Virus record (IMG/VR): IMGVR_UViG_2880384115_000007
DNA from: a virus
Taxonomy: Duplodnaviria; Heunggongvirae; Uroviricota; Caudoviricetes
Direction: 5' to 3' (one strand)
Length of the DNA stretch: 39,952 nucleotides
Shown here: positions 1 through 39,952 of the stretch, one piece after another
Layout: each line of letters starts with the position of its first letter
How positions within the stretch are numbered: position 1 is the first letter of the stretch
Notes under the pieces: generated by a model
Told to the model about the DNA's origin: nothing
What the model saw: the letters and a program-made list of their open reading frames with translations, nothing else
The model's database searches: none
Translations under genes and position numbers: made by a program

Positions 1-516
1 ATGAAATTTAAAAAATGTCTTCTGCCTGTGGCAATGTTAGCGTCATTCACTCTGGCAGGATGCCAGTCAAATGCTGATGATCATGCCGCCGATGTTTATC
101 AAACCGATCAACTGAATACCAAACAAGAAACTAAAACCGTTAATATTATTTCCATTCTTCCCGCAAAAGTTGCCGTAGACAACGCCCAAAATAAACGGAA
201 CGCACAAGCCTTCGGCGCGCTTATTGGCGCTGTCGCTGGCGGTGTTATCGGCCACAACGTCGGGTCTGGCAGCAATTCCGGAACGACGGCAGGTGCAGTT
301 GGCGGCGGAGCTGTAGGCGCGGCAGCGGGTTCTATGGTGAATGATAAAACCTTAGTGGAAGGTGTTTCTTTAACATATAAGGAAGGCACCAAAGTGTATA
401 CCTCCACCCAAGTGGGTAAAGAGTGCCAGTTTACGACAGGTTTAGCCGTTGTTATTACCACGACGTATAACGAAACGCGTATTCAGCCAAATACCAAATG
501 TCCTGAAAAGAGCTAA
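1..516 (+). CDS. Glycine-zipper lipoprotein (YcfJ-like); probable host flanking gene
   Basis: ATG at position 1; signal peptide with lipobox LAGC; Gly/Ala-rich run GALIGAVAGGVIGH typical of glycine-zipper lipoproteins; lies beyond the phage lysis end. Confidence 0.55.
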   Translation: MKFKKCLLPVAMLASFTLAGCQSNADDHAADVYQTDQLNTKQETKTVNIISILPAKVAVDNAQNKRNAQAFGALIGAVAGGVIGHNVGSGSNSGTTAGAVGGGAVGAAAGSMVNDKTLVEGVSLTYKEGTKVYTSTQVGKECQFTTGLAVVITTTYNETRIQPNTKCPEKS

Positions 517-531
517 TAATCAGGAGGAGTC

Positions 532-1071
532 ATGAAGAAAGTTTTTCTTTGCGCCATCTTAGCCTCCTTAAGCTATCCGGCTATCGCCTCATCATTGCAG
601 GATCAACTCTCGGCTGTCGCAGAAGCGGAACAGCAAGGTAAAAATGAAGAGCAAAGGCAGCATGACGAATGGGTCGCGGAGCGCAACAGGGAAATCCAGC
701 AAGAGAAGCAACGTCGCGCAAACGCCCAGGCCGCGGCTAATAAAAGAGCGGCAACGGCAGCAGCGAATAAGAAAGCTCGTCAGGATAAACTGGACGCCGA
801 AGCCACTGCGGACAAAAAACGCGATCAAAGTTATGAAGATGAGCTACGTAGCTTAGAGATTCAGAAACAAAAACTGGCGCTGGCGAAAGAAGAAGCCCGC
901 GTTAAGCGCGAAAACGAATTTATCGATCAGGAACTGAAGCACAAAGCTGCGCAAACCGATGTGGTGCAATCTGAAGCTGACGCAAACAGAAATATGACTG
1001 AAGGCGGTCGCGATCTGATGAAAAGCGTGGGTAAAGCAGAAGAGAATAAATCAGATAGCTGGTTTAACTAA
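532..1071 (+). CDS. Secreted, highly charged coiled-coil protein of unknown function; probable host gene
   Basis: AGGAGG RBS upstream of ATG 532; N-terminal signal peptide; K/E/R/Q/A-rich helical sequence; strong terminator downstream. Confidence 0.5.
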   Translation: MKKVFLCAILASLSYPAIASSLQDQLSAVAEAEQQGKNEEQRQHDEWVAERNREIQQEKQRRANAQAAANKRAATAAANKKARQDKLDAEATADKKRDQSYEDELRSLEIQKQKLALAKEEARVKRENEFIDQELKHKAAQTDVVQSEADANRNMTEGGRDLMKSVGKAEENKSDSWFN

Positions 1072-1109
1072 ACGATGTTAGTAACTTCAAACCTATAATT
1101 CTTTAGGAT

Positions 1110-1140
1110 AAAAAACCCTCTGTAGTAACAGAGGGTTTTG
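1110..1140. terminator. Bidirectional rho-independent terminator at the host/prophage junction
   Basis: Perfect 9-bp stem AACCCTCTG / CAGAGGGTT with 6-nt loop, A-run before and T-run after; sits between convergent host gene and phage spanin genes. Confidence 0.7.
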
Positions 1141-1288
1141 TTCATTCATAGTGCAGGGTCAAATCATTCCCACTCAATTATTTACGGACACCATAACCAA
1201 TTGAGTGATAACGCTTTTCCAAATCTCAATTTTCCTCGTACCGTTTTATATACCGTCACAGGAAATCAGTACCATGAAAAATGCTATG

Positions 1289-1771
1289 CTATCTGGTCAG
1301 GGTGTCATACTGTTTTTCGCAGACTCTTCCGGCTTCGGCTGCCCGGTCAGCATACTCTGCCAGTTGTCTGTTTCTCTCGAGAGATTTGCTGAGCACGTCG
1401 GCAAGCAAAACTCCGGTGTCTGCGGCTGACGACCCAGCGCCGACAATGGCGTTATACTGCCTGAGCTGCTCACGGATGGCAAAGAGTTGTTGCTGCAACC
1501 GGCCAGCGCTAGCGGCAGCATCAAGAGCATCATTGCGCGCCTGGTCGATCCTCTGCTGAGCTTCACGTTCATTGGTCACTTTCTCCTGTTCGTAGTACTG
1601 ACGAACTTTGTCTTCTTCGGCTTTGCGGTCTTCTTCCGCCTGAGCATACCCGGCATCGTACTGGCGACTGCCGTGTATATTCCAGGCAACCACTCCTGAT
1701 ATGACCAGAACAGCAAGCACTGCCACGATAAGCAACTGTTTCCAGTATGCTTTTACGAATGCCCAGATCAT
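1289..1771 (-). CDS. Rz-like i-spanin (lysis)
   Basis: N-terminal TM helix then charged coiled-coil periplasmic domain; start overlaps endolysin stop; contains an embedded lipoprotein ORF in another frame. Confidence 0.7.
1297..1572 (-). CDS. Rz1-like o-spanin lipoprotein, embedded in the i-spanin gene
   Basis: Alternate-frame ORF wholly inside 1289..1771; signal peptide with lipobox LAGC; Pro/Ser-rich mature part; classic embedded spanin pair. Confidence 0.6.
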   Translation of the reverse strand: MNVKLSRGSTRRAMMLLMLPLALAGCSNNSLPSVSSSGSITPLSALGRQPQTPEFCLPTCSANLSRETDNWQSMLTGQPKPEESAKNSMTP

Positions 1772-2397
1772 ACCGCCAGCACCTTACTGGCAGTGATGTA
1801 CCGCGCTCGCCGGTCGTCGATGCCGTTCCGGCCACCATTGATAATCAGAGTTACACGTGCAATATCGCCGGTATACTTCATGCATCCTTTGCTGGCGAAG
1901 AACCACGCCGCGCTACGAGCCGCATATTCGTCCTGCGCCAGCAGTTCAGGGCTCTCCAGCAGGTCAACCTTCAGACCGTTTCCGCAATCACGATAGTTAT
2001 TCAAACCGGTAATCTGGATAAGTCCGCGCCCTCGGTAATTCCAGCCATCACCAGGGGCATTGTTCCCCATGCGTTTGCTGTATACCAGATTTGCGATCGC
2101 GCGCTGGCGCTCAAGTGGCAATGGTGGTTCACCAGCACGGCGCCCCAGTGCGTTAGCCTGTCCCTGGGTGAGACGCCCAGCCCGAACGAAGTTAGCCAGT
2201 CCGGTGACGCTGTAGTTGAAATTTTCCTGCAACCGGTTGAAGCCACCAGACTCATGCCCGACCTGAGCAATAAACATTGCCTGATCTTCGGGTTTGCTGA
2301 TACCAAACTCTTTCATCGCAGAAGTTATATGCGAGAACCAGCGAGCGGCCAGCGCCTCGCTAATACCAGCAGCTCGCTGGAATTGTTTAATCTCCAT
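1768..2397 (-). CDS. Endolysin, glycoside hydrolase family 19 (chitinase-like)
   Basis: Start moved to ATG at 2397 (MEIKQFQ...); GH19-like motifs QVGHESGGF and [15 protein letters not shown]; the ORF-track N-terminal extension overlaps the upstream gene and looks non-coding. Confidence 0.8.
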
Positions 2398-2695
2398 GTT
2401 TAGACCTCGATATTTTGAAAATATGAACAACGTTACCGCGTGTTTTAATAACCGCGGCAAGCATGACAGCGTTGATAATGACCTCAGATAAATCCACAGC
2501 CATTGGCGTGCGTAACCAGATTGCATAGACGACACGAACAGGAATACTTGCCGCAGCAACAATAAGGAAATAAGCAAGCCACCCTCCCCATCTTCGATGT
2601 TGAGAGCCGTTACGCCGGAATGTGACAACGCGAATTGCTATGCCAGTACAAATAACTGCATTGGTGATAAGCAAAAAAAACTCATGCGTTACCAT
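2387..2695 (-). CDS. Small membrane protein of the lysis cassette (holin or antiholin candidate)
   Basis: 102 aa with hydrophobic segments; sits between putative holin and endolysin; overlaps both neighbours. Confidence 0.45.
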
Positions 2696-3086
2696 CGTCT
2701 TTTCTCCCCGGAATTAACTCGCGTGGATTATCGGAACGGTGATAGAGCCAGATGCCAATACGCACGGCGACAATTGCTGACACGAATGCGCCTGCAGAGA
2801 AAACAATCCCTTTTTCAAAAGAGTCCTGCGTGATGGTAGGGATCAGGCTGGCTATGCCGATAAGAATTGATGCTGCTGGTTTGTAAAAGAGAAGGCCGCA
2901 AAGAAAGCTGAGCATCGACAGGAGCACCCGGCGACGGATGGGGTACTCTACTGCAGAGGTAACAAAAATTACCGCCCCAGCCAAAGCCCCTAAAGCAACC
3001 TCCGGAGGGACACCTGCAATAACCGCAGCAAGAGAACTAACACTAAGCCACTGATTTGAAGTTTCATTGGTTAGTTGGAATGACAT
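2682..3086 (-). CDS. Putative holin
   Basis: 134 aa with multiple predicted TM helices and charged C-terminus; first gene of the lysis cassette after the tailspike. Confidence 0.5.
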   Translation of the reverse strand: MSFQLTNETSNQWLSVSSLAAVIAGVPPEVALGALAGAVIFVTSAVEYPIRRRVLLSMLSFLCGLLFYKPAASILIGIASLIPTITQDSFEKGIVFSAGAFVSAIVAVRIGIWLYHRSDNPRELIPGRKDDGNA

Positions 3087-3158
3087 AACGAAACCCGTTT
3101 ATTTGCAAACACCCTGCTTCAGGAAAAGTATACCGCGCAACAACACACCATTTACGGT

Positions 3159-5621
3159 TCAATTCCCTGTTAATTGCAAAACTTGCTCTTCCAGCTTTTT
3201 AACCCTGCGTCTCATCATCGCAGATTCCAGAATCAGAGCCTCTTCATAACGGATACCGTAACATTCACCAGCCTCGACGGCTTCGCGTACCAGAACCTTT
3301 GTCTGTATAAGTGGGTAAACTCCTGCAGAATGCTCTTCTTCCGTCACATCCCTGTATTCTGCCGGGGTCTCATTCCACTTGTCATAACAGATAAATGCCA
3401 GTCGTGACACATCTATGCCTTCATTCTGAAATACACTGATAACATGCTGCGCAACTGCACCAAAGTGCCATCTTGCTCCGTCTTTACCTTTCACTTCGAT
3501 CCTGTCAAGGTACTGGTATGAAACCCATTCCACTCTTTCCCATGCGTCCAGTATTTTCTCATCAATAACCTCTGGAGCAGTCTTGAAACGCGCATCGGAC
3601 AGCACCGTAAACGCTGACTGGGTAAATCCCCCCGACCATGCACGACCAGCCAACCCAAGAGAATAAGTATTCGTTGTCGATGGTGTCATGGCTGAATCAG
3701 AAAACTGTATATATTCTGAATTTCCAGTAGATATTCGAATATTTCCATTTATTAGCGACATAGTGCCTTTAGTATTATCACTATTGAATAATTTCAATTG
3801 CGAACTTATACCGCCTCCCACAGCCAGAGATACATCGCCTTCAGCAAGCATTCTGAATTTATCTGCAGAAACAAGCGTCTGGTTAGCAAGGTTAAAATAT
3901 TTAACCCACCATTCAAAATGCCCTGACATAGTCCCAACGTACTGACCAAGCGCAGGGACGTGAACAACATTGCTATTTGTAGTGCCGTCTATACTGGAAA
4001 TACCAGTCACCGCTGATGCAGAACTCAGAATATTATTTCTGTCACCCGGATGTTTAATTTCAACAAAGTTCCTGATACACCCTTCCTCGAAGGTAACCAC
4101 GCCGGAAGAACTATACATGGGGAATATTGACGCATAATTACTGCGTGCAGCATCTAAGAAACGAATGGTTGTAGATGTCTGCAGATCTCCTGATTCATTT
4201 TTCCCATCACACCCAGTCATTAGAATATTACTGGCAATATTATTATTTCCCTGAACGGTGACGCCGTGCGCCTGCTTTGCGTCCGATTCAGAGTAATCAA
4301 CCAGCACATCCGAAATCAGGTTACCAGTCCCCTTGCCAACAACTACTGCGGCGTATTTTGGGTTGTTAGCCATTACACTGCTAATGATATTATTCGTTGG
4401 GGCAGTTTCCGTCTCAGTTCCATTGTAAACAACGTGCTGACACTCTTCACCAATAACATTGCTGACAATGTTATATTTTGCTGCTGTTTTAAGTTCCACT
4501 GCACCAAACTGAGGATAATTTCTGGCTATCACACCATCAATTAGCGTATTTTGCGATGAATCAAAAAGCACACAACCTGCTTTTTTATTATTTGCGAACC
4601 CTAAATACTCTCCTCTTATATCTCTAACAATGTAACCTGACGGAATACCATTATCCGGATAAGCGATCAAGCTAAATCCTGGTCCTCGCGTATTTGTAAA
4701 TCTGATATTTTTAACCGATACATCATGGCCACCTGAAAATGACACCTGGTGTCCCTGCACACTATCATCTGATTTATTTCCCATAATTGTTAGCGTACTA
4801 AGCATGCCACCATCGGGCATGTTAAAAACCAGATGATTACCATCTCTGTCATACTGTTTTATCGTTCCCCCACCTGTTCCGTACAAGCCACAACGTGAAA
4901 GAGAAACTAAAGATGTATTGAATACCCCTTCCGGAACAAAAACACTGCTAAACGAATGTAATGATTTTGTAAAAGCATCCTTGTTATCATTTAAGATTCC
5001 ATTTTGAGCTCCAAAATCCTTAATGCTGACACCATCACGCATCTTATCCTGGAACGTTCTGTATACCGCTCCAGAACCATACTGAATAAACCAACCAAAA
5101 CCACCAATAACTCCGGCGATTGCAGCATCGACATAATTACGCATTGAGCGATTATTTACAGCGTCCTGCTCAAGTGATGGATCGGCAAGGTTAGATATTC
5201 TGTTTTGCTTTGCATCGTAATATTTTGCAAGCAAAGATGGTTTCATCAATGCACGTCTGAACCACCCAAAACATCGCTGGATCAGCATCGTCAGGTAGTC
5301 AAATGCATCCTCATGAACTTCGGGGAAAAATTTTCCCTGATTGCGAAGATCAGTCTCCTGCACCACATCAAGCACACGCTCTATCGTGATTCGCCAGCCA
5401 GCAGCAAGCGGCGACGGAAGAACCACTGCACCGCCACTATAAGTTCCCGCCCCTGTTACCGTATAACCAGCATCCAGCACTAGTTTTGTAACGTTACCGT
5501 TAAGGTCAGACACCTGAACAACCAGGTCGGATTTTTTGAAAATACGGAAGGTATACGGAAATGATGTCGTAACGCCGTTACCTGTGTATTCGTTGTGGTC
5601 AACTTCGGTTGAGACCGTCAT
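3159..5621 (-). CDS. Tailspike / receptor-binding depolymerase with C-terminal self-cleaving chaperone domain
   Basis: 820 aa; N-terminal ~130 aa resemble the T7 gp17-type tail-fibre anchor; central Gly/Asn/Ser/Thr-rich repetitive region typical of beta-helix depolymerases; C-terminus (SDARFKT...WHFGAVAQHV) resembles peptidase S74 intramolecular chaperone domains; centre and C-terminus look AT-rich by eye. Confidence 0.8.
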   Translation of the reverse strand: MTVSTEVDHNEYTGNGVTTSFPYTFRIFKKSDLVVQVSDLNGNVTKLVLDAGYTVTGAGTYSGGAVVLPSPLAAGWRITIERVLDVVQETDLRNQGKFFPEVHEDAFDYLTMLIQRCFGWFRRALMKPSLLAKYYDAKQNRISNLADPSLEQDAVNNRSMRNYVDAAIAGVIGGFGWFIQYGSGAVYRTFQDKMRDGVSIKDFGAQNGILNDNKDAFTKSLHSFSSVFVPEGVFNTSLVSLSRCGLYGTGGGTIKQYDRDGNHLVFNMPDGGMLSTLTIMGNKSDDSVQGHQVSFSGGHDVSVKNIRFTNTRGPGFSLIAYPDNGIPSGYIVRDIRGEYLGFANNKKAGCVLFDSSQNTLIDGVIARNYPQFGAVELKTAAKYNIVSNVIGEECQHVVYNGTETETAPTNNIISSVMANNPKYAAVVVGKGTGNLISDVLVDYSESDAKQAHGVTVQGNNNIASNILMTGCDGKNESGDLQTSTTIRFLDAARSNYASIFPMYSSSGVVTFEEGCIRNFVEIKHPGDRNNILSSASAVTGISSIDGTTNSNVVHVPALGQYVGTMSGHFEWWVKYFNLANQTLVSADKFRMLAEGDVSLAVGGGISSQLKLFNSDNTKGTMSLINGNIRISTGNSEYIQFSDSAMTPSTTNTYSLGLAGRAWSGGFTQSAFTVLSDARFKTAPEVIDEKILDAWERVEWVSYQYLDRIEVKGKDGARWHFGAVAQHVISVFQNEGIDVSRLAFICYDKWNETPAEYRDVTEEEHSAGVYPLIQTKVLVREAVEAGECYGIRYEEALILESAMMRRRVKKLEEQVLQLTGN

Positions 5622-5724
5622 GTTAAATCTCCAGATAGTCGCAGCACCCGTTGCGCCGCATATCTGGTTATTCTATTACCTGAAAAACCACATATGGATA
5701 TAAAGGCTGTAAATACGAATAGAT

Positions 5725-5741
5725 ATTACCTTTCAGGTAAT
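5725..5741. promoter_or_regulatory. Dyad ATTACCTTTCAGGTAAT (TTACC-N5-GGTAA), candidate operator
   Basis: Perfect 7-3-7 inverted repeat between divergent tailspike gene and LexA-box gene; same dyad recurs at 10 other intergenic sites. Confidence 0.6.
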
Positions 5742-5777
5742 TTGCAAAACGTGCTGGATAGCAAACAAATTATTTGC

Positions 5778-5797
5778 TACTGTATAAATATACAGTT
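5778..5797. promoter_or_regulatory. LexA (SOS) box
   Basis: TACTGTATAAATATACAGTT matches the CTGT-N8-ACAG enterobacterial LexA consensus at 18 of 20 positions; directly upstream of the 5818..6075 gene. Confidence 0.8.
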
Positions 5798-5817
5798 ATT
5801 GCATGGAGAAGATTAAG

Positions 5818-6075
5818 ATGCAGCAGTATCACTATCCACTGGAAGAGGGATTTACCGAAAGGATTCACACGCCGGGAGGCGTCAGGTCACTGGTGGAGGG
5901 ATCGCACTTGATGAAATTACTCCGGGATCTCGATAAGGATGGATTTAATGTCGATGGCCCACTTGCCGAACTGACTGCACTGATTAACTACGTCACCAGC
6001 TCACAGATGTCTATGCAGGATCTGCAAACACATCTCGACTATTGTGCCGAACAATTACGAAAACAAACCAGATAA
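5818..6075 (+). CDS. Small LexA-controlled protein; candidate SOS-inducible antirepressor
   Basis: Start placed at second ATG (5818), which has a GGAG RBS; the 85-aa product aligns with the C-terminal ~65 aa of the Bro-N protein at 6391..7101; LexA box sits in its promoter. Confidence 0.5.
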   Translation: MQQYHYPLEEGFTERIHTPGGVRSLVEGSHLMKLLRDLDKDGFNVDGPLAELTALINYVTSSQMSMQDLQTHLDYCAEQLRKQTR

Positions 6076-6211
6076 GATTTGAAATTACCAATAGGAGTGC
6101 TTATATTTACCTTTGCAGTAAATTTACATCGCACTCCTCTTGTGCCATAGTAATCGGGCACTGGCAAAATCCAGTGCCGGGATTGGCGTCCCGGGTTACT
6201 AAGTGGCGCAT

Positions 6212-6235
6212 ACCACGCCAGACGTGGTTTTTTTA
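6212..6235 (+). terminator. Rho-independent terminator
   Basis: Stem ACCACG / CGTGGT with 5-nt loop followed by seven T; ends a structured untranslated stretch 6076..6235. Confidence 0.55.
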
Positions 6236-6390
6236 TGCGTTAAGCACAGCTATATCCGAATTATGGTGGGCTGGGCAGGGGTCCGAAAGGACGCCGGTAC
6301 CACTTAGGCCGGTACGCCAACCTTGTCCAGTTCACCACCAGTAATTGGCGTTGCGGTGGTGATTAAAATCACTAAGTGGAGATAACCACC

Positions 6391-7101
6391 ATGGCTAATG
6401 CTCAAACTGCCATCTTCAAATTTGAATCTGTTAACCCTATCCGTTCCATCATTATCGATGGCCAACCATGGTTTGTAGCCCAAGACGTTTGTAGTGCGCT
6501 GCGTATCCAAAACGTCACCCAAGCACTTGAAAAACTGGATGATGATGAAAGGTCTATGTTCAACATAGGGCATGAACATCGTGCAATTTTTGACAGCCGA
6601 GTAAAAGAGATCAACATTATCTCCGAGTCAGGCCTCTACACACTGATCCTCCGCTGCCGCGACGCAGTGACACCAGGCACTATCCCCTACCGCTTTCGTA
6701 AATGGGTTACAGGTGAGGTTCTTCCTCAGATCCGCCGCACCGGAAGTTACATTAAAAACTCGCTCCCGCAGGAAGAACGCATAAAGATGGTTGCCGACCA
6801 GGTAGCCAACGCCACAGCATCAGCAATGATGCAGGCAATGAAGATAGAGAACAAAACCTACAGTGCCCCACTGAAGCCCGGCTACCGTAGCCTGATTCAT
6901 TCTCCGTCTGGTGTTCTCGGCCTGACGGAGAACTCACTGCTGATGAATCTGCTGAACCAGTTACAGGACGACGGGCACGACGTATCGGGCGCGGCGGCGG
7001 AGCTGACCACCATGTTCTGCTACATCGTTGGTGTGAGCAAATGCCTGCGTGATATCCAGACGCACGCGGAGTACATCAACGACAAGGCAGGGTTCTTCTG
7101 A
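6391..7101 (+). CDS. Bro-N domain protein (antirepressor-like)
   Basis: Start at ATG 6391 with GGAG RBS (track start 6376 is GTG); N-terminus has Bro-N hallmarks (FKFESVNPIRSIIIDGQPWFVAQDV...LDDDER...FRKWVTGEVLPQIRRTGSY); C-terminal domain homologous to the 5818..6075 product. Confidence 0.75.
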   Translation: MANAQTAIFKFESVNPIRSIIIDGQPWFVAQDVCSALRIQNVTQALEKLDDDERSMFNIGHEHRAIFDSRVKEINIISESGLYTLILRCRDAVTPGTIPYRFRKWVTGEVLPQIRRTGSYIKNSLPQEERIKMVADQVANATASAMMQAMKIENKTYSAPLKPGYRSLIHSPSGVLGLTENSLLMNLLNQLQDDGHDVSGAAAELTTMFCYIVGVSKCLRDIQTHAEYINDKAGFF

Positions 7102-7173
7102 CGGGCGGCGGCACAGGGATGTGCCTTTAAATAATTCTGTACAGATTGCAGACTGGGGGTGAATAGCGTACTA

Positions 7174-7188
7174 TTACCTCAAGGGTAA
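7174..7188. promoter_or_regulatory. TTACC-N5-GGTAA dyad upstream of the moron gene
   Basis: TTACCTCAAGGGTAA about 60 bp upstream of ATG 7248. Confidence 0.5.
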
Positions 7189-7247
7189 GAAAGCATTTTT
7201 AATCTTCCCTTCAAAACGCGTCCTGTAGCCAAACATGGGAGGACGAA

Positions 7248-7880
7248 ATGAGAACAAATACAACAAGAAAAGCGATGCCATACATTATCCCAGAAGCAGA
7301 TTTCGATAGAAAACTGAACATGTCTGAGAAGAACACTAGTCACACCGAAAGCTACTTAGCGAAAGGTGTGGTTGATTTCGTTCTTCCGGGATTCACAACA
7401 CCTTATGGTTATCGCCTTGTAAAATCTTGTAATGGCGATCATTACAGAATGATTACTACCAGCGATACTCCAGAAACGGTGTATGCGGTTAAGTTAATCT
7501 TTCGGGAAGATATCGTCGAAGCCAAAAGAACATGTACGCAGATCATGGTATGGCGTACGCCTAATGTTATTCATGACCGTGCTGTTCATGGTTTGCCTCA
7601 GATTTTTTTTCAGTTCTTCCTAGAGCAATATGCGATCGTTGTATCTGATGAGCAACAAACAATCGATGGGAGAAGATTCTGGGAAAGAATGATTTCTTGG
7701 GCTATAAACACCCCAGGATATAATGTATACGTTTCAGATGGCTCTGAAGAAGATAGACCTCTTAGCTTCATGGCATCATGGGATGATTTCTATAGCCAGT
7801 GGGCTGATTTCTGTTGGGGCAGTGATAAAGATGTGCATACCCACAGACTACTGGTTATAAGCAAAGATAAACTGCATTAA
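7248..7880 (+). CDS. Hypothetical protein, AT-rich moron
   Basis: 210-aa ORF with GGGAGG RBS and its own terminator; visibly more AT-rich than flanking phage genes; no recognisable motifs, no TM or signal peptide. Confidence 0.6.
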   Translation: MRTNTTRKAMPYIIPEADFDRKLNMSEKNTSHTESYLAKGVVDFVLPGFTTPYGYRLVKSCNGDHYRMITTSDTPETVYAVKLIFREDIVEAKRTCTQIMVWRTPNVIHDRAVHGLPQIFFQFFLEQYAIVVSDEQQTIDGRRFWERMISWAINTPGYNVYVSDGSEEDRPLSFMASWDDFYSQWADFCWGSDKDVHTHRLLVISKDKLH

Positions 7881-7882
7881 TA

Positions 7883-7907
7883 GAAGCCCGCAGCGCGGGC
7901 TTTTTTG
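7883..7907 (+). terminator. Rho-independent terminator
   Basis: GCCCGC-agc-GCGGGC stem-loop followed by six T, directly after the stop of 7248..7880. Confidence 0.7.
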
Positions 7908-7978
7908 TGGACGAAACAAAAGTCAGTGCTACACTCATTGACGCCACATTGAGGTGGCTTATAGATGGAAATTTCACA

Positions 7979-8140
7979 ATGAAAAAAGCATTTGCTGCAC
8001 TGTTCGTTTTGTTGTCTCTGGTAGCTTCAACTCAGGCCTTTGCCGGTCGTTGTCAGCACGACAGCGATACTGCCGCTGACGGCTCCCGCTGCGGTGGGCG
8101 TTCTGCGGATTCCCGCCCGGGCGGCGGTGGCATTCGTTAA
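7979..8140 (+). CDS. Small secreted Cys-containing peptide (hypothetical)
   Basis: In-frame ATG at 7979 gives 53 aa with signal peptide MKKAFAALFVLLSLVASTQAFA; sigma70-like promoter TTGACG-16-TATAGA at 7938..7965; below the usual ORF size cutoff. Confidence 0.35.
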   Translation: MKKAFAALFVLLSLVASTQAFAGRCQHDSDTAADGSRCGGRSADSRPGGGGIR

Positions 8141-8163
8141 AAACAAGGCCGCGAAAGCGGCCT

Positions 8164-8175
8164 GTGACATGTCAC
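8164..8175. repeat. Perfect 12-bp palindrome GTGACATGTCAC, copy 1 of 3
   Basis: Identical palindrome also at 25721..25732 and 27985..27996; this copy overlaps the stop codon of 8172..8468 at a convergent junction. Confidence 0.8.
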
Positions 8176-8468
8176 GCTCTTTTTCTGAATGATAGCCATT
8201 CGAAAAATGATGACATTCCACCGCAGACAATAGCAAAGATGATCCCACCAAAGAAGAGAAGGCCAGCCTGCCACCACTCCCACCGCCATACATCCACAGC
8301 GCCAACCATACCAACAATCGCTCCAACAAATGGAATATAGCTCACGATGAAAGCAATGGGGGCTGCAATTATCCAGTGCAATCCCCACCATGATTCAAGC
8401 CCAGCCATAATTGCTGCCAACTGAAAAAGACCAACGACGATATAAACAATGAATCCTATAGCTTGCAT
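8172..8468 (-). CDS. Small integral membrane protein (hypothetical; superinfection-exclusion candidate)
   Basis: 98 aa, almost entirely hydrophobic with Trp-rich loops; AGGTGA RBS; sits between internal virion genes and the moron island. Confidence 0.5.
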   Translation of the reverse strand: MQAIGFIVYIVVGLFQLAAIMAGLESWWGLHWIIAAPIAFIVSYIPFVGAIVGMVGAVDVWRWEWWQAGLLFFGGIIFAIVCGGMSSFFEWLSFRKRA

Positions 8469-8663
8469 GTAGTCACCTATTTACCCAGTAAAAATCAGAG
8501 GCCTCCCCTCAATAAGGCTTGCAACAAGAACTACTCCCTGCACAACAAAGATGAACCAGCAAATAGCTTGAGTCTGAGGGTTAAGAAAATATTTGTAGCG
8601 GTCAATAAATAACAGCCCACCAGAAATTATCACACTCAAAATAATTAAAAACACAACACTTCC

Positions 8664-11138
8664 TTATTGCGGAGTGACATCCTGAGGTCGCCACCAGTAT
8701 GTCTGGTTAAACTCTTTCTTCGAACGTTGCTCCATTTTACGCAAATAGCCTGGTGAAAAATACTCCTGCATCTGGTTAAAGATCATGTGATCAAGAGCTG
8801 CCTTCAAGTACCAGAGATTCGCACCTGGCATCAGCCCTTTCCCAAGTTTCACCAGATCACCACCAGTCTGCTCGTTCTTCCCTTCCACAGCATTTAATGG
8901 TATGCCCTGAGCTATCTTCACTACGTCATCAACCAGGCCAGCTACCGGGCCAAGCATCGACGCCAGCGCGCCGCTTCCGTACCTAGTGTGATCTGACAAT
9001 AAAAAGTCACCGTAAAGGCCAAGACCACCACCTTTCAGTAGAGCACCAAGCCAAAATTTAGCAGCATCTTCTCCTGTCATCTCGCGAGGATTACGACCAG
9101 ACGCAAGGTCGTTAAGTTGCTGCGACAAAGCGCCAAGAATGGTCGTACTGGCAATAAACGTCGCAATATATGCCGCACGCCCACCAGCAGACGGCATACC
9201 CATAGCGCGTGACCAGTGACGCATAACCACCGAGATAGGGAACGATTTAAACAGGAAAACACTTCTCGTTAATTCACCTTTCCATGTTCCACGCTGAATA
9301 CCAGAACCGGTTATCAGTTGCTCACGTGCTCCCGGTGTAATAACAGCCATATCAACTTCTTCAGTTACGGCACCGAGCAGTTTACGCATTGCCTCAAATT
9401 TCACGCGTTCAGGCTCACCAAGATGTTTAACTGCTGAATCAGGGATACGCATAATGCTTTCCGGTGTCAGCATCGTATTATTACCGTTCCCCCAGTCCTC
9501 CTGTTGCGCCAGCTTCCATACGCTCCAGTCTGTGTCAGTAATCCCTTTACTTTTCAGGATACGAAAATCAGAGTCATCGAGGCTACGAAGGTCTGGTGTC
9601 CGTGACACTACTTCTCCCAGGCTTCCCATCATGGTTACGCCATAGGCGCGCTTGTGCGCATCTGACCATGCTGTAAGCCCACTGGCACGCATTACCGCCG
9701 TTGCCGCCCAACGAGACACAGACGGCCCCATATTATCCATCGCCCAGCGGTTAACGCTGCCAAGTAGAGATTCCATCGCCAGGCCAGCGCGGCGCGCCCG
9801 CGCAAGCTCAGTACGGTTCGTTGGGTCCATAGCTTCAAGCTGGTTGCGGAATAACTGGTTCATTGGAAGGTTGGTCACCTTCGCAGACAGATACATGGTT
9901 CCAAGATCAGAGAACGATGATAGCAACGCGGATCCGAGTCTGCTGGCAACCAGCCAGTTGCGGATATTGTCAGACCATCGCGCGATGTGCGGATTCGCTA
10001 CAGGCTGTGTCTTTCCGGAAATAAAGTTGTACAGATTCTCTGTGTTGTTCGCCAGCCGCTCGACTTTACCGGTTTTACTCGGGTTAGCTGTTGCCGTTTC
10101 TGCCTTCACCTGATCAAGAAGAGAGCGGAAAACATGATCGGGGTTTGGGCCATATGTTTCCACCAGTGCAATATCTTTACTGATACCTTCCAGGTAACCG
10201 ACCATGATTTCCCATAGAGAGCGATCGCCATAAAGTTGCTGATATTGCAGATATGAATCTGCATCTTTGAAATGTATCTGTCGTGATGCATTACCACGGT
10301 TAGCACGTGCGCCGGAAATTCGCATGCCGGTATCAGTAAGCTTATTCAGCCCACCAGTGGCGATTGTGTTATAAGCTTCTCCAAGAAATGCAGACAACTC
10401 GGCATCGTTCATCAGTTGTCCATCGGCTCGGATATAATATTTGCGATCCAGCTTACCTATAACATCGCTAACCCACTTATCCTTTGATACCGCCCCAACC
10501 TTTTCCATAGAATGATGTTGAGGGATCCCCCAGTTTTCGAGATAGCCAATGTCCCCACCAGCATCATTAAACCGGCGGCGCAGTAGCTCTGTCACTTCTC
10601 TCCACGCCTTAGCACCTTTTCTTGCTTTAGCATTGCCAGTATTTTGCCCCCGCATTTCATATACCAGGTCACGTACGCCCGCTTCATCTTCAAACAGACC
10701 AAAAAAGCGAGGATCAACTGCTTCGAATGCCTCCTGCAATTGACTCAATGCATAATCACGGGTGGCTTTTGTTCTGGATTCAACAGAGAGGAAATTCGAT
10801 TTACCGTCTGCATTAAAAGCAATAGTACGGTTAAGAGCGCCAAGTTTCCCATCAGCCCCTTGATAGCTATTGATAAATTTATCCAATCTCTGACGTGCGG
10901 CTATAGTGAGGGCCACACGACGTTTCTTTAATGCCGCTTCTCGCTGTAATTCTTCAGATGCCAATTGTGCTGCACGATATAGCCGCTCTGATTCGGAAAG
11001 TTGTCTCCACGACATCGGGTCATCACGAGCAATAGAGCGCATATTTCGATAAATGCGGTCTTCAATGTTCTGTATTTCTCGCGCCGTTAACGTGCGCTGC
11101 GCCGCCTGCTGGACCGCTTGTATACATTCCTGTCTCAT
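8664..11138 (-). CDS. Large internal virion / DNA-ejection protein
   Basis: 824-aa ORF last in a run of three large genes after the tail tubular genes, matching the internal-core gene positions of T7/epsilon15-type podoviruses. Confidence 0.55.
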   Translation of the reverse strand: MRQECIQAVQQAAQRTLTAREIQNIEDRIYRNMRSIARDDPMSWRQLSESERLYRAAQLASEELQREAALKKRRVALTIAARQRLDKFINSYQGADGKLGALNRTIAFNADGKSNFLSVESRTKATRDYALSQLQEAFEAVDPRFFGLFEDEAGVRDLVYEMRGQNTGNAKARKGAKAWREVTELLRRRFNDAGGDIGYLENWGIPQHHSMEKVGAVSKDKWVSDVIGKLDRKYYIRADGQLMNDAELSAFLGEAYNTIATGGLNKLTDTGMRISGARANRGNASRQIHFKDADSYLQYQQLYGDRSLWEIMVGYLEGISKDIALVETYGPNPDHVFRSLLDQVKAETATANPSKTGKVERLANNTENLYNFISGKTQPVANPHIARWSDNIRNWLVASRLGSALLSSFSDLGTMYLSAKVTNLPMNQLFRNQLEAMDPTNRTELARARRAGLAMESLLGSVNRWAMDNMGPSVSRWAATAVMRASGLTAWSDAHKRAYGVTMMGSLGEVVSRTPDLRSLDDSDFRILKSKGITDTDWSVWKLAQQEDWGNGNNTMLTPESIMRIPDSAVKHLGEPERVKFEAMRKLLGAVTEEVDMAVITPGAREQLITGSGIQRGTWKGELTRSVFLFKSFPISVVMRHWSRAMGMPSAGGRAAYIATFIASTTILGALSQQLNDLASGRNPREMTGEDAAKFWLGALLKGGGLGLYGDFLLSDHTRYGSGALASMLGPVAGLVDDVVKIAQGIPLNAVEGKNEQTGGDLVKLGKGLMPGANLWYLKAALDHMIFNQMQEYFSPGYLRKMEQRSKKEFNQTYWWRPQDVTPQ

Positions 11139-11143
11139 TTAAT

Positions 11144-12946
11144 TTAACCTCTCAAGAAACACGCCACAGCGACATCAAACAGGCTGGAATCCTGTATTGC
11201 CTGCTCACTTTCCCTGTTCGCTTCATCCAGTACTTCACGCGCGCTGCGCGATTGTGGATTACCATCATCATCCAGCACGGTGATTATCATGTCAGGTGAT
11301 TCAAGCAGCGAGTCTTCAGCTATGCGCAGATCAATATCTCCTGCCTGATCCGCCATCATTTTTTGTTCTGCCTGTTGCAATATTTTATCAGGCTCAAAAG
11401 GAGCTACTTCGTCTGGCGTCCTGACCTCTGCTGTTTTATAGAATGAAACAGCCTGAGCATTAAGTTCACTTTCTGCCTGCTGTCTCCGAGCCAGTTCTGC
11501 TCGAGCTTCAAAAAACTGACCGCCAGGCTCATGCGGTGCCAACGCGTTACGAGAAAATTCCAGGCGTTCTTGTGCCTGCCGGATTCGTTGGTCAATATCG
11601 CGAAGTCTGGCCTGTTTATCTGATCGAGCACGAGACAAAGCTTTACCGCTACCGGTTGGCTCTTCTGCAAGAATTTGTGCACGCTGTTCAGTGAGATTTT
11701 CAATAATTCGTTGGCTATTAGCGATTTCAGACTGGTAAACCTGTCTATCTCCACGCGGCAAAAGCTGCGCGGCCTGTTCTTCAAGCAACCGATTTTCTAT
11801 AGCGCGCGCCGTTACTCCATCATCTACAGATGACAGAGCCTCATTAACTGCCTGAGACAGCAGACTCTTGCGCCCAGGAATTTCACTGAAAGATGCAGAC
11901 TCAACAATGCTGGCAACGTCTACAGGTCTCCCCTGGCTAACATCAGACATAGCTTTTCGCAGAGCCTGAATGTGAGAATTGCGCGAAAGCACGTTGATCG
12001 GCACGCCGGGAGAAATATCAATTTCAGCATGATGAGCGGCATTCGCCGCCAGTGCAGCATCGACATCAACTGGTGAAAAATTGGGGGTGCTTGTAGCCTC
12101 ACCGCGAGAGTTAATAAATCTGCCGACACCACCAAACGCCACCCCAAGAACAGCATCAATAGCAATTGCCTGTCGATCCAACACATCATACTGGTTAGCC
12201 ATTTCGTTATAGCCACCATCACGAAGCGTTTTTGCAGTAAGCCCACGCTGTGCCATACCGAACGCAATATTTGTACCTGCGGCATAGGCAATATCTGGCG
12301 TTGCACGTACTGCTGTTGCTGCGGCGCGTCGCACTGAACTTTCACCCGTCCGCGCAAGCTGAGCCGCCACACCTTCCGCCAGCGCACCACCAGCACGTAA
12401 CCAGAGACTCATAGGGATCAGTGTTCCGGCACCAGCAGTAATACCCTGCACTAATCCCGCTTCCTGCGCCGTCCTGAAATCAACACCCTGTGCTGTCAGC
12501 CGTTCAAACTCAGAAAAACCCTGTAGCGAAGTTACCGCCGCAGCACCTCCGACCGGACCACCGAGCGTTGTACCGATAACAGCCTGCCCGCCCATATCGA
12601 ACAACCCATAAAGAACCTGCCCGGCGGTTCCGGTTGTCGCGGCATCAGGCGTCAGCCGCTTAACCTGCTGCTCTGCTAGTTTTCTCTGCTCGGCAATGTA
12701 TGAAACTGAAGTGTCATTGAGCGAGGTGTTTTCGTTAACAAACCGAGCAATCGGGGATACGATTTTATCCATCCCTGCCCAGAGCAACTGATCTGGCTTT
12801 GCCACCAGCCCGGAGTACAAACCAGACAATGCCGCTCCTACAGCATTGTCGAAAAAACCAACATCGCTGTTAAAGCCAACTGGATTTGATGCTGCTTCGT
12901 CAAGCTGCTGATTCTGGTTTACTGGATTAAGGCCAAAGTAACTCAT
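11144..12946 (-). CDS. Internal virion / ejection protein
   Basis: 600 aa, Ala/Gly-rich with C-terminal coiled coil; overlaps the upstream gene stop. Confidence 0.55.
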   Translation of the reverse strand: MSYFGLNPVNQNQQLDEAASNPVGFNSDVGFFDNAVGAALSGLYSGLVAKPDQLLWAGMDKIVSPIARFVNENTSLNDTSVSYIAEQRKLAEQQVKRLTPDAATTGTAGQVLYGLFDMGGQAVIGTTLGGPVGGAAAVTSLQGFSEFERLTAQGVDFRTAQEAGLVQGITAGAGTLIPMSLWLRAGGALAEGVAAQLARTGESSVRRAAATAVRATPDIAYAAGTNIAFGMAQRGLTAKTLRDGGYNEMANQYDVLDRQAIAIDAVLGVAFGGVGRFINSRGEATSTPNFSPVDVDAALAANAAHHAEIDISPGVPINVLSRNSHIQALRKAMSDVSQGRPVDVASIVESASFSEIPGRKSLLSQAVNEALSSVDDGVTARAIENRLLEEQAAQLLPRGDRQVYQSEIANSQRIIENLTEQRAQILAEEPTGSGKALSRARSDKQARLRDIDQRIRQAQERLEFSRNALAPHEPGGQFFEARAELARRQQAESELNAQAVSFYKTAEVRTPDEVAPFEPDKILQQAEQKMMADQAGDIDLRIAEDSLLESPDMIITVLDDDGNPQSRSAREVLDEANRESEQAIQDSSLFDVAVACFLRG

Positions 12947-15456
12947 TGCGGAATATCTCCGGAGAATCTCTGACGCTTCTGTGTCAGATCAAGAACAACG
13001 GGAGAACCATCATCTTTTAGCAGATAACCAGTACCAAGTTTCACCAGGTACTGACTATCGCCGTAACTTTGCAAACCATACTGACCAGGCGGTGTTTTTA
13101 TCCCTGTGCCAACAACTTGTTCATTCCAAGCCTGATTAACCTGCTTATCGAATTGCTCTGCAGACATTCCCCACGGCAAAAGAACATTCCCCATTCCGTT
13201 ATAGTCATGCACGCCACCTGTAGCTACGTTAACAGCCTGTTTCCAGATATCATTGTCAATTTCGCCTGATACCACGCCTTTTTTCGCCATCACACCAGCG
13301 TAATAGTCCTTTGCGATCTCGAATGCCATTGATGCCCCCTGAGCATCACCAGCAAATGCATCCTTCACCATGTCAGAAAACTCAAGGCGAAGATCAGCAT
13401 CTTTAGGCATCGGAATACCTTTCGCGTCATCAGTACCTTTACGAGCCGCCGCGCCAGCAAGAATTGTCTGCGCAGCGGTTTCTGGAGACACGGAAACATC
13501 CGGATTAAACCAGTTTTTTTCTGCCAAAATACCACCTGGCTTATCCATCAGTATCCCGGCAACGGCAGCAGATGGAGCGTTGGCACTGATCTGCTGTAGT
13601 GCTGACATATACACCTGCCCACCACCAGTGCTCTGCCTGATGGTATCGAGATATGCTGCCTGTTGGGAAACGGGCGCATCACGAAAGAAAACACCGATCT
13701 GATTGGCCTCGTCTTTGGAAAAGAACGTCAGTGGAGTGCCATATGACTTAGCAAGGTCACTGACCTGAGCAGCACGCAAGGCAACGCTCTGTCCAAAGTT
13801 ATCCTTATTGCTCATGTCGATAGGCTTTGCCTGTCCGGCGGCAAGAGAGAACTGCACAGGATCCGACTGCCGCTGCTTTATCACCTGATTTGCAGCCGAA
13901 ACAACGTTGTCATAAAGAGCTGCGCGTGCCGCATACCCCTCCCCTGTCTCACCAGTATCCGGGCGTAATTGCTCAACATATGCTGTAATGCTGCTTGTCG
14001 GCATGTTGCGGAAAGAGCCTATATACTGTCCGGCTATCTGCGTATTTCTGAACTCGGTATATCGCAGGTTTCCTTCTCTGACGCCATAAGCTGCAATAAA
14101 ATCAGCCTCACCAGGTGGATTAGGAAATTCAACGCCACGCATATACGCAGCCGTCGCATCGCGAACCTGGCTGTCAATCATCGTTTTATATTCAGCCTGC
14201 TGCTGCCGACGCAGTTGATCCGCCTGTCGCATATAACTTGCCTGCGCCTCAGGAGATGCCGCATCGAATGCTGCATTACCAGTATAGCGTTTGGTGTTGG
14301 TTGGAATTGTTGATAAACCAAGTGCTGCACTGACACCAGCAGTTAACTGCTGATCACTGTATGGCTGGCTACCGTTCTCATGATGGATAATGGCTGCACA
14401 AAGCGCCTTCAGGGTATCAGGATTTGATGCATCGAGAGGATCATCAGCAGAAACGCCAAGTTGTTCGCACACCGCTTTGATATACGACATAGTGTCATTT
14501 TTATCAGCAGGCGGTGCCCAGCGATTAATTATCTCGCTGACGGTATCAATACCCTGCCTCTGATACGACATCAGGTTCCGCCCTAATGCACGAATCCCGT
14601 GTTCAGGTGTTTCGAATTTAGCAAATCGACCATCATCACCGGTCTGGCCTACCCACGGATTAGTTTTGCTGTATTCGAGATTTCCTGGGTTATTGTTGCG
14701 TATGCCACGGGCACGCTCGGAAGAGTCACTATCTGCTACAGCACGGCGAGCTCCAGCAGCAGTATCACTTAACTCGCCATTACTTTGGATGAATGCGGTC
14801 GCATTGTTTGCCGACCACTGGGACAATGCAGCATCAGCAACCTTCTCTTTAAACTCGATTTTCTTGGCCTGGATTTGCTCGTTGCTCCAGCCATGTGCAA
14901 CACCGTACTCCTCAATTTGCTGGAAAGTTTGCTTGTTAGCCAATACGTATGCGGCGTTGTCGCCATACAATGCTGCGGCATTTTTACCATTGTTCAGCAG
15001 TGTCGCCTGAAACTGGCCTTCTTCGTAGGCATTAATTTGCCCTATCTCGTGTCGCCCGGCCTGCGTAGTGAACTGAATGCGCTGCTGCTGCGCCTGCTGC
15101 ATGAAAGCATTACGAGCCTGTTCATCCGGCAGAGACATAGCCAGTTGTTCGACCTGAGCATCAAACTGCTGCGTATACTCATGGCCTTTTCCAATAGCAT
15201 TTTTCCCTTTCAGGTTAAGCAATCCTGTTTCAGGATTATTCAGCAGATCGCTGCTTATCTGACTGAGGTTAAGAGATGCCTCCTGAGCCAGAGCGATATT
15301 GGCACGCTGTTTTGCCTGCCCCAAAACATCAATTGCCTCTGTCCCTGCCCGAACAAAAGCATCACCAATACCTTGCTGAGAAAACGTCTGCAAGCCTGCT
15401 GACTGAACTCCACGACTCTCAACCTGACGTCCGGATACTGTTGGTACGACTGGCAT
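12943..15456 (-). CDS. Internal virion protein with conserved RNNNPGN-motif domain
   Basis: Start moved to ATG 15456 (MPVVPTV...) with GGAGG RBS and TAATG overlap with the upstream stop; conserved block ARGIRNNNPGNLEY...GIRALGRNLMSYQRQG; the track's longer N-terminus overlaps the upstream gene. Confidence 0.55.
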   Translation of the reverse strand: MPVVPTVSGRQVESRGVQSAGLQTFSQQGIGDAFVRAGTEAIDVLGQAKQRANIALAQEASLNLSQISSDLLNNPETGLLNLKGKNAIGKGHEYTQQFDAQVEQLAMSLPDEQARNAFMQQAQQQRIQFTTQAGRHEIGQINAYEEGQFQATLLNNGKNAAALYGDNAAYVLANKQTFQQIEEYGVAHGWSNEQIQAKKIEFKEKVADAALSQWSANNATAFIQSNGELSDTAAGARRAVADSDSSERARGIRNNNPGNLEYSKTNPWVGQTGDDGRFAKFETPEHGIRALGRNLMSYQRQGIDTVSEIINRWAPPADKNDTMSYIKAVCEQLGVSADDPLDASNPDTLKALCAAIIHHENGSQPYSDQQLTAGVSAALGLSTIPTNTKRYTGNAAFDAASPEAQASYMRQADQLRRQQQAEYKTMIDSQVRDATAAYMRGVEFPNPPGEADFIAAYGVREGNLRYTEFRNTQIAGQYIGSFRNMPTSSITAYVEQLRPDTGETGEGYAARAALYDNVVSAANQVIKQRQSDPVQFSLAAGQAKPIDMSNKDNFGQSVALRAAQVSDLAKSYGTPLTFFSKDEANQIGVFFRDAPVSQQAAYLDTIRQSTGGGQVYMSALQQISANAPSAAVAGILMDKPGGILAEKNWFNPDVSVSPETAAQTILAGAAARKGTDDAKGIPMPKDADLRLEFSDMVKDAFAGDAQGASMAFEIAKDYYAGVMAKKGVVSGEIDNDIWKQAVNVATGGVHDYNGMGNVLLPWGMSAEQFDKQVNQAWNEQVVGTGIKTPPGQYGLQSYGDSQYLVKLGTGYLLKDDGSPVVLDLTQKRQRFSGDIPQ

Positions 15457-16001
15457 TATAATCCTCCGGGTAATCTGGTTCCTGCTGCTGCCCCGATTGG
15501 CGCAGGAGTGCTTTGAGTAAACGGACTCCACGTCCCACTAAACATCTGGTACGCACCGTATGCCTTCAGAGGCGCAGTGAGCAATGTTGTTGCTGCTCCC
15601 ACATTCCCCTGTTTACGGGCTGAACTGGCTTCTGCTTTATAGTTGGCAGCCTGAACCTGATAACCGTAAGCCTCGCGTTGCGCGTTATTCACCGTCGTCA
15701 GCGAATCAAGAGCGCCAAACTGGGCAGTGTCGCCAAATATATCCAGCGCGTTACCGGTAGATAAATCGGCGCCGGTCGCCCCCATTGTCGCCGCTTGAGT
15801 ACCAAGCCGCTGTCGGGTCTCTCTGCGCCGTTGCTCAGCTTCAGCGTTACCTCTGTTTATTGCATCATTTGCCTGAGCAGTGGCTATATCTGCGTTCGCT
15901 TCTGCAACCTTCGAGGCATACTTTCCCTGTTGGTACTGGGTGTATGCCTGAATGCCACTCATGGCGAGCATTGCGCCACCAGCAATAACCGGATCGCACA
16001 T
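15456..16001 (-). CDS. Small internal virion protein (Ala/Gly/Gln-rich)
   Basis: 181 aa low-complexity helical protein in the internal-core position; translationally coupled to both neighbours. Confidence 0.5.
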   Translation of the reverse strand: MCDPVIAGGAMLAMSGIQAYTQYQQGKYASKVAEANADIATAQANDAINRGNAEAEQRRRETRQRLGTQAATMGATGADLSTGNALDIFGDTAQFGALDSLTTVNNAQREAYGYQVQAANYKAEASSARKQGNVGAATTLLTAPLKAYGAYQMFSGTWSPFTQSTPAPIGAAAGTRLPGGL

Positions 16002-16465
16002 TATTTTCTCTCCATGTGAAATCTGTGGAAATTAAGACCAAGAGCACCATAAGGCGCGGCTTCTTCAAGCCTGAATCCAAGCCAGTGCAGCCATGCTTTG
16101 GCAACATGGTTTCGCTCGTCGACGTAGTTTTCCAGGCGCGGATAAACTGCCAGCATCTGCTGCAATACAGGTCGGCAGTGGCGAAGAAATGTCTTCTGAT
16201 ATTTTTCAATACGGCTGGTTCCGACCAGCCAGGGTGTACCATTGCCACCGATCATTGACGCCGGAGATACACCAAACATGGTTACCAGTTCTCCGTTCGC
16301 GAACCCTGACCAGGCCATAGTCGCAGTGCGAAGACCAACACGCAGCGCATCTTCGGTAGTCATCAGCGATACCGCATACAGTTCGTCAATATCAGCCTGA
16401 CGAACATCCGGCAAAATCATCTGAAGATGCTCTTCGGTGGCGGGAATAATTCGAACATCGATCAT
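16001..16465 (-). CDS. Hypothetical virion-associated protein
   Basis: 154 aa; coupled between the tail tubular B-like gene and the internal virion genes. Confidence 0.45.
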   Translation of the reverse strand: MIDVRIIPATEEHLQMILPDVRQADIDELYAVSLMTTEDALRVGLRTATMAWSGFANGELVTMFGVSPASMIGGNGTPWLVGTSRIEKYQKTFLRHCRPVLQQMLAVYPRLENYVDERNHVAKAWLHWLGFRLEEAAPYGALGLNFHRFHMERK

Positions 16466-18936
16466 CAGAATCCCCCAACAGTAAGACGAGGAATAACGGC
16501 AAGAACAGACAGCGGCAACGGGTCAAGCTGACGGATTCTTACACGTCCGTTTTTGCCCCAGTTACTGTCCAGTTTCACTTCTACTTTTCCGGTAGCGTCA
16601 TCAACAGGATCATCGTAGAACTCGAATTCACGCTGTGGATATTCGTACCATTTACCGCCGGGCGTAGTCGCCCAGATGCCGCGACTGGCATTCACAACCA
16701 GAGTAACGGAGGGGATCACCTGTTTTTTGTCCAGCAGCGTTTCCTGTCCGTTAATGTTGATATCCAGTGTTTCGAATTCAGCAGTTATTGGCAGACCGAT
16801 GTGCACTACAGCCCCCGGAGATTCCAGCGTGACGGCACCTCCGGAAACCACTTTCTGTGGCTCCACGTTCGCATCAGAGAGAATGTTTACGGTCTGGCCT
16901 TCAAGATGAGACAGGCCTCCAAATGTCCGGCGCGCCATCTGCCAGTTCGTGGTGGCCACATTCCTGAGGGATGGCGGGACGTTCCTGTTAGCACGAACCA
17001 CTACAGCGGTATTGCTGGTTACAGAAATAATGTCGCAACGTAATTCTTTTGACACCTCATCACCAGTATCAGGATCAGTTCCGGTATAAGGGAACTGTAG
17101 TTGCGCGCCGACATCACTACTGGTGAAGTACGCACCACCAGAAACACTGATTGTATATTCCGCGCGGTAATCCCATTCACCAGAACCACCAGTGATGGTC
17201 ATCGTTCTGTCAGACGTATTTCTTCCATCATAGCTAAGGCCAGAATCAACAAAGAAAGCATCTTCATCGCTGGTAAATAAACGGCTGGACAGTCGCTCGA
17301 TGTATCTCACTGTTTGCCCGTTAACGGTTCGGTTAACGACGAAATACACCGCATCTTCATTTCCTTCGCTGATACTGCATGTGCTTTCATATTTTCCGGT
17401 ACTGGATTGTGGTGCCCATGCAAAAACCTGCTGATCACGCAAATAGGTCATCACCAGTAATTTACCGTCATCACGAATGCAGAAGGCGCTGGAGTAAGGG
17501 ACAATAGAGAAGCACCAGTCAACAATACTGTGCTTCTGAAAAAGATGATTGGCAAGGATGGTCAGGTCGTTCCCCTGATAGCCGTCAACATCGAATGAGT
17601 AGGCCAGATCACGGACAACACTGCCTTTCTCCTGGACGAACAGAGCAATATTCGCCACGGCAATTGGTGGGACATTGCTCGAGCCATTTGATCCCTGAGA
17701 GCTGAATGCAAATGATGATGGGGTAAGCACTTTGTTCTGGTCGCCAGTGATGACGTACTCACCTCCGGAAGTCAGCGCCACCAGCGAACCAACATCAATC
17801 AGGTGACGGATCTCATTAACCTGACGCCCGGCATAGGTGTAGATAATTCTGTCGTCATCCTGCGTAGGATTGCTTTTGCCAAAATCCTTATAATCCCCGG
17901 TACGGCTGGCCCAGATAGTCTGAGGAAACGCAGTCGATGCGGCGAAGTAAAGACGTTGTTGATAATAAACAACAGTGCCAGGATAACCATTAACACTGTT
18001 CCAGGCATATTTAGCCCATTTATAGCTGGCATTATCCTCGCCAACTACCTGCGAAGGGATATAGGAAATCACCTCGGCAGTTGCAGTAGTTCCATTTGCA
18101 GCAGTGATACGGGCAATGCCAAAACCACTGTGCAGATATTCCCACTCAATGCCAGTATCATCATCACCGGATCCGCCCCAGCCATCCCATGATGTGCCTT
18201 CTGTATGCGAAGGGCGCAAAGTACCTGTTTTGCCTGCGTTAACGGCGCGATAGTAGTTACTGTCTGCTCGGCGAATATCGCCAATCGACGTACTCTTACT
18301 GGTTTCCCATACCGGCACAGAATCCACTGCAGGCTGTTCCAGATAGAACAATTTGCCTACCTGCTCCGCGCCAAAAATAGAGGCGCTTGCCGTTAGCGTA
18401 ATTGTCCCGGTGCTGGCGCTGGCATAAACCGTCACTGACTCGTCAATATTGATATCTTCAAATGGTCCGTTCTTCGTTACCACATCAACCAGTTGCCAGT
18501 TGTCATGCGCATAGCGACGCAACTCTTTCGGCGGGTATGCCGGATGAACAAGCGTAAGCACGTCGGCGCTTTGCGTGAATTTAATTCGGAACAGATCGGC
18601 TTCAGTATATGGCGTGGCAATTTCATAAATAACATTGCTGCTGTTCAGCACCAACGCACCATCTTTGATAACGCGCATGTACTGGTGTCCGAACTCCAGA
18701 GCATAGGTCTGAACCGTCGAGAACTGGAACGGGATCAGGCGGCATTTCCGATTTGGGTATTTGGCGGCACCGACAAAACGCGTACCTGGTCGATTCTCAA
18801 CGCCGCCATACTGCCGCACGATAAAGTTATCGCACTTGCGCAATGCCACCTGGTACTTCGCCATGTCAATACGCCCGTACAACGACGGTCCAATCTCACC
18901 ACCGGCAAAGCTGGGCTGGATCCAACTGATAGCCAT
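16465..18936 (-). CDS. Tail tubular protein B-like (nozzle)
   Basis: 823 aa; N-terminus (ISWIQPSFAGGEIGPSL) resembles T7 gp12-type proteins; follows the tail tubular A-like gene as in T7-type podoviruses. Confidence 0.55.
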   Translation of the reverse strand: MAISWIQPSFAGGEIGPSLYGRIDMAKYQVALRKCDNFIVRQYGGVENRPGTRFVGAAKYPNRKCRLIPFQFSTVQTYALEFGHQYMRVIKDGALVLNSSNVIYEIATPYTEADLFRIKFTQSADVLTLVHPAYPPKELRRYAHDNWQLVDVVTKNGPFEDINIDESVTVYASASTGTITLTASASIFGAEQVGKLFYLEQPAVDSVPVWETSKSTSIGDIRRADSNYYRAVNAGKTGTLRPSHTEGTSWDGWGGSGDDDTGIEWEYLHSGFGIARITAANGTTATAEVISYIPSQVVGEDNASYKWAKYAWNSVNGYPGTVVYYQQRLYFAASTAFPQTIWASRTGDYKDFGKSNPTQDDDRIIYTYAGRQVNEIRHLIDVGSLVALTSGGEYVITGDQNKVLTPSSFAFSSQGSNGSSNVPPIAVANIALFVQEKGSVVRDLAYSFDVDGYQGNDLTILANHLFQKHSIVDWCFSIVPYSSAFCIRDDGKLLVMTYLRDQQVFAWAPQSSTGKYESTCSISEGNEDAVYFVVNRTVNGQTVRYIERLSSRLFTSDEDAFFVDSGLSYDGRNTSDRTMTITGGSGEWDYRAEYTISVSGGAYFTSSDVGAQLQFPYTGTDPDTGDEVSKELRCDIISVTSNTAVVVRANRNVPPSLRNVATTNWQMARRTFGGLSHLEGQTVNILSDANVEPQKVVSGGAVTLESPGAVVHIGLPITAEFETLDININGQETLLDKKQVIPSVTLVVNASRGIWATTPGGKWYEYPQREFEFYDDPVDDATGKVEVKLDSNWGKNGRVRIRQLDPLPLSVLAVIPRLTVGGF

Positions 18937-19541
18937 CAGGACAACCTCGCAATGGTAAACTCGTCAACCGGTGGCTGTGGTTCCTGTGATTCATTCTGGC
19001 TATGCGAGCCAGCACTAAGAATCACGCGATTGTACATATTGAGAGCAAATGTACCGAGGTCTGCATTCCCAGTCAGCGCCATGTTAATAGCTGCCGCAAG
19101 ACGCCAGGCCAACGCCTCCATAAAAATGGCATCAAACATGTTCACATCTGTAACGCGAGAGACATACTTGAGCCATGCCTGAGGCTGGTCTGTGTAGATC
19201 AACTTTCCTGTTCCGTTGGTGTCTGCACCAACTTCGTACTGAACGCGCATTGCTGCTGTTGGATTGCGTACACCAGGAAGCATAATTTCAGTAATGCGCA
19301 GACAATCTGACGGGTACTGGTACGCATATTCCCAGTCAGGCGGTGGATTGCTCGTATCTGCAAGCGCCACGCGTTTGGTAGCAAAGTTCCAGTCAAAATC
19401 AGAAAGCACAGTATCACGGCAGGCCTCAAAGTGCAGCGAACATTCCCCCGCTTCCTTGCTGGCTTCCGTCAGGCTGTTAATGCTGCGGCTGTTGCCAATA
19501 TTGGACAGCGCACGATTACAGATCTCTACTACAGAGGCCAT
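18936..19541 (-). CDS. Tail tubular protein A-like (gatekeeper/adaptor)
   Basis: Start at ATG 19541 with GGAGGTGA RBS; about 200 aa, size and position match T7 gp11-like proteins. Confidence 0.45.
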   Translation of the reverse strand: MASVVEICNRALSNIGNSRSINSLTEASKEAGECSLHFEACRDTVLSDFDWNFATKRVALADTSNPPPDWEYAYQYPSDCLRITEIMLPGVRNPTAAMRVQYEVGADTNGTGKLIYTDQPQAWLKYVSRVTDVNMFDAIFMEALAWRLAAAINMALTGNADLGTFALNMYNRVILSAGSHSQNESQEPQPPVDEFTIARLS

Positions 19542-19864
19542 CACTCACCTCCGTTACCGTACAGAGTTTCAGCCGCTGATTTTTCTACATCCCCGGAAAC
19601 AGGAGCGATCGCCATATCAGTGATCTGCAGATCGGCGCTGCGATTAACGCCATCGTCAGTTTCTCTGGCAGACAGGCCTCGGATAACAGCCTTTGCAGTT
19701 ATCATCACTTCTGTTCCGACGCCCTGAGGTTGCGCCTTCAGCTTATTCAATGTGTCGTTATTCAGCGTGATGCACAGCCCCCACGGGTATTCATCGCGAG
19801 TTCTGGTTTCTCCGCTCTCATCCTGGTAGCTGTCAGTGCCGGTTTTGAGGTTTACGAGTTCCAT
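19541..19864 (-). CDS. Hypothetical head/tail accessory protein
   Basis: Start at ATG 19864 with AGGAG RBS (track start is GTG); 107 aa; lies between capsid and tail tubular genes. Confidence 0.4.
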   Translation of the reverse strand: MELVNLKTGTDSYQDESGETRTRDEYPWGLCITLNNDTLNKLKAQPQGVGTEVMITAKAVIRGLSARETDDGVNRSADLQITDMAIAPVSGDVEKSAAETLYGNGGE

Positions 19865-19914
19865 ATACACTCCTGCAATAAAGGGGCCGAAGCCCCTTGT
19901 CTCATCCGCGAGGC

Positions 19915-20250
19915 TTACACGCCCAGTTCTTTACGCTTATCTGCGATCTTCTCGCGGAGCGTTTCTGCTTTGGCGTTATGGTGTGGCTTCTCGTTAAAGA
20001 GCAATTCGTACTCTTCACGGAGCTTATCCAGTTCACCATCATCTGACACATCGTTGATGATTTTGGTGCTGGTTGCTGCCATAGACACCTTTCCTGCTAC
20101 CTTTGCTTTTGCCTGTCTGGCTGCATCGTTAACAGGTTCCAGTGCGCTACCAGGCTCACCTTCGTATTCGATTTCTGCCCCCTCCGGCCACAGAGTGTTA
20201 TGGATATGAGAGAGGCGCAGAACGCGGTATCTTGGTTTCTCACCTGACAT
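19915..20250 (-). CDS. Hypothetical virion protein (decoration or connector candidate)
   Basis: Start at ATG 20250 with AAGGTGA RBS; about 111 aa, charged C-terminal helix; followed by stem-loop 19881..19898. Confidence 0.4.
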   Translation of the reverse strand: MSGEKPRYRVLRLSHIHNTLWPEGAEIEYEGEPGSALEPVNDAARQAKAKVAGKVSMAATSTKIINDVSDDGELDKLREEYELLFNEKPHHNAKAETLREKIADKRKELGV

Positions 20251-20260
20251 CAATATCACC

Positions 20261-20698
20261 TTAACCAGTTACTTTTGAGCGGATCGGATACGGCGTATTG
20301 GCATCAACATCAAGACTGATACCAGCAGTGAATTCGCCAGCCGTTAGTGGGCCAGTTGCGACGGAGTAGTTAACACGCAGATATCGCTGAACACCGGCAG
20401 GCACCTTTGCAGAAACAACTCGTTTACCTGCTGTCAGGGCGGTCTTTGCCAGTGCGCCACTATCATAAATAGTGGTCCATGAGCTGTTATCCTCACTCGT
20501 CTGCAACTGGATGTTTACAGTTGCATCACCGCTTGCCGCGGCGGCTGTGTTAACCAGCGCCCAAAACTCAAGCGGGTAACCCACGCCGATATCACGACGT
20601 TTTCCGTCAATTGGACCGAGATCGATTACGTCAGTAGAAGCCGCGGTATTCGTAACCGCCTGAGCTTCGGAGAACATCAACAGTTTGTCGGTGATCAT
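20261..20698 (-). CDS. Hypothetical capsid-associated protein (decoration candidate)
   Basis: 145 aa, Ala/Thr/Gly-rich, directly downstream of the major capsid gene and its stem-loop. Confidence 0.45.
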   Translation of the reverse strand: MITDKLLMFSEAQAVTNTAASTDVIDLGPIDGKRRDIGVGYPLEFWALVNTAAAASGDATVNIQLQTSEDNSSWTTIYDSGALAKTALTAGKRVVSAKVPAGVQRYLRVNYSVATGPLTAGEFTAGISLDVDANTPYPIRSKVTG

Positions 20699-20749
20699 CT
20701 TCTTTCTCCATTAGTGGGTCTGTTACGACCCACAGGTTAATAACAGGCG

Positions 20750-21742
20750 TTACACCACGCGGGCTTCTGTTTCCAGAAGCGCATCAGTCTCACGGATTGG
20801 TACACCACGGAATGAAGTCCACCACTCGCCTTCTGTCTCTTTTACGCTGATCGCCAGAGATGTTTTCTCCAGAGATTGCAGATCAAGCGCCTGGCCTACA
20901 GTGCGGTTCATGTAGAACACCGGGCTGCCCATGCCACGGTTTGGAATGCGATGCAGTGCTTTAACCATCAACTTCGCAATATTTGCTGCAGAGGAAGGTT
21001 CTGAAAGATTGCTGACATCGATGTTTGCAATGCGAACAACATAACGCCAGTCACGGAGAGCAAGCCCGTTGTCCCATTTGTAATGGGTACGGTAGCCTTC
21101 GTACTTGCCGCCATCCGCATCTTTCAGTGTCACCTGGCCTTTATCTTCCATCTGGATGCCAGCCTTCTGCCCTTTCGGGAAGATGCCATGCACGGTGTTT
21201 TCGCCCCACACCACTAACCAGATTGAGGTGTTATCTGTACCCGTGCCACCAGCATCAATGATGTTCTGAGCATTACCCGCAGACAGGCTGGAATAGCGGG
21301 AGGACAGTCCCATAAACTGCTGAGGGTTAACGCTGGAATCACCATAAAACAGCGTCTGCGCCATCTGCTGATTCATCGCTTCAATAAATGCGCGGTCTTC
21401 AGACAGGCGGAATTCGGCGGTATTGCCGTTCAGATCAGCCAGTGACCTATCGACTTCAGCATAGGTTTCCAGCATGCCAACGGAATCGGTTACCTGCACT
21501 GTGGTTGATTTGCTTGGCTGTACGCCATAGTTCAGCAAACGCCAGGTAGCTGAAGGTAAACCAGAACGAATGGTGGTTCGGTGTCCGGTAGGAAGGTTCC
21601 CTTCGACAAAAGGCATATCCTGAAGGATCGGGTTAGTTTGACCGAGAAGCTCGATAATCTTATCGACTTTCCCGTTTGGATCGACGCGCTTACCCCAGTC
21701 AGCCAGCGTTAGCGCAGTTAAGCCTTTAACAGCCATTGTCAT
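20750..21742 (-). CDS. Major capsid protein
   Basis: 330 aa with AGAGAGGA RBS; follows portal and scaffold; stem-loop (20714..20733) downstream typical of highly expressed capsid genes. Confidence 0.7.
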   Translation of the reverse strand: MTMAVKGLTALTLADWGKRVDPNGKVDKIIELLGQTNPILQDMPFVEGNLPTGHRTTIRSGLPSATWRLLNYGVQPSKSTTVQVTDSVGMLETYAEVDRSLADLNGNTAEFRLSEDRAFIEAMNQQMAQTLFYGDSSVNPQQFMGLSSRYSSLSAGNAQNIIDAGGTGTDNTSIWLVVWGENTVHGIFPKGQKAGIQMEDKGQVTLKDADGGKYEGYRTHYKWDNGLALRDWRYVVRIANIDVSNLSEPSSAANIAKLMVKALHRIPNRGMGSPVFYMNRTVGQALDLQSLEKTSLAISVKETEGEWWTSFRGVPIRETDALLETEARVV

Positions 21743-21750
21743 TTCCTCTC

Positions 21751-22446
21751 TTATTTGCCATAGAGCACTTCGGCCGCACTACGCTGGCCTTCATTACCAC
21801 CGGTGACCATGCCATCTTCAGACATCGCCTTTCCGATTTTCACGAACGTCTTGACCAGATCAGGGTGATTACCCAGTCCGGTGGTGTTCAGATATTCTTT
21901 GAGCTCAGGTGTCCCGAACTGGTCAAGCGCACGCTGCGCGGCGCTAAGGTTAGAAATCAACTTGTCGCCACCGATTTCTTTGTCAGCTTTTACATCCGCA
22001 GCCCACTGCTCGGTTGTTTTCTGCCAGGCTTCTGCCTGGCGCTGCTGAACACCTGCCAGAATCTTCGGATAAGCATCAACCAGCTTTTGCGCTTGCTCGT
22101 TGGTCAGGTTAAGTTCTCGCGCCACCGGCTCGAATTCCTTCAACGCTTCTGTATCCAGCTCTACGCCTTCGGCAGCCTGAAACTCGTACTTCTCAGGCGC
22201 ACCCTCTGGTTTATCGCCGTCCTTTTTTTCATCCTGCTTATCGTTTTCAGGCTTTTTGTCATCAGCAGGTTTATCGCCATCAGCAACAGGTTGTGGCTTA
22301 TCACCTTCCTGTTGTGATGGATCACCAACTGGAGCAGGGTTATCACCTGCAGGAGCTGACGGTTCTGACGCAGCCGGAGCTGCTCCACCATCGACTGGTT
22401 GCTCATTGCAAAGACGGCTATACAGCAAACGCTCAAATAAATTCAT
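21751..22446 (-). CDS. Scaffolding protein (putative)
   Basis: Start at ATG 22446 with AGGAG RBS; acidic Pro/Asp/Lys-rich N-terminus then helical region; located between portal and capsid. Confidence 0.5.
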   Translation of the reverse strand: MNLFERLLYSRLCNEQPVDGGAAPAASEPSAPAGDNPAPVGDPSQQEGDKPQPVADGDKPADDKKPENDKQDEKKDGDKPEGAPEKYEFQAAEGVELDTEALKEFEPVARELNLTNEQAQKLVDAYPKILAGVQQRQAEAWQKTTEQWAADVKADKEIGGDKLISNLSAAQRALDQFGTPELKEYLNTTGLGNHPDLVKTFVKIGKAMSEDGMVTGGNEGQRSAAEVLYGK

Positions 22447-22448
22447 GA

Positions 22449-22745
22449 TCACTCCTGTTCACTGGCCTCTTTGGCCATCTTCAAATACTGTTCAGGGCAA
22501 TGCGCCATAACGCGCTGAAACAGTTCCAGCGCCAGATTGCGTTGCCCCTCATTAAATGCCATTGCCATAGCGTCCATCGGTGAGATAGCGGAAAACACAC
22601 GGCCTTTCTCCAGCACCGACCAGACAACGCGACGCCCTTGTTCACTGCTCATGACAAAGCGAATGTCATCAATTTCACGCTGCGCCATGTCACGTTGCTT
22701 ACGGGCGTTTTCTTCTTTCAGTTGATCGTCTTCGTAATCTGTCAT
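22449..22745 (-). CDS. Hypothetical small head-assembly protein
   Basis: 98 aa charged helical protein coupled between portal and scaffold genes. Confidence 0.4.
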   Translation of the reverse strand: MTDYEDDQLKEENARKQRDMAQREIDDIRFVMSSEQGRRVVWSVLEKGRVFSAISPMDAMAMAFNEGQRNLALELFQRVMAHCPEQYLKMAKEASEQE

Positions 22746-24421
22746 TGTGATTGCCCACCCTGACCACTAACTGCATTCGCCATAGCTGTCAAAACACTCG
22801 GATCCGAAGTTTTAGCTTCGCTTAGCGTCTTGGCACCCTGTGCCGCCGCCATCCCCACCGCCATCATTTGTTGTTGCTGTTGCTGCTGTGCCCGTTGCTG
22901 GCGAGCCTGCTCAACCTGTTCCTGCGGAACAATGACGGTTGGAGACACTCCGGACATATCAGCGAATGCATCGATCGCCTGATCAACGTTGAGTTTGTCG
23001 AGAGCTTCTGGTTTCGCTTGCGCAAGTTGACCAATGAAGTTAACCGTGGACGCCAGACTGGACAGGCCGATAGACTTCTGCGCCTGAGCCATGACGGAAA
23101 TGTATTCGACCTTCAGGGGCATACCTTCCATCACGTCTGGCGGTGGCGGCAGCATGTTTTTACGCACCATCATCGAGAAAGCGCGGTCAATGAGAGGATT
23201 AAGACATTCGTCGTTCAGGCGCTCCAGAACCGGCCCCAACATCAGAAGTTTTTCTTCTTTCATTTCGATCACCGCTTCAACAGGCATCGAGCGGGTATTG
23301 ATGTTCTGCAACATCATGAACAGATCGACAAAGTAGGCGCTGTTAATGATTTGACGAGTGTCCTGAATGTCTGCTACCAAATCTGCTGTACTGGGGTTAA
23401 CCAGATAAGCAGGCCTGAAGCCATCCTGACCAGTAATCTGATCGATATACGTGATGTCGCCAGGAAGAAGGGAGGCGCGCTGATTCTTGAGGGAAGTCGG
23501 AGCAACCATCGGCGGATTGGTGGCTTTATCAATCAACTGCGACTTGCGCTTCTGGAGAAGCTGCAATGCCTTAACAGGTCCAAGCGCCAGCATACCCGGG
23601 CATGATGATCCATAAACATCTTCGCCGTTAACTTCCCAGCGCGGAGCCATAATTGGAAACTCATCAAATCCGGACTCACGCAACAACTTGTCGTTATCGC
23701 CACCAACCTCGTAATAAACCGATTTGAATGGCTTGTTCTTGCTATCCAGCTTCGATGTATCGCGGTCAATGTTCGGGTAAACCGAATGCATCACGTCAAT
23801 CCACTTCTCGTAGGTGCCGCTTTCCCACATGCTTTTTACGGATTCGCTGACGTTATTTAGCCCGAACTCCTGAACAAGCTGACGAACAGTCATAGAGAAC
23901 TTGCGAAAACAGGTGTCCACACTGCCACGAGGTGAGTTAGCCAGGTAGTAACTGCCTATCGGGAATGGCATTGTGCGAATGATGTCCTCGTCATCCTCCA
24001 GCACCGCCATTGCACCAGTGCTGTATGTGCCGAGGCTTCCGTATAACTGCGGAAGAGACTGGTAGAGATTCGACTTATTGAACATATCGTTCATGCGGTT
24101 CTGCACCGCCTCGAGCCACAACTTAACAGGACCATAATCCATCATTTCAGGATCTGGCGTAGCCAGGCGAAACCACGGACGCGCAGGGCTTGTGATGCCT
24201 GACATCATGCCGCTGGCGAGAGTGCGCGCCGCCATAGTCCCGGTCGAATCAATAATGCGTGTATTGCGTCGATCGTTACGGTTGACCTCAGAAGTCAGAA
24301 AGCGGGAACCACGCGGGTTGATGTAATCACTCAACTCGCGCCAGTGCGGCTCGAACGACTGACGCTCGCTTTCAAGTTGTGCGAACTGTTTGTTCAATCG
24401 CTCTTTAGTTGTTTCCGCCAT
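22742..24421 (-). CDS. Portal protein
   Basis: 559 aa; size and position (after terminase, before scaffold and capsid); Gln/Ala-rich C-terminal tail common in podoviral portals. Confidence 0.75.
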   Translation of the reverse strand: MAETTKERLNKQFAQLESERQSFEPHWRELSDYINPRGSRFLTSEVNRNDRRNTRIIDSTGTMAARTLASGMMSGITSPARPWFRLATPDPEMMDYGPVKLWLEAVQNRMNDMFNKSNLYQSLPQLYGSLGTYSTGAMAVLEDDEDIIRTMPFPIGSYYLANSPRGSVDTCFRKFSMTVRQLVQEFGLNNVSESVKSMWESGTYEKWIDVMHSVYPNIDRDTSKLDSKNKPFKSVYYEVGGDNDKLLRESGFDEFPIMAPRWEVNGEDVYGSSCPGMLALGPVKALQLLQKRKSQLIDKATNPPMVAPTSLKNQRASLLPGDITYIDQITGQDGFRPAYLVNPSTADLVADIQDTRQIINSAYFVDLFMMLQNINTRSMPVEAVIEMKEEKLLMLGPVLERLNDECLNPLIDRAFSMMVRKNMLPPPPDVMEGMPLKVEYISVMAQAQKSIGLSSLASTVNFIGQLAQAKPEALDKLNVDQAIDAFADMSGVSPTVIVPQEQVEQARQQRAQQQQQQQMMAVGMAAAQGAKTLSEAKTSDPSVLTAMANAVSGQGGQSQ

Positions 24422-24435
24422 TTCAATGACTCCGG

Positions 24436-24642
24436 TTACTGACCAAGCAGCGTTTTACCGCTGGTATTAGCGGTTGATGTGTCGCCCTGAGAACCGGTAA
24501 GCAGCGTAGAACTACGACCAGCAGCAGCGCGACGGCGACGTGTTTCTTCGTCGCGGGCATCAACAACGGCGGCATCCTGCTCCTGTGGTGCTGCCTGAAC
24601 TTCTGGTGTTGCAGGCACTGATGGTGAGCTACCCATGCACAT
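24436..24642 (-). CDS. Small hypothetical protein upstream of portal
   Basis: 68 aa with GGAG RBS 8 nt before ATG; Ala/Thr/Ser/Arg-rich; ends 14 bp before the portal start. Confidence 0.35.
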   Translation of the reverse strand: MCMGSSPSVPATPEVQAAPQEQDAAVVDARDEETRRRRAAAGRSSTLLTGSQGDTSTANTSGKTLLGQ

Positions 24643-24732
24643 ATCAATGACTCCGTACGCAATTAAATTATTACCAATTTAACCACATATGATTTATTTA
24701 TCGTAGAAGGTTGACATTTGACGCGCGAATTA

Positions 24733-24747
24733 TTACCTTTCAGGTAA
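24733..24747. promoter_or_regulatory. TTACC-N5-GGTAA dyad in the portal-operon promoter region
   Basis: TTACCTTTCAGGTAA; TTGACA hexamer at 24711..24716 and conserved box AACCACATATG at 24681..24691 nearby. Confidence 0.55.
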
Positions 24748-25069
24748 CTAAAGAGCTCATTCCGGCTACTAACCTGACTGGCTTGTCGTTAAATTGAACA
24801 GGTGGAGTGAGATTTTATTTTGAGCAGTACGGCGTATGGCACATGCGCCGATAGCGGTCTGGATACGTTTAAGGGGCACCCTCCCTTGCTCGGGCAAACG
24901 AACCAGGTAGCCGGAATGTGCAAGTCGAGCGGTTTTATTCCGCGCACGGGGATTCACCATCCTGGCGATTCGGTGTGACGCCTCGGAAGAGACGAGGGTA
25001 CAACGATGAGAGCATTTATGGAGCCGCGACAAAGTGTGGCGCCTTAACAGGCTAAGTGCTCTCAGCGTT

Positions 25070-25146
25070 GTGGTATTAGCTCAGTTGGACAGAGCAACCG
25101 CCTTCTAAGCGGTTGGTCGCAGGTTCGAATCCTGCATGCCACGCCA
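25070..25146 (+). tRNA. tRNA-Arg (anticodon UCU)
   Basis: 77-nt cloverleaf folded by hand: 7-bp acceptor stem (one GU), D-arm GCTC/GAGC, anticodon stem ACCGC/GCGGT with loop CTTCTAA (anticodon TCT), T-arm GCAGG-TTCGAAT-CCTGC, 3' CCA encoded. Confidence 0.85.
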
Positions 25147-25189
25147 GAATCACGCCTAAGGACCGTGATACCAGAAGTTCCAGGTGCTT

Positions 25190-25231
25190 GGCGGTGATGG
25201 TTTCCCTTGAAGGACTATCACCGCCCTTTTT
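25190..25231 (+). terminator. Stem-loop terminator downstream of the tRNA
   Basis: 9-bp stem GGCGGTGAT / ATCACCGCC with 18-nt loop followed by five T. Confidence 0.5.
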
Positions 25232-25309
25232 ACAGCAGGACGCCATTGCGATGACTTCATGCTGTAAACCCGTACAGCCACGGAAGGCATAACTCATTGC
25301 TTCCAGTTC

Positions 25310-25333
25310 GCCCGGTTCGCCGGGCATTTTTTT
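25310..25333 (+). terminator. Rho-independent terminator (UUCG tetraloop)
   Basis: GCCCGG-ttcg-CCGGGC followed by seven T; ends about 10 nt before the RBS of 25345..25716. Confidence 0.65.
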
Positions 25334-25344
25334 AAGGTGAGATT

Positions 25345-25716
25345 ATGAACGACCAGCAAATCGAAAAAGAAATCGTTGAGAAAGGCAAAACGGCACCGCG
25401 CGTTACGCCAGACCATATCGAAGGCATTATTGCTCAGGAGGCATATTTCACAGCAGAAGATGGTGCCTTTGGCAAAGCCATAAAAGCGAAACATACTGGC
25501 GGAGAGGTAAACTACCAGCCGCACGAATCACTTTCTCTGCTGACGTTCTGCGTCCTGGTGCTGCGCAACGGCTTCACCGTCACCGGAGAGAGCGCCTGTG
25601 CAAGCCAGGAAAACTTTGATGCAGAAATTGGTCGGAAGATTGCCCGGCAGAATGCTGTAAACAAAATCTGGATGCTCGAAGGTTACTTGCTGAAGCAGAA
25701 GCTAAGCGAGCAATAA
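25345..25716 (+). CDS. Conserved phage protein, possibly Gp49/Sf6-gene-66-like family
   Basis: 123-aa ORF with AAGGTGA RBS; contains the block LRNGFTVTGESACASQENFDAEIGRKIARQNA that I associate with that family (from memory, unverified). Confidence 0.5.
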   Translation: MNDQQIEKEIVEKGKTAPRVTPDHIEGIIAQEAYFTAEDGAFGKAIKAKHTGGEVNYQPHESLSLLTFCVLVLRNGFTVTGESACASQENFDAEIGRKIARQNAVNKIWMLEGYLLKQKLSEQ

Positions 25717-25720
25717 CACC

Positions 25721-25732
25721 GTGACATGTCAC
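25721..25732. repeat. Perfect 12-bp palindrome GTGACATGTCAC, copy 2 of 3
   Basis: Starts 5 nt after the stop of 25345..25716 and just before the bidirectional terminator; identical to copies at 8164 and 27985. Confidence 0.8.
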
Positions 25733-25735
25733 AAA

Positions 25736-25763
25736 CAGCCAGCCGATGAGCTGGCTTTGTTTT
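25736..25763. terminator. Bidirectional terminator between convergent genes
   Basis: Stem AGCCAGC / GCTGGCT with 6-nt loop, flanked by AAACA and TTGTTTT. Confidence 0.6.
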
Positions 25764-25806
25764 ATCCTCATCAGAGGATATCAACGACATTATCCCCACC
25801 AGCGGA

Positions 25807-27282
25807 TTAAGCATATGGATCGTAATCTGTGATGGCCTTGCCTTGCTGGTTCTGCTGCCCGGGAATTCGCAGACGCTTCGACACAGGGAACGCAAACGTC
25901 AGCAGTAGCGCATCGCCTTTACCAGGAGAACGCCCAAGCCGCTCCTTGATATCTTCCTTCGGTTCGATAACGATTTTACCGTCCACTCGAACTTTGTACT
26001 CTGCCGCAGACAGGTCGTCCGCTGTTTCCTGGTCATCCAGCATGCCGCCCAGCCTCAGCCATGTCTTGCATGAGTTGAACATCTCCCCACGCTTGTTGAG
26101 CATCTGCGGGTCAGTAGACGCGCCACCGAACGGAACAAGTTGCCATGTACGACCCCAGCCATCACCGATTGACTTCAGACCAGTTCCGTAACCGAAGTCG
26201 ATGAACACCGCGTCAGCCTGGTACTGGTCTTCAAAGTCAGCGATACGCTTCGCCATAATCAGATCGTCGGTGGTCTTGTTACCAGTCCATAGCACCTTAC
26301 TGTGCAGCCCCTGCCGCAGGTATATCACCGCGTCATCAACGCCTGAATATGCCGGGTCAACACCGATTATCACCGGAGCATGCGCCACCTGCGCAGCGGT
26401 TACCACCCGTTTCATTGCCTCATCAGTAAGACCGGTAGGGATAAACTGCAATTCAGATGCATCAGGGAATATGCCGCGCACACGGATTTTAACGAAGTCG
26501 CTGTCTTCCCCGTAGTCATCAACCCATTTCTGCAACTGCTGTTTGTTAGTGCCTTCCACCGTCCGGCTGTCAATCTGCGCAGTTTTCCAGCGGTGTTTAT
26601 ATTTGCGGAAACATTCACGGAATCGCCCGGTATTACGCGTCGGGTTTCCGAACGCCACCCAGATAATCTCAGTGTCTTCGTCCGTTAGCGCACCTTCGGC
26701 AACTTCCCACACCAGATCCGCAATATTCGACGCTTCATCGAATACCACGATGATGCGTTTGCGCTCGTTGTGTAGTCCGGCGAATGCCTCAGTGTTGTGC
26801 TCAGACCAGGGGATTGCGTCAGCTCGCCACCGCTTGTCGTGTCCAGGGTCATTGCTGTACATCGCGGTAGCTGTACAGGTAAACCAGTCTTTCGTGATAG
26901 CAAGGTTTGACCACTTGATAATTTCCGGCCAGGTCTTCGTTCGTAGCTGGTTGTCGGTGTTGGCGGTCACCACGACCTTACAATCCTCGCAAGTGGACAT
27001 GCCCCAGTTGATCAGCATTGAGATGAATGCGGATTTACCAATACCGTGACCCGAAGCACGTGCCAGCATAAGCGGCTGATAGCGCGTCTCTGGATTCTGC
27101 AGGTGATCACGTATCTCTCGGAACGCATCAGCCTGCCACTTACGTGGGCCGGTAGCATGTGCCAGTTCAGTCCCCTCTTCCCCCCACGGGAACGCATAGA
27201 GGGCATAGCCAAGCGGATCGTGAGTGAACCCTGCAATATCCTCGATCAACTGCTCTTCAGGAGATAACGCTGTATCTGTCAC
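25807..27282 (-). CDS. Terminase large subunit
   Basis: 491 aa; N-terminal ATPase region with Walker-A-like GHGIGKS and C-terminal nuclease-like region; GTG start overlapping the small-subunit stop. Confidence 0.8.
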   Translation of the reverse strand: MTDTALSPEEQLIEDIAGFTHDPLGYALYAFPWGEEGTELAHATGPRKWQADAFREIRDHLQNPETRYQPLMLARASGHGIGKSAFISMLINWGMSTCEDCKVVVTANTDNQLRTKTWPEIIKWSNLAITKDWFTCTATAMYSNDPGHDKRWRADAIPWSEHNTEAFAGLHNERKRIIVVFDEASNIADLVWEVAEGALTDEDTEIIWVAFGNPTRNTGRFRECFRKYKHRWKTAQIDSRTVEGTNKQQLQKWVDDYGEDSDFVKIRVRGIFPDASELQFIPTGLTDEAMKRVVTAAQVAHAPVIIGVDPAYSGVDDAVIYLRQGLHSKVLWTGNKTTDDLIMAKRIADFEDQYQADAVFIDFGYGTGLKSIGDGWGRTWQLVPFGGASTDPQMLNKRGEMFNSCKTWLRLGGMLDDQETADDLSAAEYKVRVDGKIVIEPKEDIKERLGRSPGKGDALLLTFAFPVSKRLRIPGQQNQQGKAITDYDPYA

Positions 27283-27875
27283 TGATTACCATCCTGACGT
27301 TCTTTGAGTCGCTTCCTGGCTGCTGCTATGCGATCAGCAATTGTCACATTCACATTAACATCCAGACGTTCTTTGAACGCGTTGACATCAACATGCTTAC
27401 CAATCAGCTCAAGGTTCTTCACCTTGTCAGGCCATTTAATTTTTTTGAGGATTGTCTCTATCGAATCCTCGTTCATGTTCATGATGGTCGATGACAGATC
27501 AAAGCCACTAAGCGTAGTGCGCCAGATTTTCGGCCACTCACGGATTGGTTTAAGGCTCCCATCGTCGTTGAGGATGTCGATCACGTCCATCTGGTCGATC
27601 TCCACCAGGCGCATGAGAACGTAATCAGCACTGACGCGCATTCGTTTGTTGCGCTCCTCCATCAACTCGGCAATCCGTTTTTGAATGCGTTCATCGCGCA
27701 TCATGACGCTGGCTTTAACTGCCGCTGTATTTGGGGAGAATCCTGCGTTAATCGCTGCCTGAGTCTGGTTTTCAGGCGTTTTGATGTATGACTGGCAATA
27801 AGCCTCCTGCATTGCTGTTAGTGGCTTAAATTGCGTTGATTTGCGTTTATAGGTTTTAGGTTCAGCAGGCATCAT
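27279..27875 (-). CDS. Terminase small subunit
   Basis: Start moved to ATG 27875 (RBS GGTGG upstream); conserved block YCQSYIKTPENQTQAAINAGFSPNTAAVKAS typical of small terminase subunits; the track's longer N-terminus would put the palindrome at 27985 inside its RBS. Confidence 0.65.
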   Translation of the reverse strand: MMPAEPKTYKRKSTQFKPLTAMQEAYCQSYIKTPENQTQAAINAGFSPNTAAVKASVMMRDERIQKRIAELMEERNKRMRVSADYVLMRLVEIDQMDVIDILNDDGSLKPIREWPKIWRTTLSGFDLSSTIMNMNEDSIETILKKIKWPDKVKNLELIGKHVDVNAFKERLDVNVNVTIADRIAAARKRLKERQDGNQ

Positions 27876-27984
27876 AACCACCGTGGTAATAGTTACCGTT
27901 TTGGTAATAGTACCATGCAAAATAAAGCCGCCATAGTTGGCGGCAGTATCCAAAACCGTCAAATTCATCATGCATAATCTACTC

Positions 27985-27996
27985 GTGACATGTCAC
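27985..27996. repeat. Perfect 12-bp palindrome GTGACATGTCAC, copy 3 of 3
   Basis: Overlaps the stop codon of 27993..28340 directly upstream of the terminase operon. Confidence 0.8.
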
Positions 27997-28340
27997 ACTA
28001 TTAATTTCGTTTCATGCCAGCCTTTAGTCACCCAGCATTGCGAGTCACCATTACACGGGCATGAATTAACTGGAACTCTCTCGCCGCACTTACCGCAACG
28101 TTTTCTGCTGATCGATTTTATACGCCCGCGCACACGTGCATCATCCTGGCGGATCAGCAGCGCGATGTACTCGGCCATTTCATAGGGATCGCGACCAGGG
28201 CGCCGGGCGGCGCAGTTCCGCGCCAGCATTTCCTGCTCCTGCTTATCCAGCACCAGTTCAATTTTGCGCTCACCGGCGGCGGACTGCCGAGCGCGCTGCG
28301 CGGCTTTGCGTTCTGCGGGGGATTTAGCCACGAATCGCAC
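27993..28340 (-). CDS. Zinc-ribbon protein, basic N-terminus (hypothetical; late-regulator candidate)
   Basis: 115 aa; Arg/Lys-rich N-terminal half and C-terminal CGKCGERVPVNSCPCNGDSQC Cys cluster; immediately upstream of terminase genes; track start is GTG, so N-terminus uncertain. Confidence 0.4.
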   Translation of the reverse strand: MRFVAKSPAERKAAQRARQSAAGERKIELVLDKQEQEMLARNCAARRPGRDPYEMAEYIALLIRQDDARVRGRIKSISRKRCGKCGERVPVNSCPCNGDSQCWVTKGWHETKLIV

Positions 28341-28446
28341 TCCACGCCAGATTGATTAATGACTCCCAGGTAATATAAACCCGGATACCAGCAGCCAGGC
28401 CGAAACCAATCACCATGGCATAAAGCAGAGCGTTGCACTTGTTCAT
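28324..28446 (-). CDS. 40-aa hydrophobic peptide (hypothetical)
   Basis: In-frame ATG 28446 preceded by strong AGGAGGTGA RBS; product MNKCNALLYAMVIGFGLAAGIRVYITWESLINLAWSAIRG is a single TM helix. Confidence 0.35.
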   Translation of the reverse strand: MNKCNALLYAMVIGFGLAAGIRVYITWESLINLAWSAIRG

Positions 28447-29354
28447 CACTTCACCTCCTGCGGCGGTTCTGGTAGCGGCATCCAGTGTGACGGTTTCCAC
28501 GACGCACCAGGAATTATCCACCCATCATTAGCGTCAGGATGCCCCGGGATGTAAGTCGCCCATTTCATTCGCCAGTCACCTTTCCTGTCAAACTCCACGG
28601 CAACAAGAACGGCTGTTTTGGTATCCGGCATTCGCTCACTACAGCTTATCAAACCATCCGGAGTTACCGGATAGTTGCCAGCCAGTCTACGCAAAACAGT
28701 CTTAACCGCCTCAATACGGTCATCATCGCAACTTTCCAGCGTATCTATGCGATCGAGCATGATGATGGCGTTATCAATATCAGGATTGCCGGTCCACTCA
28801 TTACCGCGATTGGATTCGGCAGCCTGGTTGCCGCGTACTGGTTGATTATCGGCTTTACCCAGTCTGTCGTTGCTGCATGAATGCCCTTCCAGCAAGGCCA
28901 ATGCTTGTCGCATGAAATACGCAATATGTTTGCCGTGGTAATCGTCTTCATCGATGTGAAAAGCGATACTGCGGATGTATTCAATTGCGTTTTCAATGGC
29001 CTCAGGCGTTATCGGAGTTGGTCCATCGAATTCGGGCATGTCAGGACCTTTTCTGATAGCTTTAGCCAGCTCCAGCGGGTCATCGTAAAGCCAGTCGCCA
29101 GTTTGTGGGTGATTTGCTTCTGCAAGCTGCGCAGCCCATTCAAGACCATCTTTTTGACCTTGGAGATAATCAAGTGGCAACTCTTCATGATTACTTGCAG
29201 GTTCGGCACTATCAGCTTCGCGCCGCTTCTGTAGCTCTGCTGCCATCGCTCTCACGACTTCAACTGGTGCCCTTGCAGCAAACTCTATGTTGGTGATTAG
29301 CTCATTAAGATATTGCTCGCCTGGATACTGTTTCTTATCGGTTATAGTGGTCAT
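28446..29354 (-). CDS. DUF551-like phage protein
   Basis: Start at ATG 29354 with AAGGAGAG RBS (track start is TTG); C-terminal block WIIPGASWKPSHWMPLPEPP typical of DUF551. Confidence 0.5.
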   Translation of the reverse strand: MTTITDKKQYPGEQYLNELITNIEFAARAPVEVVRAMAAELQKRREADSAEPASNHEELPLDYLQGQKDGLEWAAQLAEANHPQTGDWLYDDPLELAKAIRKGPDMPEFDGPTPITPEAIENAIEYIRSIAFHIDEDDYHGKHIAYFMRQALALLEGHSCSNDRLGKADNQPVRGNQAAESNRGNEWTGNPDIDNAIIMLDRIDTLESCDDDRIEAVKTVLRRLAGNYPVTPDGLISCSERMPDTKTAVLVAVEFDRKGDWRMKWATYIPGHPDANDGWIIPGASWKPSHWMPLPEPPQEVK

Positions 29355-29355
29355 A

Positions 29356-30096
29356 TCACTCTCCTTTGATGCCAATGTTTACAGCTTGGCAAGCCTCTTT
29401 GAGCACCCAGTCAACAGCGTCTTTCCATGCTCCGGTTTCGACTGACGGGTTCTCACGTTTTACCTGCTCATAAAAACGCACCGCTTTAATCAGTCCTTCA
29501 GGTACTACTGGCGATGGCTGTTTAGCTTCTAAATCAGCAATTCTGTCAACTACGGCATCTACTGCATCTGAAAAACCGAACCAGTTACTCCACTCAGGCC
29601 TATCCCCGGTTGCTGCAAAATACATATCAGCTAAAGCAGACTCAGCATGGTCACGCTCGTTAATGAGTTGCTCTTCGCTTTTCTCCAGTTCAGCAATACG
29701 CTTACTTCCATCCGAGATAACACCTTCGTAATATTCACGCTGCTCGTTGAGTTTTGATTTTGCCAACTCCAGTTGTTTTGTTAGTTCCGCAATACGGCAA
29801 ACATCGTTGATACGCGTTTCCTCTAATGCGTTGATCTCATCCAACAATGCCAGCGCAACATTTGGATTAAAAGCAGCAATAAATTCAGCGTTTGCATAAG
29901 CCTGAACATCTGTTTCAACCAGGCAGTTAACATGACATTCCGCAATCACGCCACCTGGTTCTCCTTTCCATTTTTGACAAACAAAAACTCCTGTTAAATT
30001 GCCGTGTTGGTTAACAGATGTATGCCCTACGATGTAGCTTCCTTTAGTTGCTTTCTCTGCCTTTTCACGCAGTACCTGATAGTTAATGTTGCTCAC
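29356..30096 (-). CDS. Ead/Ea22-like protein
   Basis: N-terminus MSNINYQVLREKAEKATKG and central coiled coil match the Ea22-like early proteins of enterobacterial prophages; GTG start with AAGGAGG RBS. Confidence 0.5.
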   Translation of the reverse strand: MSNINYQVLREKAEKATKGSYIVGHTSVNQHGNLTGVFVCQKWKGEPGGVIAECHVNCLVETDVQAYANAEFIAAFNPNVALALLDEINALEETRINDVCRIAELTKQLELAKSKLNEQREYYEGVISDGSKRIAELEKSEEQLINERDHAESALADMYFAATGDRPEWSNWFGFSDAVDAVVDRIADLEAKQPSPVVPEGLIKAVRFYEQVKRENPSVETGAWKDAVDWVLKEACQAVNIGIKGE

Positions 30097-30400
30097 TGGT
30101 TGCCTCCTTTGCCGGGATTTCTAACTTTTGAGTGGTTGTATCAAATTCAAACAACTTAACCACGTCATCAAACAGGACATAATCACCATCAGGATCTTCA
30201 GTCATATCTGCGCCACAATCCTGACCGCACGAGTCACAACCATCCATATCAAGCTCGTATCGCTTGAGTTTTGCGATATTTGATAAATTCAGCGCCAGTA
30301 CAGCAAGGTCATAAACCTCATCAGCGGTATACCCGGCACCATGCCCATACATTTCAATACGGGATATGATTTCTTCTACACGTTGTTTTGTGATCGTCAT
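30083..30400 (-). CDS. Hypothetical acidic protein
   Basis: 105-aa ORF with GGAAGGTGAG RBS; Asp/Cys-rich. Confidence 0.4.
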   Translation of the reverse strand: MTITKQRVEEIISRIEMYGHGAGYTADEVYDLAVLALNLSNIAKLKRYELDMDGCDSCGQDCGADMTEDPDGDYVLFDDVVKLFEFDTTTQKLEIPAKEATSEQH

Positions 30401-30926
30401 TTTTACTCACCTTCCTGTTCTTCCAGAAAAATACGCATAGCCTCAAGCATCTCTTCGGTGTCATACGGTGACAACTTGTCACGCAGGATGTGTTCAATGC
30501 TGTTAATGAATTGCGGATTGCTTTGCGTTCAATTTCAGCCAGAAAAGCATCGGTGGCTGGAGTTTCGCTGTGGTGCAGGGCATCGTTGATAATCATTGCA
30601 GCAACTCCGGCCTGCCCTGCATCCGTGACCGACACATGCTCAAGAGTTACAGCCATTGCATGTTTCAGCCCCGCATTCTCCGCTGCCAGCGCCGAAAACT
30701 TCTCGTGTGCCAACTTAACAGCTGCATCAGCCTGCTTAATTGACTCAATCGCTTTCTGCTGGTCTTCGGCCAGCGCATTAGCACGCACCAGTTGCACTTC
30801 CAGTTGCGTTGCCAAATCGCTGATCAGCTTTGCCACACTGCGCATATCAACGGCACCACATTCTGCTTTCAGTTCCGAAGCCATCTCATGCCCGGCGGCA
30901 ACTAACCCTTTGATATTACTTTCCAT
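30354..30926 (-). CDS. Hypothetical protein, possible frameshift near the 3' end
   Basis: 190-aa ORF with GAGGG RBS; last ~45 aa look non-native and overlap the next gene by 46 bp, while an alternate frame ends cleanly 2 nt before the next start. Confidence 0.4.
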   Translation of the reverse strand: MESNIKGLVAAGHEMASELKAECGAVDMRSVAKLISDLATQLEVQLVRANALAEDQQKAIESIKQADAAVKLAHEKFSALAAENAGLKHAMAVTLEHVSVTDAGQAGVAAMIINDALHHSETPATDAFLAEIERKAIRNSLTALNTSCVTSCHRMTPKRCLRLCVFFWKNRKVSKNDDHKTTCRRNHIPY

Positions 30927-30987
30927 CTTTACCCTCGCTTATCCACATAACTTATTGATAACATTGATAACTAAAAAGATCGTCGAT

Positions 30988-31332
30988 TCAGAACTCTTCG
31001 ATATTCCAGCCACCACCTGCTTTCTTTGGTTTAACCGTTACCCCGATGATTCGGAACGGATACTGATCTGCGGCGACTTTGGTTTTCACCCTGGCGTCGT
31101 CGGTCCAGAAACCTTTCACTTCGTGCAGTTCCATCTCGCCGGTGGCGAGCATCACAGCAAAATCGGGCGTATAGAACGTGTTGTCAGCTAACCGCAGCTT
31201 GATACCCTCAAATCGATACCAGACGATTTCTCCTGCACGTTTACGCAGCTCAAGGTGCTGGCAATACGCAGATTCTGTTTTGTTCATCTGACCTGTTTTG
31301 AGTCGACCAAGAGCCTGTATCTGTTTTCTCAT
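30988..31332 (-). CDS. PD-(D/E)XK-type nuclease (DUF1064/resolvase-like), putative
   Basis: 114 aa with YTPDF...ELHEVKG nuclease-like motif; RBS GAGG lies inside a TTACC-N5-GGTAA dyad. Confidence 0.45.
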   Translation of the reverse strand: MRKQIQALGRLKTGQMNKTESAYCQHLELRKRAGEIVWYRFEGIKLRLADNTFYTPDFAVMLATGEMELHEVKGFWTDDARVKTKVAADQYPFRIIGVTVKPKKAGGGWNIEEF

Positions 31333-31335
31333 GAT

Positions 31336-31412
31336 TTACCTCTGAGGTAATTAAAAACCACATAAGACACGAAATCAATAGATTTTAGAATATTTTATTA
31401 CCTAACAGGTAA
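31336..31412. promoter_or_regulatory. Promoter/operator cassette with two TTACC-N5-GGTAA dyads and conserved box
   Basis: Dyads at 31336..31350 and 31398..31412; box AAAAACCACATA at 31353..31364; TCGACA-like hexamer just upstream in gene orientation. Confidence 0.55.
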
Positions 31413-31449
31413 TTGTCGAGGCGTAAAAAAATGCGCTATCGCGCTGGTA

Positions 31450-32250
31450 TTACTTGATAAATCCTGCCGCCTTTCCCCGCCTGTATTCCTCCATCAGCCA
31501 CTGCGCCGGTGTTATTCCCCCAAGGGTGGCGGCGTTAGGCATGCACCCGAAACTTCGCCCTGGTGGATGGTAAACGTCTCTCCCTGTGTCCGGAGGCGTA
31601 CTCATGGGCTCTGGCTTTGCCTGTATGCTGATCACCGGATCGGGTATCTGCTGTCCGGAAGCCACCTTTTTCGCCCAATCATCGAGCAGCCTGCGTGCGT
31701 GTTTCTCAACCTCAATCTCGCTAAGCTGGCGCTGATACATTGCACGGCGGGTATCACATACGACCCAGTACATAACCGGATGTCGCCACGGGAATCTTTC
31801 GGGACCACCAGGATATAAACTTTTTTCCTTGCTGTACCGGTGAAACTCCGCCATCACATCGTCAATGGTGACGCCAAGAACCATCTTGCTGTCTTTGCAC
31901 CACTTGATAAATTGCCCTGGAGACGGCCAGAACGGAGATTCACTGGCGCGGGCGTGGCGCATACCAGCAGAAACCTGTTCACGGGTTCGGATCCCCCCTT
32001 CGGCAAACGCAGCAATCCACTGCTGTTTTGCAGCAACTTCCTGCTCTGGCGTCTTCAGGTTGGTTACCACTGCCGCCGGAAACAGTTGTTTCAGCTGTTT
32101 AAAAAGGGCATCAACAAGCCTCTCTGCTGACATGTTCACCACATTGTCATTGTTGACGTACTGATGCTCATAACCTGACATGCGAGAAAGGGCTTCTCCG
32201 TCACGGTTTTGTATCGCGGTAAAAACGTTGTTCACAAGAAATCCTCCCAT
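31450..32250 (-). CDS. Replication protein P-like (helicase loader)
   Basis: Block QWIAAFAEGGIRTREQVSAGMRHARASESPFWPSPGQFIKWCKD closely parallels lambda P (QWVLAFRENGITTMEQVNAGMRVARRQNRPFLPSPGQFVAWCRE, recalled from memory); follows the O-like gene. Confidence 0.7.
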   Translation of the reverse strand: MGGFLVNNVFTAIQNRDGEALSRMSGYEHQYVNNDNVVNMSAERLVDALFKQLKQLFPAAVVTNLKTPEQEVAAKQQWIAAFAEGGIRTREQVSAGMRHARASESPFWPSPGQFIKWCKDSKMVLGVTIDDVMAEFHRYSKEKSLYPGGPERFPWRHPVMYWVVCDTRRAMYQRQLSEIEVEKHARRLLDDWAKKVASGQQIPDPVISIQAKPEPMSTPPDTGRDVYHPPGRSFGCMPNAATLGGITPAQWLMEEYRRGKAAGFIK

Positions 32251-33047
32251 GCTTCAGGGCTGTTCCAGTGCGGAACGTTGTTATCAGGTAATGTTGATTG
32301 CTTCTGTCTGCTAATCTGCAGCCGCCTTGCCAGCTTCTGCTCCCACTGTGCCTGATGGTATGCCTTACCCTCAGCCATCCAGTAAATTCTGAACTCTGCA
32401 AGTTCCTGTGCCGTTGGCAGACTGTCCAGGTAGATCCCCTGCAATGAGCTTTTCCGAAGAAAGTCATCTGATGGCTGCCATTGTTCATGCATGACAAATT
32501 TGCCTAATTGCCCTGGCCCACCAGGAGGAACAAAGTTATTCATCACGGCGTTGTTTGCGCCGGGGTCATGAGGCACAGAATCCCCGCTTTTTGTCCTGCT
32601 CTCCCTCTCTTGGTTAAATGACTGGTTATATGACTGGTTCTGGATCCCGTTTTTGGGATCATTCAACATCCCGTTTTTGGGATCATTCAACATCCCGTTT
32701 TTGGGTATATTCCCGTTTTCGGTAACATTACCGTTTTCGGGTTCATTGCCCCCCTCCCGGTTGCCTTTAATGTTCCCGTTTTTGGTTATATTAAGAGAGA
32801 AAACCCGCACTCTTTTTGTCGCTCCCTTTCTCTCTCCGGTATCTGAAATAAGCCCCATTTTCATGAGCGATATAAGCCCGGCCTGCACGGTTTTTTTATT
32901 CAGGCAAGTGTCTTTAACGAGGCGTTCTATGCTGGGGTAGCAGAGGTTATATTCATCGGCTCTGTCAGCCATCGAGAGCAGTATGAGCTTTAATGATGAG
33001 CTACCTGGATCTGTCTCCCAGGCCCAATCTGTTGCATGTCTGCTCAT
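32232..33047 (-). CDS. Replication initiator O-like protein with internal origin
   Basis: N-terminal HTH-like domain, central NGMLNDPK tandem repeat encoded by DNA iterons, C-terminal domain; GGAG RBS; precedes the P-like gene as in lambdoid replication modules. Confidence 0.6.
   Translation of the reverse strand: MSRHATDWAWETDPGSSSLKLILLSMADRADEYNLCYPSIERLVKDTCLNKKTVQAGLISLMKMGLISDTGERKGATKRVRVFSLNITKNGNIKGNREGGNEPENGNVTENGNIPKNGMLNDPKNGMLNDPKNGIQNQSYNQSFNQERESRTKSGDSVPHDPGANNAVMNNFVPPGGPGQLGKFVMHEQWQPSDDFLRKSSLQGIYLDSLPTAQELAEFRIYWMAEGKAYHQAQWEQKLARRLQISRQKQSTLPDNNVPHWNSPEAWEDFL
32644..32790. repeat. Iteron array (putative origin of replication) inside the O-like gene
   Basis: Two perfect 24-bp tandem repeats ATCCCGTTTTTGGGATCATTCAAC (32644..32691), each with an internal ATCCC...GGGAT inverted repeat, plus at least four degenerate copies; flanked by direct repeat TGACTGGTT at 32618..32640. 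Confidence 0.7.
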
Positions 33048-33062
33048 GATTAATCTCCGCTA

Positions 33063-33263
33063 TCAGCTTGAGTGTTGTGGGGAGGAATTAATCATGATCT
33101 GCTTAATCTCTGCCCTGATGCGACGGTTTGATTCCATGGTGCACTCAACACAGTGTCCGTTGTAAACCCAGCGTTCACTGTCATGTCCGTGCTTACATGG
33201 TTTTCCGGTGTAGTAGCGTTTAAGTCCGCGCTTTGCGGCATCAATACGTGTAATGATTTCCAT
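33063..33263 (-). CDS. Small Cys/His-rich (zinc-finger-like) protein in the cII position
   Basis: ATG at 33263 gives 66 aa with CKHGHDSERWVYNGHCVEC; the track's longer version starts at TTG. Confidence 0.4.
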   Translation of the reverse strand: MEIITRIDAAKRGLKRYYTGKPCKHGHDSERWVYNGHCVECTMESNRRIRAEIKQIMINSSPQHSS

Positions 33264-33372
33264 GGTAAGCCCTGTTATTAGTATTGGGATTACGGTTATT
33301 TTGTGCTGACACAAAAAAAAGATCAACCATATTTGGTTTTTTATTACCTTTAAGGTGCGAATAGATATGAAA

Positions 33373-33392
33373 AGACCGCCGGGTGGCGGTCT
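33373..33392 (-). terminator. Stem-loop downstream of the cro-like gene (possible weak terminator)
   Basis: Perfect 8-bp stem AGACCGCC / GGCGGTCT with GGGT loop; only three U follow on the minus strand, so intrinsic termination is uncertain. Confidence 0.35.
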
Positions 33393-33413
33393 ACAGAGGG
33401 GTGTAGCTGGATA

Positions 33414-33644
33414 TCATGAGTAGAAGAAGTATGCCAGTTCTGCTTTTGAGCGCAACCATTGTCTTGTTTTACAGGCTTTAAAAAGCCCATTCATCAATAC
33501 TTTACCTGGCATTTTGCGCTTACCTGTTAAGTGAGTCTGGATATAGTGACTCGTCGTTCCGGCTTCCTGTGCGAAGGCTTCACGCTCATCCGGAGTAAGT
33601 GCAAGCCAGTGCTTTTTGAAATCGAAATGTCCGTTATCGCTCAT
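33414..33644 (-). CDS. Cro-like small regulator (putative)
   Basis: 76 aa, divergent from the CI-like gene across a 154-bp region with three operator dyads, followed by a stem-loop and the O/P genes; call rests on position, no sequence match to known Cro. Confidence 0.45.
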   Translation of the reverse strand: MSDNGHFDFKKHWLALTPDEREAFAQEAGTTSHYIQTHLTGKRKMPGKVLMNGLFKACKTRQWLRSKAELAYFFYS

Positions 33645-33680
33645 AGCTATTGCCTGATATTTATTTCAGATAATAAATAT

Positions 33681-33743
33681 TCACCCATAAGGTAACAAAA
33701 ATCAAGGATAGTTACCTATGAGGTGCATTTACCCGTTGGGTAA
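33681..33743. promoter_or_regulatory. Tripartite operator region between cI-like and cro-like genes
   Basis: Three dyads with identical 5-bp spacing: TCACC-N5-GGTAA (33681..33695), TTACC-N5-GGTGC (33712..33726), TTACC-N5-GGTAA (33729..33743). Confidence 0.6.
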
Positions 33744-33798
33744 TATTGCTTTAAATTGAATCATCTACTGATTCATATATGAGGCGATTTTCCAGAAA

Positions 33799-34383
33799 AT
33801 GAAAAGTATCCAGGACGTCCGCAGGCAAAATCTCAACGACTTGATCGACCGTGAATTCAATGGTGTTCAGACGCGGATGGCAGAAAAACTTGGAACTCAG
33901 GCAAATCTGGTAAACCGCTGGGCTCTTGGCAAGAAGGTTATCGGCGACCAGGTTGCGCGAAAAATTGAAGCTGCCGCCAATAAACCACGTAACTGGCTTG
34001 ATATCGATCGCTCGCTTTCTCAGGAAGGTTTTCAGCCTGTCGGCCCAAGCGACATTGGTCAGCTGGCGGCTCACAACCTGGAACGCTGGATGAGCGAAAG
34101 CCGCGACCTTTCAACACAGGGAAAACTTCACCGCGCATCCGGCGTCGCCCAGGTGACAATCAGCCGCCTGTTAAACAATGAGGTCAGCGTTTCCATTTCC
34201 ACCCTGGAGAATGTTGCATCCGCATTCGGGCGTCACGGCTATGAATTACTGATTCACCCGCACGACCCTGCGACCATCAACTATGACCGCTCGCGCTACG
34301 CATTGTTACCCGAAACCGAGAAAGCAAAGATCGAAAGTTATATTGAATTTGTCATCAACCAGAACGAAAAAAACAAACAATAA
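33799..34383 (+). CDS. CI-like prophage repressor, two HTH domains, no S24 peptidase domain
   Basis: N-terminus (MKSIQDVRRQNLNDLIDREFNGVQTRMAEKLGTQANLVNRWALGKK) resembles phage CI-repressor HTH domains; second HTH-like segment (VAQVTISRLLNNEVSVSISTLENVA); no Ala-Gly / Ser...Lys autocleavage module. Confidence 0.65.
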   Translation: MKSIQDVRRQNLNDLIDREFNGVQTRMAEKLGTQANLVNRWALGKKVIGDQVARKIEAAANKPRNWLDIDRSLSQEGFQPVGPSDIGQLAAHNLERWMSESRDLSTQGKLHRASGVAQVTISRLLNNEVSVSISTLENVASAFGRHGYELLIHPHDPATINYDRSRYALLPETEKAKIESYIEFVINQNEKNKQ

Positions 34384-34403
34384 AATCATACTTTTCAGTA
34401 AGT

Positions 34404-34428
34404 AAGCCGCCTTCTGGCGGCTTTTTTA
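34404..34428 (+). terminator. Rho-independent terminator after the repressor gene
   Basis: GCCGCC-ttct-GGCGGC followed by six T. Confidence 0.75.
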
Positions 34429-34440
34429 TTGCCTATACTA

Positions 34441-34517
34441 TTACCTAATGGGTAATTTTTTTAACTCATATCTATTGACATCAAACCAAATACGCATAAT
34501 TATTACCTCAACGGTAA
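34441..34517 (+). promoter_or_regulatory. PL-like early promoter with two operator dyads
   Basis: Dyads at 34441..34455 and 34503..34517 bracket a consensus -35 TTGACA (34475..34480); the second dyad sits where the -10/+1 is expected. Confidence 0.55.
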
Positions 34518-34536
34518 CAGACCGAGGTAACAAGTT

Positions 34537-34689
34537 ATGCAGTGGAAAATCATCAACGGTTGGTACTGCGTTACTGCATGCGGATTCATGAGCTGGAAGT
34601 TCCGCACCTTACAGGAAGGCATTAAGTGGGCTTTCGTCAGCAAAGAAGCTCGCGATGTGGCCAACGATAACGAGATATGGGAGGGCTGA
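34537..34689 (+). CDS. Small hypothetical protein, first gene of the early plus-strand operon
   Basis: 50-aa ORF (MQWKIINGWYCVTACGFMSWKF...) with GAGG RBS; not in the supplied track because it is under 60 aa. Confidence 0.3.
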   Translation: MQWKIINGWYCVTACGFMSWKFRTLQEGIKWAFVSKEARDVANDNEIWEG

Positions 34690-34691
34690 TA

Positions 34692-34991
34692 ATGAACGTT
34701 AATCAGCAGAAAAATCTTCAAAAAATCATGCTGGCATTCGACAAGGACTACCGCCTGTCAGAACAGCTATATGACCGACAAGTTGAACTGATCGAGAGCA
34801 TCCGGCTTCATCAACTGGCCTCAACTTTTGACGCTGTAACAGGCAAAGGAGTTCGCCAGGAAGTGCTGGAGGCAGCTAAAGACAGCCATGAGTTCGAAGA
34901 ACTTATGGATGCCTACCGGCGCGAGGCAATGGCAATTATCGCCCGCTGGGATCTGGCGGATCGGATTGATGGGCAGAGGGAAGCGGCATGA
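34692..34991 (+). CDS. Hypothetical protein
   Basis: Start placed at MNVNQQ (ATG 34692), directly after the upstream small ORF stop; about 99 aa helical protein; coupled to the exonuclease gene. Confidence 0.45.
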   Translation: MNVNQQKNLQKIMLAFDKDYRLSEQLYDRQVELIESIRLHQLASTFDAVTGKGVRQEVLEAAKDSHEFEELMDAYRREAMAIIARWDLADRIDGQREAA

Positions 34992-35809
34992 AACCGGGAA
35001 TTTATTTCGACATCAGCAACGAAGACTACCACGCCGGTGACGGCGTGAGTAAGTCGCAACTGGACATGGTTGCCAAGAATCCGGCGCTTCTTAAATGGGT
35101 TCAGGCAGCACCAGAAGACGAAGAGAAAAAGTCTGCACTGGATATGGGAACCGCATTGCACTGTCTGCTTCTGGAGCCTGGAGAATTCGACAAACGCTTC
35201 ATTGTTTCACCGAAGTTCGATCGTCGGACAAAACAAGGTAAAGCTGACGAAGAAGCATTTCTTCGTGATGTGGCGGATATGGGTATTACGGTACTTGATG
35301 TCGAGCAGTGGCGAAAACTGGAGCTGATGCGTGATAGCGCAATGGCTCATCCGGCGGCACGCTGGATGCTGGAAGCACCTGGTTACTGCGAAGCATCAAT
35401 GTACTGGAACGATGAAGAGACGGGTGAGTTGTGCCGAATTCGTCCAGACAAATGGCTGAACGAGCACAACGTGATCGTCGACGTGAAAAAGGTTGCAGAT
35501 ATGGACCGTTTTGCACGCCACATCGAGGAATTCCGCTACCACGTGCAGGACGCAATGTACCGCGAAGGCGCAATGAGGGTTACTGGTCAGCCGCATGGTT
35601 TTTTCTTTCTTGCCGTCAGCGAAAGCATTGATTGTGGTCGGTATCCGGTACGCGTGTTCGAGCTGGATGCGCCAGATGTCGATGCCGGGCACGCTCTGTT
35701 CCGCCGGGATCTGAATACCTATCACGAATGCCGCATCAACGATGAATGGGGCGGAGTGGAAATTATTAAACGCCCTGACTGGGCACGTAAACAGGATATG
35801 TACGTATGA
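34988..35809 (+). CDS. PD-(D/E)XK exonuclease (RecE/YqaJ-like recombination exonuclease)
   Basis: 273 aa with nuclease-like D...E.K spacing; immediately upstream of and coupled to recT. Confidence 0.55.
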   Translation: MKPGIYFDISNEDYHAGDGVSKSQLDMVAKNPALLKWVQAAPEDEEKKSALDMGTALHCLLLEPGEFDKRFIVSPKFDRRTKQGKADEEAFLRDVADMGITVLDVEQWRKLELMRDSAMAHPAARWMLEAPGYCEASMYWNDEETGELCRIRPDKWLNEHNVIVDVKKVADMDRFARHIEEFRYHVQDAMYREGAMRVTGQPHGFFFLAVSESIDCGRYPVRVFELDAPDVDAGHALFRRDLNTYHECRINDEWGGVEIIKRPDWARKQDMYV

Positions 35810-36687
35810 GCAATGATATCGCAATCACATCACAACCAGGCGCAACTGTAGGCACTGCTGCGGCAATCTTCAGCCCCGAGGGCATGAATCAACTGGTGCG
35901 TTTCGCTGAGTTGATGTCACAAAGCAAAGCGACTGTACCGAAACATCTTGAAGGCAAACCTGCCGATTGCCTGGCGGTGACCATGCAGGCGGCACAGTGG
36001 GGAATGAACCCTTTCGCCGTGGCGCAGAAAACGCATGTGGTAAACGGAACGTTAGGCTACGAAGCACAGTTGGTAAACGCGGTCGTATCCTCTTCCAGCC
36101 TGCTAGCGACACGCCTGAATTATCGCTGGAGCGGTGACTGGTCGAATGTTAACGGCAAAACAGATAAATCACCGAATCTGACGGTAACTGTGTCAGCAGT
36201 CCTTAAAGGAGAAGCAGAACCACGTGAGCTTACCATCAGTATGGCGCAAGCCGGAGTGCGTAACTCTCCATTGTGGGAACAGGATCCGCGCCAGCAACTT
36301 GCCTATCTTTGCACGAAACGATGGGCTCGCCTGCACGCTCCTGATGTACTTCTTGGTGTTTACACCCCTGACGAATTACAGGAAACGGCACCGCGCGTTG
36401 AGCGAGACATTACTCCGCAAACAACTACTGCTGCGGGAATGAACAGTCTGATCAACGCTAAACCAGTGAAAAAGCCTGATGAGCAAACGCGTAAAGCGGA
36501 TAGCCGTGATCCAGAAGAAATGCTGATGGCCTTTACCAGCGCAGCGATGAATTACAGCACTGTCTCCGAACTGGATAAGGCTTACAAATACATTGCACAA
36601 AAACTTTCAGATGATGACGAACTGCTGGCAAAAGCCACCGACGTTTACAGCGTTCGTCGGGAAGAATTAAACGAAACATCTATGTAA
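35806..36687 (+). CDS. recT: RecT-family single-strand annealing recombinase
   Basis: 293 aa; paired with an upstream exonuclease; composition and length consistent with RecT-family proteins. Confidence 0.65.
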   Translation: MSNDIAITSQPGATVGTAAAIFSPEGMNQLVRFAELMSQSKATVPKHLEGKPADCLAVTMQAAQWGMNPFAVAQKTHVVNGTLGYEAQLVNAVVSSSSLLATRLNYRWSGDWSNVNGKTDKSPNLTVTVSAVLKGEAEPRELTISMAQAGVRNSPLWEQDPRQQLAYLCTKRWARLHAPDVLLGVYTPDELQETAPRVERDITPQTTTAAGMNSLINAKPVKKPDEQTRKADSRDPEEMLMAFTSAAMNYSTVSELDKAYKYIAQKLSDDDELLAKATDVYSVRREELNETSM

Positions 36688-36736
36688 CCACCACCGCGGC
36701 GCCACACGCGCCGCACTGCAACCAAGAGAGGTATTT

Positions 36737-36985
36737 ATGAAAGGTGCATTAGGTAAGAAGGAACTCCTGGCGGTGGTGCCACTGTCATGGAGCACTATCG
36801 ACCGTATGGAGCGCGCAGGGGAATTTCCTAAACGCTGGTATATCACTGACAAACGCTGCGCATGGAACCGTGACGAAGTTGAGCGTTGGCTTGATGAACG
36901 TCAGGCAGCAAGCCCGGCAGAGTTCCAGGGTAAAAAACCTCCTGTTCAGCAACGTGTATATCGTCCCGTGAGCAACGCTGCATGA
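36737..36985 (+). CDS. AlpA-family DNA-binding regulator / excisionase-like protein
   Basis: 82 aa with AlpA-like pattern (LLAVVPLSWSTIDRMERAGEFPKRWYITDKRCAWNRDEVERWL); AGAGAGG RBS. Confidence 0.6.
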   Translation: MKGALGKKELLAVVPLSWSTIDRMERAGEFPKRWYITDKRCAWNRDEVERWLDERQAASPAEFQGKKPPVQQRVYRPVSNAA

Positions 36986-37094
36986 GTGCGCTGCTAAGGC
37001 ACTGGATCAAATGGTCAGGATGGTACTTATTCCTGGCCTCTGTTTCAGCATGGCTTTATCTGCTGGCATTAATTTTCAGAGAGGGTTGGATTAA

Positions 37095-37394
37095 GTGAGA
37101 AAGTTAAGCCGACTTGAAAAATATCACATGAATAAGGTTTCAATGCGCAGTCCGTCAAAGATTGTCGCCGTTACTCCTGCGGCGATAGAGATCGAAAAAC
37201 GCGCGATTGAAAGAGAGAAAAAAGGGCAGTTCCGCATTGCCGCCCACCTTTGGCTTCAGTGTATGGATGTTGCTTCTGGTGATGTTGAACGTGCAAGGAT
37301 CGCGATTCTCAGGGACCAATGTATCACAAAAGGTAACGGACTTCGCCGTGGCGACTATAGCGGCATAGGATGTTGTGGGGTGGTTTATGACTAA
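37095..37394 (+). CDS. Hypothetical small regulator (weak PerC-like resemblance)
   Basis: 99 aa, GTG start with GAGGG RBS; segment FRIAAHLWLQCMDVASGDVERARIAILRDQCI loosely resembles PerC-family activators; low confidence. Confidence 0.3.
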   Translation: MRKLSRLEKYHMNKVSMRSPSKIVAVTPAAIEIEKRAIEREKKGQFRIAAHLWLQCMDVASGDVERARIAILRDQCITKGNGLRRGDYSGIGCCGVVYD

Positions 37395-38037
37395 GAAATA
37401 CACACTAATCTATGCAGATCCACCCTGGGCATACCGGGACAAAGCCACAGATGGTAATCGCGGTGCCGGTTTTAAATATCCGGTTATGAGTGTGCTGGAT
37501 ATCTGCCGCCTTCCTGTGTGGGATTTGGCCGGTGAAAACTGTCTGTTGGCCATGTGGTGGGTGCCAACACAACCACTCGAAGCACTAAAAGTTGTTGAAG
37601 CCTGGGGATTTCGTCTGATGACGATGAAGGGCTTCACGTGGATAAAATGTGGTAGTCGACAACCAGATAAACTGGTTATGGGTATGGGACACATGACTCG
37701 CGCCAATAGTTAAGATTGCCTGTTTGCGGTAAAGGGAAAACTACCTACGCGCATTAATGCAGGGATCGTTCAGTCATTTACCGCACCGCGGCTTGAGCAT
37801 TCAAGAAAGCCAGATATCGTTCGTGAAAAACTTGTGCAATTATTAGGCGATGTTTCTCGCATTGAACTGTTCGCCCGCCAGACGTCTCATGGCTTTGATG
37901 TTTGGGGTAATCAGTGCGAAGACCCGGCAGTGCAACTACACCCTGGATACGCGTTGGATATTGGCGGATTAACAAATGCATTCAGCAATGCTCCGCTGTC
38001 ACCAATAGACAACCAGGGGCGGGAGCGTGCAGCATGA
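37387..38037 (+). pseudogene. N6-adenine DNA methyltransferase (MT-A70-like, DPPW motif) interrupted by an in-frame TAA
   Basis: N-terminal part has YADPPWAY; TAA at 37711..37713; conserved C-terminal half continues in the same frame to 38037 (…CLFAVKGKLP…RLEHSRKPDIVREKL…[19 protein letters not shown]). Confidence 0.7.
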
Positions 38038-38693
38038 GCCTATATCAACGCATCAATGGCGCTGACTGGTGCAATATCTTCGTCGTCGGCGATCTGCATG
38101 GGTGCTACACGCTGCTGATGAACGAACTCGACAAAGTTTCATTCGACCCGGCGCGCGATTTACTTATTTCCGTTGGTGACCTTGTTGACCGCGGCGCTGA
38201 AAACCTCGAATGCCTGGATTTGATTACTATGCCGTGGTTCCGAGCTGTTCGTGGCAACCATGAGCAGATGATGCTGGATGCACTGGTCAACGGCGGAAGT
38301 TTCGGACATTGGATGTCAAACGGCGGTGGATGGTGGCACCAACTTGATTCTGAGCAGGATGTGCAAATCAAATACCTTCTGCCAAAGATTGCCAACCTCC
38401 CGATGATTATCGAACTGGTTACCGGCAATAAGAAGGTCGTCATCTGTCACGCAGACTACCCGCACAACGAATACGCATTCGATAAGCAAGTACCAGAAGA
38501 AATGGTGATATGGAATCGTGAGCGGGTTAGCGACGCGCAGGACGGTATTGTCTCGGAGATAACCGGTGCCGATTTGTTCATCTTCGGTCATACGCCAGCA
38601 CATCACCCACTGGTGTATGCAAACCAGATGTACATCGACACCGGCGCAGTGTTCTGCGGAAATCTGACGCTTATCAAAGTCCAGGAAGGATAG
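38034..38693 (+). CDS. Serine/threonine protein phosphatase (lambda-phosphatase-like metallophosphoesterase)
   Basis: Start at ATG 38034 overlapping the methyltransferase stop; metallophosphatase motifs GDLHG, GDLVDRG, GNHE. Confidence 0.75.
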
Positions 38694-38695
38694 AA

Positions 38696-39952
38696 TTATT
38701 TATTACTGTCTTCCATCCACTTCTCAAACTTCGACGGGGAGAACGGAATCAGATCCGTATGCTCCCCGTCAATCCAGGAATCAATCATATCTGCCCACTG
38801 CTGCAACATGTAGGCGCGCTGTCTGGCGTATTCCGCTTTGTTATATACGGCGCGCACACCTTTCTGCTCATGTGCCAGAGCCTTTTCAATCCAGTCTGAA
38901 GGATAACCAGCCTCATGCAACAACGTACTGGCTGTACGGCGCATATCGTGTACGGTGAAGTCCTGAATATGCTCACCATCTTCATTTATTATTTTCACCG
39001 TTCTGTCGATCAGAGAGTTCAACGCGGCATTAGATAATGGCTTCCGGAAATTGTAACGACCAGGAACCAGGTATTCACTTCCACCAGCGCACATCTGCAA
39101 CCCAACCAATATATCCTGTGCTTGTTTAGGCAGGTAAATAACGTGCGCCCGGCTTCCCTTCATGCGGCCTGAAGGAATTGTCCATGTCCATTTTTTAAAA
39201 TCTATTTCATCCCACGTTGCATTGGTGAATTCGCCTTTACGAACCATAGTGATAAGCACCAGCTTTAAAGCCATTTTCATAGTGCCCATAGCACCAATGG
39301 CATCCAGCGTGCGGAAGAACAGACCAATTTCTTCTGGTGTCAGTGTTCGCTCTCGTGGTTTAAATATGGCGATAGACGAAGGTTTAATGTCAGCAGCAGG
39401 ATTAAACAAACCATGACCACGGTCATTGGCGTGACGGTATACGCTGCTGATGATCTCCCTGGCCTGTACTGCTGTTGCCCGACCACCGCGTTCGACAATC
39501 CGGTCACACAAATCACGAACCATCGATGTGGTAATTTCAGCCATCATTTTGTTGCCAAGAACCGGAAGTATGTCACGGTCGATCACCGCCTGCTTCATTG
39601 CGCGGGTACTTTCAGCCAGGATGACGTGTTTCATATAACTGTCGGTATGTACCGCAAACGTCTCGGCACCACGAATCTTTTTGATACCGTCACGTTTAGC
39701 CGCAGCCGGCGACTGGCCTGCTTTAAGCAGCTTCTTTGCAGCAATCAGTTCTTCTCGCGCTTCTGCCAGGCTGATACCGTCACGCCCATACTGCCCGATT
39801 ACCAGTGTTTCGCGGCGACCGTTGATACGGTAGTCATAGCGAAACGAGACCGTACCTGACGTAAGCACAGCTACATACAGCCCGTCACGATCGGAAACTT
39901 TGTACAGTTTGTCCTGTGGCTTGAGGTTTTTTAATTTTGTATCGGTAAGCAC
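38696..39952 (-). CDS. int: Tyrosine integrase, P4-like family (N-terminus at the window edge)
   Basis: 418 aa; N-terminal arm domain (LTDTKLKNLKPQDKLYKVSDRDGLYVAV) and C-terminal catalytic domain (…HDMRRTASTLL…ALAH…VYNKAEY); ORF begins with GTG at the last window base so the true start may lie outside. Confidence 0.85.
   Translation of the reverse strand: MLTDTKLKNLKPQDKLYKVSDRDGLYVAVLTSGTVSFRYDYRINGRRETLVIGQYGRDGISLAEAREELIAAKKLLKAGQSPAAAKRDGIKKIRGAETFAVHTDSYMKHVILAESTRAMKQAVIDRDILPVLGNKMMAEITTSMVRDLCDRIVERGGRATAVQAREIISSVYRHANDRGHGLFNPAADIKPSSIAIFKPRERTLTPEEIGLFFRTLDAIGAMGTMKMALKLVLITMVRKGEFTNATWDEIDFKKWTWTIPSGRMKGSRAHVIYLPKQAQDILVGLQMCAGGSEYLVPGRYNFRKPLSNAALNSLIDRTVKIINEDGEHIQDFTVHDMRRTASTLLHEAGYPSDWIEKALAHEQKGVRAVYNKAEYARQRAYMLQQWADMIDSWIDGEHTDLIPFSPSKFEKWMEDSNK

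Follow-up and report, generated by a model that had tools for sequence, protein, structure and literature searches.

A second conserved box beside the repressor dyads of a phiV10-like prophage: a candidate half of a bipartite operator

Besides the palindromic operator of the prophage repressor Rep, most promoters of a phiV10-like E. coli prophage carry a second short box that is conserved at homologous positions in related phages and stands at quantised distances from the operator dyads. We studied it in a 39,952-nt stretch of viral DNA (IMG/VR record IMGVR_UViG_2880384115_000007), here called the window, where copies of the box precede the tailspike, gp3/portal and DUF1064 genes and an isrK/C4 promoter, and others lie in the spacer of PL and in the interval that separates cro from the following gene. 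Judged from the alignments, the box is a phylogenetic footprint. We favour, tentatively and with slightly less than even confidence, the interpretation that it is the half nearer the promoter in a bipartite Rep operator, by which one repressor would silence every lytic transcription unit. The box and the operator grammar are new elements inside a known kind of system, of which the dyad and the Rep/Ant/LexA components were already known.

By sequence comparison, the window belongs to the genus Uetakevirus (epsilon15 group) and is a phiV10-like prophage. Escherichia phages HEMP4, phiV10, PAS61, phiv142-3, ZX5 and others match positions 5000-7000 and 31000-35000 with 91-98% identity, and the genes stand in the order of phiV10, reversed in orientation. 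A scan of IMG/VR by the portal protein confirmed 373 relatives, from which 80 loci, all 99% identical, were kept for the analysis of microdiversity. Rep homologues are confined to Uetakevirus (37 phage records), and the species-level relatives found via the Cro-like protein (two from Citrobacter, one each from Erwinia and Superficieibacter) all share the dyad and the box with the window. The Cro-like protein of the window also has a 100% identical counterpart on a 408-bp low-coverage contig of a myxobacterial assembly (NZ_RAVW01000927.1, Corallococcus exercitus), which is almost certainly a contamination of that assembly by E. coli phage DNA. The O-antigen-modification gene of phiV10, epsilon15 and Tyrion is absent from the window prophage (3086-3159 region), and between the terminase and portal regions sits a tRNA-Arg gene (anticodon TCT; 25070-25146, plus strand) that runs counter to the structural genes.

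Rep dyads and the immunity system

The dyad reads ATTACC-N5-GGTAAT, with the core TTACC-N5-GGTAA, a 17-mer for which the annotation of epsilon15 already gives repressor sites. The RefSeq record of Salmonella phage epsilon15 (NC_004775.2) lists seven 'protein_bind: repressor' sites of this sequence: three at OL and one each before terS, gp3/portal, the tail fibre gene and the gene following the replication module. By sequence and genomic place, these are homologues of the window dyads. Allowing at most one mismatch, the core occurs 14 times in the window against 0.66 expected, a count that none of 100 shuffles reached, and all seven genomes examined carry 14-18 such sites. The window thus has the operators of the SPC32H/epsilon15 type at OR, OL and the late operons (Table 1). 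One further exact dyad (7174-7188), without a box, lies about 60 bp upstream of an open reading frame at 7248-7880; its left flank (GTACTATTACC) resembles that of the terS dyad.

Rep has the N-terminal helix-turn-helix (HTH) and C-terminal oligomerisation domain of the SPC32H/epsilon15 type, and Pfam recognises two HTH-like regions in it, one YdaS/Cro-like (residues 21-61) and one of the HTH_3 family (residues 106-147). While overall Rep identity falls to 42%, the N-terminal recognition helix NLVNRW is invariant in eight phages, which fits a dyad unchanged across groups otherwise expected to be heteroimmune. The genome paper of epsilon15 is that of Kropinski et al. (2007). The Rep of Salmonella phage SPC32H, studied by Kim & Ryu (2013) and Kim et al. 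(2016), reportedly escapes cleavage, forms a tetramer on palindromic DNA and is removed by Ant. The window Rep and Ant match chains of PDB entry 5D50, which together with 5D4Z represents the SPC32H Rep-Ant lysis/lysogeny switch, and a LexA box precedes ant as in SPC32H. In one citing paper, the tetramer is reported to bind palindromic sites and to have two DNA-binding pairs (PMC9638917), and a second paper also cites the switch (PMC9986798). The matches strongly support, if they do not show outright, that the dyad is the binding site of a non-cleavable tetrameric Rep inactivated by a LexA-controlled Ant. The preliminary description of this DNA had postulated a shared dedicated regulator; for the dyad, this is simply the prophage repressor, whose operators are already annotated in epsilon15, and the box is better read as operator architecture.

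Ahead of terS (27875-27944, minus strand), an intrinsic terminator is followed by two adjacent Rep dyads that run straight into the start codon. The consensus scan of the window found no recognisable promoter there, so terS and terL would be expressed by read-through from the DUF1064 operon. The Rep sites before terS possibly act as a roadblock, and the true start of the listed 230-aa reading frame is probably downstream of its 27971 start.

Table 1. Coordinates of the repressor system, the dyads, the boxes and the putative promoters in the window
Feature	Position	Strand	Remarks
GGTAATAGAAT (minus-strand reading)	5670..5680	-	GGTAA half-site and putative -10; invariant in all relatives (alignment)
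Box A, minus strand reads TCCATATGTGGTTTTT	5683..5698	-	21.2 bits; conserved in 6 phages
Exact Rep dyad TTACCTTTCAGGTAA, upstream operator of tailspike cassette A	5726..5740	.	Between divergent ant and tailspike
LexA box CTGTATAAATATACAG	5780-5795	+	Precedes ant
Ant, small antirepressor	5803-6075	+	Matches PDB 5D50_E, E = 1.7e-47
Promoter E (putative)	6065..6121	+	TTGAAA-17-TATATT 6079-6107; dyad with 1 mismatch 6107-6121 at ~+1
Box B, minus strand reads ATCATATGTGGTTA	24680..24693	-	19.6 bits; centre 52.5 bp from dyad centre
Exact Rep dyad, upstream operator of gp3/portal cassette B	24733..24747	.	Epsilon15 homologue 2931-2947 annotated as repressor site
Two adjacent dyads, 18 bp apart	27875..27907	.	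Between terminator and terS start; epsilon15 site 12-27 annotated as repressor site
Exact Rep dyad at ~+1 of promoter C	31336..31350	.	Overlaps DUF1064 ribosome-binding site; 62 bp from upstream dyad
Putative sigma-70 promoter C, TTGATT-17-TTTAAT	31350..31378	-	Predicted from six-phage alignment
Exact Rep dyad, upstream operator of DUF1064 promoter C	31398..31412	.	Centre ~-62
Cro-distal unit: palindromic box AACCATATTTGGTT (33325-33338) and degenerate dyad TTACCTTTAAGGTGC (33344-33358)	33327..33358	.	19.5 bp centre to centre
Cro-like HTH protein, 76 aa	33414..33644	-	PHROG 35 'transcriptional repressor'; possible rival reader of the box
OR region, three Rep dyads between cro and rep	33681..33743	.	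Dyads at 33681, 33712 (2 mismatches) and 33729
Rep, prophage repressor, 194 aa	33799..34383	+	Matches SPC32H Rep, PDB 5D50_A, residues 1-190, E = 4e-42
PL region	34441..34517	+	10/12 promoter match; geometry as promoter C

The second box and its conservation

Four strings had been pointed out in the preliminary description, and all four stand where it had placed them: AAAAACCACATATGG (5683-5697), AACCACATATG (24681-24691), AAAAACCACATA (31353-31364) and CCATATTTGGTTTTTT (33327-33342). An exact dyad lies 28-41 nt upstream, in gene orientation, of each of the first three (at 5726, 24733 and 31398), and a TTACC half or full site lies 2-5 nt away on the other side (at 5676, 24671 and 31336). The copies conform to the motif yC-nTwTrw-GGTT(t/a), that is, to a quasi-palindrome AACC-N6-GGTT, which becomes the near-perfect palindrome AACCATATATGGTT in the lysis promoters of phiV10 and Tyrion, the PL of Tyrion and the cro-distal copy. 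The 8-mer AACCACAT occurs exactly three times in the window, always on the plus strand and inside the three cassettes.

A weight matrix built solely from the boxes of epsilon15, Tyrion and Kp4865-1 gave nine window matches at a threshold of at least 12 bits, compared with 2.4 +/- 1.4 in 100 dinucleotide shuffles (maximum 6), eight of the nine being intergenic, in regulatory DNA or at the end of a gene. They comprise the four strings above, with the palindrome at 33327 counted on both strands, and sites at 34483 (PL spacer), 6065, 5657 and 3147. The copies reported earlier are present, but their number had been set too low: the PL spacer (34483-34496), the site at 6065-6078 and the lysis promoters of relatives have to be added. 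The box is also a quasi-palindrome, and its polarity does not always follow the gene.

The box recurs at homologous positions in phiV10, epsilon15, SPN1S, Tyrion, BUCT554 and Kp4865-1, save that no match of at least 12 bits was found in BUCT554 upstream of the gene in the DUF1064/RuvC position. Five or more relatives (phiV10, epsilon15, Tyrion, SPN1S and BUCT554) also have a copy ahead of the lysis cassette. Subsets of the PL, cro-distal and promoter C copies are found in the cro-flanking regions of prophages from Citrobacter braakii, C. werkmanii, Erwinia dacicola and Superficieibacter electus, the E. dacicola locus having only the PL copy at the 12-bit threshold. The comparison with related prophages that had been recommended thus found the cassettes in phiV10, epsilon15, SPN1S, Tyrion, BUCT554, Kp4865-1 and the Citrobacter, Erwinia and Superficieibacter prophages, and it bears out a conserved regulatory module shared by early and late transcription units. 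In epsilon15 the boxes are at positions 2989, 19941, 24752, 33753 and 35954; none is annotated in the RefSeq record, nor is the box annotated in the records of phiV10, Tyrion and SPC32H. We found no description of it in the literature reached. The ZX5 paper gives predicted promoters without operator detail, and a literature search for Uetakevirus start sites returned nothing relevant.

In the six-phage alignment of the tailspike and lysis regions, a conserved dyad is followed by about 30 unconserved nucleotides, the box and then an invariant block (GGTAATAGAAT at the tailspike gene, ATTGTGTATRAT at the lysis genes). The same pattern emerged at close range for cassette B, where 73 near-identical relatives represent 51 haplotypes over a 200-nt stretch. 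Among these haplotypes, 44 of 200 columns are variable in the whole stretch and 14 of 39 in the linker; the dyad has one variable column of ten in its arms and four of five in its spacer, the box four of 14, all at degenerate positions, and the part from the box to the start codon one. Since the box core and the dyad arms are constant or nearly so while the dyad spacer and the linker vary, purifying selection on the box is indicated. The duplicated promoter module that had also been suggested does not, as a simple recent duplication, account for this pattern: the linker between dyad and box varies freely, and the box does not.

Several known kinds of element were compared with the box and rejected. 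An RNA hairpin or terminator would have a stem of at most 5 bp, which is not conserved in cassette A or promoter C. By eye, none of the sites for IHF, CRP, DnaA, PhoP, Fis, NrdR, sigma-54 or sigma-32 fits all copies; cassette B alone matches a DnaA box in 8 of 9 positions, and inspection for the IHF core WATCAANNNNTTR with an A/T-rich flank gave no consistent match across the box variants.

Promoter layouts and spacing

Relative to the predicted starts, the box centre would lie at about -19.5 in PL and C, -26.5 in the lysis promoters of the relatives, -29.5 in cassettes A and B if their -10 elements are read as TAGAAT and TAATTT, and -41 in promoter E and the cro-distal unit. Against the sigma-70 layout of -35 and -10 hexamers with 16-18 bp between them, the consensus scan passed PL (10/12), PR (9/12) and promoter E (10/12), and cassettes A, B and C stayed below threshold; by eye, A can be read as TCCATA-17-TAGAAT and C as TTGATT-17-TTTAAT. 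In cassette A, the hexamer centre of the box (5692.5) is 40.5 bp from the centre of a dyad whose epsilon15 homologue (19895-19911) is annotated 'protein_bind repressor', and the adjoining GGTAATAGAAT joins a Rep half-site GGTAA (TTACC on the plus strand, 5676-5680) to the putative -10 TAGAAT (5670-5675). Cassette B also contains a hybrid TGGTT-N5-GGTAA (24671-24685), whose centre is 62 bp away from the dyad. In the lysis promoters of relatives, a single dyad stands at about -70, and no Rep half-site other than the box is found near the core promoter. The separate lysis promoter with dyad and box that phiV10, epsilon15 and Tyrion have between the tailspike gene and the lysis cassette is missing from the window; the lysis genes of the window lie directly behind the tailspike gene, and the box-like ACCATTTACGGTTC at 3147-3160 is the only trace of a box in between.

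PL and promoter C have a common layout in all genomes: a dyad at about -62, a -35 of TTGACA or TTGATT, a 17-bp spacer and a -10 of AATTAT or TTTAAT, whose last T opens a second dyad with its centre at about +1. From dyad to dyad the distance is 62 bp throughout, apart from 63 at the PL of Kp4865-1. In the window, PL comprises a dyad at 34441-34455, TTGACA at 34475-34480, AATTAT at 34498-34503 and a dyad at 34503-34517. The box hexamer occupies spacer positions 8-13 in both promoters, with the GGTT arm downstream in C (GTCTTATGTGGTTT, 31355-31368) and upstream in PL (34483-34496, minus strand TGCGTATTTGGTTT). According to the alignment, the box is missing from the PL of epsilon15, SPN1S and Kp4865-1, and the first two possess a third OL dyad instead. 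The weight-matrix scan showed no box at OR/PRM of the window; in the spacer of PR, a true dyad appears to occupy the position that the box has in PL and C.

The cro-distal unit, between the cro terminator and the next gene, is present in all relatives including Kp4865-1. Within 33300-33345, its box is situated between two possible promoters. The rightward one, TTGATC-N17-CAAAAT, would possibly serve p42 and the replication genes, with the box centre at about -40.5, and includes a conserved GGTTGATC with a Dam site. The possible leftward one, lacking a -35, would run antisense through cro towards rep, at the place of lambda P_RE. The box of promoter E (6065-6078, centre about -41.5) overlaps the last codons of ant. 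Promoter E apparently drives isrK, C4 and the Bro-N gene under Rep control. Rfam places isrK (RF01394, 67.7 bits) at 6158-6234 and the C4 antisense RNA (RF01695, 66 bits) at 6259-6342, both on the plus strand, between ant and a Bro-N antirepressor-like gene (6376-7101), an arrangement resembling P1/P7 immI or a Gifsy-type module. If promoter E is Rep-controlled, the prophage would have two antirepressor layers, the LexA-controlled small Ant and an sRNA-controlled Bro-N protein.

We measured the distances from box to dyad, centre to centre, for 42 distinct boxes of at least 12 bits in seven genomes, with promoter assignments predicted. For 34 of the 42, a dyad lies within 60 bp, and the only distances that occur are 19.5 bp (PL, C, cro-distal unit), 40.5 (tailspike), 41.5 (E), 42.5 (PL, C), 43.5 (lysis) and 52.5 bp (gp3/portal). 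These values are close to two, four and five helical turns, and the 62-bp dyad pairs to six. Relative to the putative -10, the box centre is 7.5, 14.5 or 17.5 bp away, or else the box precedes the -35. Both this distance and the polarity vary, whereas the distance to the dyad is quantised, which argues for a part of the operator rather than for a polymerase element or an activator site.

The variable position within the promoter bears on the idea that the box is only a core promoter part, a -35 surrogate such as TTCATA with its spacer, inherited by duplication of an ancestral promoter and read by RNA polymerase alone. The cassettes do resemble each other, and TAGAAT or TAATTT follows the left part of the A and B boxes (TTCATA, TCCATA or ATCATA) at 17 bp (16 in SPN1S). 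Yet the conserved GGTT would then be part of the spacer, in which polymerase requires no particular bases, the box sits elsewhere relative to the -10 in PL, C and the lysis promoters, and its polarity flips in PL. Moreover, the adjoining linker diverges freely, so that conservation of the box is selective. We regard this explanation as improbable.

Equally improbable to us is a site of DNA structure or for a host factor, either a TA-step kink or the target of a bending protein, that would help a Rep tetramer to bridge 42-62 bp. It would accommodate the quantised spacing to the dyads and the central alternating ATAT/CATATG, which is the most conserved inner part, and the epsilon15 record predicts IHF sites beside several Rep sites. 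The annotated IHF sites of epsilon15, however, do not coincide with the box, which on inspection misfits the consensus of IHF (WATCAANNNNTTR), CRP, DnaA, PhoP and Fis, and flexibility alone does not explain the invariant GGTT arm and the outer C. The box is also off the loop apex, 42.5 and 19.5 bp from the two dyads rather than 31 and 31.

Candidate readers of the box and known operator systems

In the bipartite operator that we favour, a Rep tetramer anchored on the strong dyad would reach the box on the same helix face four turns away (five at gene 3/portal). The box would be a weaker, differently built site overlapping the -35 or the spacer, and its occupancy would occlude RNA polymerase. 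The reader of the box could be a pair of Rep N-terminal domains, another part of Rep or a partner protein. Rep would then directly silence PL, the DUF1064-to-terS operon and the gp3/portal structural operon, and also the tailspike gene (with the lysis genes behind it here) and the isrK/C4/Bro-N unit, and removal of Rep by Ant would derepress all of these. The strictest version, in which no late-gene activator exists and a single tetrameric Rep, through operators of exactly two, four, five or six turns, keeps all transcription units of the genome off, seems to us unlikely. In that version Rep would read both the N5 dyad and the N6 box, perhaps with two different DNA-binding surfaces or by an alternative pairing of flexibly tethered N-terminal domains.

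Several features of the layout support a Rep site. The 19.5-bp unit of box and dyad approximates the spacing of adjacent dyads (17 bp at OR, 18 bp at terS), and the true dyad in the PR spacer takes the place that the box has in PL and C. The box arms (xACC/GGTw) resemble the Rep half-sites (TTACC/GGTAA), and one of the terS dyads is a hybrid TTACC-N5-GGTTA. Identical spacer positions with opposite arm directions in PL and C, together with the palindromic copies, fit a site for a symmetric dimer. In the relatives, whose lysis promoters have a far dyad and the box only, direct repression by Rep would need the box, unless these promoters are silent for another reason.

Other features count against Rep. 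The arm of the box is GGTT almost everywhere (GGAT in a few weaker arms) and never GGTA, the inner CATAT is conserved and the arms are separated by N6, whereas the dyad has a free spacer of N5; the box thus has a distinct specificity, possibly that of a different reading head or protein. PL and C already have two perfect dyads and do not obviously need a third Rep site, and the PL of three relatives does without the box. The recognition helix of the HTH_3-like Rep domain shows only moderate conservation. Furthermore, all -10 and -35 assignments are predicted, and A and B were not called by the scan.

The distinct specificity would be explained if the box were the operator of a second phage regulator, a Cro-like HTH protein or a dual-function protein switching from early to late expression, with Rep on the dyads only. 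Such a protein would repress PL and C from the spacer (-19.5) and activate the tailspike, portal and lysis promoters at about -27 to -30, replacing their poor -35. The strict GGTT and inner CATAT, the weak -35 hexamers of the late promoters and the constant box polarity there agree with this. The Cro-like protein, moreover, is conserved far better than Rep (59-84% versus 42% identity), and its HTH (AGTTSHYIQTHL), nearly invariant in eight phages, matches an invariant target. This HTH has weak, distant similarity to the N-terminal HTH of Rep with another recognition helix, as a related but distinct site would need. Putative activators, a PerC-like protein (37095-37394) and a zinc-finger 'transcriptional regulator', are encoded as well; searches of Pfam and NCBIfam assigned no family to the Cro-like protein, p42 or the zinc-finger protein, and a PDB search with the last gave no match.

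On the other side, the box is absent from OR/PRM, where Cro should act first, and repression of late promoters by Cro would make little biological sense. An activator would need a fixed distance and orientation to the -10, but the box centre varies and the polarity is inverted at PL, and a protein independent of Rep gives no reason for helical phasing with the Rep dyads. Pantoea phage AH07 has a 61% identical homologue of the zinc-finger protein, yet neither boxes nor dyads; there the gene adjoins an excisionase gene and is not ahead of late genes. This comparison disfavours the zinc-finger regulator (27993-28340, just upstream of terS) as binder of the box. Overall, we consider a second regulator less likely, although the Cro-like protein is a serious candidate, and retain the bipartite Rep operator as the working interpretation.

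Among known systems, epsilon15 shares the dyad sequence and its genomic places with the window, and its record also annotates IHF, RNase III and integrase sites. SPC32H shares Rep, Ant and the LexA box, and its tetramer, reported to have two DNA-binding pairs, is what a bipartite operator needs; the SPC32H abstracts and the citing papers contain no description of a second motif or of a 42/62-bp operator grammar. The combination of strong and weak operators that are helically phased, overlap core promoters and would act cooperatively recalls lambda CI at OR1-OR2 and in OL-OR looping. Compared with lambda CI, the distances are very short (19.5-62 bp) and the partner site is a different motif rather than a weaker copy, and the late operons would be under direct repressor control instead of a Q-type cascade.

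Mycobacteriophage L5/Bxb1 gp71 stoperators likewise offer one repressor many sites in early and late regions, here about 14-18 per genome. Stoperators are, however, asymmetric 13-mers inside transcription units and oriented with transcription, whereas the window sites are symmetric dyads in intergenic promoter regions and are accompanied by the box. The tailspike and portal boxes replace a consensus -35 near -30, like the T4 MotA box (-30), the P2 Ogr site (-55) and the Mu C/Mor sites (-43.5). In contrast to those sites, the box has no fixed distance to the -10, occurs in spacers of consensus promoters too and flips its polarity.

The SPC32H Rep-Ant pair is a structurally studied case of noncanonical repressor binding, and a genome-wide operator layout is not given in the sources reached. 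A dyad with a helically phased box at most phage promoters provides a testable model of how one tetramer may repress promoters that have a single full operator. Phages of the epsilon15/phiV10 group are used as reporter phages for O157 and Salmonella, and the map of boxes flags bases to avoid or to exploit in engineering them. Without overturning current understanding, the box would help to explain late-gene control in a widespread group of enterobacterial prophages with more than 370 relatives in IMG/VR.

Follow-up and report, generated by a model that had tools for sequence, protein, structure and literature searches.

How would a prophage be induced by DNA damage when its repressor has no self-cleavage domain, and what would a second gene carrying the domain of the inducing antirepressor add? 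A locus in an E. coli prophage of the epsilon15-like podovirus type raises these questions. We analyzed the whole 39,952-bp stretch that contains it (the window). A preliminary description, made from the sequence, had proposed that a small antirepressor derepressed by LexA inactivates a repressor that does not cleave itself, and that a larger Bro-N protein shares its domain. The answer that we favor, at a probability of about 75%, is that the locus combines an SOS antirepressor of the SPC32H type with an RNA-gated paralog of the P1 immI/Gifsy-1 IsrK type, both aimed at one repressor. The Ant/Rep switch is already known, and the locus opens no new class of mechanism.

Table 1. Features of the locus and of the repressor region, in window coordinates
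Feature	Position	Strand	Basis or detail
Tailspike gene	3159-5621	-	Flanks the ant locus
Palindrome TTACCTTTCAGGTAA, probable Rep operator	5726-5740		Ends 1 nt before the candidate ant -35
Candidate ant promoter	5742-5771	+	-35 TTGCAA at 5742-5747; weak -10 at about 5765-5771; by eye and conservation
LexA box TACTGTATAAATATACAGTT	5778-5797		18/20 versus the E. coli consensus
ant, 85-aa antirepressor, SPC32H Ant ortholog	5818-6075	+	PDB 5D50_E "Anti-repressor protein"
Second operator-like palindrome TTACCTTTGCAGTAA	6107-6121		One arm mismatch; abuts the -35 of the isrK/C4 promoter
isrK/C4 promoter-like site	6123-6151	+	TTTACA-17-CATAGT with upstream TG; promoter scan; conserved in relatives
isrK-like sRNA/c4-a1b1 element	6158-6234	+	Rfam isrK, 67.7 bits (gathering score 50)
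Decoy b1 TTGGCGT	6183-6189	+	In the isrK-like sRNA
Decoy a1 CTAAGTGG	6199-6206	+	In the isrK-like sRNA
Intrinsic terminator of the isrK-like sRNA	Stem 6212-6228 plus T run	+	Predicted
C4 antisense RNA	6259-6342	+	Rfam C4, 66 bits (gathering score 45), full model length
C4 apical loop a' CCACTTAG	6300-6307	+	Recognition sequence
C4 single-stranded b' ACGCCAA	6314-6320	+	Recognition sequence
C4 target in the Bro-N gene leader	6345-6382	+	b2 TTGGCGT at 6345-6351; a2 CTAAGTGG at 6372-6379
Bro-N/Ant-domain fusion, putative second antirepressor, 236 aa	6391-7101	+	Bro-N 6439-6726; Ant-like 6853-7083
Third operator-like palindrome TTACCTCAAGGGTAA	7174-7188		Exact; upstream of the 210-aa ORF
210-aa ORF	7248-7880		Next gene after the Bro-N gene
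Virion genes	From 8664 onward	-	Flank the ant/Bro-N locus
Operator-like cluster between the cro-like gene and rep	33681-33743		33681-33695 (1 mismatch), 33712-33726 (2), 33729-33743 (exact)
rep, 194-aa repressor, presumed Ant target	33799-34383	+	PDB 5D50_A; two HTH_3-type domains

The small antirepressor gene, its LexA box and the repressor

The ant locus lies in the late region, as the preliminary description had stated, on the strand opposite its flanking genes. It runs antiparallel between the tailspike and virion genes, the position and orientation of ant in SPC32H. The 85-aa ORF described there is present and is preceded by GGAGA at 5805 to 5809; we took 5818 as the conserved start because the ATG at 5803, although in frame here, falls outside the reading frame in SPC32H. 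We found that residues 2 to 84 of the product match chain E of PDB 5D50 (E = 1.6e-47). The small Ant is 87% identical to SPC32H Ant by alignment and 89% identical to the annotated ant by tblastn. In PHROGs it matches phrog_450, phrog_15539 and phrog_1760; beyond these and a weak DUF724 match there were no profile matches. In NCBIfam, neither Ant nor the Bro-N protein had a match, and the two downstream ORFs had none either.

The Rep/Ant lytic switch of SPC32H was reportedly characterized by Kim and Ryu (2013, J Virol 87:11775) and Kim et al. (2016, PNAS 113:E2480), with structures in PDB 5D4Z and 5D50. SPC32H Ant is reported to be a tetramer that binds Rep and releases it from DNA.

We found that the box upstream of ant, described earlier as near-consensus, is the sole site in the window with up to three mismatches to the 20-mer LexA consensus, and that none of 100 dinucleotide-preserving shuffles contained such a site. 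We judged significance on this 20-mer test, which replaced a count of the CTGT-N8-ACAG core; the core alone occurs three times against 0.74 expected, a number that 7 of 100 shuffles reached and that is not significant. The other two core sites have GC-rich spacers. The box aligns column for column with that of SPC32H, and its position is kept across genera. The SPC32N box differs there by ACAG to AAAG, a point mutation that reportedly makes Ant constitutive. The ant promoter was not called by a sigma-70 consensus scan, and its weak hexamers were read by eye; its position is modeled on 6107 to 6128, where operator and -35 have the identical geometry.

Rep matches chain A of 5D50, "Repressor", over residues 1 to 190, its full length (E = 4e-42). 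It had been described as a CI-like repressor without an S24 autopeptidase. Our Pfam search agreed, returning HTH families only and no S24 peptidase match. A cryptic autocleavage domain, raised earlier as a possibility that would count against the model, was likewise not found by Pfam, and the protein is a full-length Rep homolog. Thus, the proposal of a LexA-derepressed small antirepressor and a repressor without self-cleavage gains from the match of Ant and Rep to the characterized SPC32H pair and from the homology of the box to the site mutated in SPC32N. Rep is 100% identical to the Rep proteins of phiV10 and ZX5. Since its identity to SPC32H Rep is only 42%, against 87 to 89% for Ant, conservation of the Ant-Rep interface is assumed rather than demonstrated.

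The preliminary description had overlooked a set of operator-like palindromes. Exact copies of TTACC-N5-GGTAA number 9 in the window (0.1 expected) and 10 in SPC32H (0.05 expected), a 90- to 200-fold excess across the two phages. In each, copies concentrate in the rep/cro intergenic region; the SPC32H counterpart of the cluster listed in Table 1 lies between rep and the divergent gene next to it. Besides the copies in Table 1, the predicted Rep regulon in the window includes palindromes at 24733, 27893, 31336, 31398, 34441 and 34503. The palindrome also adjoins the -35 of both local promoters, those of ant and isrK/C4, with identical spacing. The copy upstream of ant is conserved in SPC32H and phiV10; at the isrK promoter, phiV10, ZX5, the Klebsiella phage and Tyrion all keep perfect arms around a variable spacer. 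On this sequence evidence, the palindrome is probably the Rep operator. SPC32H thus resembles the window in its small Ant, its two-HTH Rep without S24, its LexA box, its gene placement and its palindromes. It differs in having neither the isrK/C4 RNAs nor a Bro-N/Ant-domain gene 3' of ant, and in its more distant Rep.

A Bro-N paralog behind isrK-like and C4 RNAs

The 236-aa ORF described earlier as a Bro-N protein matches Pfam Bro-N over residues 17 to 112 (E = 1e-19). Its C-terminal 77 residues (155 to 231) match 5D50_E (E = 2.2e-13). Ant residues 2 to 75 align with residues 155 to 228 of the Bro-N protein at 42% identity (E = 1e-15). The homology that had been claimed between the small product and the C-terminal ~65 aa of the Bro-N protein is therefore real; its extent had been set somewhat too short, since 74 residues align. 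Nineteen columns are invariant across both paralog classes. We take the fold as settled because Ant and the Ant-like domain are 87% and 40% identical, respectively, to the solved chain.

We found the Ant-like domain by tblastn in 32 phage records, essentially those with Rep (36) and the small Ant (35), whereas the full-length query reached 1098 records, mainly through the Bro-N domain. The restriction of the C-terminal domain to phages with this Rep family argues for a cognate target, and we infer that this shared domain is what the Bro-N protein uses to bind Rep. Neither this protein nor the ORFs downstream gave a PADLOC hit.

The Bro-N gene has a studied ortholog in vB_EcoP_ZX5. Overexpression of ORF4, an "anti-repressor" (GST-tagged, during infection), lowered lysogens ~1000-fold, from 1e9 to 1e6, and rep mRNA by 75% (Li et al. 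2022, PMC9782041). The authors regarded Bro-N domain function as poorly defined, and LexA, the RNAs, SPC32H and a small Ant go unmentioned in their paper. The gene in the window and ORF4 are one and the same (80% identity overall, ~99% from residue 75), and ZX5 has an identical Rep and the same ant-isrK/C4-BroN layout. The two phages differ in the N-terminal 75 residues of this protein and in the C4 recognition sequence, which is CTAAAAGG in ZX5 and CTAAGTGG in the window. The earlier suggestion of a repressor-contact role for the shared domain has indirect support from the 5D50 Ant match and from the restriction of the domain, among isolated phages, to those that encode Rep. Bro-N antirepressors would then appear as modular proteins, with a generic N-terminal domain and a repressor-specific C-terminal domain.

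The 315-bp gap between ant and the Bro-N gene holds isrK and C4 RNA elements, which had also been overlooked; with them, the Bro-N gene would be gated by RNA and not merely governed by LexA. The predicted transcription start of the isrK/C4 promoter is the first base of the isrK match. The c4-a1b1 model scored 44.1 bits over 6145 to 6197, slightly under its gathering score of 46.7. The C4 region folds with z = -6.4. We found exact complementarity of a' to a1 and a2 over 8 nt and of b' to b1 and b2 over 7 nt. The a2 site overlaps the Shine-Dalgarno sequence GGAGA (6378 to 6382), 8 nt before the ATG at 6391. The ORF list contains no plausible icd-like leader ORF between C4 and this ATG, and no orf45-type ORF either.

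In relatives, a', a1 and a2 covary through six specificity types, each a' fitting its own a1 and a2; in Tyrion, b', b1 and b2 have switched together as well. This three-way covariation shows that selection on RNA control continues. We scored specificity as contiguous pairing with the C4 apical loop alone, and cognate pairs reached 8 to 11 nt, against at most 7 nt for most noncognate pairs. Specificity has limits even so, since G-U pairs allow the Klebsiella loop to bind the targets in the window. This matrix replaced one of duplex energies, in which inclusion of the C4 hairpin stem bases had blurred the difference between cognate and noncognate pairs. We also dropped a candidate pairing between the start-codon region (6386 to 6392) and the 5' strand of the C4 stem, which is absent in phiV10 and ZX5.

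Proposed circuit and alternatives

We propose that, in the lysogen, LexA on its box would block ant. After DNA damage, RecA-stimulated cleavage of LexA would allow Ant to be made. By homology with 5D50, Ant would bind Rep and remove it from its operators, leading to lytic growth with Rep uncleaved. This first unit (5726 to 6075) would be the E. coli ortholog of the SPC32H switch. In the second unit (6107 to 7101), the operator-abutted promoter would first drive an isrK-like RNA, whose terminator would be leaky, then C4 and then the Bro-N protein. C4 would pair at two short sites with the leader of the Bro-N gene, and the overlap with the ribosome-binding site would keep translation off. The isrK-like RNA could be a decoy for C4 because it carries the same two sequences. 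The second unit may provide another input or, when Rep begins to fail, a latch that commits the phage. The tandem would then be a compact natural case of one repressor-binding domain under two controls, transcriptional SOS control and antisense RNA.

It is possible, though we would sooner bet against it, that the two units form one circuit. From the ant stop codon to the isrK terminator, the scan predicted no other terminator, and SOS-induced ant transcripts should therefore end with the isrK-like a1/b1 decoy. These transcripts would bring both Ant and an RNA sponge for C4, freeing translation of the second antirepressor, and the C4 alleles (CTAAGTGG versus CTAAAAGG) would confer an RNA-based immunity specificity. 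If this were so, the response would be strengthened as Rep left the palindrome at the isrK promoter, and the resulting protein-plus-RNA feed-forward latch would render induction irreversible. The C4 alleles among phiV10-like prophages with identical Rep would then amount to a second immunity within an otherwise homoimmune group.

We consider it unlikely that the small Ant acts alone and that the isrK/C4/Bro-N cassette is accessory or decaying, perhaps providing anti-immunity against other prophages on superinfection, or functionless. The Bro-N gene is dispensable for this type of phage: it is missing in Salmonella phages, its phiV10 copy is broken inside the Ant-like domain, and SPC32H, epsilon15 and SPN1S have a working switch without the cassette. 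As a cassette, the isrK/C4 DNA is widespread, occurring in 253 phage records including Stx phages, and recombination has exchanged both the C4 specificity and the 5' portion of the Bro-N gene relative to ZX5. An accessory cassette fits poorly, however, with a C-terminal domain confined to phages with this Rep family, with the covariation that signals ongoing selection on RNA control, and with the shift of ZX5 toward lysis when ORF4 was overexpressed. Intact copies of the gene also occur in the window, ZX5, TL-2011b, Tyrion and the Klebsiella phages, and a query spanning 5700 to 7110 is matched over at least 80% of its length in 209 complete E. coli genomes.

Because SPC32H Ant is reportedly a tetramer, the Ant-like domain of the Bro-N protein could instead be an oligomerization module only, with the Bro-N DNA-binding domain acting on another target and Rep not sequestered. 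The identity of only ~40% to Ant and the ill-defined function of the Bro-N domain leave room for this, and the residues invariant between both classes could equally serve folding or tetramerization. We nevertheless find it quite improbable given the strict co-occurrence of the domain with Rep-encoding phages, the antirepressor direction of the ZX5 phenotype, including the loss of rep mRNA, and the placement of the gene under C4 control, which governs antirepressors in P1 and Gifsy-1. Hardly credible at all is a reading of the palindrome at 5778 to 5797 as a chance or non-LexA site, with induction by RecA-stimulated repressor self-cleavage as in lambda. We found nothing in its favor beyond the default expectation for lambdoid phages; against it stand the uniqueness of the 18/20 site and its absence from the shuffles, the conserved position of a box whose homolog bears the SPC32N mutation, and the lack of an S24 domain in Rep.

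Relation to known systems and distribution

The immI region of P1 and P7 consists of the c4 antisense RNA, icd and ant under a C1-controlled promoter, and its recognition sequences differ between P1 and P7 immunity specificities. The window shares with it a C4-family RNA in the leader of an antirepressor gene, a1/b1 sites upstream and a2/b2 sites at the ribosome-binding site, and allelic recognition sequences. Where the P1 promoter is controlled by the repressor C1, that of the window has a repressor-operator-like site to which Rep may bind. In contrast to P1, which has the icd leader ORF, a2 in the window overlaps the Shine-Dalgarno sequence of the antirepressor gene itself. The specificity domain of the antirepressor has the SPC32H Ant fold, and the phage is an epsilon15-like podovirus rather than P1-like.

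In Gifsy-1, the cassette isrK-STnc1160-orf45-anrP controls a Bro-type antirepressor and prophage induction; there, the short IsrK RNA works in trans as an activator of translation and has a part in induction (Hershko-Shalev et al. 2016, PMC4825925). The window likewise has an RNA of the isrK family that ends in a leaky intrinsic terminator, then a C4-like processed RNA and a Bro-type antirepressor. It differs from Gifsy-1, which has the coupled ORF orf45, in that its cassette lies directly 3' of a LexA-controlled gene with no terminator between them. We saw no sign of the Ant-like C-terminal domain in Gifsy AnrP, and tblastn gave no Gifsy matches.

Gifsy prophages also encode the LexA-controlled antirepressors GfoA and GfhA (Lemire et al. 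2011, PMC3121763). These, Tum of coliphage 186 and the window would have one logic in common: a small antirepressor, kept off by LexA, disables a phage repressor that is not cleaved. The preliminary description had named the Gifsy antirepressors and Tum as analogs. The shared logic stands, but the true homolog is SPC32H Ant. Profile searches (Pfam, NCBIfam and PHROGs) placed the Bro-N protein in Pfam Bro-N but the small Ant in no Tum or Gifsy antirepressor family, so GfoA, GfhA and Tum are functional analogs and not family members.

In RefSeq, PHROGs and Pfam, the small Ant is still without a name or function despite its crystallized homolog, and carrying over what is known of SPC32H would correct its annotation. 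For prophages with this locus, we predict induction through LexA and not through repressor cleavage. We found the locus in 533 of 5,426 complete E. coli genomes (~10%), many of them pathogenic, including K1, APEC, O157 and O103 backgrounds.

The predicted LexA-controlled antirepressor and its repressor

The preliminary description proposed that the prophage is induced by a LexA-derepressed antirepressor made from a small gene (ant). We found that the LexA box and the 85-codon ORF are present as described. The box, TACTGTATAAATATACAGTT, matches the E. coli LexA consensus at 18 of 20 positions. It was the only site in the window with three or fewer mismatches to the 20-mer, and no such site occurred in 100 dinucleotide-preserving shuffles; the bare CTGT-N8-ACAG core, scored alone across the window, was not significant. 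The ant product (85 aa) matched chain E ("Anti-repressor protein") of PDB entry 5D50 over its whole length (E=1.6e-47), and the 194-aa CI-like repressor (Rep) matched chain A ("Repressor"; E=4e-42). Entry 5D50 is the complex that Rep and Ant of Salmonella phage SPC32H form. As had been claimed, a domain search found no S24 peptidase domain in Rep, which has two helix-turn-helix domains.

When the regions upstream of ant were aligned, the box of the window fell exactly on the SPC32H box. The annotated ant of SPC32H also occupies the same slot, between the tailspike and virion genes and antiparallel to both. The sister phage SPC32N differs from SPC32H in the ant upstream region by a single change, ACAG to AAAG, inside the LexA box. 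Kim and Ryu reportedly found in 2013 that an ACAG-to-AAAG box mutation makes Ant constitutive and that Rep stays uncleaved during the SOS response and is inactivated by Ant. The 5D50 matches and the homology of box and slot thus bear out the proposed interpretation, and we concluded that, on every feature testable here, unit 1 (LexA box plus ant, 5726-6075) belongs to the SPC32H Ant/Rep family. The analogues first named, Gifsy-type prophages and coliphage 186 Tum, hold for the way of working; however, profile searches detected no relatedness of Ant to Gifsy GfoA/GfhA or 186 Tum. All 138 clusters of the small Ant family come from Enterobacterales and are nearly always labeled "hypothetical"; no Pfam model covers the family. 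A passage of PMC9638917 describes Rep binding palindromic sites as a tetramer and tetrameric Ant binding two Rep dimers, thereby breaking the Rep tetramer.

The best DNA matches of the window were HEMP4, TL-2011b, ZX5, and phiV10, and its Rep is 100% identical to those of phiV10 and ZX5; the window is an E. coli prophage of the phiV10-like (Uetakevirus) type. Divergence from SPC32H is asymmetric, with Ant 87 to 89% identical and Rep only 42%, whereas Tyrion shows the opposite trend (Ant 84%, Rep 78%). Since ant and rep lie 28 kb apart and have apparently been reassorted, Ant presumably recognizes a conserved Rep surface.

Probable RNA control of the Bro-N gene, and its Ant-like domain

Control by RNA of the second gene, which encodes the Bro-N protein, is the element missing from the preliminary description. 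The 315 bp between ant and the Bro-N gene folds much better than shuffled versions of it (z=-6.4) and matches three Rfam families (isrK, C4, and c4-a1b1), with an intrinsic terminator at the end of the isrK match. The exact complement of the C4 apical loop, CCACTTAG (6300-6307), is CTAAGTGG, which occurs twice, at 6199-6206 and 6372-6379; the latter copy overlaps the Bro-N gene Shine-Dalgarno sequence. ACGCCAA (6314-6320), single-stranded in C4, is complementary to TTGGCGT at 6183-6189 and 6345-6351. The P1 immI region has C4 recognition sequences a' and b', upstream targets a1/b1, and targets a2/b2 near the ribosome-binding site (RBS). The layout here is the same, except that the window has no icd-like leader ORF.

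Features of the locus and of the surrounding prophage
Feature	Coordinates	Strand	Details
Tailspike	3159-5621	-	epsilon15/phiV10-type N-terminus; C-terminal Peptidase_S74 (endosialidase chaperone) domain
Palindrome copy	5726-5740		upstream of ant; ends one base before TTGCAA hexamer
LexA box	5778-5797
ant ORF	5818-6075	+	85 codons; GGAGA nine bases before start
Second promoter-like site	6079-6107	+	TTGAAA-17-TATATT, 10/12 matches
Palindrome copy	6107-6121		one arm mismatch; ends one base before isrK promoter -35
Promoter-like site, extended -10	6123-6151	+	predicted start is first base of isrK match
c4-a1b1 target motif	6145-6197	+	Rfam, 44.1 bits, slightly below threshold of 46.7
isrK match	6158-6234	+	Rfam, 67.7 bits (gathering score 50)
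C4 antisense RNA	6259-6342	+	Rfam, 66 bits (gathering score 45)
Bro-N ORF	6391-7101	+	236 codons; Pfam Bro-N at residues 17-112
Palindrome copy	7174-7188		upstream of ORF at 7248
ORF	7248-7880	+	210 aa; phrog_1349, unknown function
ORF	7907-8140	+	77 aa; signal-peptide-like N-terminus; phrog_3117, phrog_14503, "membrane associated protein," moron category
Other palindrome copies	24733-24747, 27893-27907, 31336-31350, 31398-31412
tRNA gene	25070-25143	+	Rfam tRNA, 71 bits
Other palindrome sites	33681-33743, 34441-34455, 34503-34517
rep	33799-34383	+	194 aa
Tyrosine integrase	38696-39952	-	at window end

We compared this region in phiV10, ZX5, TL-2011b, a Klebsiella phage, Enterobacter phage Tyrion, Hafnia phage yong2, and Salmonella phage 118970_sal3. 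All seven relatives have isrK and C4. The C4 loop sequence falls into six types, each with matching changes at both the upstream target and the one near the RBS; phiV10, ZX5, and TL-2011b, for example, have the loop CCTTTTAG and CTAAAAGG at both targets. In Tyrion, b', b1, and b2 have also switched together. Contiguous pairing of the apical loop alone spans 8 to 11 nt with cognate targets and mostly 7 nt or less with noncognate ones, the exceptions involving G-U pairs. Such coordinated change at three sites would be difficult to account for if the pairing had no function. A recombination breakpoint lies inside the Bro-N gene (window 6259-6620 versus ZX5 1659-2020), the first ~75 codons being ~50% identical to ZX5 and the remainder ~99%. 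Both the C4 recognition loop and its targets lie in the segment swapped relative to ZX5, so phiV10-like prophages that share an identical Rep have at least two C4 alleles. The homologous locus of Gifsy-1, isrK-STnc1160-orf45-anrP, has been studied: its short IsrK RNA activates translation in trans, and the locus plays a part in inducing the prophage (PMC4825925).

The claimed homology between the two proteins was also found: residues 155 to 228 of the Bro-N protein match residues 2 to 75 of Ant (42% identity, E=1e-15), and its C-terminal 77 residues directly match the crystallized Ant of 5D50 (E=2.2e-13). Nineteen alignment columns are invariant among standalone Ants and Bro-N fusions from four phages. 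A tblastn search with just the C-terminal domain found 32 phage records, essentially the same set as those with a Rep homologue (36) or a small Ant (35); the full-length protein found 1,098, nearly all via the Bro-N domain. The C-terminal domain and this repressor family thus go together. This co-occurrence, the best computational support available, suggests that the Ant-like domain is the repressor-contact module. Some experimental support comes from ZX5, whose ORF4 is an orthologue of the Bro-N protein (~99% identical from residue 75 onward): overexpression of this "anti-repressor" during infection lowered lysogens from 1e9 to 1e6 and reduced rep mRNA by 75% (PMC9782041). That report mentions neither LexA, SPC32H, the small Ant gene, nor the RNAs, and the small Ant is annotated as hypothetical. 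The Bro-N gene is missing in SPC32H, epsilon15, and SPN1S and is broken within the Ant-like domain in phiV10 (2287-2966), where it is annotated as a 194-aa protein and a 29-aa ORF encoding the domain end. It is therefore not essential to this phage type.

An operator-like palindrome and a model for both units

The palindrome TTACC-N5-GGTAA occurs in nine exact copies in the window (0.1 expected) and 10 in SPC32H (0.05 expected). Both phages have clusters of copies on either side of rep, in the interval that separates it from the divergent cro-like gene and immediately downstream, and further copies lie ahead of other transcription units. At the isrK promoter, four relatives keep the arms while the 5-bp spacer varies freely. 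We read the palindrome as the Rep operator, and it is probably also that of Cro. Both antirepressor units would then also be under Rep, which parallels C1 control of P1 immI. Palindromes precede most transcription units, not rep and cro alone. The pattern is similar in SPC32H, where one site lies upstream of the small terminase gene. This distribution suggests that the repressor governs a global regulon, as P1 C1 does. The second promoter-like site lies directly upstream of the 6107 palindrome, which is thus placed between two candidate promoters, recalling the paired P51a/P51b promoters of immI. The arms are identical in the window and SPC32H despite 42% Rep identity, and one may ask whether their immunities differ and, if so, in what way.

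According to our model, in the lysogen LexA would block ant, while the Bro-N fusion would be held off by C4 and probably by Rep too. Upon DNA damage, LexA would be removed, and the Ant then made would disassemble Rep tetramers. As Rep occupancy falls, the isrK promoter would open, and the isrK-like RNA would compete for C4, allowing translation of the second Ant-domain protein to reinforce the decision. From the stop codon of ant up to the isrK terminator, no other terminator was predicted, so ant transcripts may themselves carry the decoy (a1/b1) and directly couple unit 1 to unit 2 (the isrK/C4/Bro-N cassette, 6107-7101).

Known systems, distribution, and neighboring genes

Both the genetics and the structure of the unit 1 system have already been worked out in a related phage. 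Unit 2 is of the same kind as the P1 and Gifsy-1 cassettes, that is, a C4/isrK-controlled antirepressor, but it lacks the leader ORF, and its specificity domain is an Ant paralogue. Every part is known singly, and we regard the finding as correctly rediscovering a type of system already known, with an unreported addition of modest interest; we found no description of the juxtaposition of the two units in the searchable literature. The locus has a match in 533 of 5,426 complete E. coli genomes, and in 209 of these the match covers at least 80% of the query. Several of the closest are K1 strains (CE10 O7:K1, APEC O1:K1:H7).

Neither of the two ORFs that follow the Bro-N gene is in SPC32H, and ZX5 has different genes at this position, so they look like variable cargo; Pfam and PADLOC searches with the first gave no match. 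The tRNA gene within the prophage has a counterpart in the SPC32H tRNA-Arg at the equivalent place.

What the first reader, a model, noticed from the sequence alone, without database searches (positions are those of the whole stretch)
5725..34517. Dyad TTACC-N5-GGTAA at 11 intergenic sites: possible dispersed operator regulon
The 15-bp dyad occurs with fixed 5-bp spacing at 5725..5741, 7174..7188, 24733..24747, 31336..31350, 31398..31412, 33344..33358, 33681..33695, 33712..33726, 33729..33743, 34441..34455 and 34503..34517 (some with one degenerate half-site, TCACC or GGTGC). All are intergenic and in promoter-proximal positions. Three sit between the divergent cI-like and cro-like genes and two flank the TTGACA promoter downstream of cI, the classic OR/OL layout. 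The others lie upstream of the tailspike and antirepressor genes, the moron, the portal operon and the nuclease gene. This suggests the immunity repressor directly controls promoters across the whole prophage, loosely like mycobacteriophage stoperators. I did not scan coding regions exhaustively.
Basis: seen in the sequence. Interest (0 to 1): 0.75.

Follow-up and report, generated by a model that had tools for sequence, protein, structure and literature searches.

The report
Known repressor operators of phiV10-like prophage
The repeated TTACC-N5-GGTAA dyad is real and is almost certainly the binding site of the prophage's master repressor at nearly every lytic promoter, but the same sites are already annotated as repressor-binding sites in the closely related Salmonella phage epsilon15, so this is a rediscovery.

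Summary
TTACC-N5-GGTAA occurs 9 times exactly (0.01 expected), and all 9 copies lie in the roughly 8% of the window that is non-coding. Three more were missed: two in front of terS and one in front of an isrK/C4-RNA plus Bro-N antirepressor module. The window is a phiV10/epsilon15-like (Uetakevirus) prophage. Its repressor is 100% identical to that of phiV10/ZX5 and is homologous to SPC32H Rep (PDB 5d50). A LexA-controlled Ant homologue is also present. The same dyad sits at the same syntenic positions in phiV10, epsilon15, SPC32H, Klebsiella BUCT711 and Enterobacter Tyrion. In those genomes it appears as conserved islands overlapping -35/-10 elements. The operator pairs that flank two promoters are spaced exactly 62 bp apart. 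The predicted Rep recognition helix (NLVNRW) is invariant. The epsilon15 GenBank record already marks seven of these sites as "repressor / lysogeny" binding sites. The dispersed-operator interpretation is therefore supported, though Rep binding was not tested here. The stoperator analogy is weak, because these sites are symmetric and sit at promoters; phage P1's scattered C1 operators are a closer analogue. Novelty: already known. Interest is low to moderate.

The parts
5726..5740 (.). Rep operator (exact) in the divergent ant-tailspike intergenic region. It lies upstream of the tailspike promoter block.
   Evidence: Conserved in all 6 genomes in alignment A6. It corresponds to the epsilon15 site 19895-19911 annotated as 'repressor'.
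6107..6121 (+). Operator with 1 mismatch (AGTAA) abutting the -10 of promoter TTGAAA-17-TATATT (6079-6107). This promoter leads into the isrK-like and C4-like RNAs and the Bro-N gene.
   Evidence: The orthologous site is exact in phiV10 (20497), Tyrion (21393) and BUCT711 (17377).
7174..7188 (+). Operator (exact) abutting a -10-like TACTAT (7169-7174), upstream of orf210 (7248-7880, phrog_1349, function unknown).
24733..24747 (-). Operator (exact) upstream of the p06/portal operon.
   Evidence: Invariant in alignment A1. It corresponds to the epsilon15 site 2931-2947 annotated as 'repressor'.
27875..27907 (-). Tandem operators, 27893-27907 (exact) and 27875-27889 (1 mismatch), 18 bp apart. They lie between a terminator (27927-27944) and the likely true terS start (ATG at 27872/27875). 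The second operator overlaps the Shine-Dalgarno sequence GGTGG.
   Evidence: The same pair occurs in phiV10 (87/105), epsilon15 (12/30, annotated as 'repressor') and Tyrion (67/85).
31336..31412 (-). Operator pair 31398-31412 and 31336-31350, 62 bp apart. The pair flanks promoter TTGATT (31378-31373)-17-TTTAAT (31355-31350) of the DUF1064 gene. The downstream operator covers the predicted start site and the Shine-Dalgarno sequence.
   Evidence: Alignment A7 has no indel between the operators in 6 genomes.
33344..33358 (-). Weak operator (2 mismatches) just after the cro-like gene's terminator (33373-33392), upstream of p42 and the replication genes.
   Evidence: Syntenic 1-mismatch sites occur in phiV10 (33112), Tyrion (35365) and BUCT711 (6032). 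Not significant on its own.
33681..33743 (.). OR-like cluster of three operators (33681-33695, 33712-33726, 33729-43; spacing 31 and 17 bp) between the cro-like gene and rep. The first lies in the spacer of the conserved rightward promoter TTGATT (33705-33700)-17-GAATAT (33682-33677).
34441..34517 (+). PL-like unit. Operators 34441-34455 and 34503-34517 lie 62 bp apart and flank TTGACA (34475-34480)-17-AATTAT (34498-34503). The unit follows the rep terminator (34404-34423).
   Evidence: It corresponds to the epsilon15 sites 32554-70 and 32616-32 annotated as 'repressor'.
33799..34383 (+). rep, the immunity repressor (194 aa). It has an N-terminal HTH domain and a middle HTH_3 domain, and no S24 peptidase domain.
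   Evidence: Homologous to SPC32H Rep, PDB 5d50_A, E = 4e-42. 100% identical to phiV10 p40 and ZX5 ORF21. Pfam result.
33414..33644 (-). cro-like gene (76 aa), a small DNA-binding regulator divergent from rep.
   Evidence: phrog_35 'transcriptional repressor', E = 5.6e-13. Alignment A4.
5818..6075 (+). ant, a small SPC32H-type antirepressor.
   Evidence: Homologous to PDB 5d50_E, E = 1.7e-47.
5778..5797 (+). LexA box TACTGTATAAATATACAGTT in the ant promoter region.
   Evidence: Conserved in alignment A6.
6158..7101 (+). Second antirepressor-like module: isrK-like sRNA (6158-6234), C4-like antisense RNA (6259-6342) and a Bro-N protein (6391-7101).
   Evidence: Rfam hits above gathering score. 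Pfam Bro-N. A ZX5 'anti-repressor' gene is annotated in the region homologous to this stretch; overexpressing the ZX5 ORF4 anti-repressor lowers the prophage titre.

Best explanation
The dyads are the operators of the prophage's master repressor Rep (33799-34383). Rep is an SPC32H/epsilon15-type repressor that forms tetramers and does not cleave itself. In the lysogen, Rep occupies about 14 palindromic ATTACC-N5-GGTAAT sites placed at essentially every lytic transcription unit. These are: the leftward early promoter (PL-like); the rightward cro-like promoter and rep's own promoter region (OR-like triple); the replication genes; the DUF1064/nin-like region; the late operon entry at terS; the portal operon; the tailspike (+lysis) promoter; orf210; and the RNA-gated Bro-N antirepressor module. 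In relatives there are also sites at the lysis cassette and upstream of int. At five promoters the last T of a -10-like hexamer is the first T of the operator, so bound Rep would cover the start site. At PL and at the DUF1064 promoter, a second operator exactly 62 bp upstream brackets the promoter, which fits one tetramer (two DNA-binding pairs) or cooperating tetramers clamping it. Induction does not work by repressor cleavage. SOS inactivation of LexA at the box in front of ant (5778-5797) lets Ant be made. In SPC32H, Ant breaks the Rep tetramer into dimers that bind DNA poorly, which would release all operators at once. What is shown here: the existence, enrichment, placement and conservation of the sites, and the homology of Rep and Ant. 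What is inferred: that Rep is the binding protein, the promoter assignments, bridging of the 62-bp pairs, and simultaneous derepression.
For: Enrichment and exclusively intergenic placement. Identity of the element and its regulators: the window is 97-98% identical to the phiV10 group; Rep is 100% identical to phiV10/ZX5 Rep; Rep and Ant are homologous to the SPC32H Rep-Ant complex 5d50. The epsilon15 record AY150271.2 annotates 7 'protein_bind repressor / lysogeny' features that coincide with the dyad. The same dyad occurs at syntenic positions in phiV10, SPC32H, BUCT711 and Tyrion. In five alignments of regulatory regions, the dyads and the -35/-10 elements are the conserved islands in otherwise diverged DNA. 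The Rep segment NLVNRW is invariant although overall identity is 43-78%. Of 66 sites in 5 genomes, positions 3, 4, 12 and 13 are invariant, and 20 departures in the arms are uncompensated against 0 compensated, which indicates a protein-DNA site rather than a hairpin. In 120 IMG/VR loci carrying dyad pairs, neighbour spacing peaks at 62 bp (122) and 63 bp (20), with smaller peaks at 17 bp (27) and 76 bp (10). In divergent loci (Rep N-terminal domain 44-57% identical) the dyad stays exact and the Rep helix stays N/S-L-V/I-N/S-R-W/Y, while the predicted Cro helix varies (SHYIQ to KKYVT, VNYIR, AGYIA and others). Overexpression of the identical ZX5 repressor abolishes free phage and cuts holin and endolysin transcripts by more than 99.9% (PMC9782041). 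SPC32H Rep binds palindromic sites as a tetramer, and Ant splits the tetramer (as summarised in PMC9638917). Rep has no S24 peptidase domain, and there is a LexA box at ant.
Against: No binding or expression data for these sites could be consulted. The three primary papers (Kropinski 2007, Kim & Ryu 2013, Kim 2016) are not in the held library. A 2023 paper states that the repression mechanism of SPC32H Rep 'has not been extensively characterized'. The generic promoter scan is no better than chance overall (12 found against 12.2 expected), so the promoter assignments rest on conservation and geometry. The single operators at 5726 and 24733 lie 40-60 bp upstream of the putative -10, so how they would repress is unclear. 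The Cro-like protein also has a conserved helix within the genus and may share the sites. Sites 33344 and 33712 (2 mismatches) are not individually significant. Site 6107 carries a change at an otherwise invariant G.
Confidence: 0.85

Rival explanations
1. The dispersed dyads are bound mainly or only by the small Cro-like protein (33414-33644), acting as a lytic-phase regulator. Rep would act only at the immunity region.
For: The Cro-like protein is a predicted DNA-binding regulator (phrog_35). Its putative helix AGTTSHYIQTHLT is invariant within the five Uetakeviruses aligned. In lambdoid phages, Cro and CI share operators (established knowledge).
Against: In more divergent IMG/VR loci the dyad stays exact while the variable positions of the Cro helix change. 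The Rep helix motif is retained in those loci. The epsilon15 authors assigned the sites to the repressor. A site set that shuts every lytic unit fits a lysogeny repressor better than a lytic one.
Confidence: 0.07
2. The dyads act at the RNA or DNA-structure level, as small hairpins serving as RNase III sites, attenuators or terminator-like elements, and not as protein operators.
For: Each dyad can form a 5-bp stem with a 5-nt loop. The terminator scan flagged 33729-33743. The epsilon15 record annotates RNase III sites elsewhere in the genome.
Against: The arms are conserved in sequence and do not covary: 20 uncompensated departures against 0 compensated, with the caveat that the mismatch limits used to choose the sites disfavour double changes. 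Several sites lie upstream of the -35 element, where they would not be transcribed. The stems are short, only 5 bp with two G-C pairs.
Confidence: 0.02
3. The sites bind a host transcription factor, or are by-products of a duplicated promoter cassette, rather than a phage-encoded repressor regulon.
For: PL and the DUF1064 promoter share the context TCTATTGA and identical geometry, which could reflect duplication of a cassette.
Against: The single sites share nothing with that cassette except the dyad. The motif is retained in phages of four host genera together with a conserved phage-encoded recognition helix. I could not recall an E. coli regulator with this motif (own knowledge, not tested).
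Confidence: 0.03

Closest known systems
Putative repressor-binding sites of Salmonella phage epsilon15 (GenBank AY150271.2; Kropinski et al. 2007)
   Same: The same dyad TTACC-N5-GGTAA and the same syntenic positions (terS, portal operon, ant/tailspike, PL pair, and the pair before the post-replication gene). The repressor family is the same and the phages belong to the same genus.
   Different: Only 7 sites are annotated in epsilon15; its OR triple and lysis-cassette site are not annotated. The window adds sites at the isrK/C4-Bro-N module and at orf210. It lacks the lysis-cassette site (no oac region) and the third PL operator. The phiV10 record itself annotates none of these sites.
SPC32H Rep-Ant lysis-lysogeny switch (PDB 5d50/5d4z; Kim & Ryu 2013; Kim et al. 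2016)
   Same: Homologous Rep (E = 4e-42) and Ant (E = 1.7e-47). There is a LexA box at ant, no repressor autocleavage domain, and palindromic operators. SPC32H carries the same dyad at 10 exact sites.
   Different: Rep is only about 42% identical overall. The window also has a second, Bro-N type antirepressor module behind isrK-like and C4-like RNAs. I could not read the primary papers, so I do not know which operators were tested.
Phage P1 C1 repressor with scattered operators and the immI (c4-icd-ant) operon
   Same: One repressor has many operators dispersed over the genome that control separate operons. One of these operons is an antirepressor operon gated by a C4 antisense RNA, and the repressor is inactivated by an antirepressor rather than by cleavage (established knowledge; C4-family RNA found).
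   Different: P1 operators are asymmetric 17-mers. Rep's only Pfam matches are Cro/C1-type HTH families; from own knowledge P1 C1 is an unrelated protein, but the two were not compared here. P1 late genes are controlled through the activator Lpa.
Lambda OR/OL operators with CI and Cro
   Same: Divergent rep and cro-like genes with three operators between them. A leftward promoter with operators follows the repressor gene's terminator.
   Different: The operators are not confined to the immunity region. PL has two operators 62 bp apart rather than three adjacent ones. The repressor lacks the S24 autocleavage domain.
Mycobacteriophage L5-type stoperators
   Same: Many repressor sites lie outside the immunity region. 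The terS tandem pair sits downstream of a terminator with no clear promoter, so it could act as a roadblock.
   Different: Stoperators are asymmetric 13-mers that work in one orientation, lie inside transcription units and number about 24-30 (established knowledge). Here the sites are symmetric, number about 14, and overlap promoters.

Membership tests
Uetakevirus (epsilon15/phiV10/SPC32H) Rep operator set | Palindromic site (A)TTACC-N5-GGTAA(T) | tested here: met
   9 exact sites and 5 degenerate intergenic sites. Position matrix from 66 sites.
Uetakevirus (epsilon15/phiV10/SPC32H) Rep operator set | The sites occupy the same syntenic intergenic positions as the epsilon15 features annotated 'repressor' | tested here: met
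   terS, portal, ant/tailspike, PL pair and DUF1064/RuvC pair.
Uetakevirus (epsilon15/phiV10/SPC32H) Rep operator set | The element encodes an SPC32H-type Rep and a LexA-controlled Ant | tested here: met
   Matches to 5d50_A and 5d50_E. LexA box at 5778-5797.
Uetakevirus (epsilon15/phiV10/SPC32H) Rep operator set | Rep physically binds the sites and represses the adjacent promoters | not testable with these tools
   Only indirect evidence: the ZX5 overexpression data and secondary summaries of the SPC32H work.
Lambda-type OR/OL immunity operators | Three operators between divergent repressor and cro genes | tested here: met
   33681, 33712 and 33729.
Lambda-type OR/OL immunity operators | The repressor carries a RecA-stimulated S24 autocleavage domain | tested here: not met
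   Pfam finds only HTH domains.
Lambda-type OR/OL immunity operators | Operators are restricted to the immunity region | tested here: not met
   Seven sites lie outside the immunity region (33.3-34.5 kb): five 6-28 kb from rep and the DUF1064 pair about 2.4 kb away.
Mycobacteriophage stoperators | Asymmetric site that acts in one orientation relative to transcription | tested here: not met
   The site is a perfect dyad.
Mycobacteriophage stoperators | Located within transcribed operons rather than at promoters | tested here: not met
   There are no exact sites in coding DNA. Most sites overlap or flank -35/-10 elements. The terS pair is the only possible roadblock-type site.
P1 C1-type dispersed operator regulon | Asymmetric 17-bp C1 operator and a C1-family repressor | tested here: not met
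   The site is symmetric and 15-17 bp long. Rep's Pfam matches are HTH_3, HTH_26 and related Cro/C1-type HTH families only. No direct sequence comparison with P1 C1 was made.
P1 C1-type dispersed operator regulon | An operator-controlled antirepressor operon gated by a C4 antisense RNA | tested here: inconclusive
   A C4-family RNA (66 bits) and an isrK-like RNA lie between an operator-bearing promoter and a Bro-N gene. Function was not tested.

The most novel reading that the evidence does not exclude
Rep acts as a whole-genome direct gate rather than as the top of a cascade. In this reading every lytic transcription unit, including the late operon entry, the portal operon, tailspike/lysis, int and a second antirepressor module, has its own operator. 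At key promoters one Rep tetramer bridges two operators held at a fixed 62-bp distance, close to six helical turns and so probably on one face of the helix, wrapping the promoter in a micro-loop. Ant-driven disassembly of the tetramer would then derepress the whole genome in one step. The half-site is also frozen across a much wider family (Rep N-terminal domain down to 44% identity). That would mean immunity specificity in this group is not set by operator sequence.
Probability: 0.35. Interest if true: 0.5.

Novelty: already known. Interest (0 to 1): 0.27.

Why it matters
This result gives a complete operator map, with coordinates, for a phiV10-type prophage. The deposited phiV10 record has no such annotation, and phiV10 phages are used as reporter and typing phages for E. 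coli O157:H7. The map corrects the likely terS start. It also shows that in this genus the repressor probably touches every lytic unit directly. That matters for engineering these phages, for predicting which accessory genes are silent in lysogens, and for understanding how an antirepressor can switch on a whole genome at once. The fixed 62-bp operator pairing is a concrete, testable clue to how the unusual tetrameric SPC32H-type repressor engages DNA.

Tried and rejected
I tried to read the three primary papers: Kropinski 2007 (PMC2698709), Kim & Ryu 2013 (PMC3807360) and Kim 2016 (PMC4983836). None is held, and literature searches for operator descriptions in this genus found nothing usable. 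Prior knowledge therefore rests on the epsilon15 GenBank features and on secondary summaries.

The generic sigma-70 scan gives no enrichment. I did not use it as evidence, only to locate candidate hexamers that are also conserved in the alignments.

I rejected the RNA-hairpin reading because there is no compensatory change in the arms. I rejected the stoperator reading because the sites are symmetric and at promoters.

The cI of Pseudomonas phage PseuP_224 is 39% identical to the Rep N-terminal domain. I checked its neighbourhood for the dyad and found no enrichment, only one TTACC-N4-GGTAA just upstream of cI. This lead was dropped.

The coding-region 1-mismatch hits at 5494 and 10183 were considered as possible internal operators. 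I rejected them because they are not conserved in phiV10 and match the chance expectation.

Loci L002, L005 and L006 were not available to Python, so their sites were taken from DNA search output.

Full report

Yes. The exact pattern TTACC-N5-GGTAA occurs 9 times in the 39,952-bp window against 0.01 expected from dinucleotide-preserving shuffles. With up to one mismatch there are 14 sites against 0.66 expected.

One is an exact site at 27893-27907, and next to it is a one-mismatch site at 27875-27889; both lie directly in front of terS. The third is a one-mismatch site at 6107-6121.

I built a gene map from homology to phiV10 proteins plus the remaining long ORFs. It leaves 3185 bp (8.0%) of the window non-coding. 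That fraction holds 9 of 9 exact sites (binomial p = 1.3e-10) and 12 of 14 sites with up to one mismatch. The two coding one-mismatch hits (5494, 10183) are absent from the near-identical phiV10 genes and match the chance expectation. The 27 coding two-mismatch hits are also at about chance level.

**2. What is the element?**

The window is a phiV10/epsilon15-like podovirus prophage of the genus Uetakevirus. It is 97-98% identical to phiV10, PAS61, phiv142-3 and related phages over the immunity region.

- The gene at 33799-34383 is 100% identical to the phiV10 and ZX5 repressors. It is homologous to Rep of Salmonella phage SPC32H (PDB 5d50_A, E = 4e-42).
- It has HTH domains but no S24 autocleavage domain.
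- The gene at 5818-6075 is a close homologue of the SPC32H antirepressor Ant (5d50_E, E = 1.7e-47).
- A near-perfect LexA box, TACTGTATAAATATACAGTT, lies at 5778-5797 just upstream of ant. It is conserved in all relatives.
- The 76-aa gene divergent from rep (33414-33644) matches a phage 'transcriptional repressor' family (phrog_35) and occupies the Cro position.

**3. Prior knowledge**

The epsilon15 GenBank record (AY150271.2) already carries seven 'protein_bind / repressor / lysogeny' features, at 12-27, 2931-2947, 19895-19911, 32479-32494, 32554-32570, 32616-32632 and 35906-35922. Each coincides with an exact TTACC-N5-GGTAA. They lie upstream of terS, upstream of the portal operon, between ant (gp19) and the tailspike gene, downstream of the repressor gene (PL), and before the gene that follows the replication genes. 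These are the same positions as in the window.

The phiV10 record has no such annotation, but phiV10 has the orthologous sites. I could not read the epsilon15 genome paper or the two SPC32H papers because they are not held.

Secondary sources give the following:
- SPC32H Rep binds palindromic sites as a tetramer whose DNA-binding pairs come from different dimers, and tetrameric Ant splits Rep into dimers (PMC9638917).
- The repression mechanism 'has not been extensively characterized' (PMC9986798).
- For ZX5, whose repressor is identical to the window's, overexpression abolished free phage and cut holin and endolysin transcripts by more than 99.9% (PMC9782041).

**4. Comparative evidence**

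The dyad is equally enriched in five relatives:

| Phage | Sites with up to 1 mismatch |
|---|---|
| phiV10 | 14 |
| epsilon15 | 15 |
| SPC32H | 18 (10 exact) |
| Klebsiella phage BUCT711 | 13 |
| Enterobacter phage Tyrion | 15 |

In each of phiV10, epsilon15, BUCT711 and Tyrion the chance expectation is about 0.5-0.65. Checked against the deposited annotations, every exact site is intergenic or lies in an evidently mis-called ORF.

Alignments of five regulatory regions were made: portal upstream (A1), PL (A2), OR (A5), ant/tailspike (A6) and the DUF1064 promoter (A7). In all of them the dyads, the -35/-10 hexamers, the LexA box and the terminators stand out as conserved islands in otherwise diverged DNA.

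Rep proteins are 43-78% identical overall, but the segment N-L-V-N-R-W (residues 36-41) is invariant. Over 66 sites from five genomes, positions 3, 4, 12 and 13 are invariant and the N5 spacer is AT-rich. Twenty departures in the arms are uncompensated against none compensated. This argues for protein recognition of duplex DNA and against a hairpin. The caveat is that the mismatch limits used to choose the sites disfavour double changes.

**5. Anatomy in the window**

(a) OR-like triple: 33681-95, 33712-26 and 33729-43, spaced 31 and 17 bp. The first lies in the spacer of the conserved rightward promoter TTGATT (33705-33700)-17-GAATAT (33682-33677).

(b) PL-like unit: rep terminator (34404-34423), operator 34441-55, TTGACA (34475-80)-17-AATTAT (34498-503), then operator 34503-17.

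(c) An identically built promoter for the DUF1064 gene on the minus strand: operator 31412-31398, TTGATT (31378-73)-17-TTTAAT (31355-50), then operator 31350-31336, which also contains the Shine-Dalgarno sequence.

(d) A weak site, 33344-58, immediately after the cro-like gene's terminator.

(e) terS: terminator (27944-27927), then two operators 18 bp apart, then the ATG at 27875/27872. The longer terS start annotated in phiV10 would put a terminator hairpin and both operators inside the gene. The shorter start used in epsilon15, SPC32H and Tyrion is therefore more likely.

(f) Single operators upstream of the portal operon (24733) and the tailspike promoter (5726).

(g) Operator 6107-21 abuts the -10 of TTGAAA-17-TATATT (6079-6107). 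Operator 7174-88 abuts TACTAT (7169-74) upstream of orf210.

At five promoters (PL, DUF1064, 6079, 7147, terS) the last T of a -10-like hexamer is the first T of TTACC. The promoter calls are inference, because the generic scan is not enriched over shuffles.

**6. Spacing**

The PL and DUF1064 operator pairs are 62 bp apart centre to centre in the window, phiV10, epsilon15, SPC32H and Tyrion. In BUCT711 they are 62 and 63 bp apart. There are no indels between the operators in the alignments apart from one base in BUCT711.

Within that unbiased range, neighbour spacings are 62 bp (122) and 63 bp (20), with a minor peak at 76 bp (10). Outside the range there is a peak at 17-18 bp (32). These loci are related to each other, so the counts are not independent. 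They do show a strict length constraint of about six helical turns. This fits a tetramer with two DNA-binding pairs contacting both operators. From my own knowledge, in-vivo LacI loops of about 60-90 bp are a precedent.

**7. Rep or Cro?**

Within the genus both proteins have invariant putative recognition helices. In more divergent IMG/VR loci that still carry 4-7 exact dyads, Rep keeps N/S-L-V/I-N/S-R-W/Y. In the same loci the variable positions of the Cro-like helix change (SHYIQ to KKYVT, VNYIR, AGYIA, ALYIM, VAYVE, TGYIE, VHYIK). It does not exclude Cro sharing some sites.

**8. Mechanism and verdict**

Most likely (confidence about 0.85), the dyads are Rep operators. Rep directly represses essentially every lytic transcription unit. 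Induction proceeds by this route: LexA inactivation, then Ant synthesis, then Rep tetramer disassembly, which would release all sites together.

The transcription units with no dyad nearby are rep itself, tRNA-Arg and p03; the upstream region of the TraT-like/DUF5384 genes lies beyond the left end of the window and could not be checked. These are plausibly the units expressed in the lysogen.

The best functional analogue is the scattered C1 operator set of phage P1, including a C4-RNA-gated antirepressor operon. Mycobacteriophage stoperators are a poorer analogue.

The site set is orthologous to one already annotated in the type phage of the genus, so the finding is a rediscovery. What may be new is the complete map for a phiV10-type genome, the -10-abutting geometry, the invariant 62-bp pairing, and the persistence of the half-site across a wider Rep family.

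Noticed in passing
window 6158-6234 and 6259-6342 (+), between ant and the Bro-N gene (6391-7101): Rfam hits above gathering score to the isrK Hfq-binding sRNA (67.7 bits) and the C4 antisense RNA (66 bits). Together with the operator-bearing promoter at 6079-6121, this resembles the P1 immI (c4-icd-ant) module and the Gifsy isrK-antirepressor module. It would be a second antirepressor circuit alongside the LexA-controlled Ant.
   Followed up: partly
window 5670-5694, 24662-24689 and 31356-31364 (all on the minus strand): A second motif, TATGTGGTT, occurs 3 times (0.29 expected), always downstream of a Rep operator. At the tailspike and portal promoters it forms CATATGTGGTT-N5-GGTAAT followed directly by a -10-like hexamer (TAGAAT or TAATTT). 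The portal copy sits in a roughly 55-bp block that is nearly invariant (three variable columns) across six genomes. It may be an element of activator-dependent late promoters that includes a Rep half-site.
   Followed up: partly
window 27872-27971 (minus strand); phiV10 41-120: The terS start annotated in phiV10 (and the longest ORF here) would place a rho-independent terminator and both operators inside the gene. The start used in epsilon15, SPC32H and Tyrion (ATG at 27872/27875 here) is more likely correct.
   Followed up: partly
window 32611-32747, inside the DnaT-like gene (32232-33047, minus strand): Tandem iteron-like repeats: 24-bp unit ATCCCGTTTTTGGGATCATTCAAC x2.6 at 100% match, followed by 18-bp units x3.1. 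This is probably the replication origin embedded in the initiator gene, as in lambda O.
   Followed up: no
window 25070-25146 (+): tRNA-Arg (TCT) between the terminase and portal gene blocks. SPC32H has a tRNA-Arg at the corresponding place. No Rep dyad lies nearby.
   Followed up: no
window 1-1290: Two plus-strand genes, a glycine-zipper/TraT-like lipoprotein (1-516) and a DUF5384 protein (532-1071), lie beyond Rz. Among the phages searched they are shared at full length only with phage TL-2011b. They are probably morons. The phiV10 oac gene and the lysis-cassette operator next to it are absent from the window, and the tailspike C-terminal part differs from phiV10.
   Followed up: partly
phiV10 26870-26884, epsilon15 26882-26896, SPC32H 26960-26974, Tyrion 28568-28582: A conserved one-mismatch dyad (TTACCYTAAAGGTAT) lies about 43 bp upstream of int in relatives, which suggests Rep also controls int. 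The window ends at the int start codon, so the site cannot be seen here.
   Followed up: no
IMG/VR loci L012, L014, L030, L083, L097, L105 and others: Phages whose Rep N-terminal domain is only 44-57% identical to the window's still carry multiple exact TTACC-N5-GGTAA sites. The operator half-site therefore seems frozen across a family wider than the genus, which raises the question of how immunity specificity is set.
   Followed up: partly

Follow-up and report, generated by a model that had tools for sequence, protein, structure and literature searches.

The 210-amino-acid (aa) open reading frame (ORF) that follows the antirepressor gene in an epsilon15/phiV10-type prophage is a mobile, single-gene, functional cassette, carried in a slot where other prophages hold different cargos. 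Comparison of these slots at the sequence level indicates that operator and terminator belong to the slot itself and that the cargo brings only its 5′ leader, ribosome-binding site, and coding sequence (CDS). The product belongs to a large family with a predicted, divergent GNAT-like fold. Our favored but tentative interpretation is that derepression switches on production of a GNAT-like effector that serves takeover or counter-defence.

An accessory gene in an immI-like island

The window (the whole stretch of DNA analyzed, 39,952 nucleotides) corresponds to an epsilon15/phiV10-type prophage of the genus Uetakevirus. Escherichia coli strain 4/0 carries the region with 100% identity; there, the element adjoins yfgI and has genes for a T7 gp14-like core protein, an internal protein with an SLT domain, and a tailspike, as well as a lysis cassette. 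Between the tailspike and internal virion protein genes lies an immI-like region that is read on the opposite, plus strand and comprises, in order, a 90-aa ORF, an isrK-like RNA, a C4 antisense RNA, the antirepressor Ant, the 210-aa gene, and a gene for a 53-aa secreted peptide (Table 1). The homolog of Ant in phage ZX5 (vB_EcoP_ZX5) acts as an antirepressor (PMC9782041).

An initial annotation, made from the letters alone, had described an AT-rich frame of 210 aa with a strong ribosome-binding site, lying in a cargo location between internal virion genes and the tailspike. Every element of that description was borne out. The CDS has a GC content of 40.9% (GC3, 37.4%) versus 49.4% window-wide, which ranks it in the bottom 1% of windows 633 bp long, with lower values confined to the C-terminal part of the tailspike gene, near 4340-5000. 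A GGGAGGA Shine-Dalgarno sequence precedes the start codon, the flanking virion genes are both on the minus strand, and the frame closes with a double stop, TAATAG. Relative to homologs, dN was 0.11 to 0.12 and dS at least 1.7 (saturated), with dN/dS below 0.1. The gene is real and is subject to strong purifying selection.

The encoded protein is soluble and mildly acidic (pI of ∼6.0; family median, ∼6). It matched no family in Pfam or NCBIfam and no defence model in PADLOC-DB 2.0 at E values up to 0.1. Its sole match in PHROGs was phrog_1349, annotated "unknown function," and a literature search on the protein accession returned nothing useful.

Table 1. Features of the cargo slot, the surrounding island, and the dispersed operator dyads (positions in the window)
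Feature	Position	Strand	Description
Tailspike gene	3159..5621	-	One side of the island
Dyad	5726		5′ of the 90-aa ORF
Dyad	6107		Directly after the predicted promoter opening the ant transcription unit
isrK-like RNA	6158-6234		immI-like island
C4 antisense RNA	6259-6342		a1/b1 targets at 6145-6197
BRO-N antirepressor gene (ant)	6376..7101	+	Pfam Bro-N, E = 1.2e-19; phrog_130; directly upstream of the slot
Conserved left flank	7102..7188	+	Hairpin after ant (7110-7125), candidate promoter, operator
Candidate sigma-70 promoter	7146..7174	+	TTGCAG-17 nt-TACTAT; read by eye, weak consensus match
Putative operator, TTACCTCAAGGGTAA	7174..7188	.	1 of 14 TTACC-N5-GGTAA copies in the prophage
Exchangeable cargo cassette	7189..7884	+	5′ leader, ribosome-binding site, CDS
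Predicted leader hairpin(s) sequestering the Shine-Dalgarno sequence	7203..7245	+	TCTTCCC (7203-7209) or CGTCCT (7219-7224) pairs with GGGAGGACG (7237-7245)
Shine-Dalgarno sequence, GGGAGGA	7237..7243	+	4 nt 5′ of the ATG
Cargo CDS	7248..7880	+	ATG start, 210 aa, phrog_1349, predicted divergent GNAT-like fold
Intrinsic terminator	7882..7906	+	Right slot border, common to alternative cargos
53-aa secreted peptide gene	7981..8140	+	Last of the island
Internal virion protein gene	8664..11138	-	Other side of the island
Dyads	31336, 31398		62 bp apart, within the replication operon
Cro-like HTH protein gene	33414..33644		Divergent from 33799..34383
Dyads	33681, 33729		Between 33414..33644 and 33799..34383
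Main repressor gene	33799..34383	+	194 aa, HTH; presumed operator binder; 100% identical to ZX5 ORF21/phiV10 repressor
Dyads	34441, 34503		62 bp apart, on either side of a TTGACA promoter directed toward recombination genes
Dyads (n = 2)			Before the small terminase gene
Dyad (n = 1)			Head region

The gene occupies an exchangeable cargo slot

We surveyed the slot by megablast of positions 7102-7907 against 5,426 complete E. coli genomes. The first 87 bases, through the last base of the operator, were present in 335 of the 5,426 at 88 to 100% identity, whatever the cargo, and only 92 of these 335 slot-bearing genomes carried the whole segment. In the variants, homology stops at 7188, restarts at ∼7885 in the terminator stem, and runs on through the 53-aa gene, so that operator and terminator are properties of the slot. 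The conserved borders are ...GTACTATTACCNNNNNGGTAA on the left and AGCCCGCNNNGCGGGCTTTTTTGTGGACGAAAC on the right. The initial annotation had assigned the gene an operator of its own and a dedicated terminator. Both elements exist, the latter with a genuine hairpin and U-run, but neither is private to this gene: they form the conserved slot borders, and other cargos share the terminator from ∼7885.

At least three kinds of alternative cargo were found: a small ORF with a YafO toxin gene, a 69-aa ORF with a 251- or 287-aa ORF (STEC1585 and A0 34/86), and a DUF4760 protein gene (G5 and 13081). Searches of these cargos against PADLOC (E up to 0.01) and the PDB returned no match, and the literature on DUF4760 yielded nothing useful. 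The 210-aa gene thus sits at a fixed site, is present or absent among close relatives, deviates in GC content, and is accompanied by transcription signals. As described in the initial annotation, it is a moron of unknown function: a compositionally foreign, exchangeable cargo gene with a transcription unit to itself.

In some slot variants the first cargo ORF begins ∼27 nt past the operator. No promoter would fit into so short a distance, which confines it to the conserved left flank; TTGCAG-17-TACTAT is the only candidate there. A promoter scanner did not call it. Transcription from this putative promoter would start inside the operator.

The slot operator is probably bound by the main repressor

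Considered alone, the dyad that the initial annotation had pointed out at 7174-7188 is weak: its arms are only 5 bp long, and its folding is unremarkable (z = −1.9). It is, however, one of 14 TTACC-N5-GGTAA sites in the window (9 of them exact). The expected number is 0.66, and no shuffle out of 100 contained more than 3, which puts the pattern far beyond chance. Most of the 14 lie in regulatory gaps, and two (5494 and 10183) are inside coding sequence; both of the latter, and the site at 33681, have a single mismatch. Four sites (33681, 33729, 34441, and 34503) surround the main repressor gene. The divergent gap on its upstream side contains a third dyad, near 33709, that has 2 mismatches and is not counted among the 14.

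Overexpression of the identical repressor of ZX5, ORF21, lowered transcription of the endolysin and holin genes by >99.9% (PMC9782041). The dyad count in ZX5 is likewise 14 and includes a copy in the corresponding slot behind the antirepressor gene. By comparison, a single exact copy was present in the lambdoid phage LLS, whose repressor differs. Given that the sites flank the repressor gene and are numerous in ZX5 but not in LLS, we infer that the dyad is the operator of the main repressor. Separately, a scan to see whether another dyad-bearing phage shares the repressor returned only identical repressors from E. coli.

Because the slot dyad repeats the operator found around the main repressor gene and early promoters, the 210-aa gene is probably silent in the stable lysogen. 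The initial annotation had suggested a role in defence, anti-defence, or lysogenic conversion; such silence would weaken the case for lysogenic conversion or constitutive prophage defence and would favor a role during infection or induction. Lone, isolated operators may nevertheless repress only partly.

Translation and termination signals

The GGAGGA before the start codon is conserved in homologs from many contexts, and the leader is predicted to mask it (Table 1). Across clades, a complementary pyrimidine block is found 8 to 15 nt 5′ of GGAGG, in three pairing registers: CGTCC/GGACG, ACTCC/GGAG, and TTGTCC/GGACAA. The GGAG was fully paired with upstream sequence in 23 of 43 homolog leaders versus 37 of 205 other GGAG-bearing ORFs of the same loci (Fisher P = 6e-6, a value that overstates independence because the family leader sequences are interrelated). 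RNAalifold analysis of 12 leaders gave a helix of 5 bp, in which one pair is compensatory (UA in 8 leaders, CG in 4), one is wobble-compatible, and none is broken. The 5′ leader matched no known RNA family in Rfam.

The terminator of the 210-aa gene begins 2 nt past TAATAG and consists of a 10-pair stem (7882-7891/7895-7904) with a GC core (GCCCGC/GCGGGC) and six T residues at 7901-7906. The hairpin has a free energy of −15.3 kcal/mol (z = −3.4), a stability reached by 1 of 200 shuffles. A consensus terminator scanner did not list 7882-7906. In other phage backgrounds, every homolog copy examined had its own GC hairpin and T-run, with covarying stems.

The predicted fold weakly resembles GNAT acyltransferases

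The AF2 model of the 210-aa protein had a pLDDT of 81.6 and a pTM of 0.78. In a Foldseek search of the PDB, almost all of the top 50 matches were GNATs (best E = 0.02). Among the matches of the structure searches were the GNAT toxins AtaT, KacT, and TacT3 and, near the top, Rv1916/ICL2, whose GNAT-like domain binds acetyl-CoA as a regulator only. Against BFVD, Foldseek returned uncharacterized relatives, for example from the jumbo phage Atu_ph07 (TM, 0.69), and proteins annotated as Acyl-CoA N-acyltransferase/NAT_SF (E = 3e-4 to 7e-4). In all, three independent structure searches gave almost exclusively GNATs, and each points weakly to a GNAT acyltransferase fold.

The predicted order of secondary structure elements would fit the β1-α1-α2-β2-4-α3-β5-α4-β6-β7 arrangement of the GNAT/NAT_SF fold. 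In contrast, the protein scores low, has an extra strand, an extra helix, and a degenerate coenzyme A (CoA)-binding loop, and the family signature VWR ... SDxxQTxxGxRFW ... WG is no GNAT motif. When 97 diverse members were compared with Pfam at E values up to 10, neither an Acetyltransf_* model nor any recurring family appeared. Sequence and profile searches of the PDB gave only noise (de novo TIM barrels and ROCK kinases).

By element order, in a register taken from our reading of the model, the CoA loop (Q/R-x-x-G-x-G/A, β4-α3) would correspond to AVHGLP at residues 112-117. The family consensus here is AxxGxA/P: G115 is 59% conserved, the Q/R is lacking, and close relatives end in Pro. The best-conserved motif, SDxxQTxxGxRFW (133-145), maps by the same reading to the β5-α4 junction. 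As the CoA-loop residues are degenerate and the best motif lies elsewhere, cofactor binding is not to be assumed. Residues conserved family-wide are N29, Y79, Q98, W102, R103, D134, Q137, T138, G141, F144, W145, Y161, W190, G191, and I204. Among the 10 most conserved positions, six are aromatic (Y79, W102, F144, W145, Y161, and W190), and D134 is the sole conserved acidic residue.

Such a pattern could also belong to a protein with a GNAT-like scaffold that binds without catalyzing acyl transfer, as an inhibitor of or sponge for a host protein or for a small signaling or cofactor molecule. The degenerate canonical loop, the aromatic bias with its single acidic position, the pI near 6, and the regulator-only binding of acetyl-CoA by Rv1916/ICL2 all lean this way. 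We nonetheless judge this reading unlikely: the SDxxQTxxGxRFW loop, at the start of a helix, resembles the ligand- or phosphate-binding element of an enzyme, and W102-R103, D134, and Q137-T138 are kept down to ∼25% identity.

A large, mobile, unannotated family

Direct searches recovered 63 clusters at 90% identity, all from Enterobacterales and all labeled "hypothetical" or "phage protein." When the family profile was run against 1.84 billion cluster representatives, it matched 924 at E ≤ 1e-3, each representing a 50%-identity cluster, and 283 at E ≤ 1e-10. Nearly all members are ∼200 aa long. A second, word-index-based homology search with the 97-sequence alignment added almost no members. 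The initial annotation had proposed a sensitive homology search and structure prediction as checks; these revealed a large unannotated family and a weakly GNAT-like fold.

Members are carried by temperate phages, by phages that are probably virulent, and by toxin-antitoxin islands, and some stand alone in the chromosome. In phage LLS, the gene follows Rz/Rz1; in a Yersinia pestis prophage, tail genes L/K lie on one side of it and an Arc-like gene on the other. In a Symbiopectobacterium prophage, it is found just 3′ of a Mnt/Arc-type gene on the same strand, a position that could permit expression in lysogens. Other prophages carry it between baseplate hub and wedge genes or two genes 3′ of the major tail protein gene. 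Lone copies are found between ppc and metF in Xenorhabdus, between a regulator and a nitroreductase gene in Enterobacter, between a kinase gene and pagP in Proteus, and among PTS genes in Photorhabdus. Solitary copies among housekeeping genes in several genera suggest a function useful to the cell itself. Across ∼115 loci (67 genomic and 48 viral), there was no conserved neighbor gene. It is from these varied positions, the lack of a conserved neighbor, the terminators that accompany each copy, and the low dN with saturated dS that we conclude that the gene is a mobile functional cassette.

It is very improbable that the product is a routine virion or housekeeping protein of the phage, or that the ORF is decaying. 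Location is the argument for this reading: the gene sits between virion genes, and some homologs are within tail or baseplate clusters. Against it, otherwise near-identical prophages differ in having or lacking the gene, which appears at no fewer than five positions in five phage architectures as well as at non-phage chromosomal sites, with its own terminator in every context and a dN/dS ratio below 0.1. The searches revealed a conserved family and no homology to a structural or housekeeping protein.

The more distant members are found on phage-like contigs with arrays of small ORFs of unknown function, nearby HNH endonuclease genes, and tandem paralogs; no recognizable lysogeny genes were present within the stretches examined. 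One relative has an N-terminal SRA_ScoMcrA domain, a reader of modified DNA, and an overlapping Phd/YefM antitoxin gene directly upstream. In another, an MqsA N-terminal zinc domain replaces the family N terminus, and a third shares an island with genes for HipA, TacA, and a reverse transcriptase.

These associations raise the alternative of a prophage-borne defence or superinfection-exclusion toxin, kept low in the lysogen by partial repression and the leader hairpin and unleashed by an incoming phage to cause abortive infection, which would shield the lysogen population. Besides the links to Phd/YefM, MqsA, and the HipA/TacA/reverse transcriptase island, the slot is a polymorphic cargo hotspot that elsewhere holds a YafO toxin-antitoxin pair, the structural matches include AtaT, KacT, and TacT3, and several genera keep solitary chromosomal copies. 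We regard this alternative as unlikely. Neither the 210-aa protein nor any alternative cargo matches PADLOC. The 146-nt gap upstream (7102-7247) contains no ORF, antitoxin-like (RHH, TacA/AtaR type) or otherwise; an antitoxin is also lacking beside the gene in most loci, a Phd/YefM gene precedes the SRA-fused relative alone, and no partner is conserved. Operator geometry predicts silence in the lysogen, and the family is frequent in virulent-looking phage contigs.

Proposed role and significance

In the model that we tentatively favor, an effector made on derepression, the slot would supply the intrinsic terminator and a promoter with a single repressor operator overlapping it, and the cargo would bring a strong ribosome-binding site masked by an upstream anti-Shine-Dalgarno hairpin. 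With repressor present, as in the stable lysogen, transcription would be off. When a cell is newly infected or the prophage is induced, repressor would be missing or inactive, and the gene would be transcribed together with the neighboring antirepressor gene, and the hairpin would still damp translation after derepression. The effector would then act early in the lytic program, by acyl or aminoacyl transfer to a target of the host or of a competitor or by ligand binding, and may be harmful enough to require double control. The Phd/YefM, MqsA, HipA/TacA/reverse transcriptase, HNH-paralog, and YafO clues, taken with this probable double control, suggest that unrestrained production would be harmful. 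The occurrence of the family on phage-like contigs without recognizable lysogeny genes, combined with the repressor operator here, points to use in lytic development. Points against the model are the lack of a sequence-level link to GNATs, the degenerate CoA loop, the weak promoter match, the perhaps partial action of isolated operators, the solitary copies among housekeeping genes, and the Symbiopectobacterium position.

A broader and more speculative proposal, to which we assign a low probability, is that phrog_1349 and its ∼900 representatives form a new group of sequence-orphan, GNAT-fold toxic transferases borne by phages, conjugative elements, and toxin-antitoxin islands. These would perhaps use a non-CoA donor or have a nucleic acid or immune signal as target, and in temperate phages they would be doubly controlled and fired at infection or induction against host functions or defences.

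If the family is an active effector, a widespread and unannotated enzyme class (924 representatives, no Pfam entry) would join the repertoire of phage-host conflict. Likewise, prophages of the epsilon15/phiV10 type, frequent in pathogenic E. coli, would hold a repressor-gated, plug-and-play cargo site beside their antirepressor gene. The conserved slot borders allow alternative cargos to be recovered systematically: YafO pairs, DUF4760, and two further unknowns have been seen, and the slot cargos may share a biological purpose. The 210-aa gene is a good candidate for a new function in phage-host conflict and a worthwhile experimental target, though not an exceptional one among uncharacterized phage accessory genes.

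Comparison with known systems

The nearest functional analogy to the 210-aa protein, though not a homolog, is Mom of phage Mu. Mom is a tightly regulated GNAT-fold enzyme that modifies DNA adenine with Gly-tRNA(Gly); it has a pI of 9.9, a basic cleft, and an HTH-like insertion, and residues R111, S124, D149, and R151 are essential or reduce activity when altered (PMC13219725). It is also the product of a phage accessory gene of ∼210 to 230 aa that is non-core and has its own regulated promoter. Translation of mom needs Com, annotated in the Mu record as the translational activator of Mom, and the start of the 210-aa gene is masked by the predicted hairpin. In contrast to basic Mom, the 210-aa protein is acidic, lacks a Com partner, and would be governed by an operator of the lysogenic repressor rather than by a late activator. 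Homology to Mom was examined and rejected: hhalign with the family profile gave a probability of 0.2%, and BLASTP gave no significant match.

These parallels allow for a Mom-like nucleic acid modifier, which would acylate phage DNA or host tRNA or DNA for anti-restriction and would be toxic, hence tightly regulated. Such a role would suit the GNAT-like fold, the probable repressor gating of transcription, the masked start, and the fusion of one relative to SRA_ScoMcrA. The failed homology searches, the family median pI of ∼6 set against the basic cleft and HTH-like insertion of Mom, and the missing com-like gene make it a distinctly unlikely candidate.

Type II GNAT toxins (TacT, AtaT, KacT, and ItaT) have a similar fold class to that predicted here, and the family has toxin-antitoxin links elsewhere; they share no sequence similarity with the 210-aa protein.

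In phage P1, the C1 repressor acts through many dispersed operators, and immI contains a C4 antisense RNA, icd, and ant. The putative operators of the present prophage are similarly dispersed before separate transcription units, including that of ant, and a C4 RNA with a1/b1 targets lies 5′ of ant. The differences are that the operator here is a 15- to 17-bp palindrome, the 194-aa HTH repressor is unrelated to C1, and the phage is an integrating podovirus.

Classical morons, such as lambda bor and lom and those of HK97, resemble the 210-aa gene as compositionally distinct single genes that have their own terminators, are inserted between conserved genes, and are absent from close relatives. 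They are typically expressed from the repressed prophage, whereas the 210-aa gene carries what is probably the repressor's own operator at its candidate promoter.

Dispersed operator-like palindromes

Across the window, the 15-bp palindrome TTACC-N5-GGTAA, frequently in the form ATTACCT-N3-AGGTAAT, was found 14 times against an expectation of 0.66. Most copies fall between genes, and two pairs have a spacing of 62 bp. The phiV10/ZX5-type repressor encoded by this prophage probably uses the palindrome as its operator. Exact dyads were also detected 49 to 72 nt 5' of homologues of the 210-aa gene in the lambdoid phage LLS and in two other phage backgrounds. In LLS, this dyad is the sole exact copy in 42.9 kb, and the homologous proteins in the other two backgrounds are just ∼70% identical. 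The operator may have moved along with the gene, or it may have a role linked to the gene.

Positions of features in the window and of exact dyads in other loci
Feature	Position	Strand	Remarks
Palindrome copies	5726, 6107, 7174, 24733, 27875, 27893, 31336, 31398, 33681, 33729, 34441, 34503; plus 5494, 10183
Exact dyads upstream of homologues	L004 5914-5928; L005 5937-5951; L098 4935-4949
90-aa ORF	5803-6075	+	Matches phrog_450 and antirepressor families (C-terminal part)
a1/b1 targets of C4 antisense RNA	6145-6197	+	Rfam match
isrK	6158-6234	+	Rfam match, 67.7 bits
C4 antisense RNA	6259-6342	+	Rfam match, 66 bits
Alternative cargo: small ORF and YafO-family toxin	Slot equivalent to 7189-7884
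Alternative cargo: 69-aa ORF and 251/287-aa ORF	Slot equivalent to 7189-7884
Alternative cargo: DUF4760 protein	Slot equivalent to 7189-7884
53-aa protein gene	7981-8140	+	phrog_14503, "membrane associated protein"
Hydrophobic ORF, 98 aa	8172-8468	-	phrog_3075, no assigned function
Hydrophobic ORF, 57 aa	8481-8654	-
tRNA-Arg (anticodon TCT)	25070-25146	+	Within head and packaging region

Family members in other contexts

Homologues of the 210-aa gene were observed in several other settings. In Yersinia pestis NCTC5923, a 63% identical copy (L007, 6001-6633) lies in the tail cluster of a lambda-like prophage, with the L/K tail genes on one side and an Arc-like gene on the other. One relative (L126, 4823-6080) is fused to SRA_ScoMcrA, a modified-DNA reader domain, and is preceded and overlapped by a Phd/YefM antitoxin gene; two additional Phd-like genes lie on the same contig. 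Phage-like metagenomic contigs carry tandem paralogues (L128, 1587-2807; L131, 4341-5741), with HNH homing-endonuclease genes directly adjoining family members.

Cargo variation and the downstream region

The exchangeable slot that holds the 210-aa gene is occupied by other cargos in loci L002, L003, L135-L139, and L144; none of these cargos matched PADLOC or a PDB sequence. The 53-aa gene is kept downstream of every slot variant. Its product has a signal peptide and a tail rich in Gly, Arg, and Asp; a promoter-like element (TTGACG-16-TATAGA, ∼7937-7964) precedes the gene, and no repressor dyad was seen ahead of it. The 53-aa gene is a better candidate than the 210-aa gene for expression in the lysogen. 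Following the internal virion gene, the two small hydrophobic ORFs are closed by a strong hairpin terminator (8146-8163); this stretch is unlike that in E. coli strain 4/0 and is therefore another variable spot.

An immI-like region and comparison with known systems

All three Rfam RNA matches fall within 6145-6342 (+), 5' of the BRO-N antirepressor gene (ant). The 90-aa ORF resembles the C terminus of Ant, itself encoded 300 bp downstream, and has its own putative operator at 5726. Given the RNA matches 5' of ant, this podovirus prophage has a P1/P7-type immI region. The genome-wide dispersal of the palindrome brings to mind that of the P1 C1 operators or the mycobacteriophage stoperators.

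What the first reader, a model, noticed from the sequence alone, without database searches (positions are those of the whole stretch)
8164..27996. Perfect 12-bp palindrome GTGACATGTCAC three times at module junctions
Identical copies lie at 8164..8175, 25721..25732 and 27985..27996; the last two share the 14-mer CGTGACATGTCACA. Each sits at a gene 3' end or module boundary: overlapping the stop codons of 8172..8468 and 27993..28340, and 5 nt after the stop of 25345..25716. Two of them close the plus-strand islands that interrupt the late operon; the third is immediately upstream of the terminase genes. Three copies of a specific 12-mer in 40 kb is far beyond chance. Possible roles: binding site for an unidentified regulator, transcriptional insulator between convergent units, recombination linker at mosaic joints, or packaging-related site.
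Basis: seen in the sequence. Interest (0 to 1): 0.6.

Follow-up and report, generated by a model that had tools for sequence, protein, structure and literature searches.

The report
Phage regulator's conserved 12-bp binding palindrome
The three identical palindromes are real and strongly conserved, and they belong to a previously undescribed pairing found in many unrelated phages: a small, uncharacterised DNA-binding-type protein whose gene usually ends inside one copy of the motif GTGAC-NN-GTCAC, with further copies at operon boundaries.

Summary
Observation confirmed: GTGACATGTCAC occurs exactly three times (8164, 25721, 27985; expected 0.01). The window is a phiV10/epsilon15-like (Uetakevirus) prophage of E. 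coli. In eight such phages found by similarity, 22 of 24 homologous positions keep a perfect GTGAC-NN-GTCAC, although one flank of each site is highly variable. Each site lies 0-40 nt upstream of an intrinsic terminator, in the direction of the unit it closes.

The new result concerns copy A, which overlaps the TGA stop of ORF 27993-28331(-). This ORF encodes a basic 112-aa protein (phrog_536; no Pfam, NCBIfam or PDB match; weak ribbon-helix-helix signal plus a Cys-rich tail). The gene family and the motif travel together:
- N15, phiKO2, ZF40 and a Vibrio phage each carry three copies.
- In 8 of 17 independent lineages the motif's TGA is the gene's stop codon.
- Twelve family-positive genomes hold 29 sites against 0.5 expected. 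Lambda, P22 and 60 kb of host DNA hold none.

Best reading: the palindrome is the cognate site of this protein, acting as a protein-reinforced transcription boundary. Binding and mode of action are inferred, not shown.

The motif equals the host matS site minus its central base. MatP binding and homology to MatP remain unproven.

The parts
27985..27996 (.). Palindrome copy A (GTGACATGTCAC). It overlaps the TGA stop of the gp55-family gene and lies at the start of the leader upstream of terS.
   Evidence: Exact match and sequence context. Conserved at the homologous place in 8 of 8 Uetakeviruses, with 1 mismatch in phiV10. The upstream flank is conserved in 38 of 38 occurrences, the downstream flank in only 13 of 38.
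25721..25732 (.). Palindrome copy B. It lies 4 nt after the stop of the Gp49-family gene 25345-25716(+) and 4 nt before that gene's terminator, on the far side of the terminator from terL.
   Evidence: Conserved in 7 of 8 Uetakeviruses; PAT1 has centre AG and TL-2011b has lost it. The terminator-side flank is conserved in 16 of 16 occurrences, the gene-side flank in 7 of 16.
8164..8175 (.). Palindrome copy C. It overlaps the TGA stop of the last late-operon ORF, 8172-8468(-), and abuts the late-operon terminator.
   Evidence: Conserved in 7 of 8 Uetakeviruses; Kp4865-1 keeps only the half next to the terminator. The terminator side is conserved in 14 of 15 occurrences, the gene side in 6 of 15.
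27993..28331 (-). Gene for the 112-aa gp55-family protein (phiV10 p55, epsilon15 p49, N15 gp46; phrog_536). It is the proposed binding protein. It is basic (24 K+R against 14 D+E), has a predicted strand-helix-helix core, and carries a C-terminal CxxC...CxC...C motif.
8146..8163 (-). Intrinsic terminator hairpin of the late virion operon (AGGCCGCTTTCGCGGCCT followed by TGTTTTTAAC), immediately 3' of copy C.
   Evidence: Terminator scan. The equivalent is annotated as a terminator in phiV10. The hairpin is conserved, with loop and stem variants, in relatives.
25737..25756 (+). Intrinsic terminator (AGCCAGCCGATGAGCTGGCT followed by TTGTTTTATC) for the plus-strand island gene. The same hairpin faces terL on the other strand, where the T-run is poor.
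   Evidence: Terminator scan. The equivalent is annotated in phiV10 at 2238-2257. Relatives show compensatory stem variants (GCCCGCG...CGCGGGC).
27927..27944 (-). Terminator-like hairpin with T-run (GCCGCCAACTATGGCGGC TTTATTTT) in the leader, 40 nt downstream of copy A and upstream of the likely terS start.
   Evidence: Terminator scan. Present in the relatives that share this leader type and absent where another gene is inserted after copy A.

Best explanation
The 12-bp palindrome is one instance of a wider motif, GTGAC-NN-GTCAC. This motif is the cognate DNA site of the phage's own small protein, encoded by ORF 27993-28331(-) (the phiV10 p55 / N15 gp46 family).

Proposed mechanism:
- A symmetric dimer of this basic protein binds the two GTGAC arms on double-stranded DNA. 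The protein looks like a ribbon-helix-helix core with a zinc-ribbon-like tail. The central two bases are not read.
- One site is built into the 3' end of the protein's own gene, so the protein and at least one site are inherited together. Two more sites lie at the ends of other transcription units.
- In this prophage each site lies 0-40 nt upstream of an intrinsic terminator, in the direction of the unit it closes. These units are the early operon ending in gp55, the late virion operon, and the plus-strand gp49 island.
- The most likely action is therefore a protein roadblock that reinforces these boundaries. It would also limit read-out from the protein's own operon, giving autoregulation at its own stop codon.

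What is shown: the motif is conserved, and it is linked to the gene family. What is inferred: direct binding, the fold, and roadblock as the mode of action.
For: Selection on the motif:
- Eight Uetakeviruses were retrieved by similarity, not by motif. 22 of 24 homologous places keep a perfect GTGACNNGTCAC, although overall identity falls to about 77% and one flank of each site is replaced repeatedly.

Link to the gene family:
- The motif overlaps or abuts the gene's stop in Uetakeviruses, N15/phiKO2/KpLi5, ZF40, a Yersinia P2-like phage, a Mu-like phage, lambdoid contigs and five metagenomic members at about 25-35% identity.
- Among 17 lineages whose context was obtained without using the motif, 8 use the motif's TGA as the stop codon, 10 have a site within 40 nt of the stop, and 14 have at least one site. 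The chance of a site in an 80-nt window is about 8e-5.
- Twelve family-positive genomes (506 kb) hold 29 sites with a 2-bp spacer, against 0.48 expected. Spacers of 0, 1 and 3-8 bp give 0-1 each. Lambda, P22 and 60 kb of host DNA give 0.
- Two independent 14-mer scans of IMG/VR agree. 40 of 45 loci (AT type) and 26 of 28 loci (TG type) that contain a family ORF have the site within 45 nt of its end.

Symmetric dsDNA recognition:
- The arms are invariant. The centre is free (AT, TG, AG, AC, GC, CG) and shows no fixed orientation.
- The RNA hairpin is worth only -1.2 kcal/mol.

The protein looks like a DNA binder:
- Its net charge is about +10.
- One distant family member has a weak precomputed hit to PF10723.

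Boundary anatomy:
- Terminators lie directly 3' of all three sites, and two of the equivalents are annotated in phiV10.
Against: - No binding data exist.
- A constitutive roadblock at site A would also block read-through into the terminase genes, and no late promoter was found downstream of it.
- Outside Uetakeviruses the sites are not next to terminators. They lie inside repA (N15), inside cII (ZF40), next to Shine-Dalgarno sequences, or in AT-rich gaps.
- Site B has the opposite arrangement relative to late transcription.
- Three family members have no perfect site in the DNA available.
- Co-occurrence would also arise if another factor bound the motif and the gene were merely linked to it.
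Confidence: 0.5

Rival explanations
1. Same protein and same sites, but positive control. The protein loads at the motif and lets RNA polymerase read through the terminator just downstream (a Q/qut-like or processive antitermination logic), or it activates a nearby promoter. This would switch on the late genes at site A and extend late transcripts past site C towards the tailspike and lysis genes.
For: - The gene is the last early gene, directly upstream of terS. That is the position held by late regulators in many phages.
- Site A is followed by a leader terminator before terS.
- Site C is followed by a terminator that late transcripts must pass to reach the tailspike and lysis genes, unless those genes have their own promoter.
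- One distant relative has two tandem sites in an AT-rich gap about 1 kb upstream of its holin. The Vibrio phage K308 has a site 20 nt upstream of terS.
- GTGACA is itself a 5/6 match to the -35 hexamer.
Against: - At site B the motif-then-terminator order faces the island gene, not late transcription.
- In several relatives the next gene's Shine-Dalgarno follows the motif by 0-1 nt, leaving no room for a promoter.
- In lambdoid contigs the gene and site lie upstream of xis/int, not of late genes.
- N15-like phages have a separate Q-like late regulator.
- There is no similarity to Q, RinA or Ogr families.
Confidence: 0.17
2. A host protein binds the motif, most obviously MatP, whose matS site is GTGAC-RNY-GTCAC. 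The phage would use it to tether or organise its DNA, or to unload MukBEF. The adjacent phage gene would be only a linked passenger.
For: - The 12-mer equals matS with the central base removed. Both 6-bp halves (GTGACA / TGTCAC) fit the matS consensus (citing Mercier 2008).
- All phages carrying the motif infect Enterobacterales, Vibrio or Aeromonas, which by established knowledge are the MatP-bearing clade.
- Two Vibrio-associated elements carry true 13-bp matS-consensus sites.
Against: - The spacing is 12 bp, not 13. No genuine matS occurs in the window even with one mismatch.
- In 12 genomes the 3-bp spacer occurs once, against 29 occurrences of the 2-bp spacer.
- Centres such as TG, AG and CG do not follow an R/Y rule.
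- A host-factor site has no reason to sit at the stop codon of one particular phage gene across podo-, sipho- and myoviruses.
- Published work finds matS avoided in prophages.
Confidence: 0.1
3. The element works in RNA. The transcribed motif (GUGAC-NN-GUCAC) lies at the stop codon and directly 5' of terminator stems or Shine-Dalgarno sequences. Bound by the phage protein or by another factor, it would control termination, translational coupling or mRNA 3'-end stability.
For: - The site sits at the stop codon in a constant register in 8 lineages.
- It abuts terminator stems or the next gene's GGAG.
- A palindrome reads the same in transcripts from either strand.
Against: - The hairpin has only 4 bp and -1.2 kcal/mol.
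- The arms never show compensatory change across very distant phages, as protein-read DNA would and a structural RNA usually would not.
- There is no Rfam family at the sites.
- The predicted RHH-type fold is a dsDNA-binding fold.
- Some sites lie inside genes on the non-coding orientation, for example in N15 repA.
Confidence: 0.08
4. There is no protein function. The palindrome is a short conserved 'linker' that serves only as microhomology for recombination between mosaic phage genomes. Alternatively it is a scar or target of gene-cassette insertion.
For: - One flank of every site is hypervariable: 12, 8 and 7 sequence clusters at A, B and C.
- Different genes are inserted exactly after site A.
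- Kp4865-1 has a joint at the dyad centre of site C.
- The phage encodes RecE/RecT-type recombinases.
Against: - Neutral linkers would decay. Here 10 arm bases are invariant from Uetakeviruses to Mu-like and N15-like phages, while the two centre bases drift.
- Linkage to one gene family and to its stop codon is not explained.
- 12 bp is short for RecET-type exchange.
- Any conserved functional island becomes a mosaic joint by default.
Confidence: 0.07
5. It is a packaging signal, such as a pac site or a terminase small-subunit binding site.
For: - Copy A and the K308 site lie just upstream of terS.
- The phiV10, Tyrion and SPN1S records are linearised at or near copy A.
Against: - The record ends coincide with the stop codon of the last gene, which is an annotation choice.
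- The motif occurs in cos phages with lambda-type or P2-type terminases and in a Mu-like phage. In N15, ZF40 and lambdoid contigs it lies far from any terminase gene.
- Three dispersed pac sites would give three packaging series.
Confidence: 0.02

Closest known systems
MatP / matS (Ter macrodomain organiser of E. coli and relatives)
   Same: - Inverted GTGAC arms; the window's 12-mer is matS without its central base.
- A handful of dispersed sites per replicon.
- MatP binds through a ribbon-helix-helix domain preceded by a basic helix. hhalign aligns gp55 residues 9-60 to MatP 71-123 in the register expected for that domain, at 30% identity over 47 columns.
   Different: - The site is 12 bp, not 13. 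The centre is unconstrained rather than RNY.
- The protein has no four-helix bundle or coiled coil. It has a Cys-rich tail instead.
- The sequence and profile similarity is not significant: P 0.23, no Pfam MatP hit.
- The sites sit at gene ends of a phage, not in the Ter region.
Phage and plasmid ribbon-helix-helix regulators with short dyad operators (Arc, Mnt, CopG, omega, ParG, RHH antitoxins)
   Same: - A small basic protein with a predicted strand-helix-helix core.
- The best structural neighbours are RHH antitoxins, CopG/Arc/MetJ-family proteins and TraM.
- A short symmetric DNA site.
- The gene and its site are inherited as one unit.
   Different: - The operator lies at the 3' end of the gene, overlapping its stop codon, not in its promoter.
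- Additional sites lie tens of kilobases away.
- A C-terminal zinc-ribbon-like domain is present.
- No match to any curated RHH family.
Lambda Q with its qut site and tR' (late antitermination module)
   Same: - The regulator gene lies immediately upstream of its DNA site, followed by a terminator and then the late genes. Site A and its leader terminator have this layout.
   Different: - No Q-family similarity.
- No recognisable promoter overlapping the site.
- The other two sites close transcription units rather than open them.
- N15-like phages carry both a Q-like gene and this family.
ParB/parS-type centromeres placed just downstream of the binding protein's gene
   Same: - A site directly 3' of the gene that encodes its presumed binder.
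- Extra copies dispersed in the replicon, as with the four SopB sites of N15 and phiKO2.
   Different: - No ParA-type partner in the window.
- N15 and phiKO2 centromeres are a different 18-bp palindrome, GTGCGACCACGGTCGCAC.
- Most carriers are integrating prophages that need no partition system.
'Boundary' or 'linker' sequences at mosaic joints of lambdoid phages (modular evolution theory)
   Same: - A short conserved sequence exactly at the junction between conserved and exchangeable modules.
   Different: - Here the sequence is a strict dyad under selection in unrelated phage types, and it is tied to one gene family. This points to a molecular function beyond serving as homology.

Membership tests
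matS (MatP binding site) | 13-bp sequence GTGAC-R-N-Y-GTCAC | tested here: not met
   All three copies are 12 bp with a 2-bp spacer. A search for GTGACRNYGTCAC in the window, allowing 1 mismatch, gave no match. The consensus is taken from PMC3603311.
matS (MatP binding site) | Confined to the Ter macrodomain of the host chromosome | tested here: not met
   The sites lie in a prophage inserted next to guaA/guaB and xseA. By established knowledge of the E. coli map this is outside Ter. The same motif also occurs on free phage and linear-plasmid genomes.
matS (MatP binding site) | Bound by MatP | not testable with these tools
   Needs EMSA or ChIP.
MatP protein family (for ORF 27993-28331) | Matches Pfam MatP (PF06303) and MatP_C (PF17414); four-helix bundle, then RHH, then coiled coil | tested here: not met
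   No Pfam hit at E up to 10. hhalign P 0.23. The protein is 112 aa and has a Cys-rich tail instead of a coiled coil.
Ribbon-helix-helix DNA-binding proteins (for ORF 27993-28331) | Strand-helix-helix core that dimerises | tested here: inconclusive
   - The AF2 monomer (pLDDT 66-69) gives a coil followed by two helices at residues 23-75.
- Foldseek gave nothing significant.
- No RHH Pfam family matches the window protein.
- One distant member has a weak precomputed PF10723 hit.
Intrinsic (rho-independent) terminator | G+C-rich hairpin followed by a T-run | tested here: not met
   The palindrome itself folds at only -1.2 kcal/mol and has no T-run. The true terminators are the adjacent hairpins at 8146-8163(-), 25737-25756(+) and 27927-27944(-).
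Q/qut-type late antitermination module | Q-family protein; site overlapping a constitutive late promoter; terminator downstream | tested here: inconclusive
   A terminator downstream of site A is present. There is no Q-family similarity. Only a weak promoter-like match uses the palindrome as its -35 element.
pac / terminase recognition site | Located in or next to terS and specific to one terminase type | tested here: not met
   Only copy A is near terS. The motif is present in lambda-type cos (N15), P2-type and Mu-type phages and lies far from terminase genes there.
N15/phiKO2 SopB centromere sites | 18-bp palindrome GTGCGACCACGGTCGCAC | tested here: not met
   The annotated phiKO2 partition sites have this different sequence. 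The GTGAC-NN-GTCAC sites are at other positions.
Mosaic-joint boundary sequence | Conserved short sequence with conserved DNA on one side and unrelated DNA on the other in related phages | tested here: met
   Flank census (conserved fraction and number of sequence clusters on the variable side): A 38/38 against 13/38, 12 clusters; B 16/16 against 7/16, 8 clusters; C 14/15 against 6/15, 7 clusters.

The most novel reading that the evidence does not exclude
The protein and motif form a phage-borne counterpart of MatP/matS. An RHH protein sharing ancestry with MatP's DNA-binding core reads matS-like sites that are one base pair shorter, and so orthogonal to the host system. It loads in cis from a site built into its own stop codon. 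By binding about three sites per genome it organises or marks the phage chromosome, for example by bridging sites or by excluding host SMC/MukBEF-type complexes, rather than acting as an ordinary gene regulator. This could also point to a mobile-element origin of MatP/matS.
Probability: 0.12. Interest if true: 0.85.

Novelty: new variant of a known kind. Interest (0 to 1): 0.62.

Why it matters
A protein annotated only as 'hypothetical' or, without evidence, as 'transcriptional regulator' now has a precise and testable DNA target. The pairing is conserved in podo-, sipho- and myoviruses of enterobacteria and vibrios, including the model phages epsilon15, phiV10 and N15.

- It offers an entry point to the unknown late-gene and boundary control of epsilon15-like phages.
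- It explains why gene cassettes are exchanged at exactly these three points.
- It presents an unusual arrangement, with the binding site inside the regulator's own stop codon, that invites a mechanistic study.
- The near-identity to matS raises the question of cross-talk or shared ancestry with the host chromosome-organising system.
- Practically, GTGAC-NN-GTCAC next to a phrog_536 gene is a usable annotation signature.

Tried and rejected
- **Chance:** rejected.
- **A degenerate repeat family in the window:** none found. Only one 2-mismatch hit and one spacer-5 look-alike at 30468.
- **Extended homology around the three copies:** none beyond the shared 14-mer.
- **cos or genome end:** the phiV10 record is cut inside copy A, but exactly after the last gene's stop codon, so this is an annotation choice.
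- **Known operator types (CRP, LexA and others), checked by eye:** the spacing does not fit. This rests on my own knowledge and was not tested further.
- **Lambda Ea8.5:** a positional analogue upstream of xis in lambdoid contigs, but BLAST finds no similarity and lambda has no motif.
- **P22 NinX:** the same length (112 aa) but unrelated.
- **N15/phiKO2 partition sites:** a different sequence.
- **Rfam:** nothing at the sites.
- **Protein family and structure-sequence searches:** nothing in Pfam, NCBIfam, PADLOC or PDB sequence searches.
- **Foldseek against the PDB:** nothing significant.
- **MatP homology:** a profile comparison gave the expected register but no significance. My database search for MatP relatives returned only near-identical E. 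coli sequences and added no profile depth.
- **Literature:** no paper in the library contains any of the motif variants in a phage context. The epsilon15 genome paper (PMC2698709) is not held. The ZX5 paper says nothing on this.
- **Covariation between the centre dinucleotide and the predicted beta-strand residues:** no clear pattern, and centres differ even within one genome.

Full report
**1. The observation**

GTGACATGTCAC occurs exactly three times in the window, at 8164-8175, 25721-25732 and 27985-27996. The expectation is 0.01, and no shuffle reached three. Relaxing to two mismatches adds only one unrelated hit, so this is not the tip of a degenerate repeat family.

All three copies share the 14-mer CGTGACATGTCACA; copy 1 carries it on the minus strand. 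The stop codons of ORF 8172-8468(-) and ORF 27993-28340(-) are the TGA inside the palindrome. Copy 2 begins 4 nt after the TAA of 25345-25716(+).

**2. What the window is**

The window is a phiV10/epsilon15-like podovirus prophage (genus Uetakevirus) of E. coli, inserted between yfgI and guaA. It is 100% identical over 20000-29000 to strain AR_0055. Similar prophages occur in 494 of 5426 complete E. coli genomes.

- The late operon runs on the minus strand: terS, terL, portal ... gp20.
- It is interrupted by two plus-strand islands.
- Island 1 holds a tRNA-Arg and a Gp49-family gene.
- Island 2 holds isrK and C4 antisense RNAs, a Bro-N antirepressor and small ORFs.

**3. The palindrome is under selection**

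Eight Uetakeviruses were retrieved by similarity, not by motif: the window, phiV10, TL-2011b, Enterobacter phage Tyrion, Salmonella phages VB_ST_E15, PAT1 and SPN1S, and Klebsiella phage Kp4865-1. 22 of the 24 homologous places carry a perfect GTGAC-NN-GTCAC, 21 of them with centre AT, although genome identity falls to about 77-82%.

The exceptions are informative:
- phiV10 site A has one mismatch.
- PAT1 site B has centre AG.
- TL-2011b has lost site B along with a different island.
- Kp4865-1 site C keeps only the half next to the terminator.

At each site one flank is conserved and the other is replaced again and again:

| Site | Conserved flank | Variable flank | Clusters on the variable side |
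|---|---|---|---|
| A | upstream (gene), 38/38 | downstream, 13/38 | 12 |
| B | terminator side, 16/16 | gene side, 7/16 | 8 |
| C | terminator side, 14/15 | gene side, 6/15 | 7 |

(All.) After site A, relatives carry one of three things: the window's leader, an SOS-box plus umuD-like gene, or a small ORF whose Shine-Dalgarno follows the motif directly.

**4. Local anatomy**

Each copy lies just upstream of an intrinsic terminator, in the direction of the transcription unit it closes:
- Site C: late-operon stop, palindrome, then hairpin 8163-8146(-) plus T-run, with no gap.
- Site B: gp49 stop, palindrome, then hairpin 25737-25756(+) plus T-run, with a 4-nt gap.
- Site A: gp55 stop, palindrome, 40 nt, then hairpin 27944-27927(-) plus T-run in the leader before terS.

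The phiV10 authors annotated the equivalents of the first two terminators but not the palindrome. The palindrome is not itself a terminator. As RNA it folds at only -1.2 kcal/mol.

**5. The link to a gene family**

A scan of IMG/VR for the 14-mer returned many contigs with no other similarity to the window. In these the palindrome still sat at the 3' end of a homologue of ORF 27993-28331(-), for example upstream of xis/int in lambdoid contigs.

This ORF is phiV10 p55 / epsilon15 p49, a 112-aa protein:
- It is basic, with 24 K+R against 14 D+E.
- Its only family match is phrog_536, labelled 'transcriptional regulator'.
- It has no Pfam, NCBIfam, PADLOC or PDB sequence match.
- The family is small: 210 representatives at 50% identity among 1.8 billion.

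More distant homologues in annotated phages show that the motif generalises to GTGAC-NN-GTCAC:

| Phage | Sites | Notes |
|---|---|---|
| Pectobacterium myovirus ZF40 | 3, all AT centre | one lies 2 nt after the gene's stop |
| N15, phiKO2, KpLi5 (linear-plasmid siphoviruses) | 3 each, all GTGACTGGTCAC | one overlaps the gp46/gp45 stop, one is inside repA, one is upstream of the antirepressor operon |
| Vibrio phage K308 | 3 | one lies 20 nt upstream of terS |
| Yersinia P2-like phage | 1, GTGACGCGTCAC | overlaps the homologue's stop |

I then fetched the genomic context of eleven very distant family members chosen only by protein similarity:
- In five (P0335, P0368, P0400, P0412, P0346) the motif again overlaps the TGA stop.
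- In a Mu-like phage it lies within the last 40 nt of the gene.
- In P0383 it lies inside the gene, and in P0330 it lies about 4.5 kb downstream of the gene as a tandem pair.
- Three have no perfect site in the DNA available.

Counting lineages whose context was obtained without the motif:
- 8 of 17 use the motif's TGA as the stop codon.
- 10 of 17 have a site within 40 nt of the stop.
- 14 of 17 have at least one site.

The chance of one site in an 80-nt window is about 8e-5.

**6. Controls**

- In 12 family-positive genomes (506 kb) the 2-bp spacer occurs 29 times against 0.48 expected. Spacers of 0, 1 and 3-8 bp occur 0-1 times each, so base composition is not the cause.
- Lambda and P22, which lack the family by tblastn, and 60 kb of AR_0055 chromosome contain none. 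This host sample is small. It excludes a REP-like abundance, not rare copies.
- A second, independent IMG/VR scan with the N15-type 14-mer CGTGACTGGTCACG reproduced the link. 26 of the 28 loci containing a family ORF have the site within 45 nt of its end, compared with 40 of 45 for the first scan.

**7. What kind of recognition**

The ten arm bases are invariant from Uetakeviruses to Mu-like phages. The two centre bases vary (AT, TG/CA, AG/CT, AC/GT, GC, CG), differ even within one genome, and have no fixed orientation relative to the gene. That is the signature of a symmetric dimer reading two half-sites on double-stranded DNA. It is not the signature of an RNA structure, where compensatory change would be expected.

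The protein's predicted core (residues about 22-65) has strand-helix-helix topology, preceded by a basic helix and followed by a CxxC...CxC...C tail.

The structural evidence is suggestive only:
- AF2 models are mediocre, with pLDDT 66-69.
- Foldseek finds nothing significant.
- One distant member has a weak precomputed hit to PF10723. From memory this is an RHH-clan family; I did not verify it here.

I treat the fold as likely but unproven.

**8. The matS resemblance**

The host MatP site is GTGAC-RNY-GTCAC (PMC3603311 citing Mercier 2008). The window's 12-mer is that sequence without the central base. MatP binds through an RHH domain preceded by a basic helix.

With a 222-sequence family profile, hhalign aligns gp55 residues 9-60 to MatP 71-123 in exactly that register, at 30% identity. 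The P-value is 0.23, so homology is not demonstrated.

- The window has no true matS.
- The 13-bp spacing is essentially absent from family-positive genomes.
- The exceptions are a matS-consensus 13-mer in Vibrio phage K308 and another in a Vibrio-like island carrying family member P0393.

I therefore do not file the site as matS. I keep MatP binding as a minor rival, and shared ancestry as the most novel reading not excluded.

**9. How it most likely works**

- *Shown:* the motif is a selected cis-element, and it is genetically coupled to this gene family.
- *Inferred with moderate confidence:* the family protein binds it as a dimer.
- *Inferred with lower confidence:* in this prophage it acts as a boundary element.

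Under the boundary model, bound protein directly upstream of three terminators would stop polymerases at three points:
- the early-to-late junction;
- the end of the virion operon, facing the antirepressor island;
- the end of island 1, facing terL.

Binding over its own stop codon would also give feedback on its own operon.

The main difficulty is that a block at site A should also prevent read-through into terS, and I found no late promoter downstream of it. The opposite sign, antitermination or activation, is therefore a serious rival. The anatomy at site A and site C fits it. The anatomy at site B, and in lambdoid and N15-like contexts, does not.

Why the motif's TGA is so often the stop codon remains unexplained. 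Possible reasons are cis-loading of the nascent protein, autoregulation through non-stop transcripts, or simply the ORF running on until the motif.

**10. Rejected readings**

Rejected readings are a packaging site, an RNA hairpin, the N15 centromere, an Ea8.5 or NinX relationship, and chance. Details are under 'tried and rejected'.

No paper in the searchable library mentions the motif in phages. The original epsilon15 genome paper could not be read, so prior mention there cannot be excluded.

**11. Verdict**

It is a conserved protein-and-site pair of unknown function with an unusual architecture and a striking likeness to matS. It is a new variant of a known kind (phage regulator plus dyad operator), of moderate-to-high interest, and directly testable by EMSA, ChIP-seq and Term-seq.

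Noticed in passing
window 6158-6234 and 6259-6342 (+): Rfam isrK (Hfq-binding sRNA) and C4 antisense RNA lie directly upstream of the Bro-N antirepressor gene 6376-7101. This is a P1 immI-like c4/ant module inside the second plus-strand island. N15 has one of its three motif copies just upstream of its own antirepressor operon.
   Followed up: partly
window 25070-25143 (+): A tRNA gene (annotated tRNA-Arg in the identical E. coli prophage) lies in the first plus-strand island, between the portal-side genes and the Gp49-family gene.
   Followed up: no
window about 27885-27914 (-): Two direct repeats, GGTACTATTACC and GGTAACTATTACC, lie in the leader between the leader terminator and the likely terS start. 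They are conserved in relatives with this leader type and may be a terminase or regulator site. The long terS ORF (start 27971) probably begins further downstream, since the Pfam domain starts at residue 51.
   Followed up: partly
L007, L008, L025, L036, L117, L123 and Kp4865-1 (L142 about 12709-12800): In these relatives an SOS box (TACTGT-N8-ACAGTA) with a promoter-like TTGACT, plus a umuD-like gene, is inserted immediately after palindrome A, between the gp55-family gene and terS.
   Followed up: no
L142 (Klebsiella phage Kp4865-1) about 32095-32125: Site C keeps only the right half of the palindrome (GTCAC) fused to the conserved terminator. This suggests a recombination joint at the dyad centre.
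   Followed up: no
L001 (phiV10, DQ126339.2) positions 39101-39104 and 1-8: The GenBank record is linearised inside palindrome A (GTGA|CATGTTAC), and this copy has one mismatch. A feature called 'terminator' is annotated at the single base 39104.
   Followed up: yes
L133 (Vibrio phage K308) 19491; L157 (island with family member P0393) 6972 and 287: GTGACACCGTCAC, a 13-mer that fits the matS consensus, occurs in a Vibrio phage and in a Vibrio-like integrative island that both encode family members. L157 also has GTGACTCCGTCAC. Published work reports that matS is avoided in prophages.
   Followed up: no
L144-L146, 14923 and 14946: Two tandem sites (GTGACACGTCAC and GTGACGTGTCAC) lie 23 bp apart in an AT-rich gap about 1 kb upstream of the holin genes, in a prophage type encoding distant family member P0330. 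The arrangement looks like a regulatory region.
   Followed up: partly
L154 (family member P0324), just after the stop at 1323: There is no perfect site here. Instead an inverted repeat, GCGTGACCGG ... CCGGTCACGC, has arms about 36 nt apart, as if the two half-sites had been separated.
   Followed up: no
L034 1568, L062 9430, L076 3545: More distant epsilon15-like contigs (major capsid about 60% identical) carry the same 12-mer between the homologues of the capsid-cement gene and the next gene. This is inside the late operon, with no terminator nearby.
   Followed up: no
L012, L017, L022, L074, L115, L124; also L021, L030, L037, L056 and ZF40 (L132 7622): In other phage groups the 14-mer lies within coding sequence and encodes R-D-M-S. 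In one group this is the start of a gene (MRDMSQVLERW...). In the other it is the 3' part of a cII-like gene just upstream of the replication genes. Whether these copies are functional sites or coding coincidences is open.
   Followed up: no
window 30468-30482: GTGACAACTTGTCAC has the same arms with a 5-bp spacer. It is probably chance: one such hit in 506 kb of related genomes.
   Followed up: partly

Follow-up and report, generated by a model that had tools for sequence, protein, structure and literature searches.

A tRNA gene that reads against the direction of the genes around it, and that sits in the midst of a phage's structural genes rather than at its integration end, raises the question of what it and the sequence leading up to it are doing there. 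Such a gene is found in the window considered here, a stretch of 39,952 nucleotides from a tailed phage that is 98% identical to the phiV10-type phages (genus Uetakevirus, relatives of epsilon15). The initial annotation had described it as an oppositely oriented island carrying a tRNA-Arg, and the layout is as it had stated: the tRNA is on the plus strand amid the minus-strand genes for the portal, a gp3-like small ORF and the terminase, with the integrase far off at the other end of the window. Taken together with what surrounds it, the stretch 24711..25333 can be read as one predicted plus-strand non-coding transcription unit, in which the predicted order is a promoter of the sigma-70 type with the repressor operator lying over it, a 5' segment, a structured RNA core of ~165 nt, the stem P6, tRNA-Arg(UCU), two terminators and, at the end, a small cargo gene (Table 1).

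Table 1. Features of the predicted transcription unit and of its surroundings, by position in the window
Feature	Position	Strand	Basis or remark
Portal	22742..24421	-	neighbour gene
gp3-like small ORF	24436..24642	-	neighbour gene
-35 hexamer TTGACA of the cassette promoter	24711..24716	+	direct sequence reading
Repressor operator dyad ATTACC-TTTCA-GGTAAC	24732..24748	.	overlaps the -10 and the start site
Putative -10 hexamer TACCTT, 17 bp past the -35	24734..24739	+	spacing and conservation in the Uetakevirus alignment
Transcript 5' segment, degenerate P6-like module with GTCGTTAAAT motif	24747..24826	+	kept in Uetakevirus relatives
Structured RNA core	24828..25004	+	covariance model R1, 144.8 bits
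Helix P1, hairpin	24830-34/24846-50	+	structure from the 28-copy alignment
Putative pseudoknot PK1	24839-44/24916-21	+	P1 loop GGCACAU with AUGUGC
Helix P2, long, variable tip	24855-62/24903-07 plus 24911-13	+	28-copy alignment
Invariant 19-mer GGTAGCCGGAATGTGCAAG	24906..24924	+	common to homologues
P3	variable	+	28-copy alignment
Hairpin P4, loop UCACC	24949-53/24959-63	+	28-copy alignment
Pseudoknot PK2	24955-58/24972-75	+	P4 loop CACC with GGUG
Hairpin P5, loop GAAGAGA	24981-85/24993-97	+	28-copy alignment
Linker ACAAC	25000-04	+	end of core
Stem P6, closes variable insert	25001..25070	+	outermost pair takes the tRNA's first base
tRNA-Arg(UCU) with encoded CCA	25070..25146	+	ARAGORN; Rfam tRNA 71.1 bits
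Hairpin ATCACG...CGTGAT	25149..25169	+	sequence reading; just 3' of the tRNA
Terminator T1, 14-bp stem GGCGGTGATGG.../...CTATCACCGCC then CTTTTT	25190..25232	+	terminator scan (25190..25225)
Hairpin TTTACAGCA...TGCTGTAAA, starts inside T1's T run	25229..25268	+	sequence reading
Terminator T2, GCCCGG-TTCG-CCGGGC then ATTTTTTT	25310..25333	+	terminator scan (25310..25325)
Cargo gene ORF	25345..25716 (element 25334..25716)	+	N4 Gp49 / Sf6 gp66 family, Pfam PF13876, E = 1.8e-34
Large terminase	25807..27282	-	neighbour gene
Integrase	38696..39952		far from the tRNA

The tRNA itself is the least problematic part of the unit. It is the single tRNA (anticodon TCT) that ARAGORN calls in the window, and against the Rfam tRNA model (RF00005) it scores well above the threshold of 29 bits, which bears out the earlier reading of an intact tRNA-Arg for AGA; its sequence has A20 and C35, which we take to be identity elements for ArgRS. 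It is a standard cloverleaf like other phage-borne tRNA-Arg(UCU) genes and has already been annotated as tRNA-Arg in several near-identical phages: the gene is real, ordinary and already known. What distinguishes it from ordinary phage tRNA-Arg(UCU) genes is that the 3' end of a conserved RNA runs straight into it, with no base between. A heavier use of AGA in the tailspike and moron genes had also been proposed, and the per-gene codon count agrees: the 12368 codons of the window include 86 AGA, with 13 in the tailspike (3159..5621), further ones in tail genes and zero in the head, portal and terminase genes, while in the ORF at 7248..7880 AGA makes up 10 of the 14 Arg codons. It is therefore a reasonable view that the tRNA supplies AGA decoding to the tailspike, moron and tail genes.

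By comparison of homologues, the leader segment 24828..25069, just ahead of the tRNA, belongs to an RNA family that combines the ~165-nt core with the closing stem P6. A covariance model (R1), built from an alignment of 28 copies that are pairwise <97% identical, recovers the core with E = 1.6e-40 and as the sole copy in the window. The suggestion that the leader might encode a structured RNA is thus upheld through covariation over 28 diverged homologues. The leader is not private to this tRNA: the family occurs in unrelated phages, and in most of these the corresponding place has a tRNA-like fold or no tRNA. Across the 28 copies, standard pairs occupy 95.7% of the cells, as against 29–42% when the 3' partners are slid by 1–3 columns, and changes on both sides are seen in 12 pairs with a covariation score of 0.244, neither of which is reached in any of 500 shuffles. 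This covariation supports the predicted P1, P2, P4, P5 and PK2; the last shifts from CACC:GGUG to AACC:GGUU in the mEp460 group and, independently, in one further locus (L256). PK1 is a putative pairing of another kind, with strands that are complementary and invariant apart from one-sided variants: three of these (C to U, A to G and C to U) keep a wobble, while a C to A found in three loci breaks the pair, and four targeted scans for 5'-strand variants returned one-sided changes only, with no compensatory change. The unpaired nucleotides are also near-invariant between Escherichia and Stenotrophomonas phages. The invariance of the 19-mer is partly by construction, as most family sequences were gathered via it; further members were recovered without this anchor, by BLAST and by a differently anchored scan, and one of them has a change in the 19-mer.

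The strand of the fold and the coding capacity of the region can be considered together. The initial annotation had seen no convincing ORF in the leader, and only short ORFs are indeed present in 24663..25069. A minus-strand protein, or a fold that belongs to the DNA or to the minus strand, might nevertheless be entertained, as mEp460 gp36 and gp37 and phiV10 p04 are opposite-strand annotations and the minus strand, too, gives a more stable fold than shuffled sequences do (z = -3.77). However, the longest minus-strand ORFs of the relatives pass through the 19-mer in any of three frames, depending on the locus, and the length differences between copies of the core are not multiples of three; a protein-coding gene was rejected on these two grounds. 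Moreover, phiV10 p04 runs antisense over the tRNA gene. As for the fold, 69 of the 923 cells are G-U pairs, among them one U-G pair invariant in 28/28 sequences, and because the opposite strand would have A-C mismatches at these cells, it is the strand of the tRNA that folds. A coding or minus-strand origin for the conservation is hence extremely improbable, and several deposited genomes can be seen as carrying spurious opposite-strand proteins over the structured RNA and the tRNA.

The family is widely scattered. A sensitive BLAST with 24643..25069 against phage genomes gave 88 records, and the part from 24829 on recurs at about 80–83% identity outside the Uetakeviruses. Besides phiV10/epsilon15-like phages, the carriers include phage P1 and its relatives (between trnI and ban), the Klebsiella phage SopranoGao, a Stenotrophomonas phage and, among lambdoid phages, mEp460, cdtI, Stx2c and Stx2a phages and mEp390, and the invariant 19-mer is present in at least 120 IMG/VR contigs. 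In E. coli, 1112 of 5426 complete genomes have the family, at 964 chromosomal and 358 plasmid places; an origin from the leader of the host argU was rejected, given that the element is missing from about 80% of E. coli genomes. Among the E. coli matches listed, almost no annotated feature lies beneath the element, the one such row being a hypothetical protein, and none has an annotated RNA there. A scan of genome contigs with a degenerate pattern yielded 120 loci of which 5 are real (in Kosakonia, Phytobacter and one other), and the range outside phage collections is thus poorly sampled by it.

The Rfam scan proposed in the initial annotation matched only the tRNA within 24663..25340. With Rfam 15, whose families include ROOL, GOLLD, T-box, riboswitches, EAR, Y RNA and tmRNA, and E up to 10, the window copy gave nothing over 24828..25069 and a lambdoid copy gave only a 14.6-bit minus-strand chance match over the core (CC0196, E=1), and at gathering scores no family was matched in 13 further loci. 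The structured RNA therefore appears new to Rfam 15 and to the searchable literature, in which subscription journals are thinly covered, such that an earlier description is possible. If it is as undescribed as these searches suggest, it would be among the commonest unannotated structured RNAs in E. coli, present in about 20% of complete genomes, with carriers that include Shiga-toxin phages and P1-type phage-plasmids.

The 5' end of the predicted unit has the marks of a repressor-controlled promoter. The hexamer TTGACA is exactly where it had been reported, and its first five bases (TTGAC) are unchanged across six Uetakevirus relatives in the alignment; the putative -10 is too weak a match to appear in a consensus promoter scan, and transcription would start near 24746. 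The dyad, likewise proposed earlier as an operator, recurs: a search of the window for ATTACCN5GGTAAT that allows up to 2 mismatches gives 14 sites, this one included, where 1.2 are expected and none of 100 shuffles reaches 14. Sites of this set flank the gene for a helix-turn-helix (HTH) repressor (33799..34383) and also precede other transcription units, and the epsilon15 annotation marks the homologue of the dyad as a site for repressor binding. In the window copy, the fold of the 5' segment that follows is not significant (z = -0.25).

On the 3' side, P6 folds locally at -32 kcal/mol (z = -4.36) and is retained at 13–15 bp in at least 8 sequence versions. Its 3' end (...GCGUUG) is joined directly to tRNA-Arg(UCU) in 28 of 127 loci and to one of two tRNA-like modules, the first type of which folds as a four-arm cloverleaf, in another 51; the P1-type copies (about 20) and some others have neither on their 3' side, and in the P1-type copies a tRNA-Ile2 precedes. 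The hairpin just past the tRNA is kept after the tRNA in a Klebsiella relative, and the flank with this hairpin also follows the tRNA-like modules in some IMG/VR copies. Then come the two tandem terminators that had been noted from the outset, with a T run after each: T1 is homologous to the terminator in lambdoid cassettes, with stems that covary, the hairpin overlapping its T run has a counterpart in lambdoid copies, and T2 is kept in relatives. The homology between Uetakevirus and lambdoid cassettes runs past the tRNA or tRNA-like module through T1 into this next hairpin. The core and P6 pass from one temperate phage type to another, unrelated one in a cassette that also contains a tRNA or tRNA-shaped module and T1. 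The Shine-Dalgarno sequence of the cargo gene, AAGGTGA, abuts the T run of T2, and the scan found no promoter-like site in the interval from the tRNA to the cargo ORF. In relatives the cargo slot has another gene or none, and some Uetakevirus copies of the cassette, e.g., L066 and L102, have no downstream gene on the same strand. In epsilon15 the core is degenerate (33 bits), yet the cargo gene and terminator are present, indicating that core and cargo can be lost independently.

Lambdoid phages have the cassette behind a cI-like repressor gene, a terminator and a pair of operator-like repeats similar to one of the cI-cro region; its position is the leader slot of the early-left promoter. In mEp460, where Q is annotated and N is not, an early-left operon of ~5.5 kb extending to xis lies behind the cassette, and Stx2a_WGPS2 and mEp390 have the same layout. 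The full annotation of mEp460 has no N gene, none is annotated between cI and the early-left genes in the other two, and PHROGs does not class the first downstream ORFs as N. In P1 the core belongs to the ban operon, which C1 controls; the annotated promoter is 2.3 kb away, P6 is missing, and a scan of 830 bases detected no terminator. The SopranoGao copy, remote from the start of any operon, apparently has a promoter to itself. Each phage carries a single copy, with no second one and none in the right operon. An RNA at the start of early lytic transcription under a repressor would be well placed to govern early expression, excision and escape from defence.

Another view is that the conserved block does nothing itself, being a recombination joint or a selfish hitch-hiker at mosaic boundaries, or a mere stabiliser or processing aid for the tRNA or mRNA. 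The P2 apex, P3, P5 and the P6 insert occur in different combinations from copy to copy, a duplicated and decaying second copy flanks a sieB-like moron at one locus (L025), and the ban operon, in which the P1 copy lies, is dispensable under laboratory conditions (PMC10695390). However, compensatory changes in five helices and near-invariant loops across host genera indicate selection on the folded RNA, making a passive element unlikely. The frequent presence of a terminator could instead speak for a sensor: an intrinsic terminator lies within 830 nt in 74 of 99 distinct contexts, at a median of 284 nt from the start of the 19-mer. The core, riboswitch-like or sensing tRNA in the manner of a T-box, would decide whether transcription stops at T1/T2 and thereby tie the early genes to metabolite or tRNA status. 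Its two pseudoknots and many invariant unpaired bases do resemble aptamers, and some P6 inserts have T-loop-like hairpins. Yet the gap from core to T1 is 150–250 nt with a whole tRNA included, no convincing alternative pairing between core and terminator was found, the P1 copy is without a detected downstream terminator, and riboswitch and T-box models give no match. A sensor thus ranks as quite improbable, below even a passive joint.

The known systems closest in behaviour are the put RNAs, by their position, and ROOL and GOLLD, as large RNAs of prophages beside tRNA genes. In lambda, the nutL site and the N leader come after cI and OL/PL, and the PR'-6S RNA-tR' arrangement provides a short leader ended by a terminator unless polymerase has been modified; put RNA, for its part, makes polymerase terminator-resistant in cis through the beta-prime zinc-binding domain. 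The present family resembles the lambda nutL/N leader in its genomic slot after cI and OL/PL. A lambda-type nut site was rejected, as no N was found in PHROGs or in the annotations and the boxA-like UGCUCUU is inside the covarying P6 and not single-stranded; resemblances to ops (RfaH) and boxA were likewise set aside, with key positions that differ or sit in covarying stems. The put RNAs are RNA-only leader elements just past the early-left promoter of lambdoid phages without N, ahead of terminators (PMC9378689). The likeness to put of HK022 and HK639 is one of position: in lambdoid phages for which no N is annotated, the element lies near the promoter of the early operon, upstream of terminators. 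In build the two differ, put being about 70 nt (126 nt as annotated in HK639) with two stem-loops and a triplex, whereas the window RNA has a ~165-nt core, two pseudoknots (PK1 a putative one), P6 and a tRNA or tRNA-like module. With filters off, R1 gave nothing above 4.7 bits in HK022 or HK639; homology to put was rejected, as the annotated putL-like RNA of HK639 and the early region of HK022 are without a model match and the architecture differs.

A function can be sketched from these comparisons. RNase P cleaves the 5' end of every tRNA, and by this general rule it would cut the precursor between 25069 and 25070, freeing the structured RNA and a tRNA-Arg able to read AGA. The structured RNA may act on the very polymerase that makes it, as does the put RNA of HK022, albeit with an unrelated fold, whereby transcripts from the early promoter would pass the cassette's own terminators. 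In the window such read-through would extend to the cargo gene, and in lambdoid phages without an annotated N to the entire early-left operon, while processing would use the tRNA or tRNA-like module as its handle. A put-like self-sufficient antitermination RNA, released by RNase P at the tRNA junction, is accordingly a tentative preference rather than a confident assignment. It is favoured because the element is promoter-proximal in three phage lineages, because a conserved terminator heads long operons in phages without an annotated N, and because the ribosome-binding site of the cargo gene abuts T2 with no promoter between. On the other hand, it is weakened by several observations: cassettes such as L066 and L102 lack a downstream gene to be reached; epsilon15 keeps cargo and terminator despite its degenerate core; the gene layout of the window is convergent, and read-through there would ignore the terminator after the cargo gene and run antisense into the terminase; the P1 copy, without P6 or a detected terminator, is 2.3 kb from its promoter; each phage has one copy as against the two put sites of HK022; the RNA is two to five times the size of put with no similarity to it; and PK1 is without compensatory change.

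Several of the same observations suit a stand-alone early RNA that works in trans, which at a guess is nearly as likely as antitermination, though on its own terms a somewhat doubtful prospect. Such an RNA would be released by RNase P at the tRNA or tRNA-like junction and would bind a conserved component of the host or its defences as a decoy, inhibitor or scaffold, with T1/T2 as its ends and the cargo gene expressed by leak-through, a role of the sort that has been suspected for ROOL and GOLLD, large RNAs carried by phages. The cassette carries its own terminator between phage types, and there are islands that consist of the cassette alone without a downstream gene; the near-invariant unpaired nucleotides from Escherichia to Stenotrophomonas phages suggest a conserved partner; a tRNA or tRNA-shaped module adjoins most copies (28 with tRNA-Arg, 51 tRNA-like and about 20 after tRNA-Ile2); the SopranoGao copy, with its apparent own promoter, is far from operon starts; and the first product of an early promoter would suit an anti-defence role. 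Against a trans-acting RNA, no co-occurring protein gene was found, the homology of the cassette extends beyond T1, and the strong terminator that heads the 5.5-kb early-left operon would, without an annotated N, be left unovercome.

ROOL and GOLLD are large intricate prophage RNAs of 580–800 nt, often beside tRNA genes and mainly from Firmicutes and metagenomes. The present RNA parallels them in being intricately folded, prophage-borne and tRNA-adjacent, but is smaller, belongs to phages of Gammaproteobacteria, lies behind repressor-controlled promoters and has no Rfam match to either. Thus, it belongs neither to put nor to ROOL/GOLLD. Returning to antitermination, a broader form of that proposal, possible but less probable than its narrower statement, is that the family is a new class of self-sufficient antiterminator with a fold unlike put, which replaces N in many lambdoid phages and has been swapped among lambdoid, P1-like and epsilon15-like phages as a package with a tRNA or its mimic, from which RNase P would free it, and with its own terminators. 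As such, it offers a candidate answer to how SfV/mEp460/cdtI-type phages without an annotated N might pass the terminator of the left operon.

The putative processing also has counterparts: in the C4 RNAs of P1/P7, the CI RNA of P4 and MALAT1-mascRNA, RNase P cleaves at a tRNA-like fold of the precursor and so generates the ends of the functional RNA. The window RNA is unrelated to these in sequence, and its own processing is predicted from the adjoining tRNA. A genuine C4/isrK module, matched by Rfam, is present elsewhere in the window at 6158..6342.

The operator dyad ATTACC-N5-GGTAAT, a putative repressor site, is strongly over-represented in the window as a whole, with 14 sites against 1.2 expected. 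Since many promoter regions are marked by this dyad, a single repressor seems, as judged from the distribution of its predicted sites, to hold most transcription units of the phage under its direct control. One part of this distribution concerns the packaging genes: two operator sites (27874..27908) lie inside the first 33 codons, i.e., the N-terminal part, of the longest small-terminase ORF (27279..27971, minus strand). The true start of the small terminase is probably the internal methionine of MPAEPK, like that of epsilon15, and with this start both operators would fall just upstream of the packaging operon.

Another operator, at 7173, precedes a plus-strand ORF (7248..7880) of low GC content (0.41) that is without a Pfam match and in which AGA accounts for 10 of the 14 arginine codons. 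By predicted codon need, this is the window gene most dependent on the phage tRNA-Arg(UCU). The neighboring stretch, 5725..7101, is a P1/P7-type immI-like module, whose C4/isrK pair is shared by two of the lambdoid carriers, mEp460 and an Stx2c phage. At the left edge (1..1071), two small plus-strand ORFs code for a glycine-zipper/TraT-like lipoprotein and a DUF5384 protein, which may be either flanking host genes or lysogenic-conversion genes.

Examples from the 14 operator dyad sites, and components of the immI-like module
Feature	Position	Module
Perfect operator dyad	5725..5741	immI-like
isrK RNA	6158..6234	immI-like
C4 antisense RNA	6259..6342	immI-like
Bro-N antirepressor-like ORF	6376..7101	immI-like
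Operator dyad	7173		
Operator dyad	24732		
Operator dyad	27874		
Operator dyad	27892		
Operator dyad	31335		
Operator dyad	31397		
Operator dyad	33728		
Operator dyad	34440		
Operator dyad	34502		

Among the relatives, the cassette built around the pseudoknotted RNA core shows several variants. Epsilon15 (L002 3546..3650) no longer has the tRNA and, of the core, retains only P1 and half of P2 (33 bits against the covariance model), though it still carries both the terminator and the Gp49-like gene. Salmonella phage SPN1S (L251 1800..1916) has a longer insert in P6, the stem joined to the tRNA, directly 5' of tRNA-Arg, comprising a pair of hairpins whose loops, UUCAAUU and UUCGAUU, are T-loop-like. 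In some copies, those of the L012 type from IMG/VR, P5 gives way to an alternative module, AGCCCAGACGATATCTGAGTGGCT...CAGATGGGAGCCGGTGGAATCCCGGCACACAAC, and in SopranoGao (L007 2780..2850) the same module is an extra downstream unit. One IMG/VR contig (L025) has two core copies about 730 nt apart, the second of which is decaying and lies beside a SieB-like superinfection-exclusion gene of opposite orientation; this moron was apparently inserted via recombination within the cassette.

Some deposited hypothetical proteins are annotated opposite these elements: PhiV10p04 opposite the tRNA strand in phiV10 (L001 3177..3428), and gp36 and gp37 opposite the structured RNA in mEp460 (L005 2443..2996). 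All three are probably spurious annotations.
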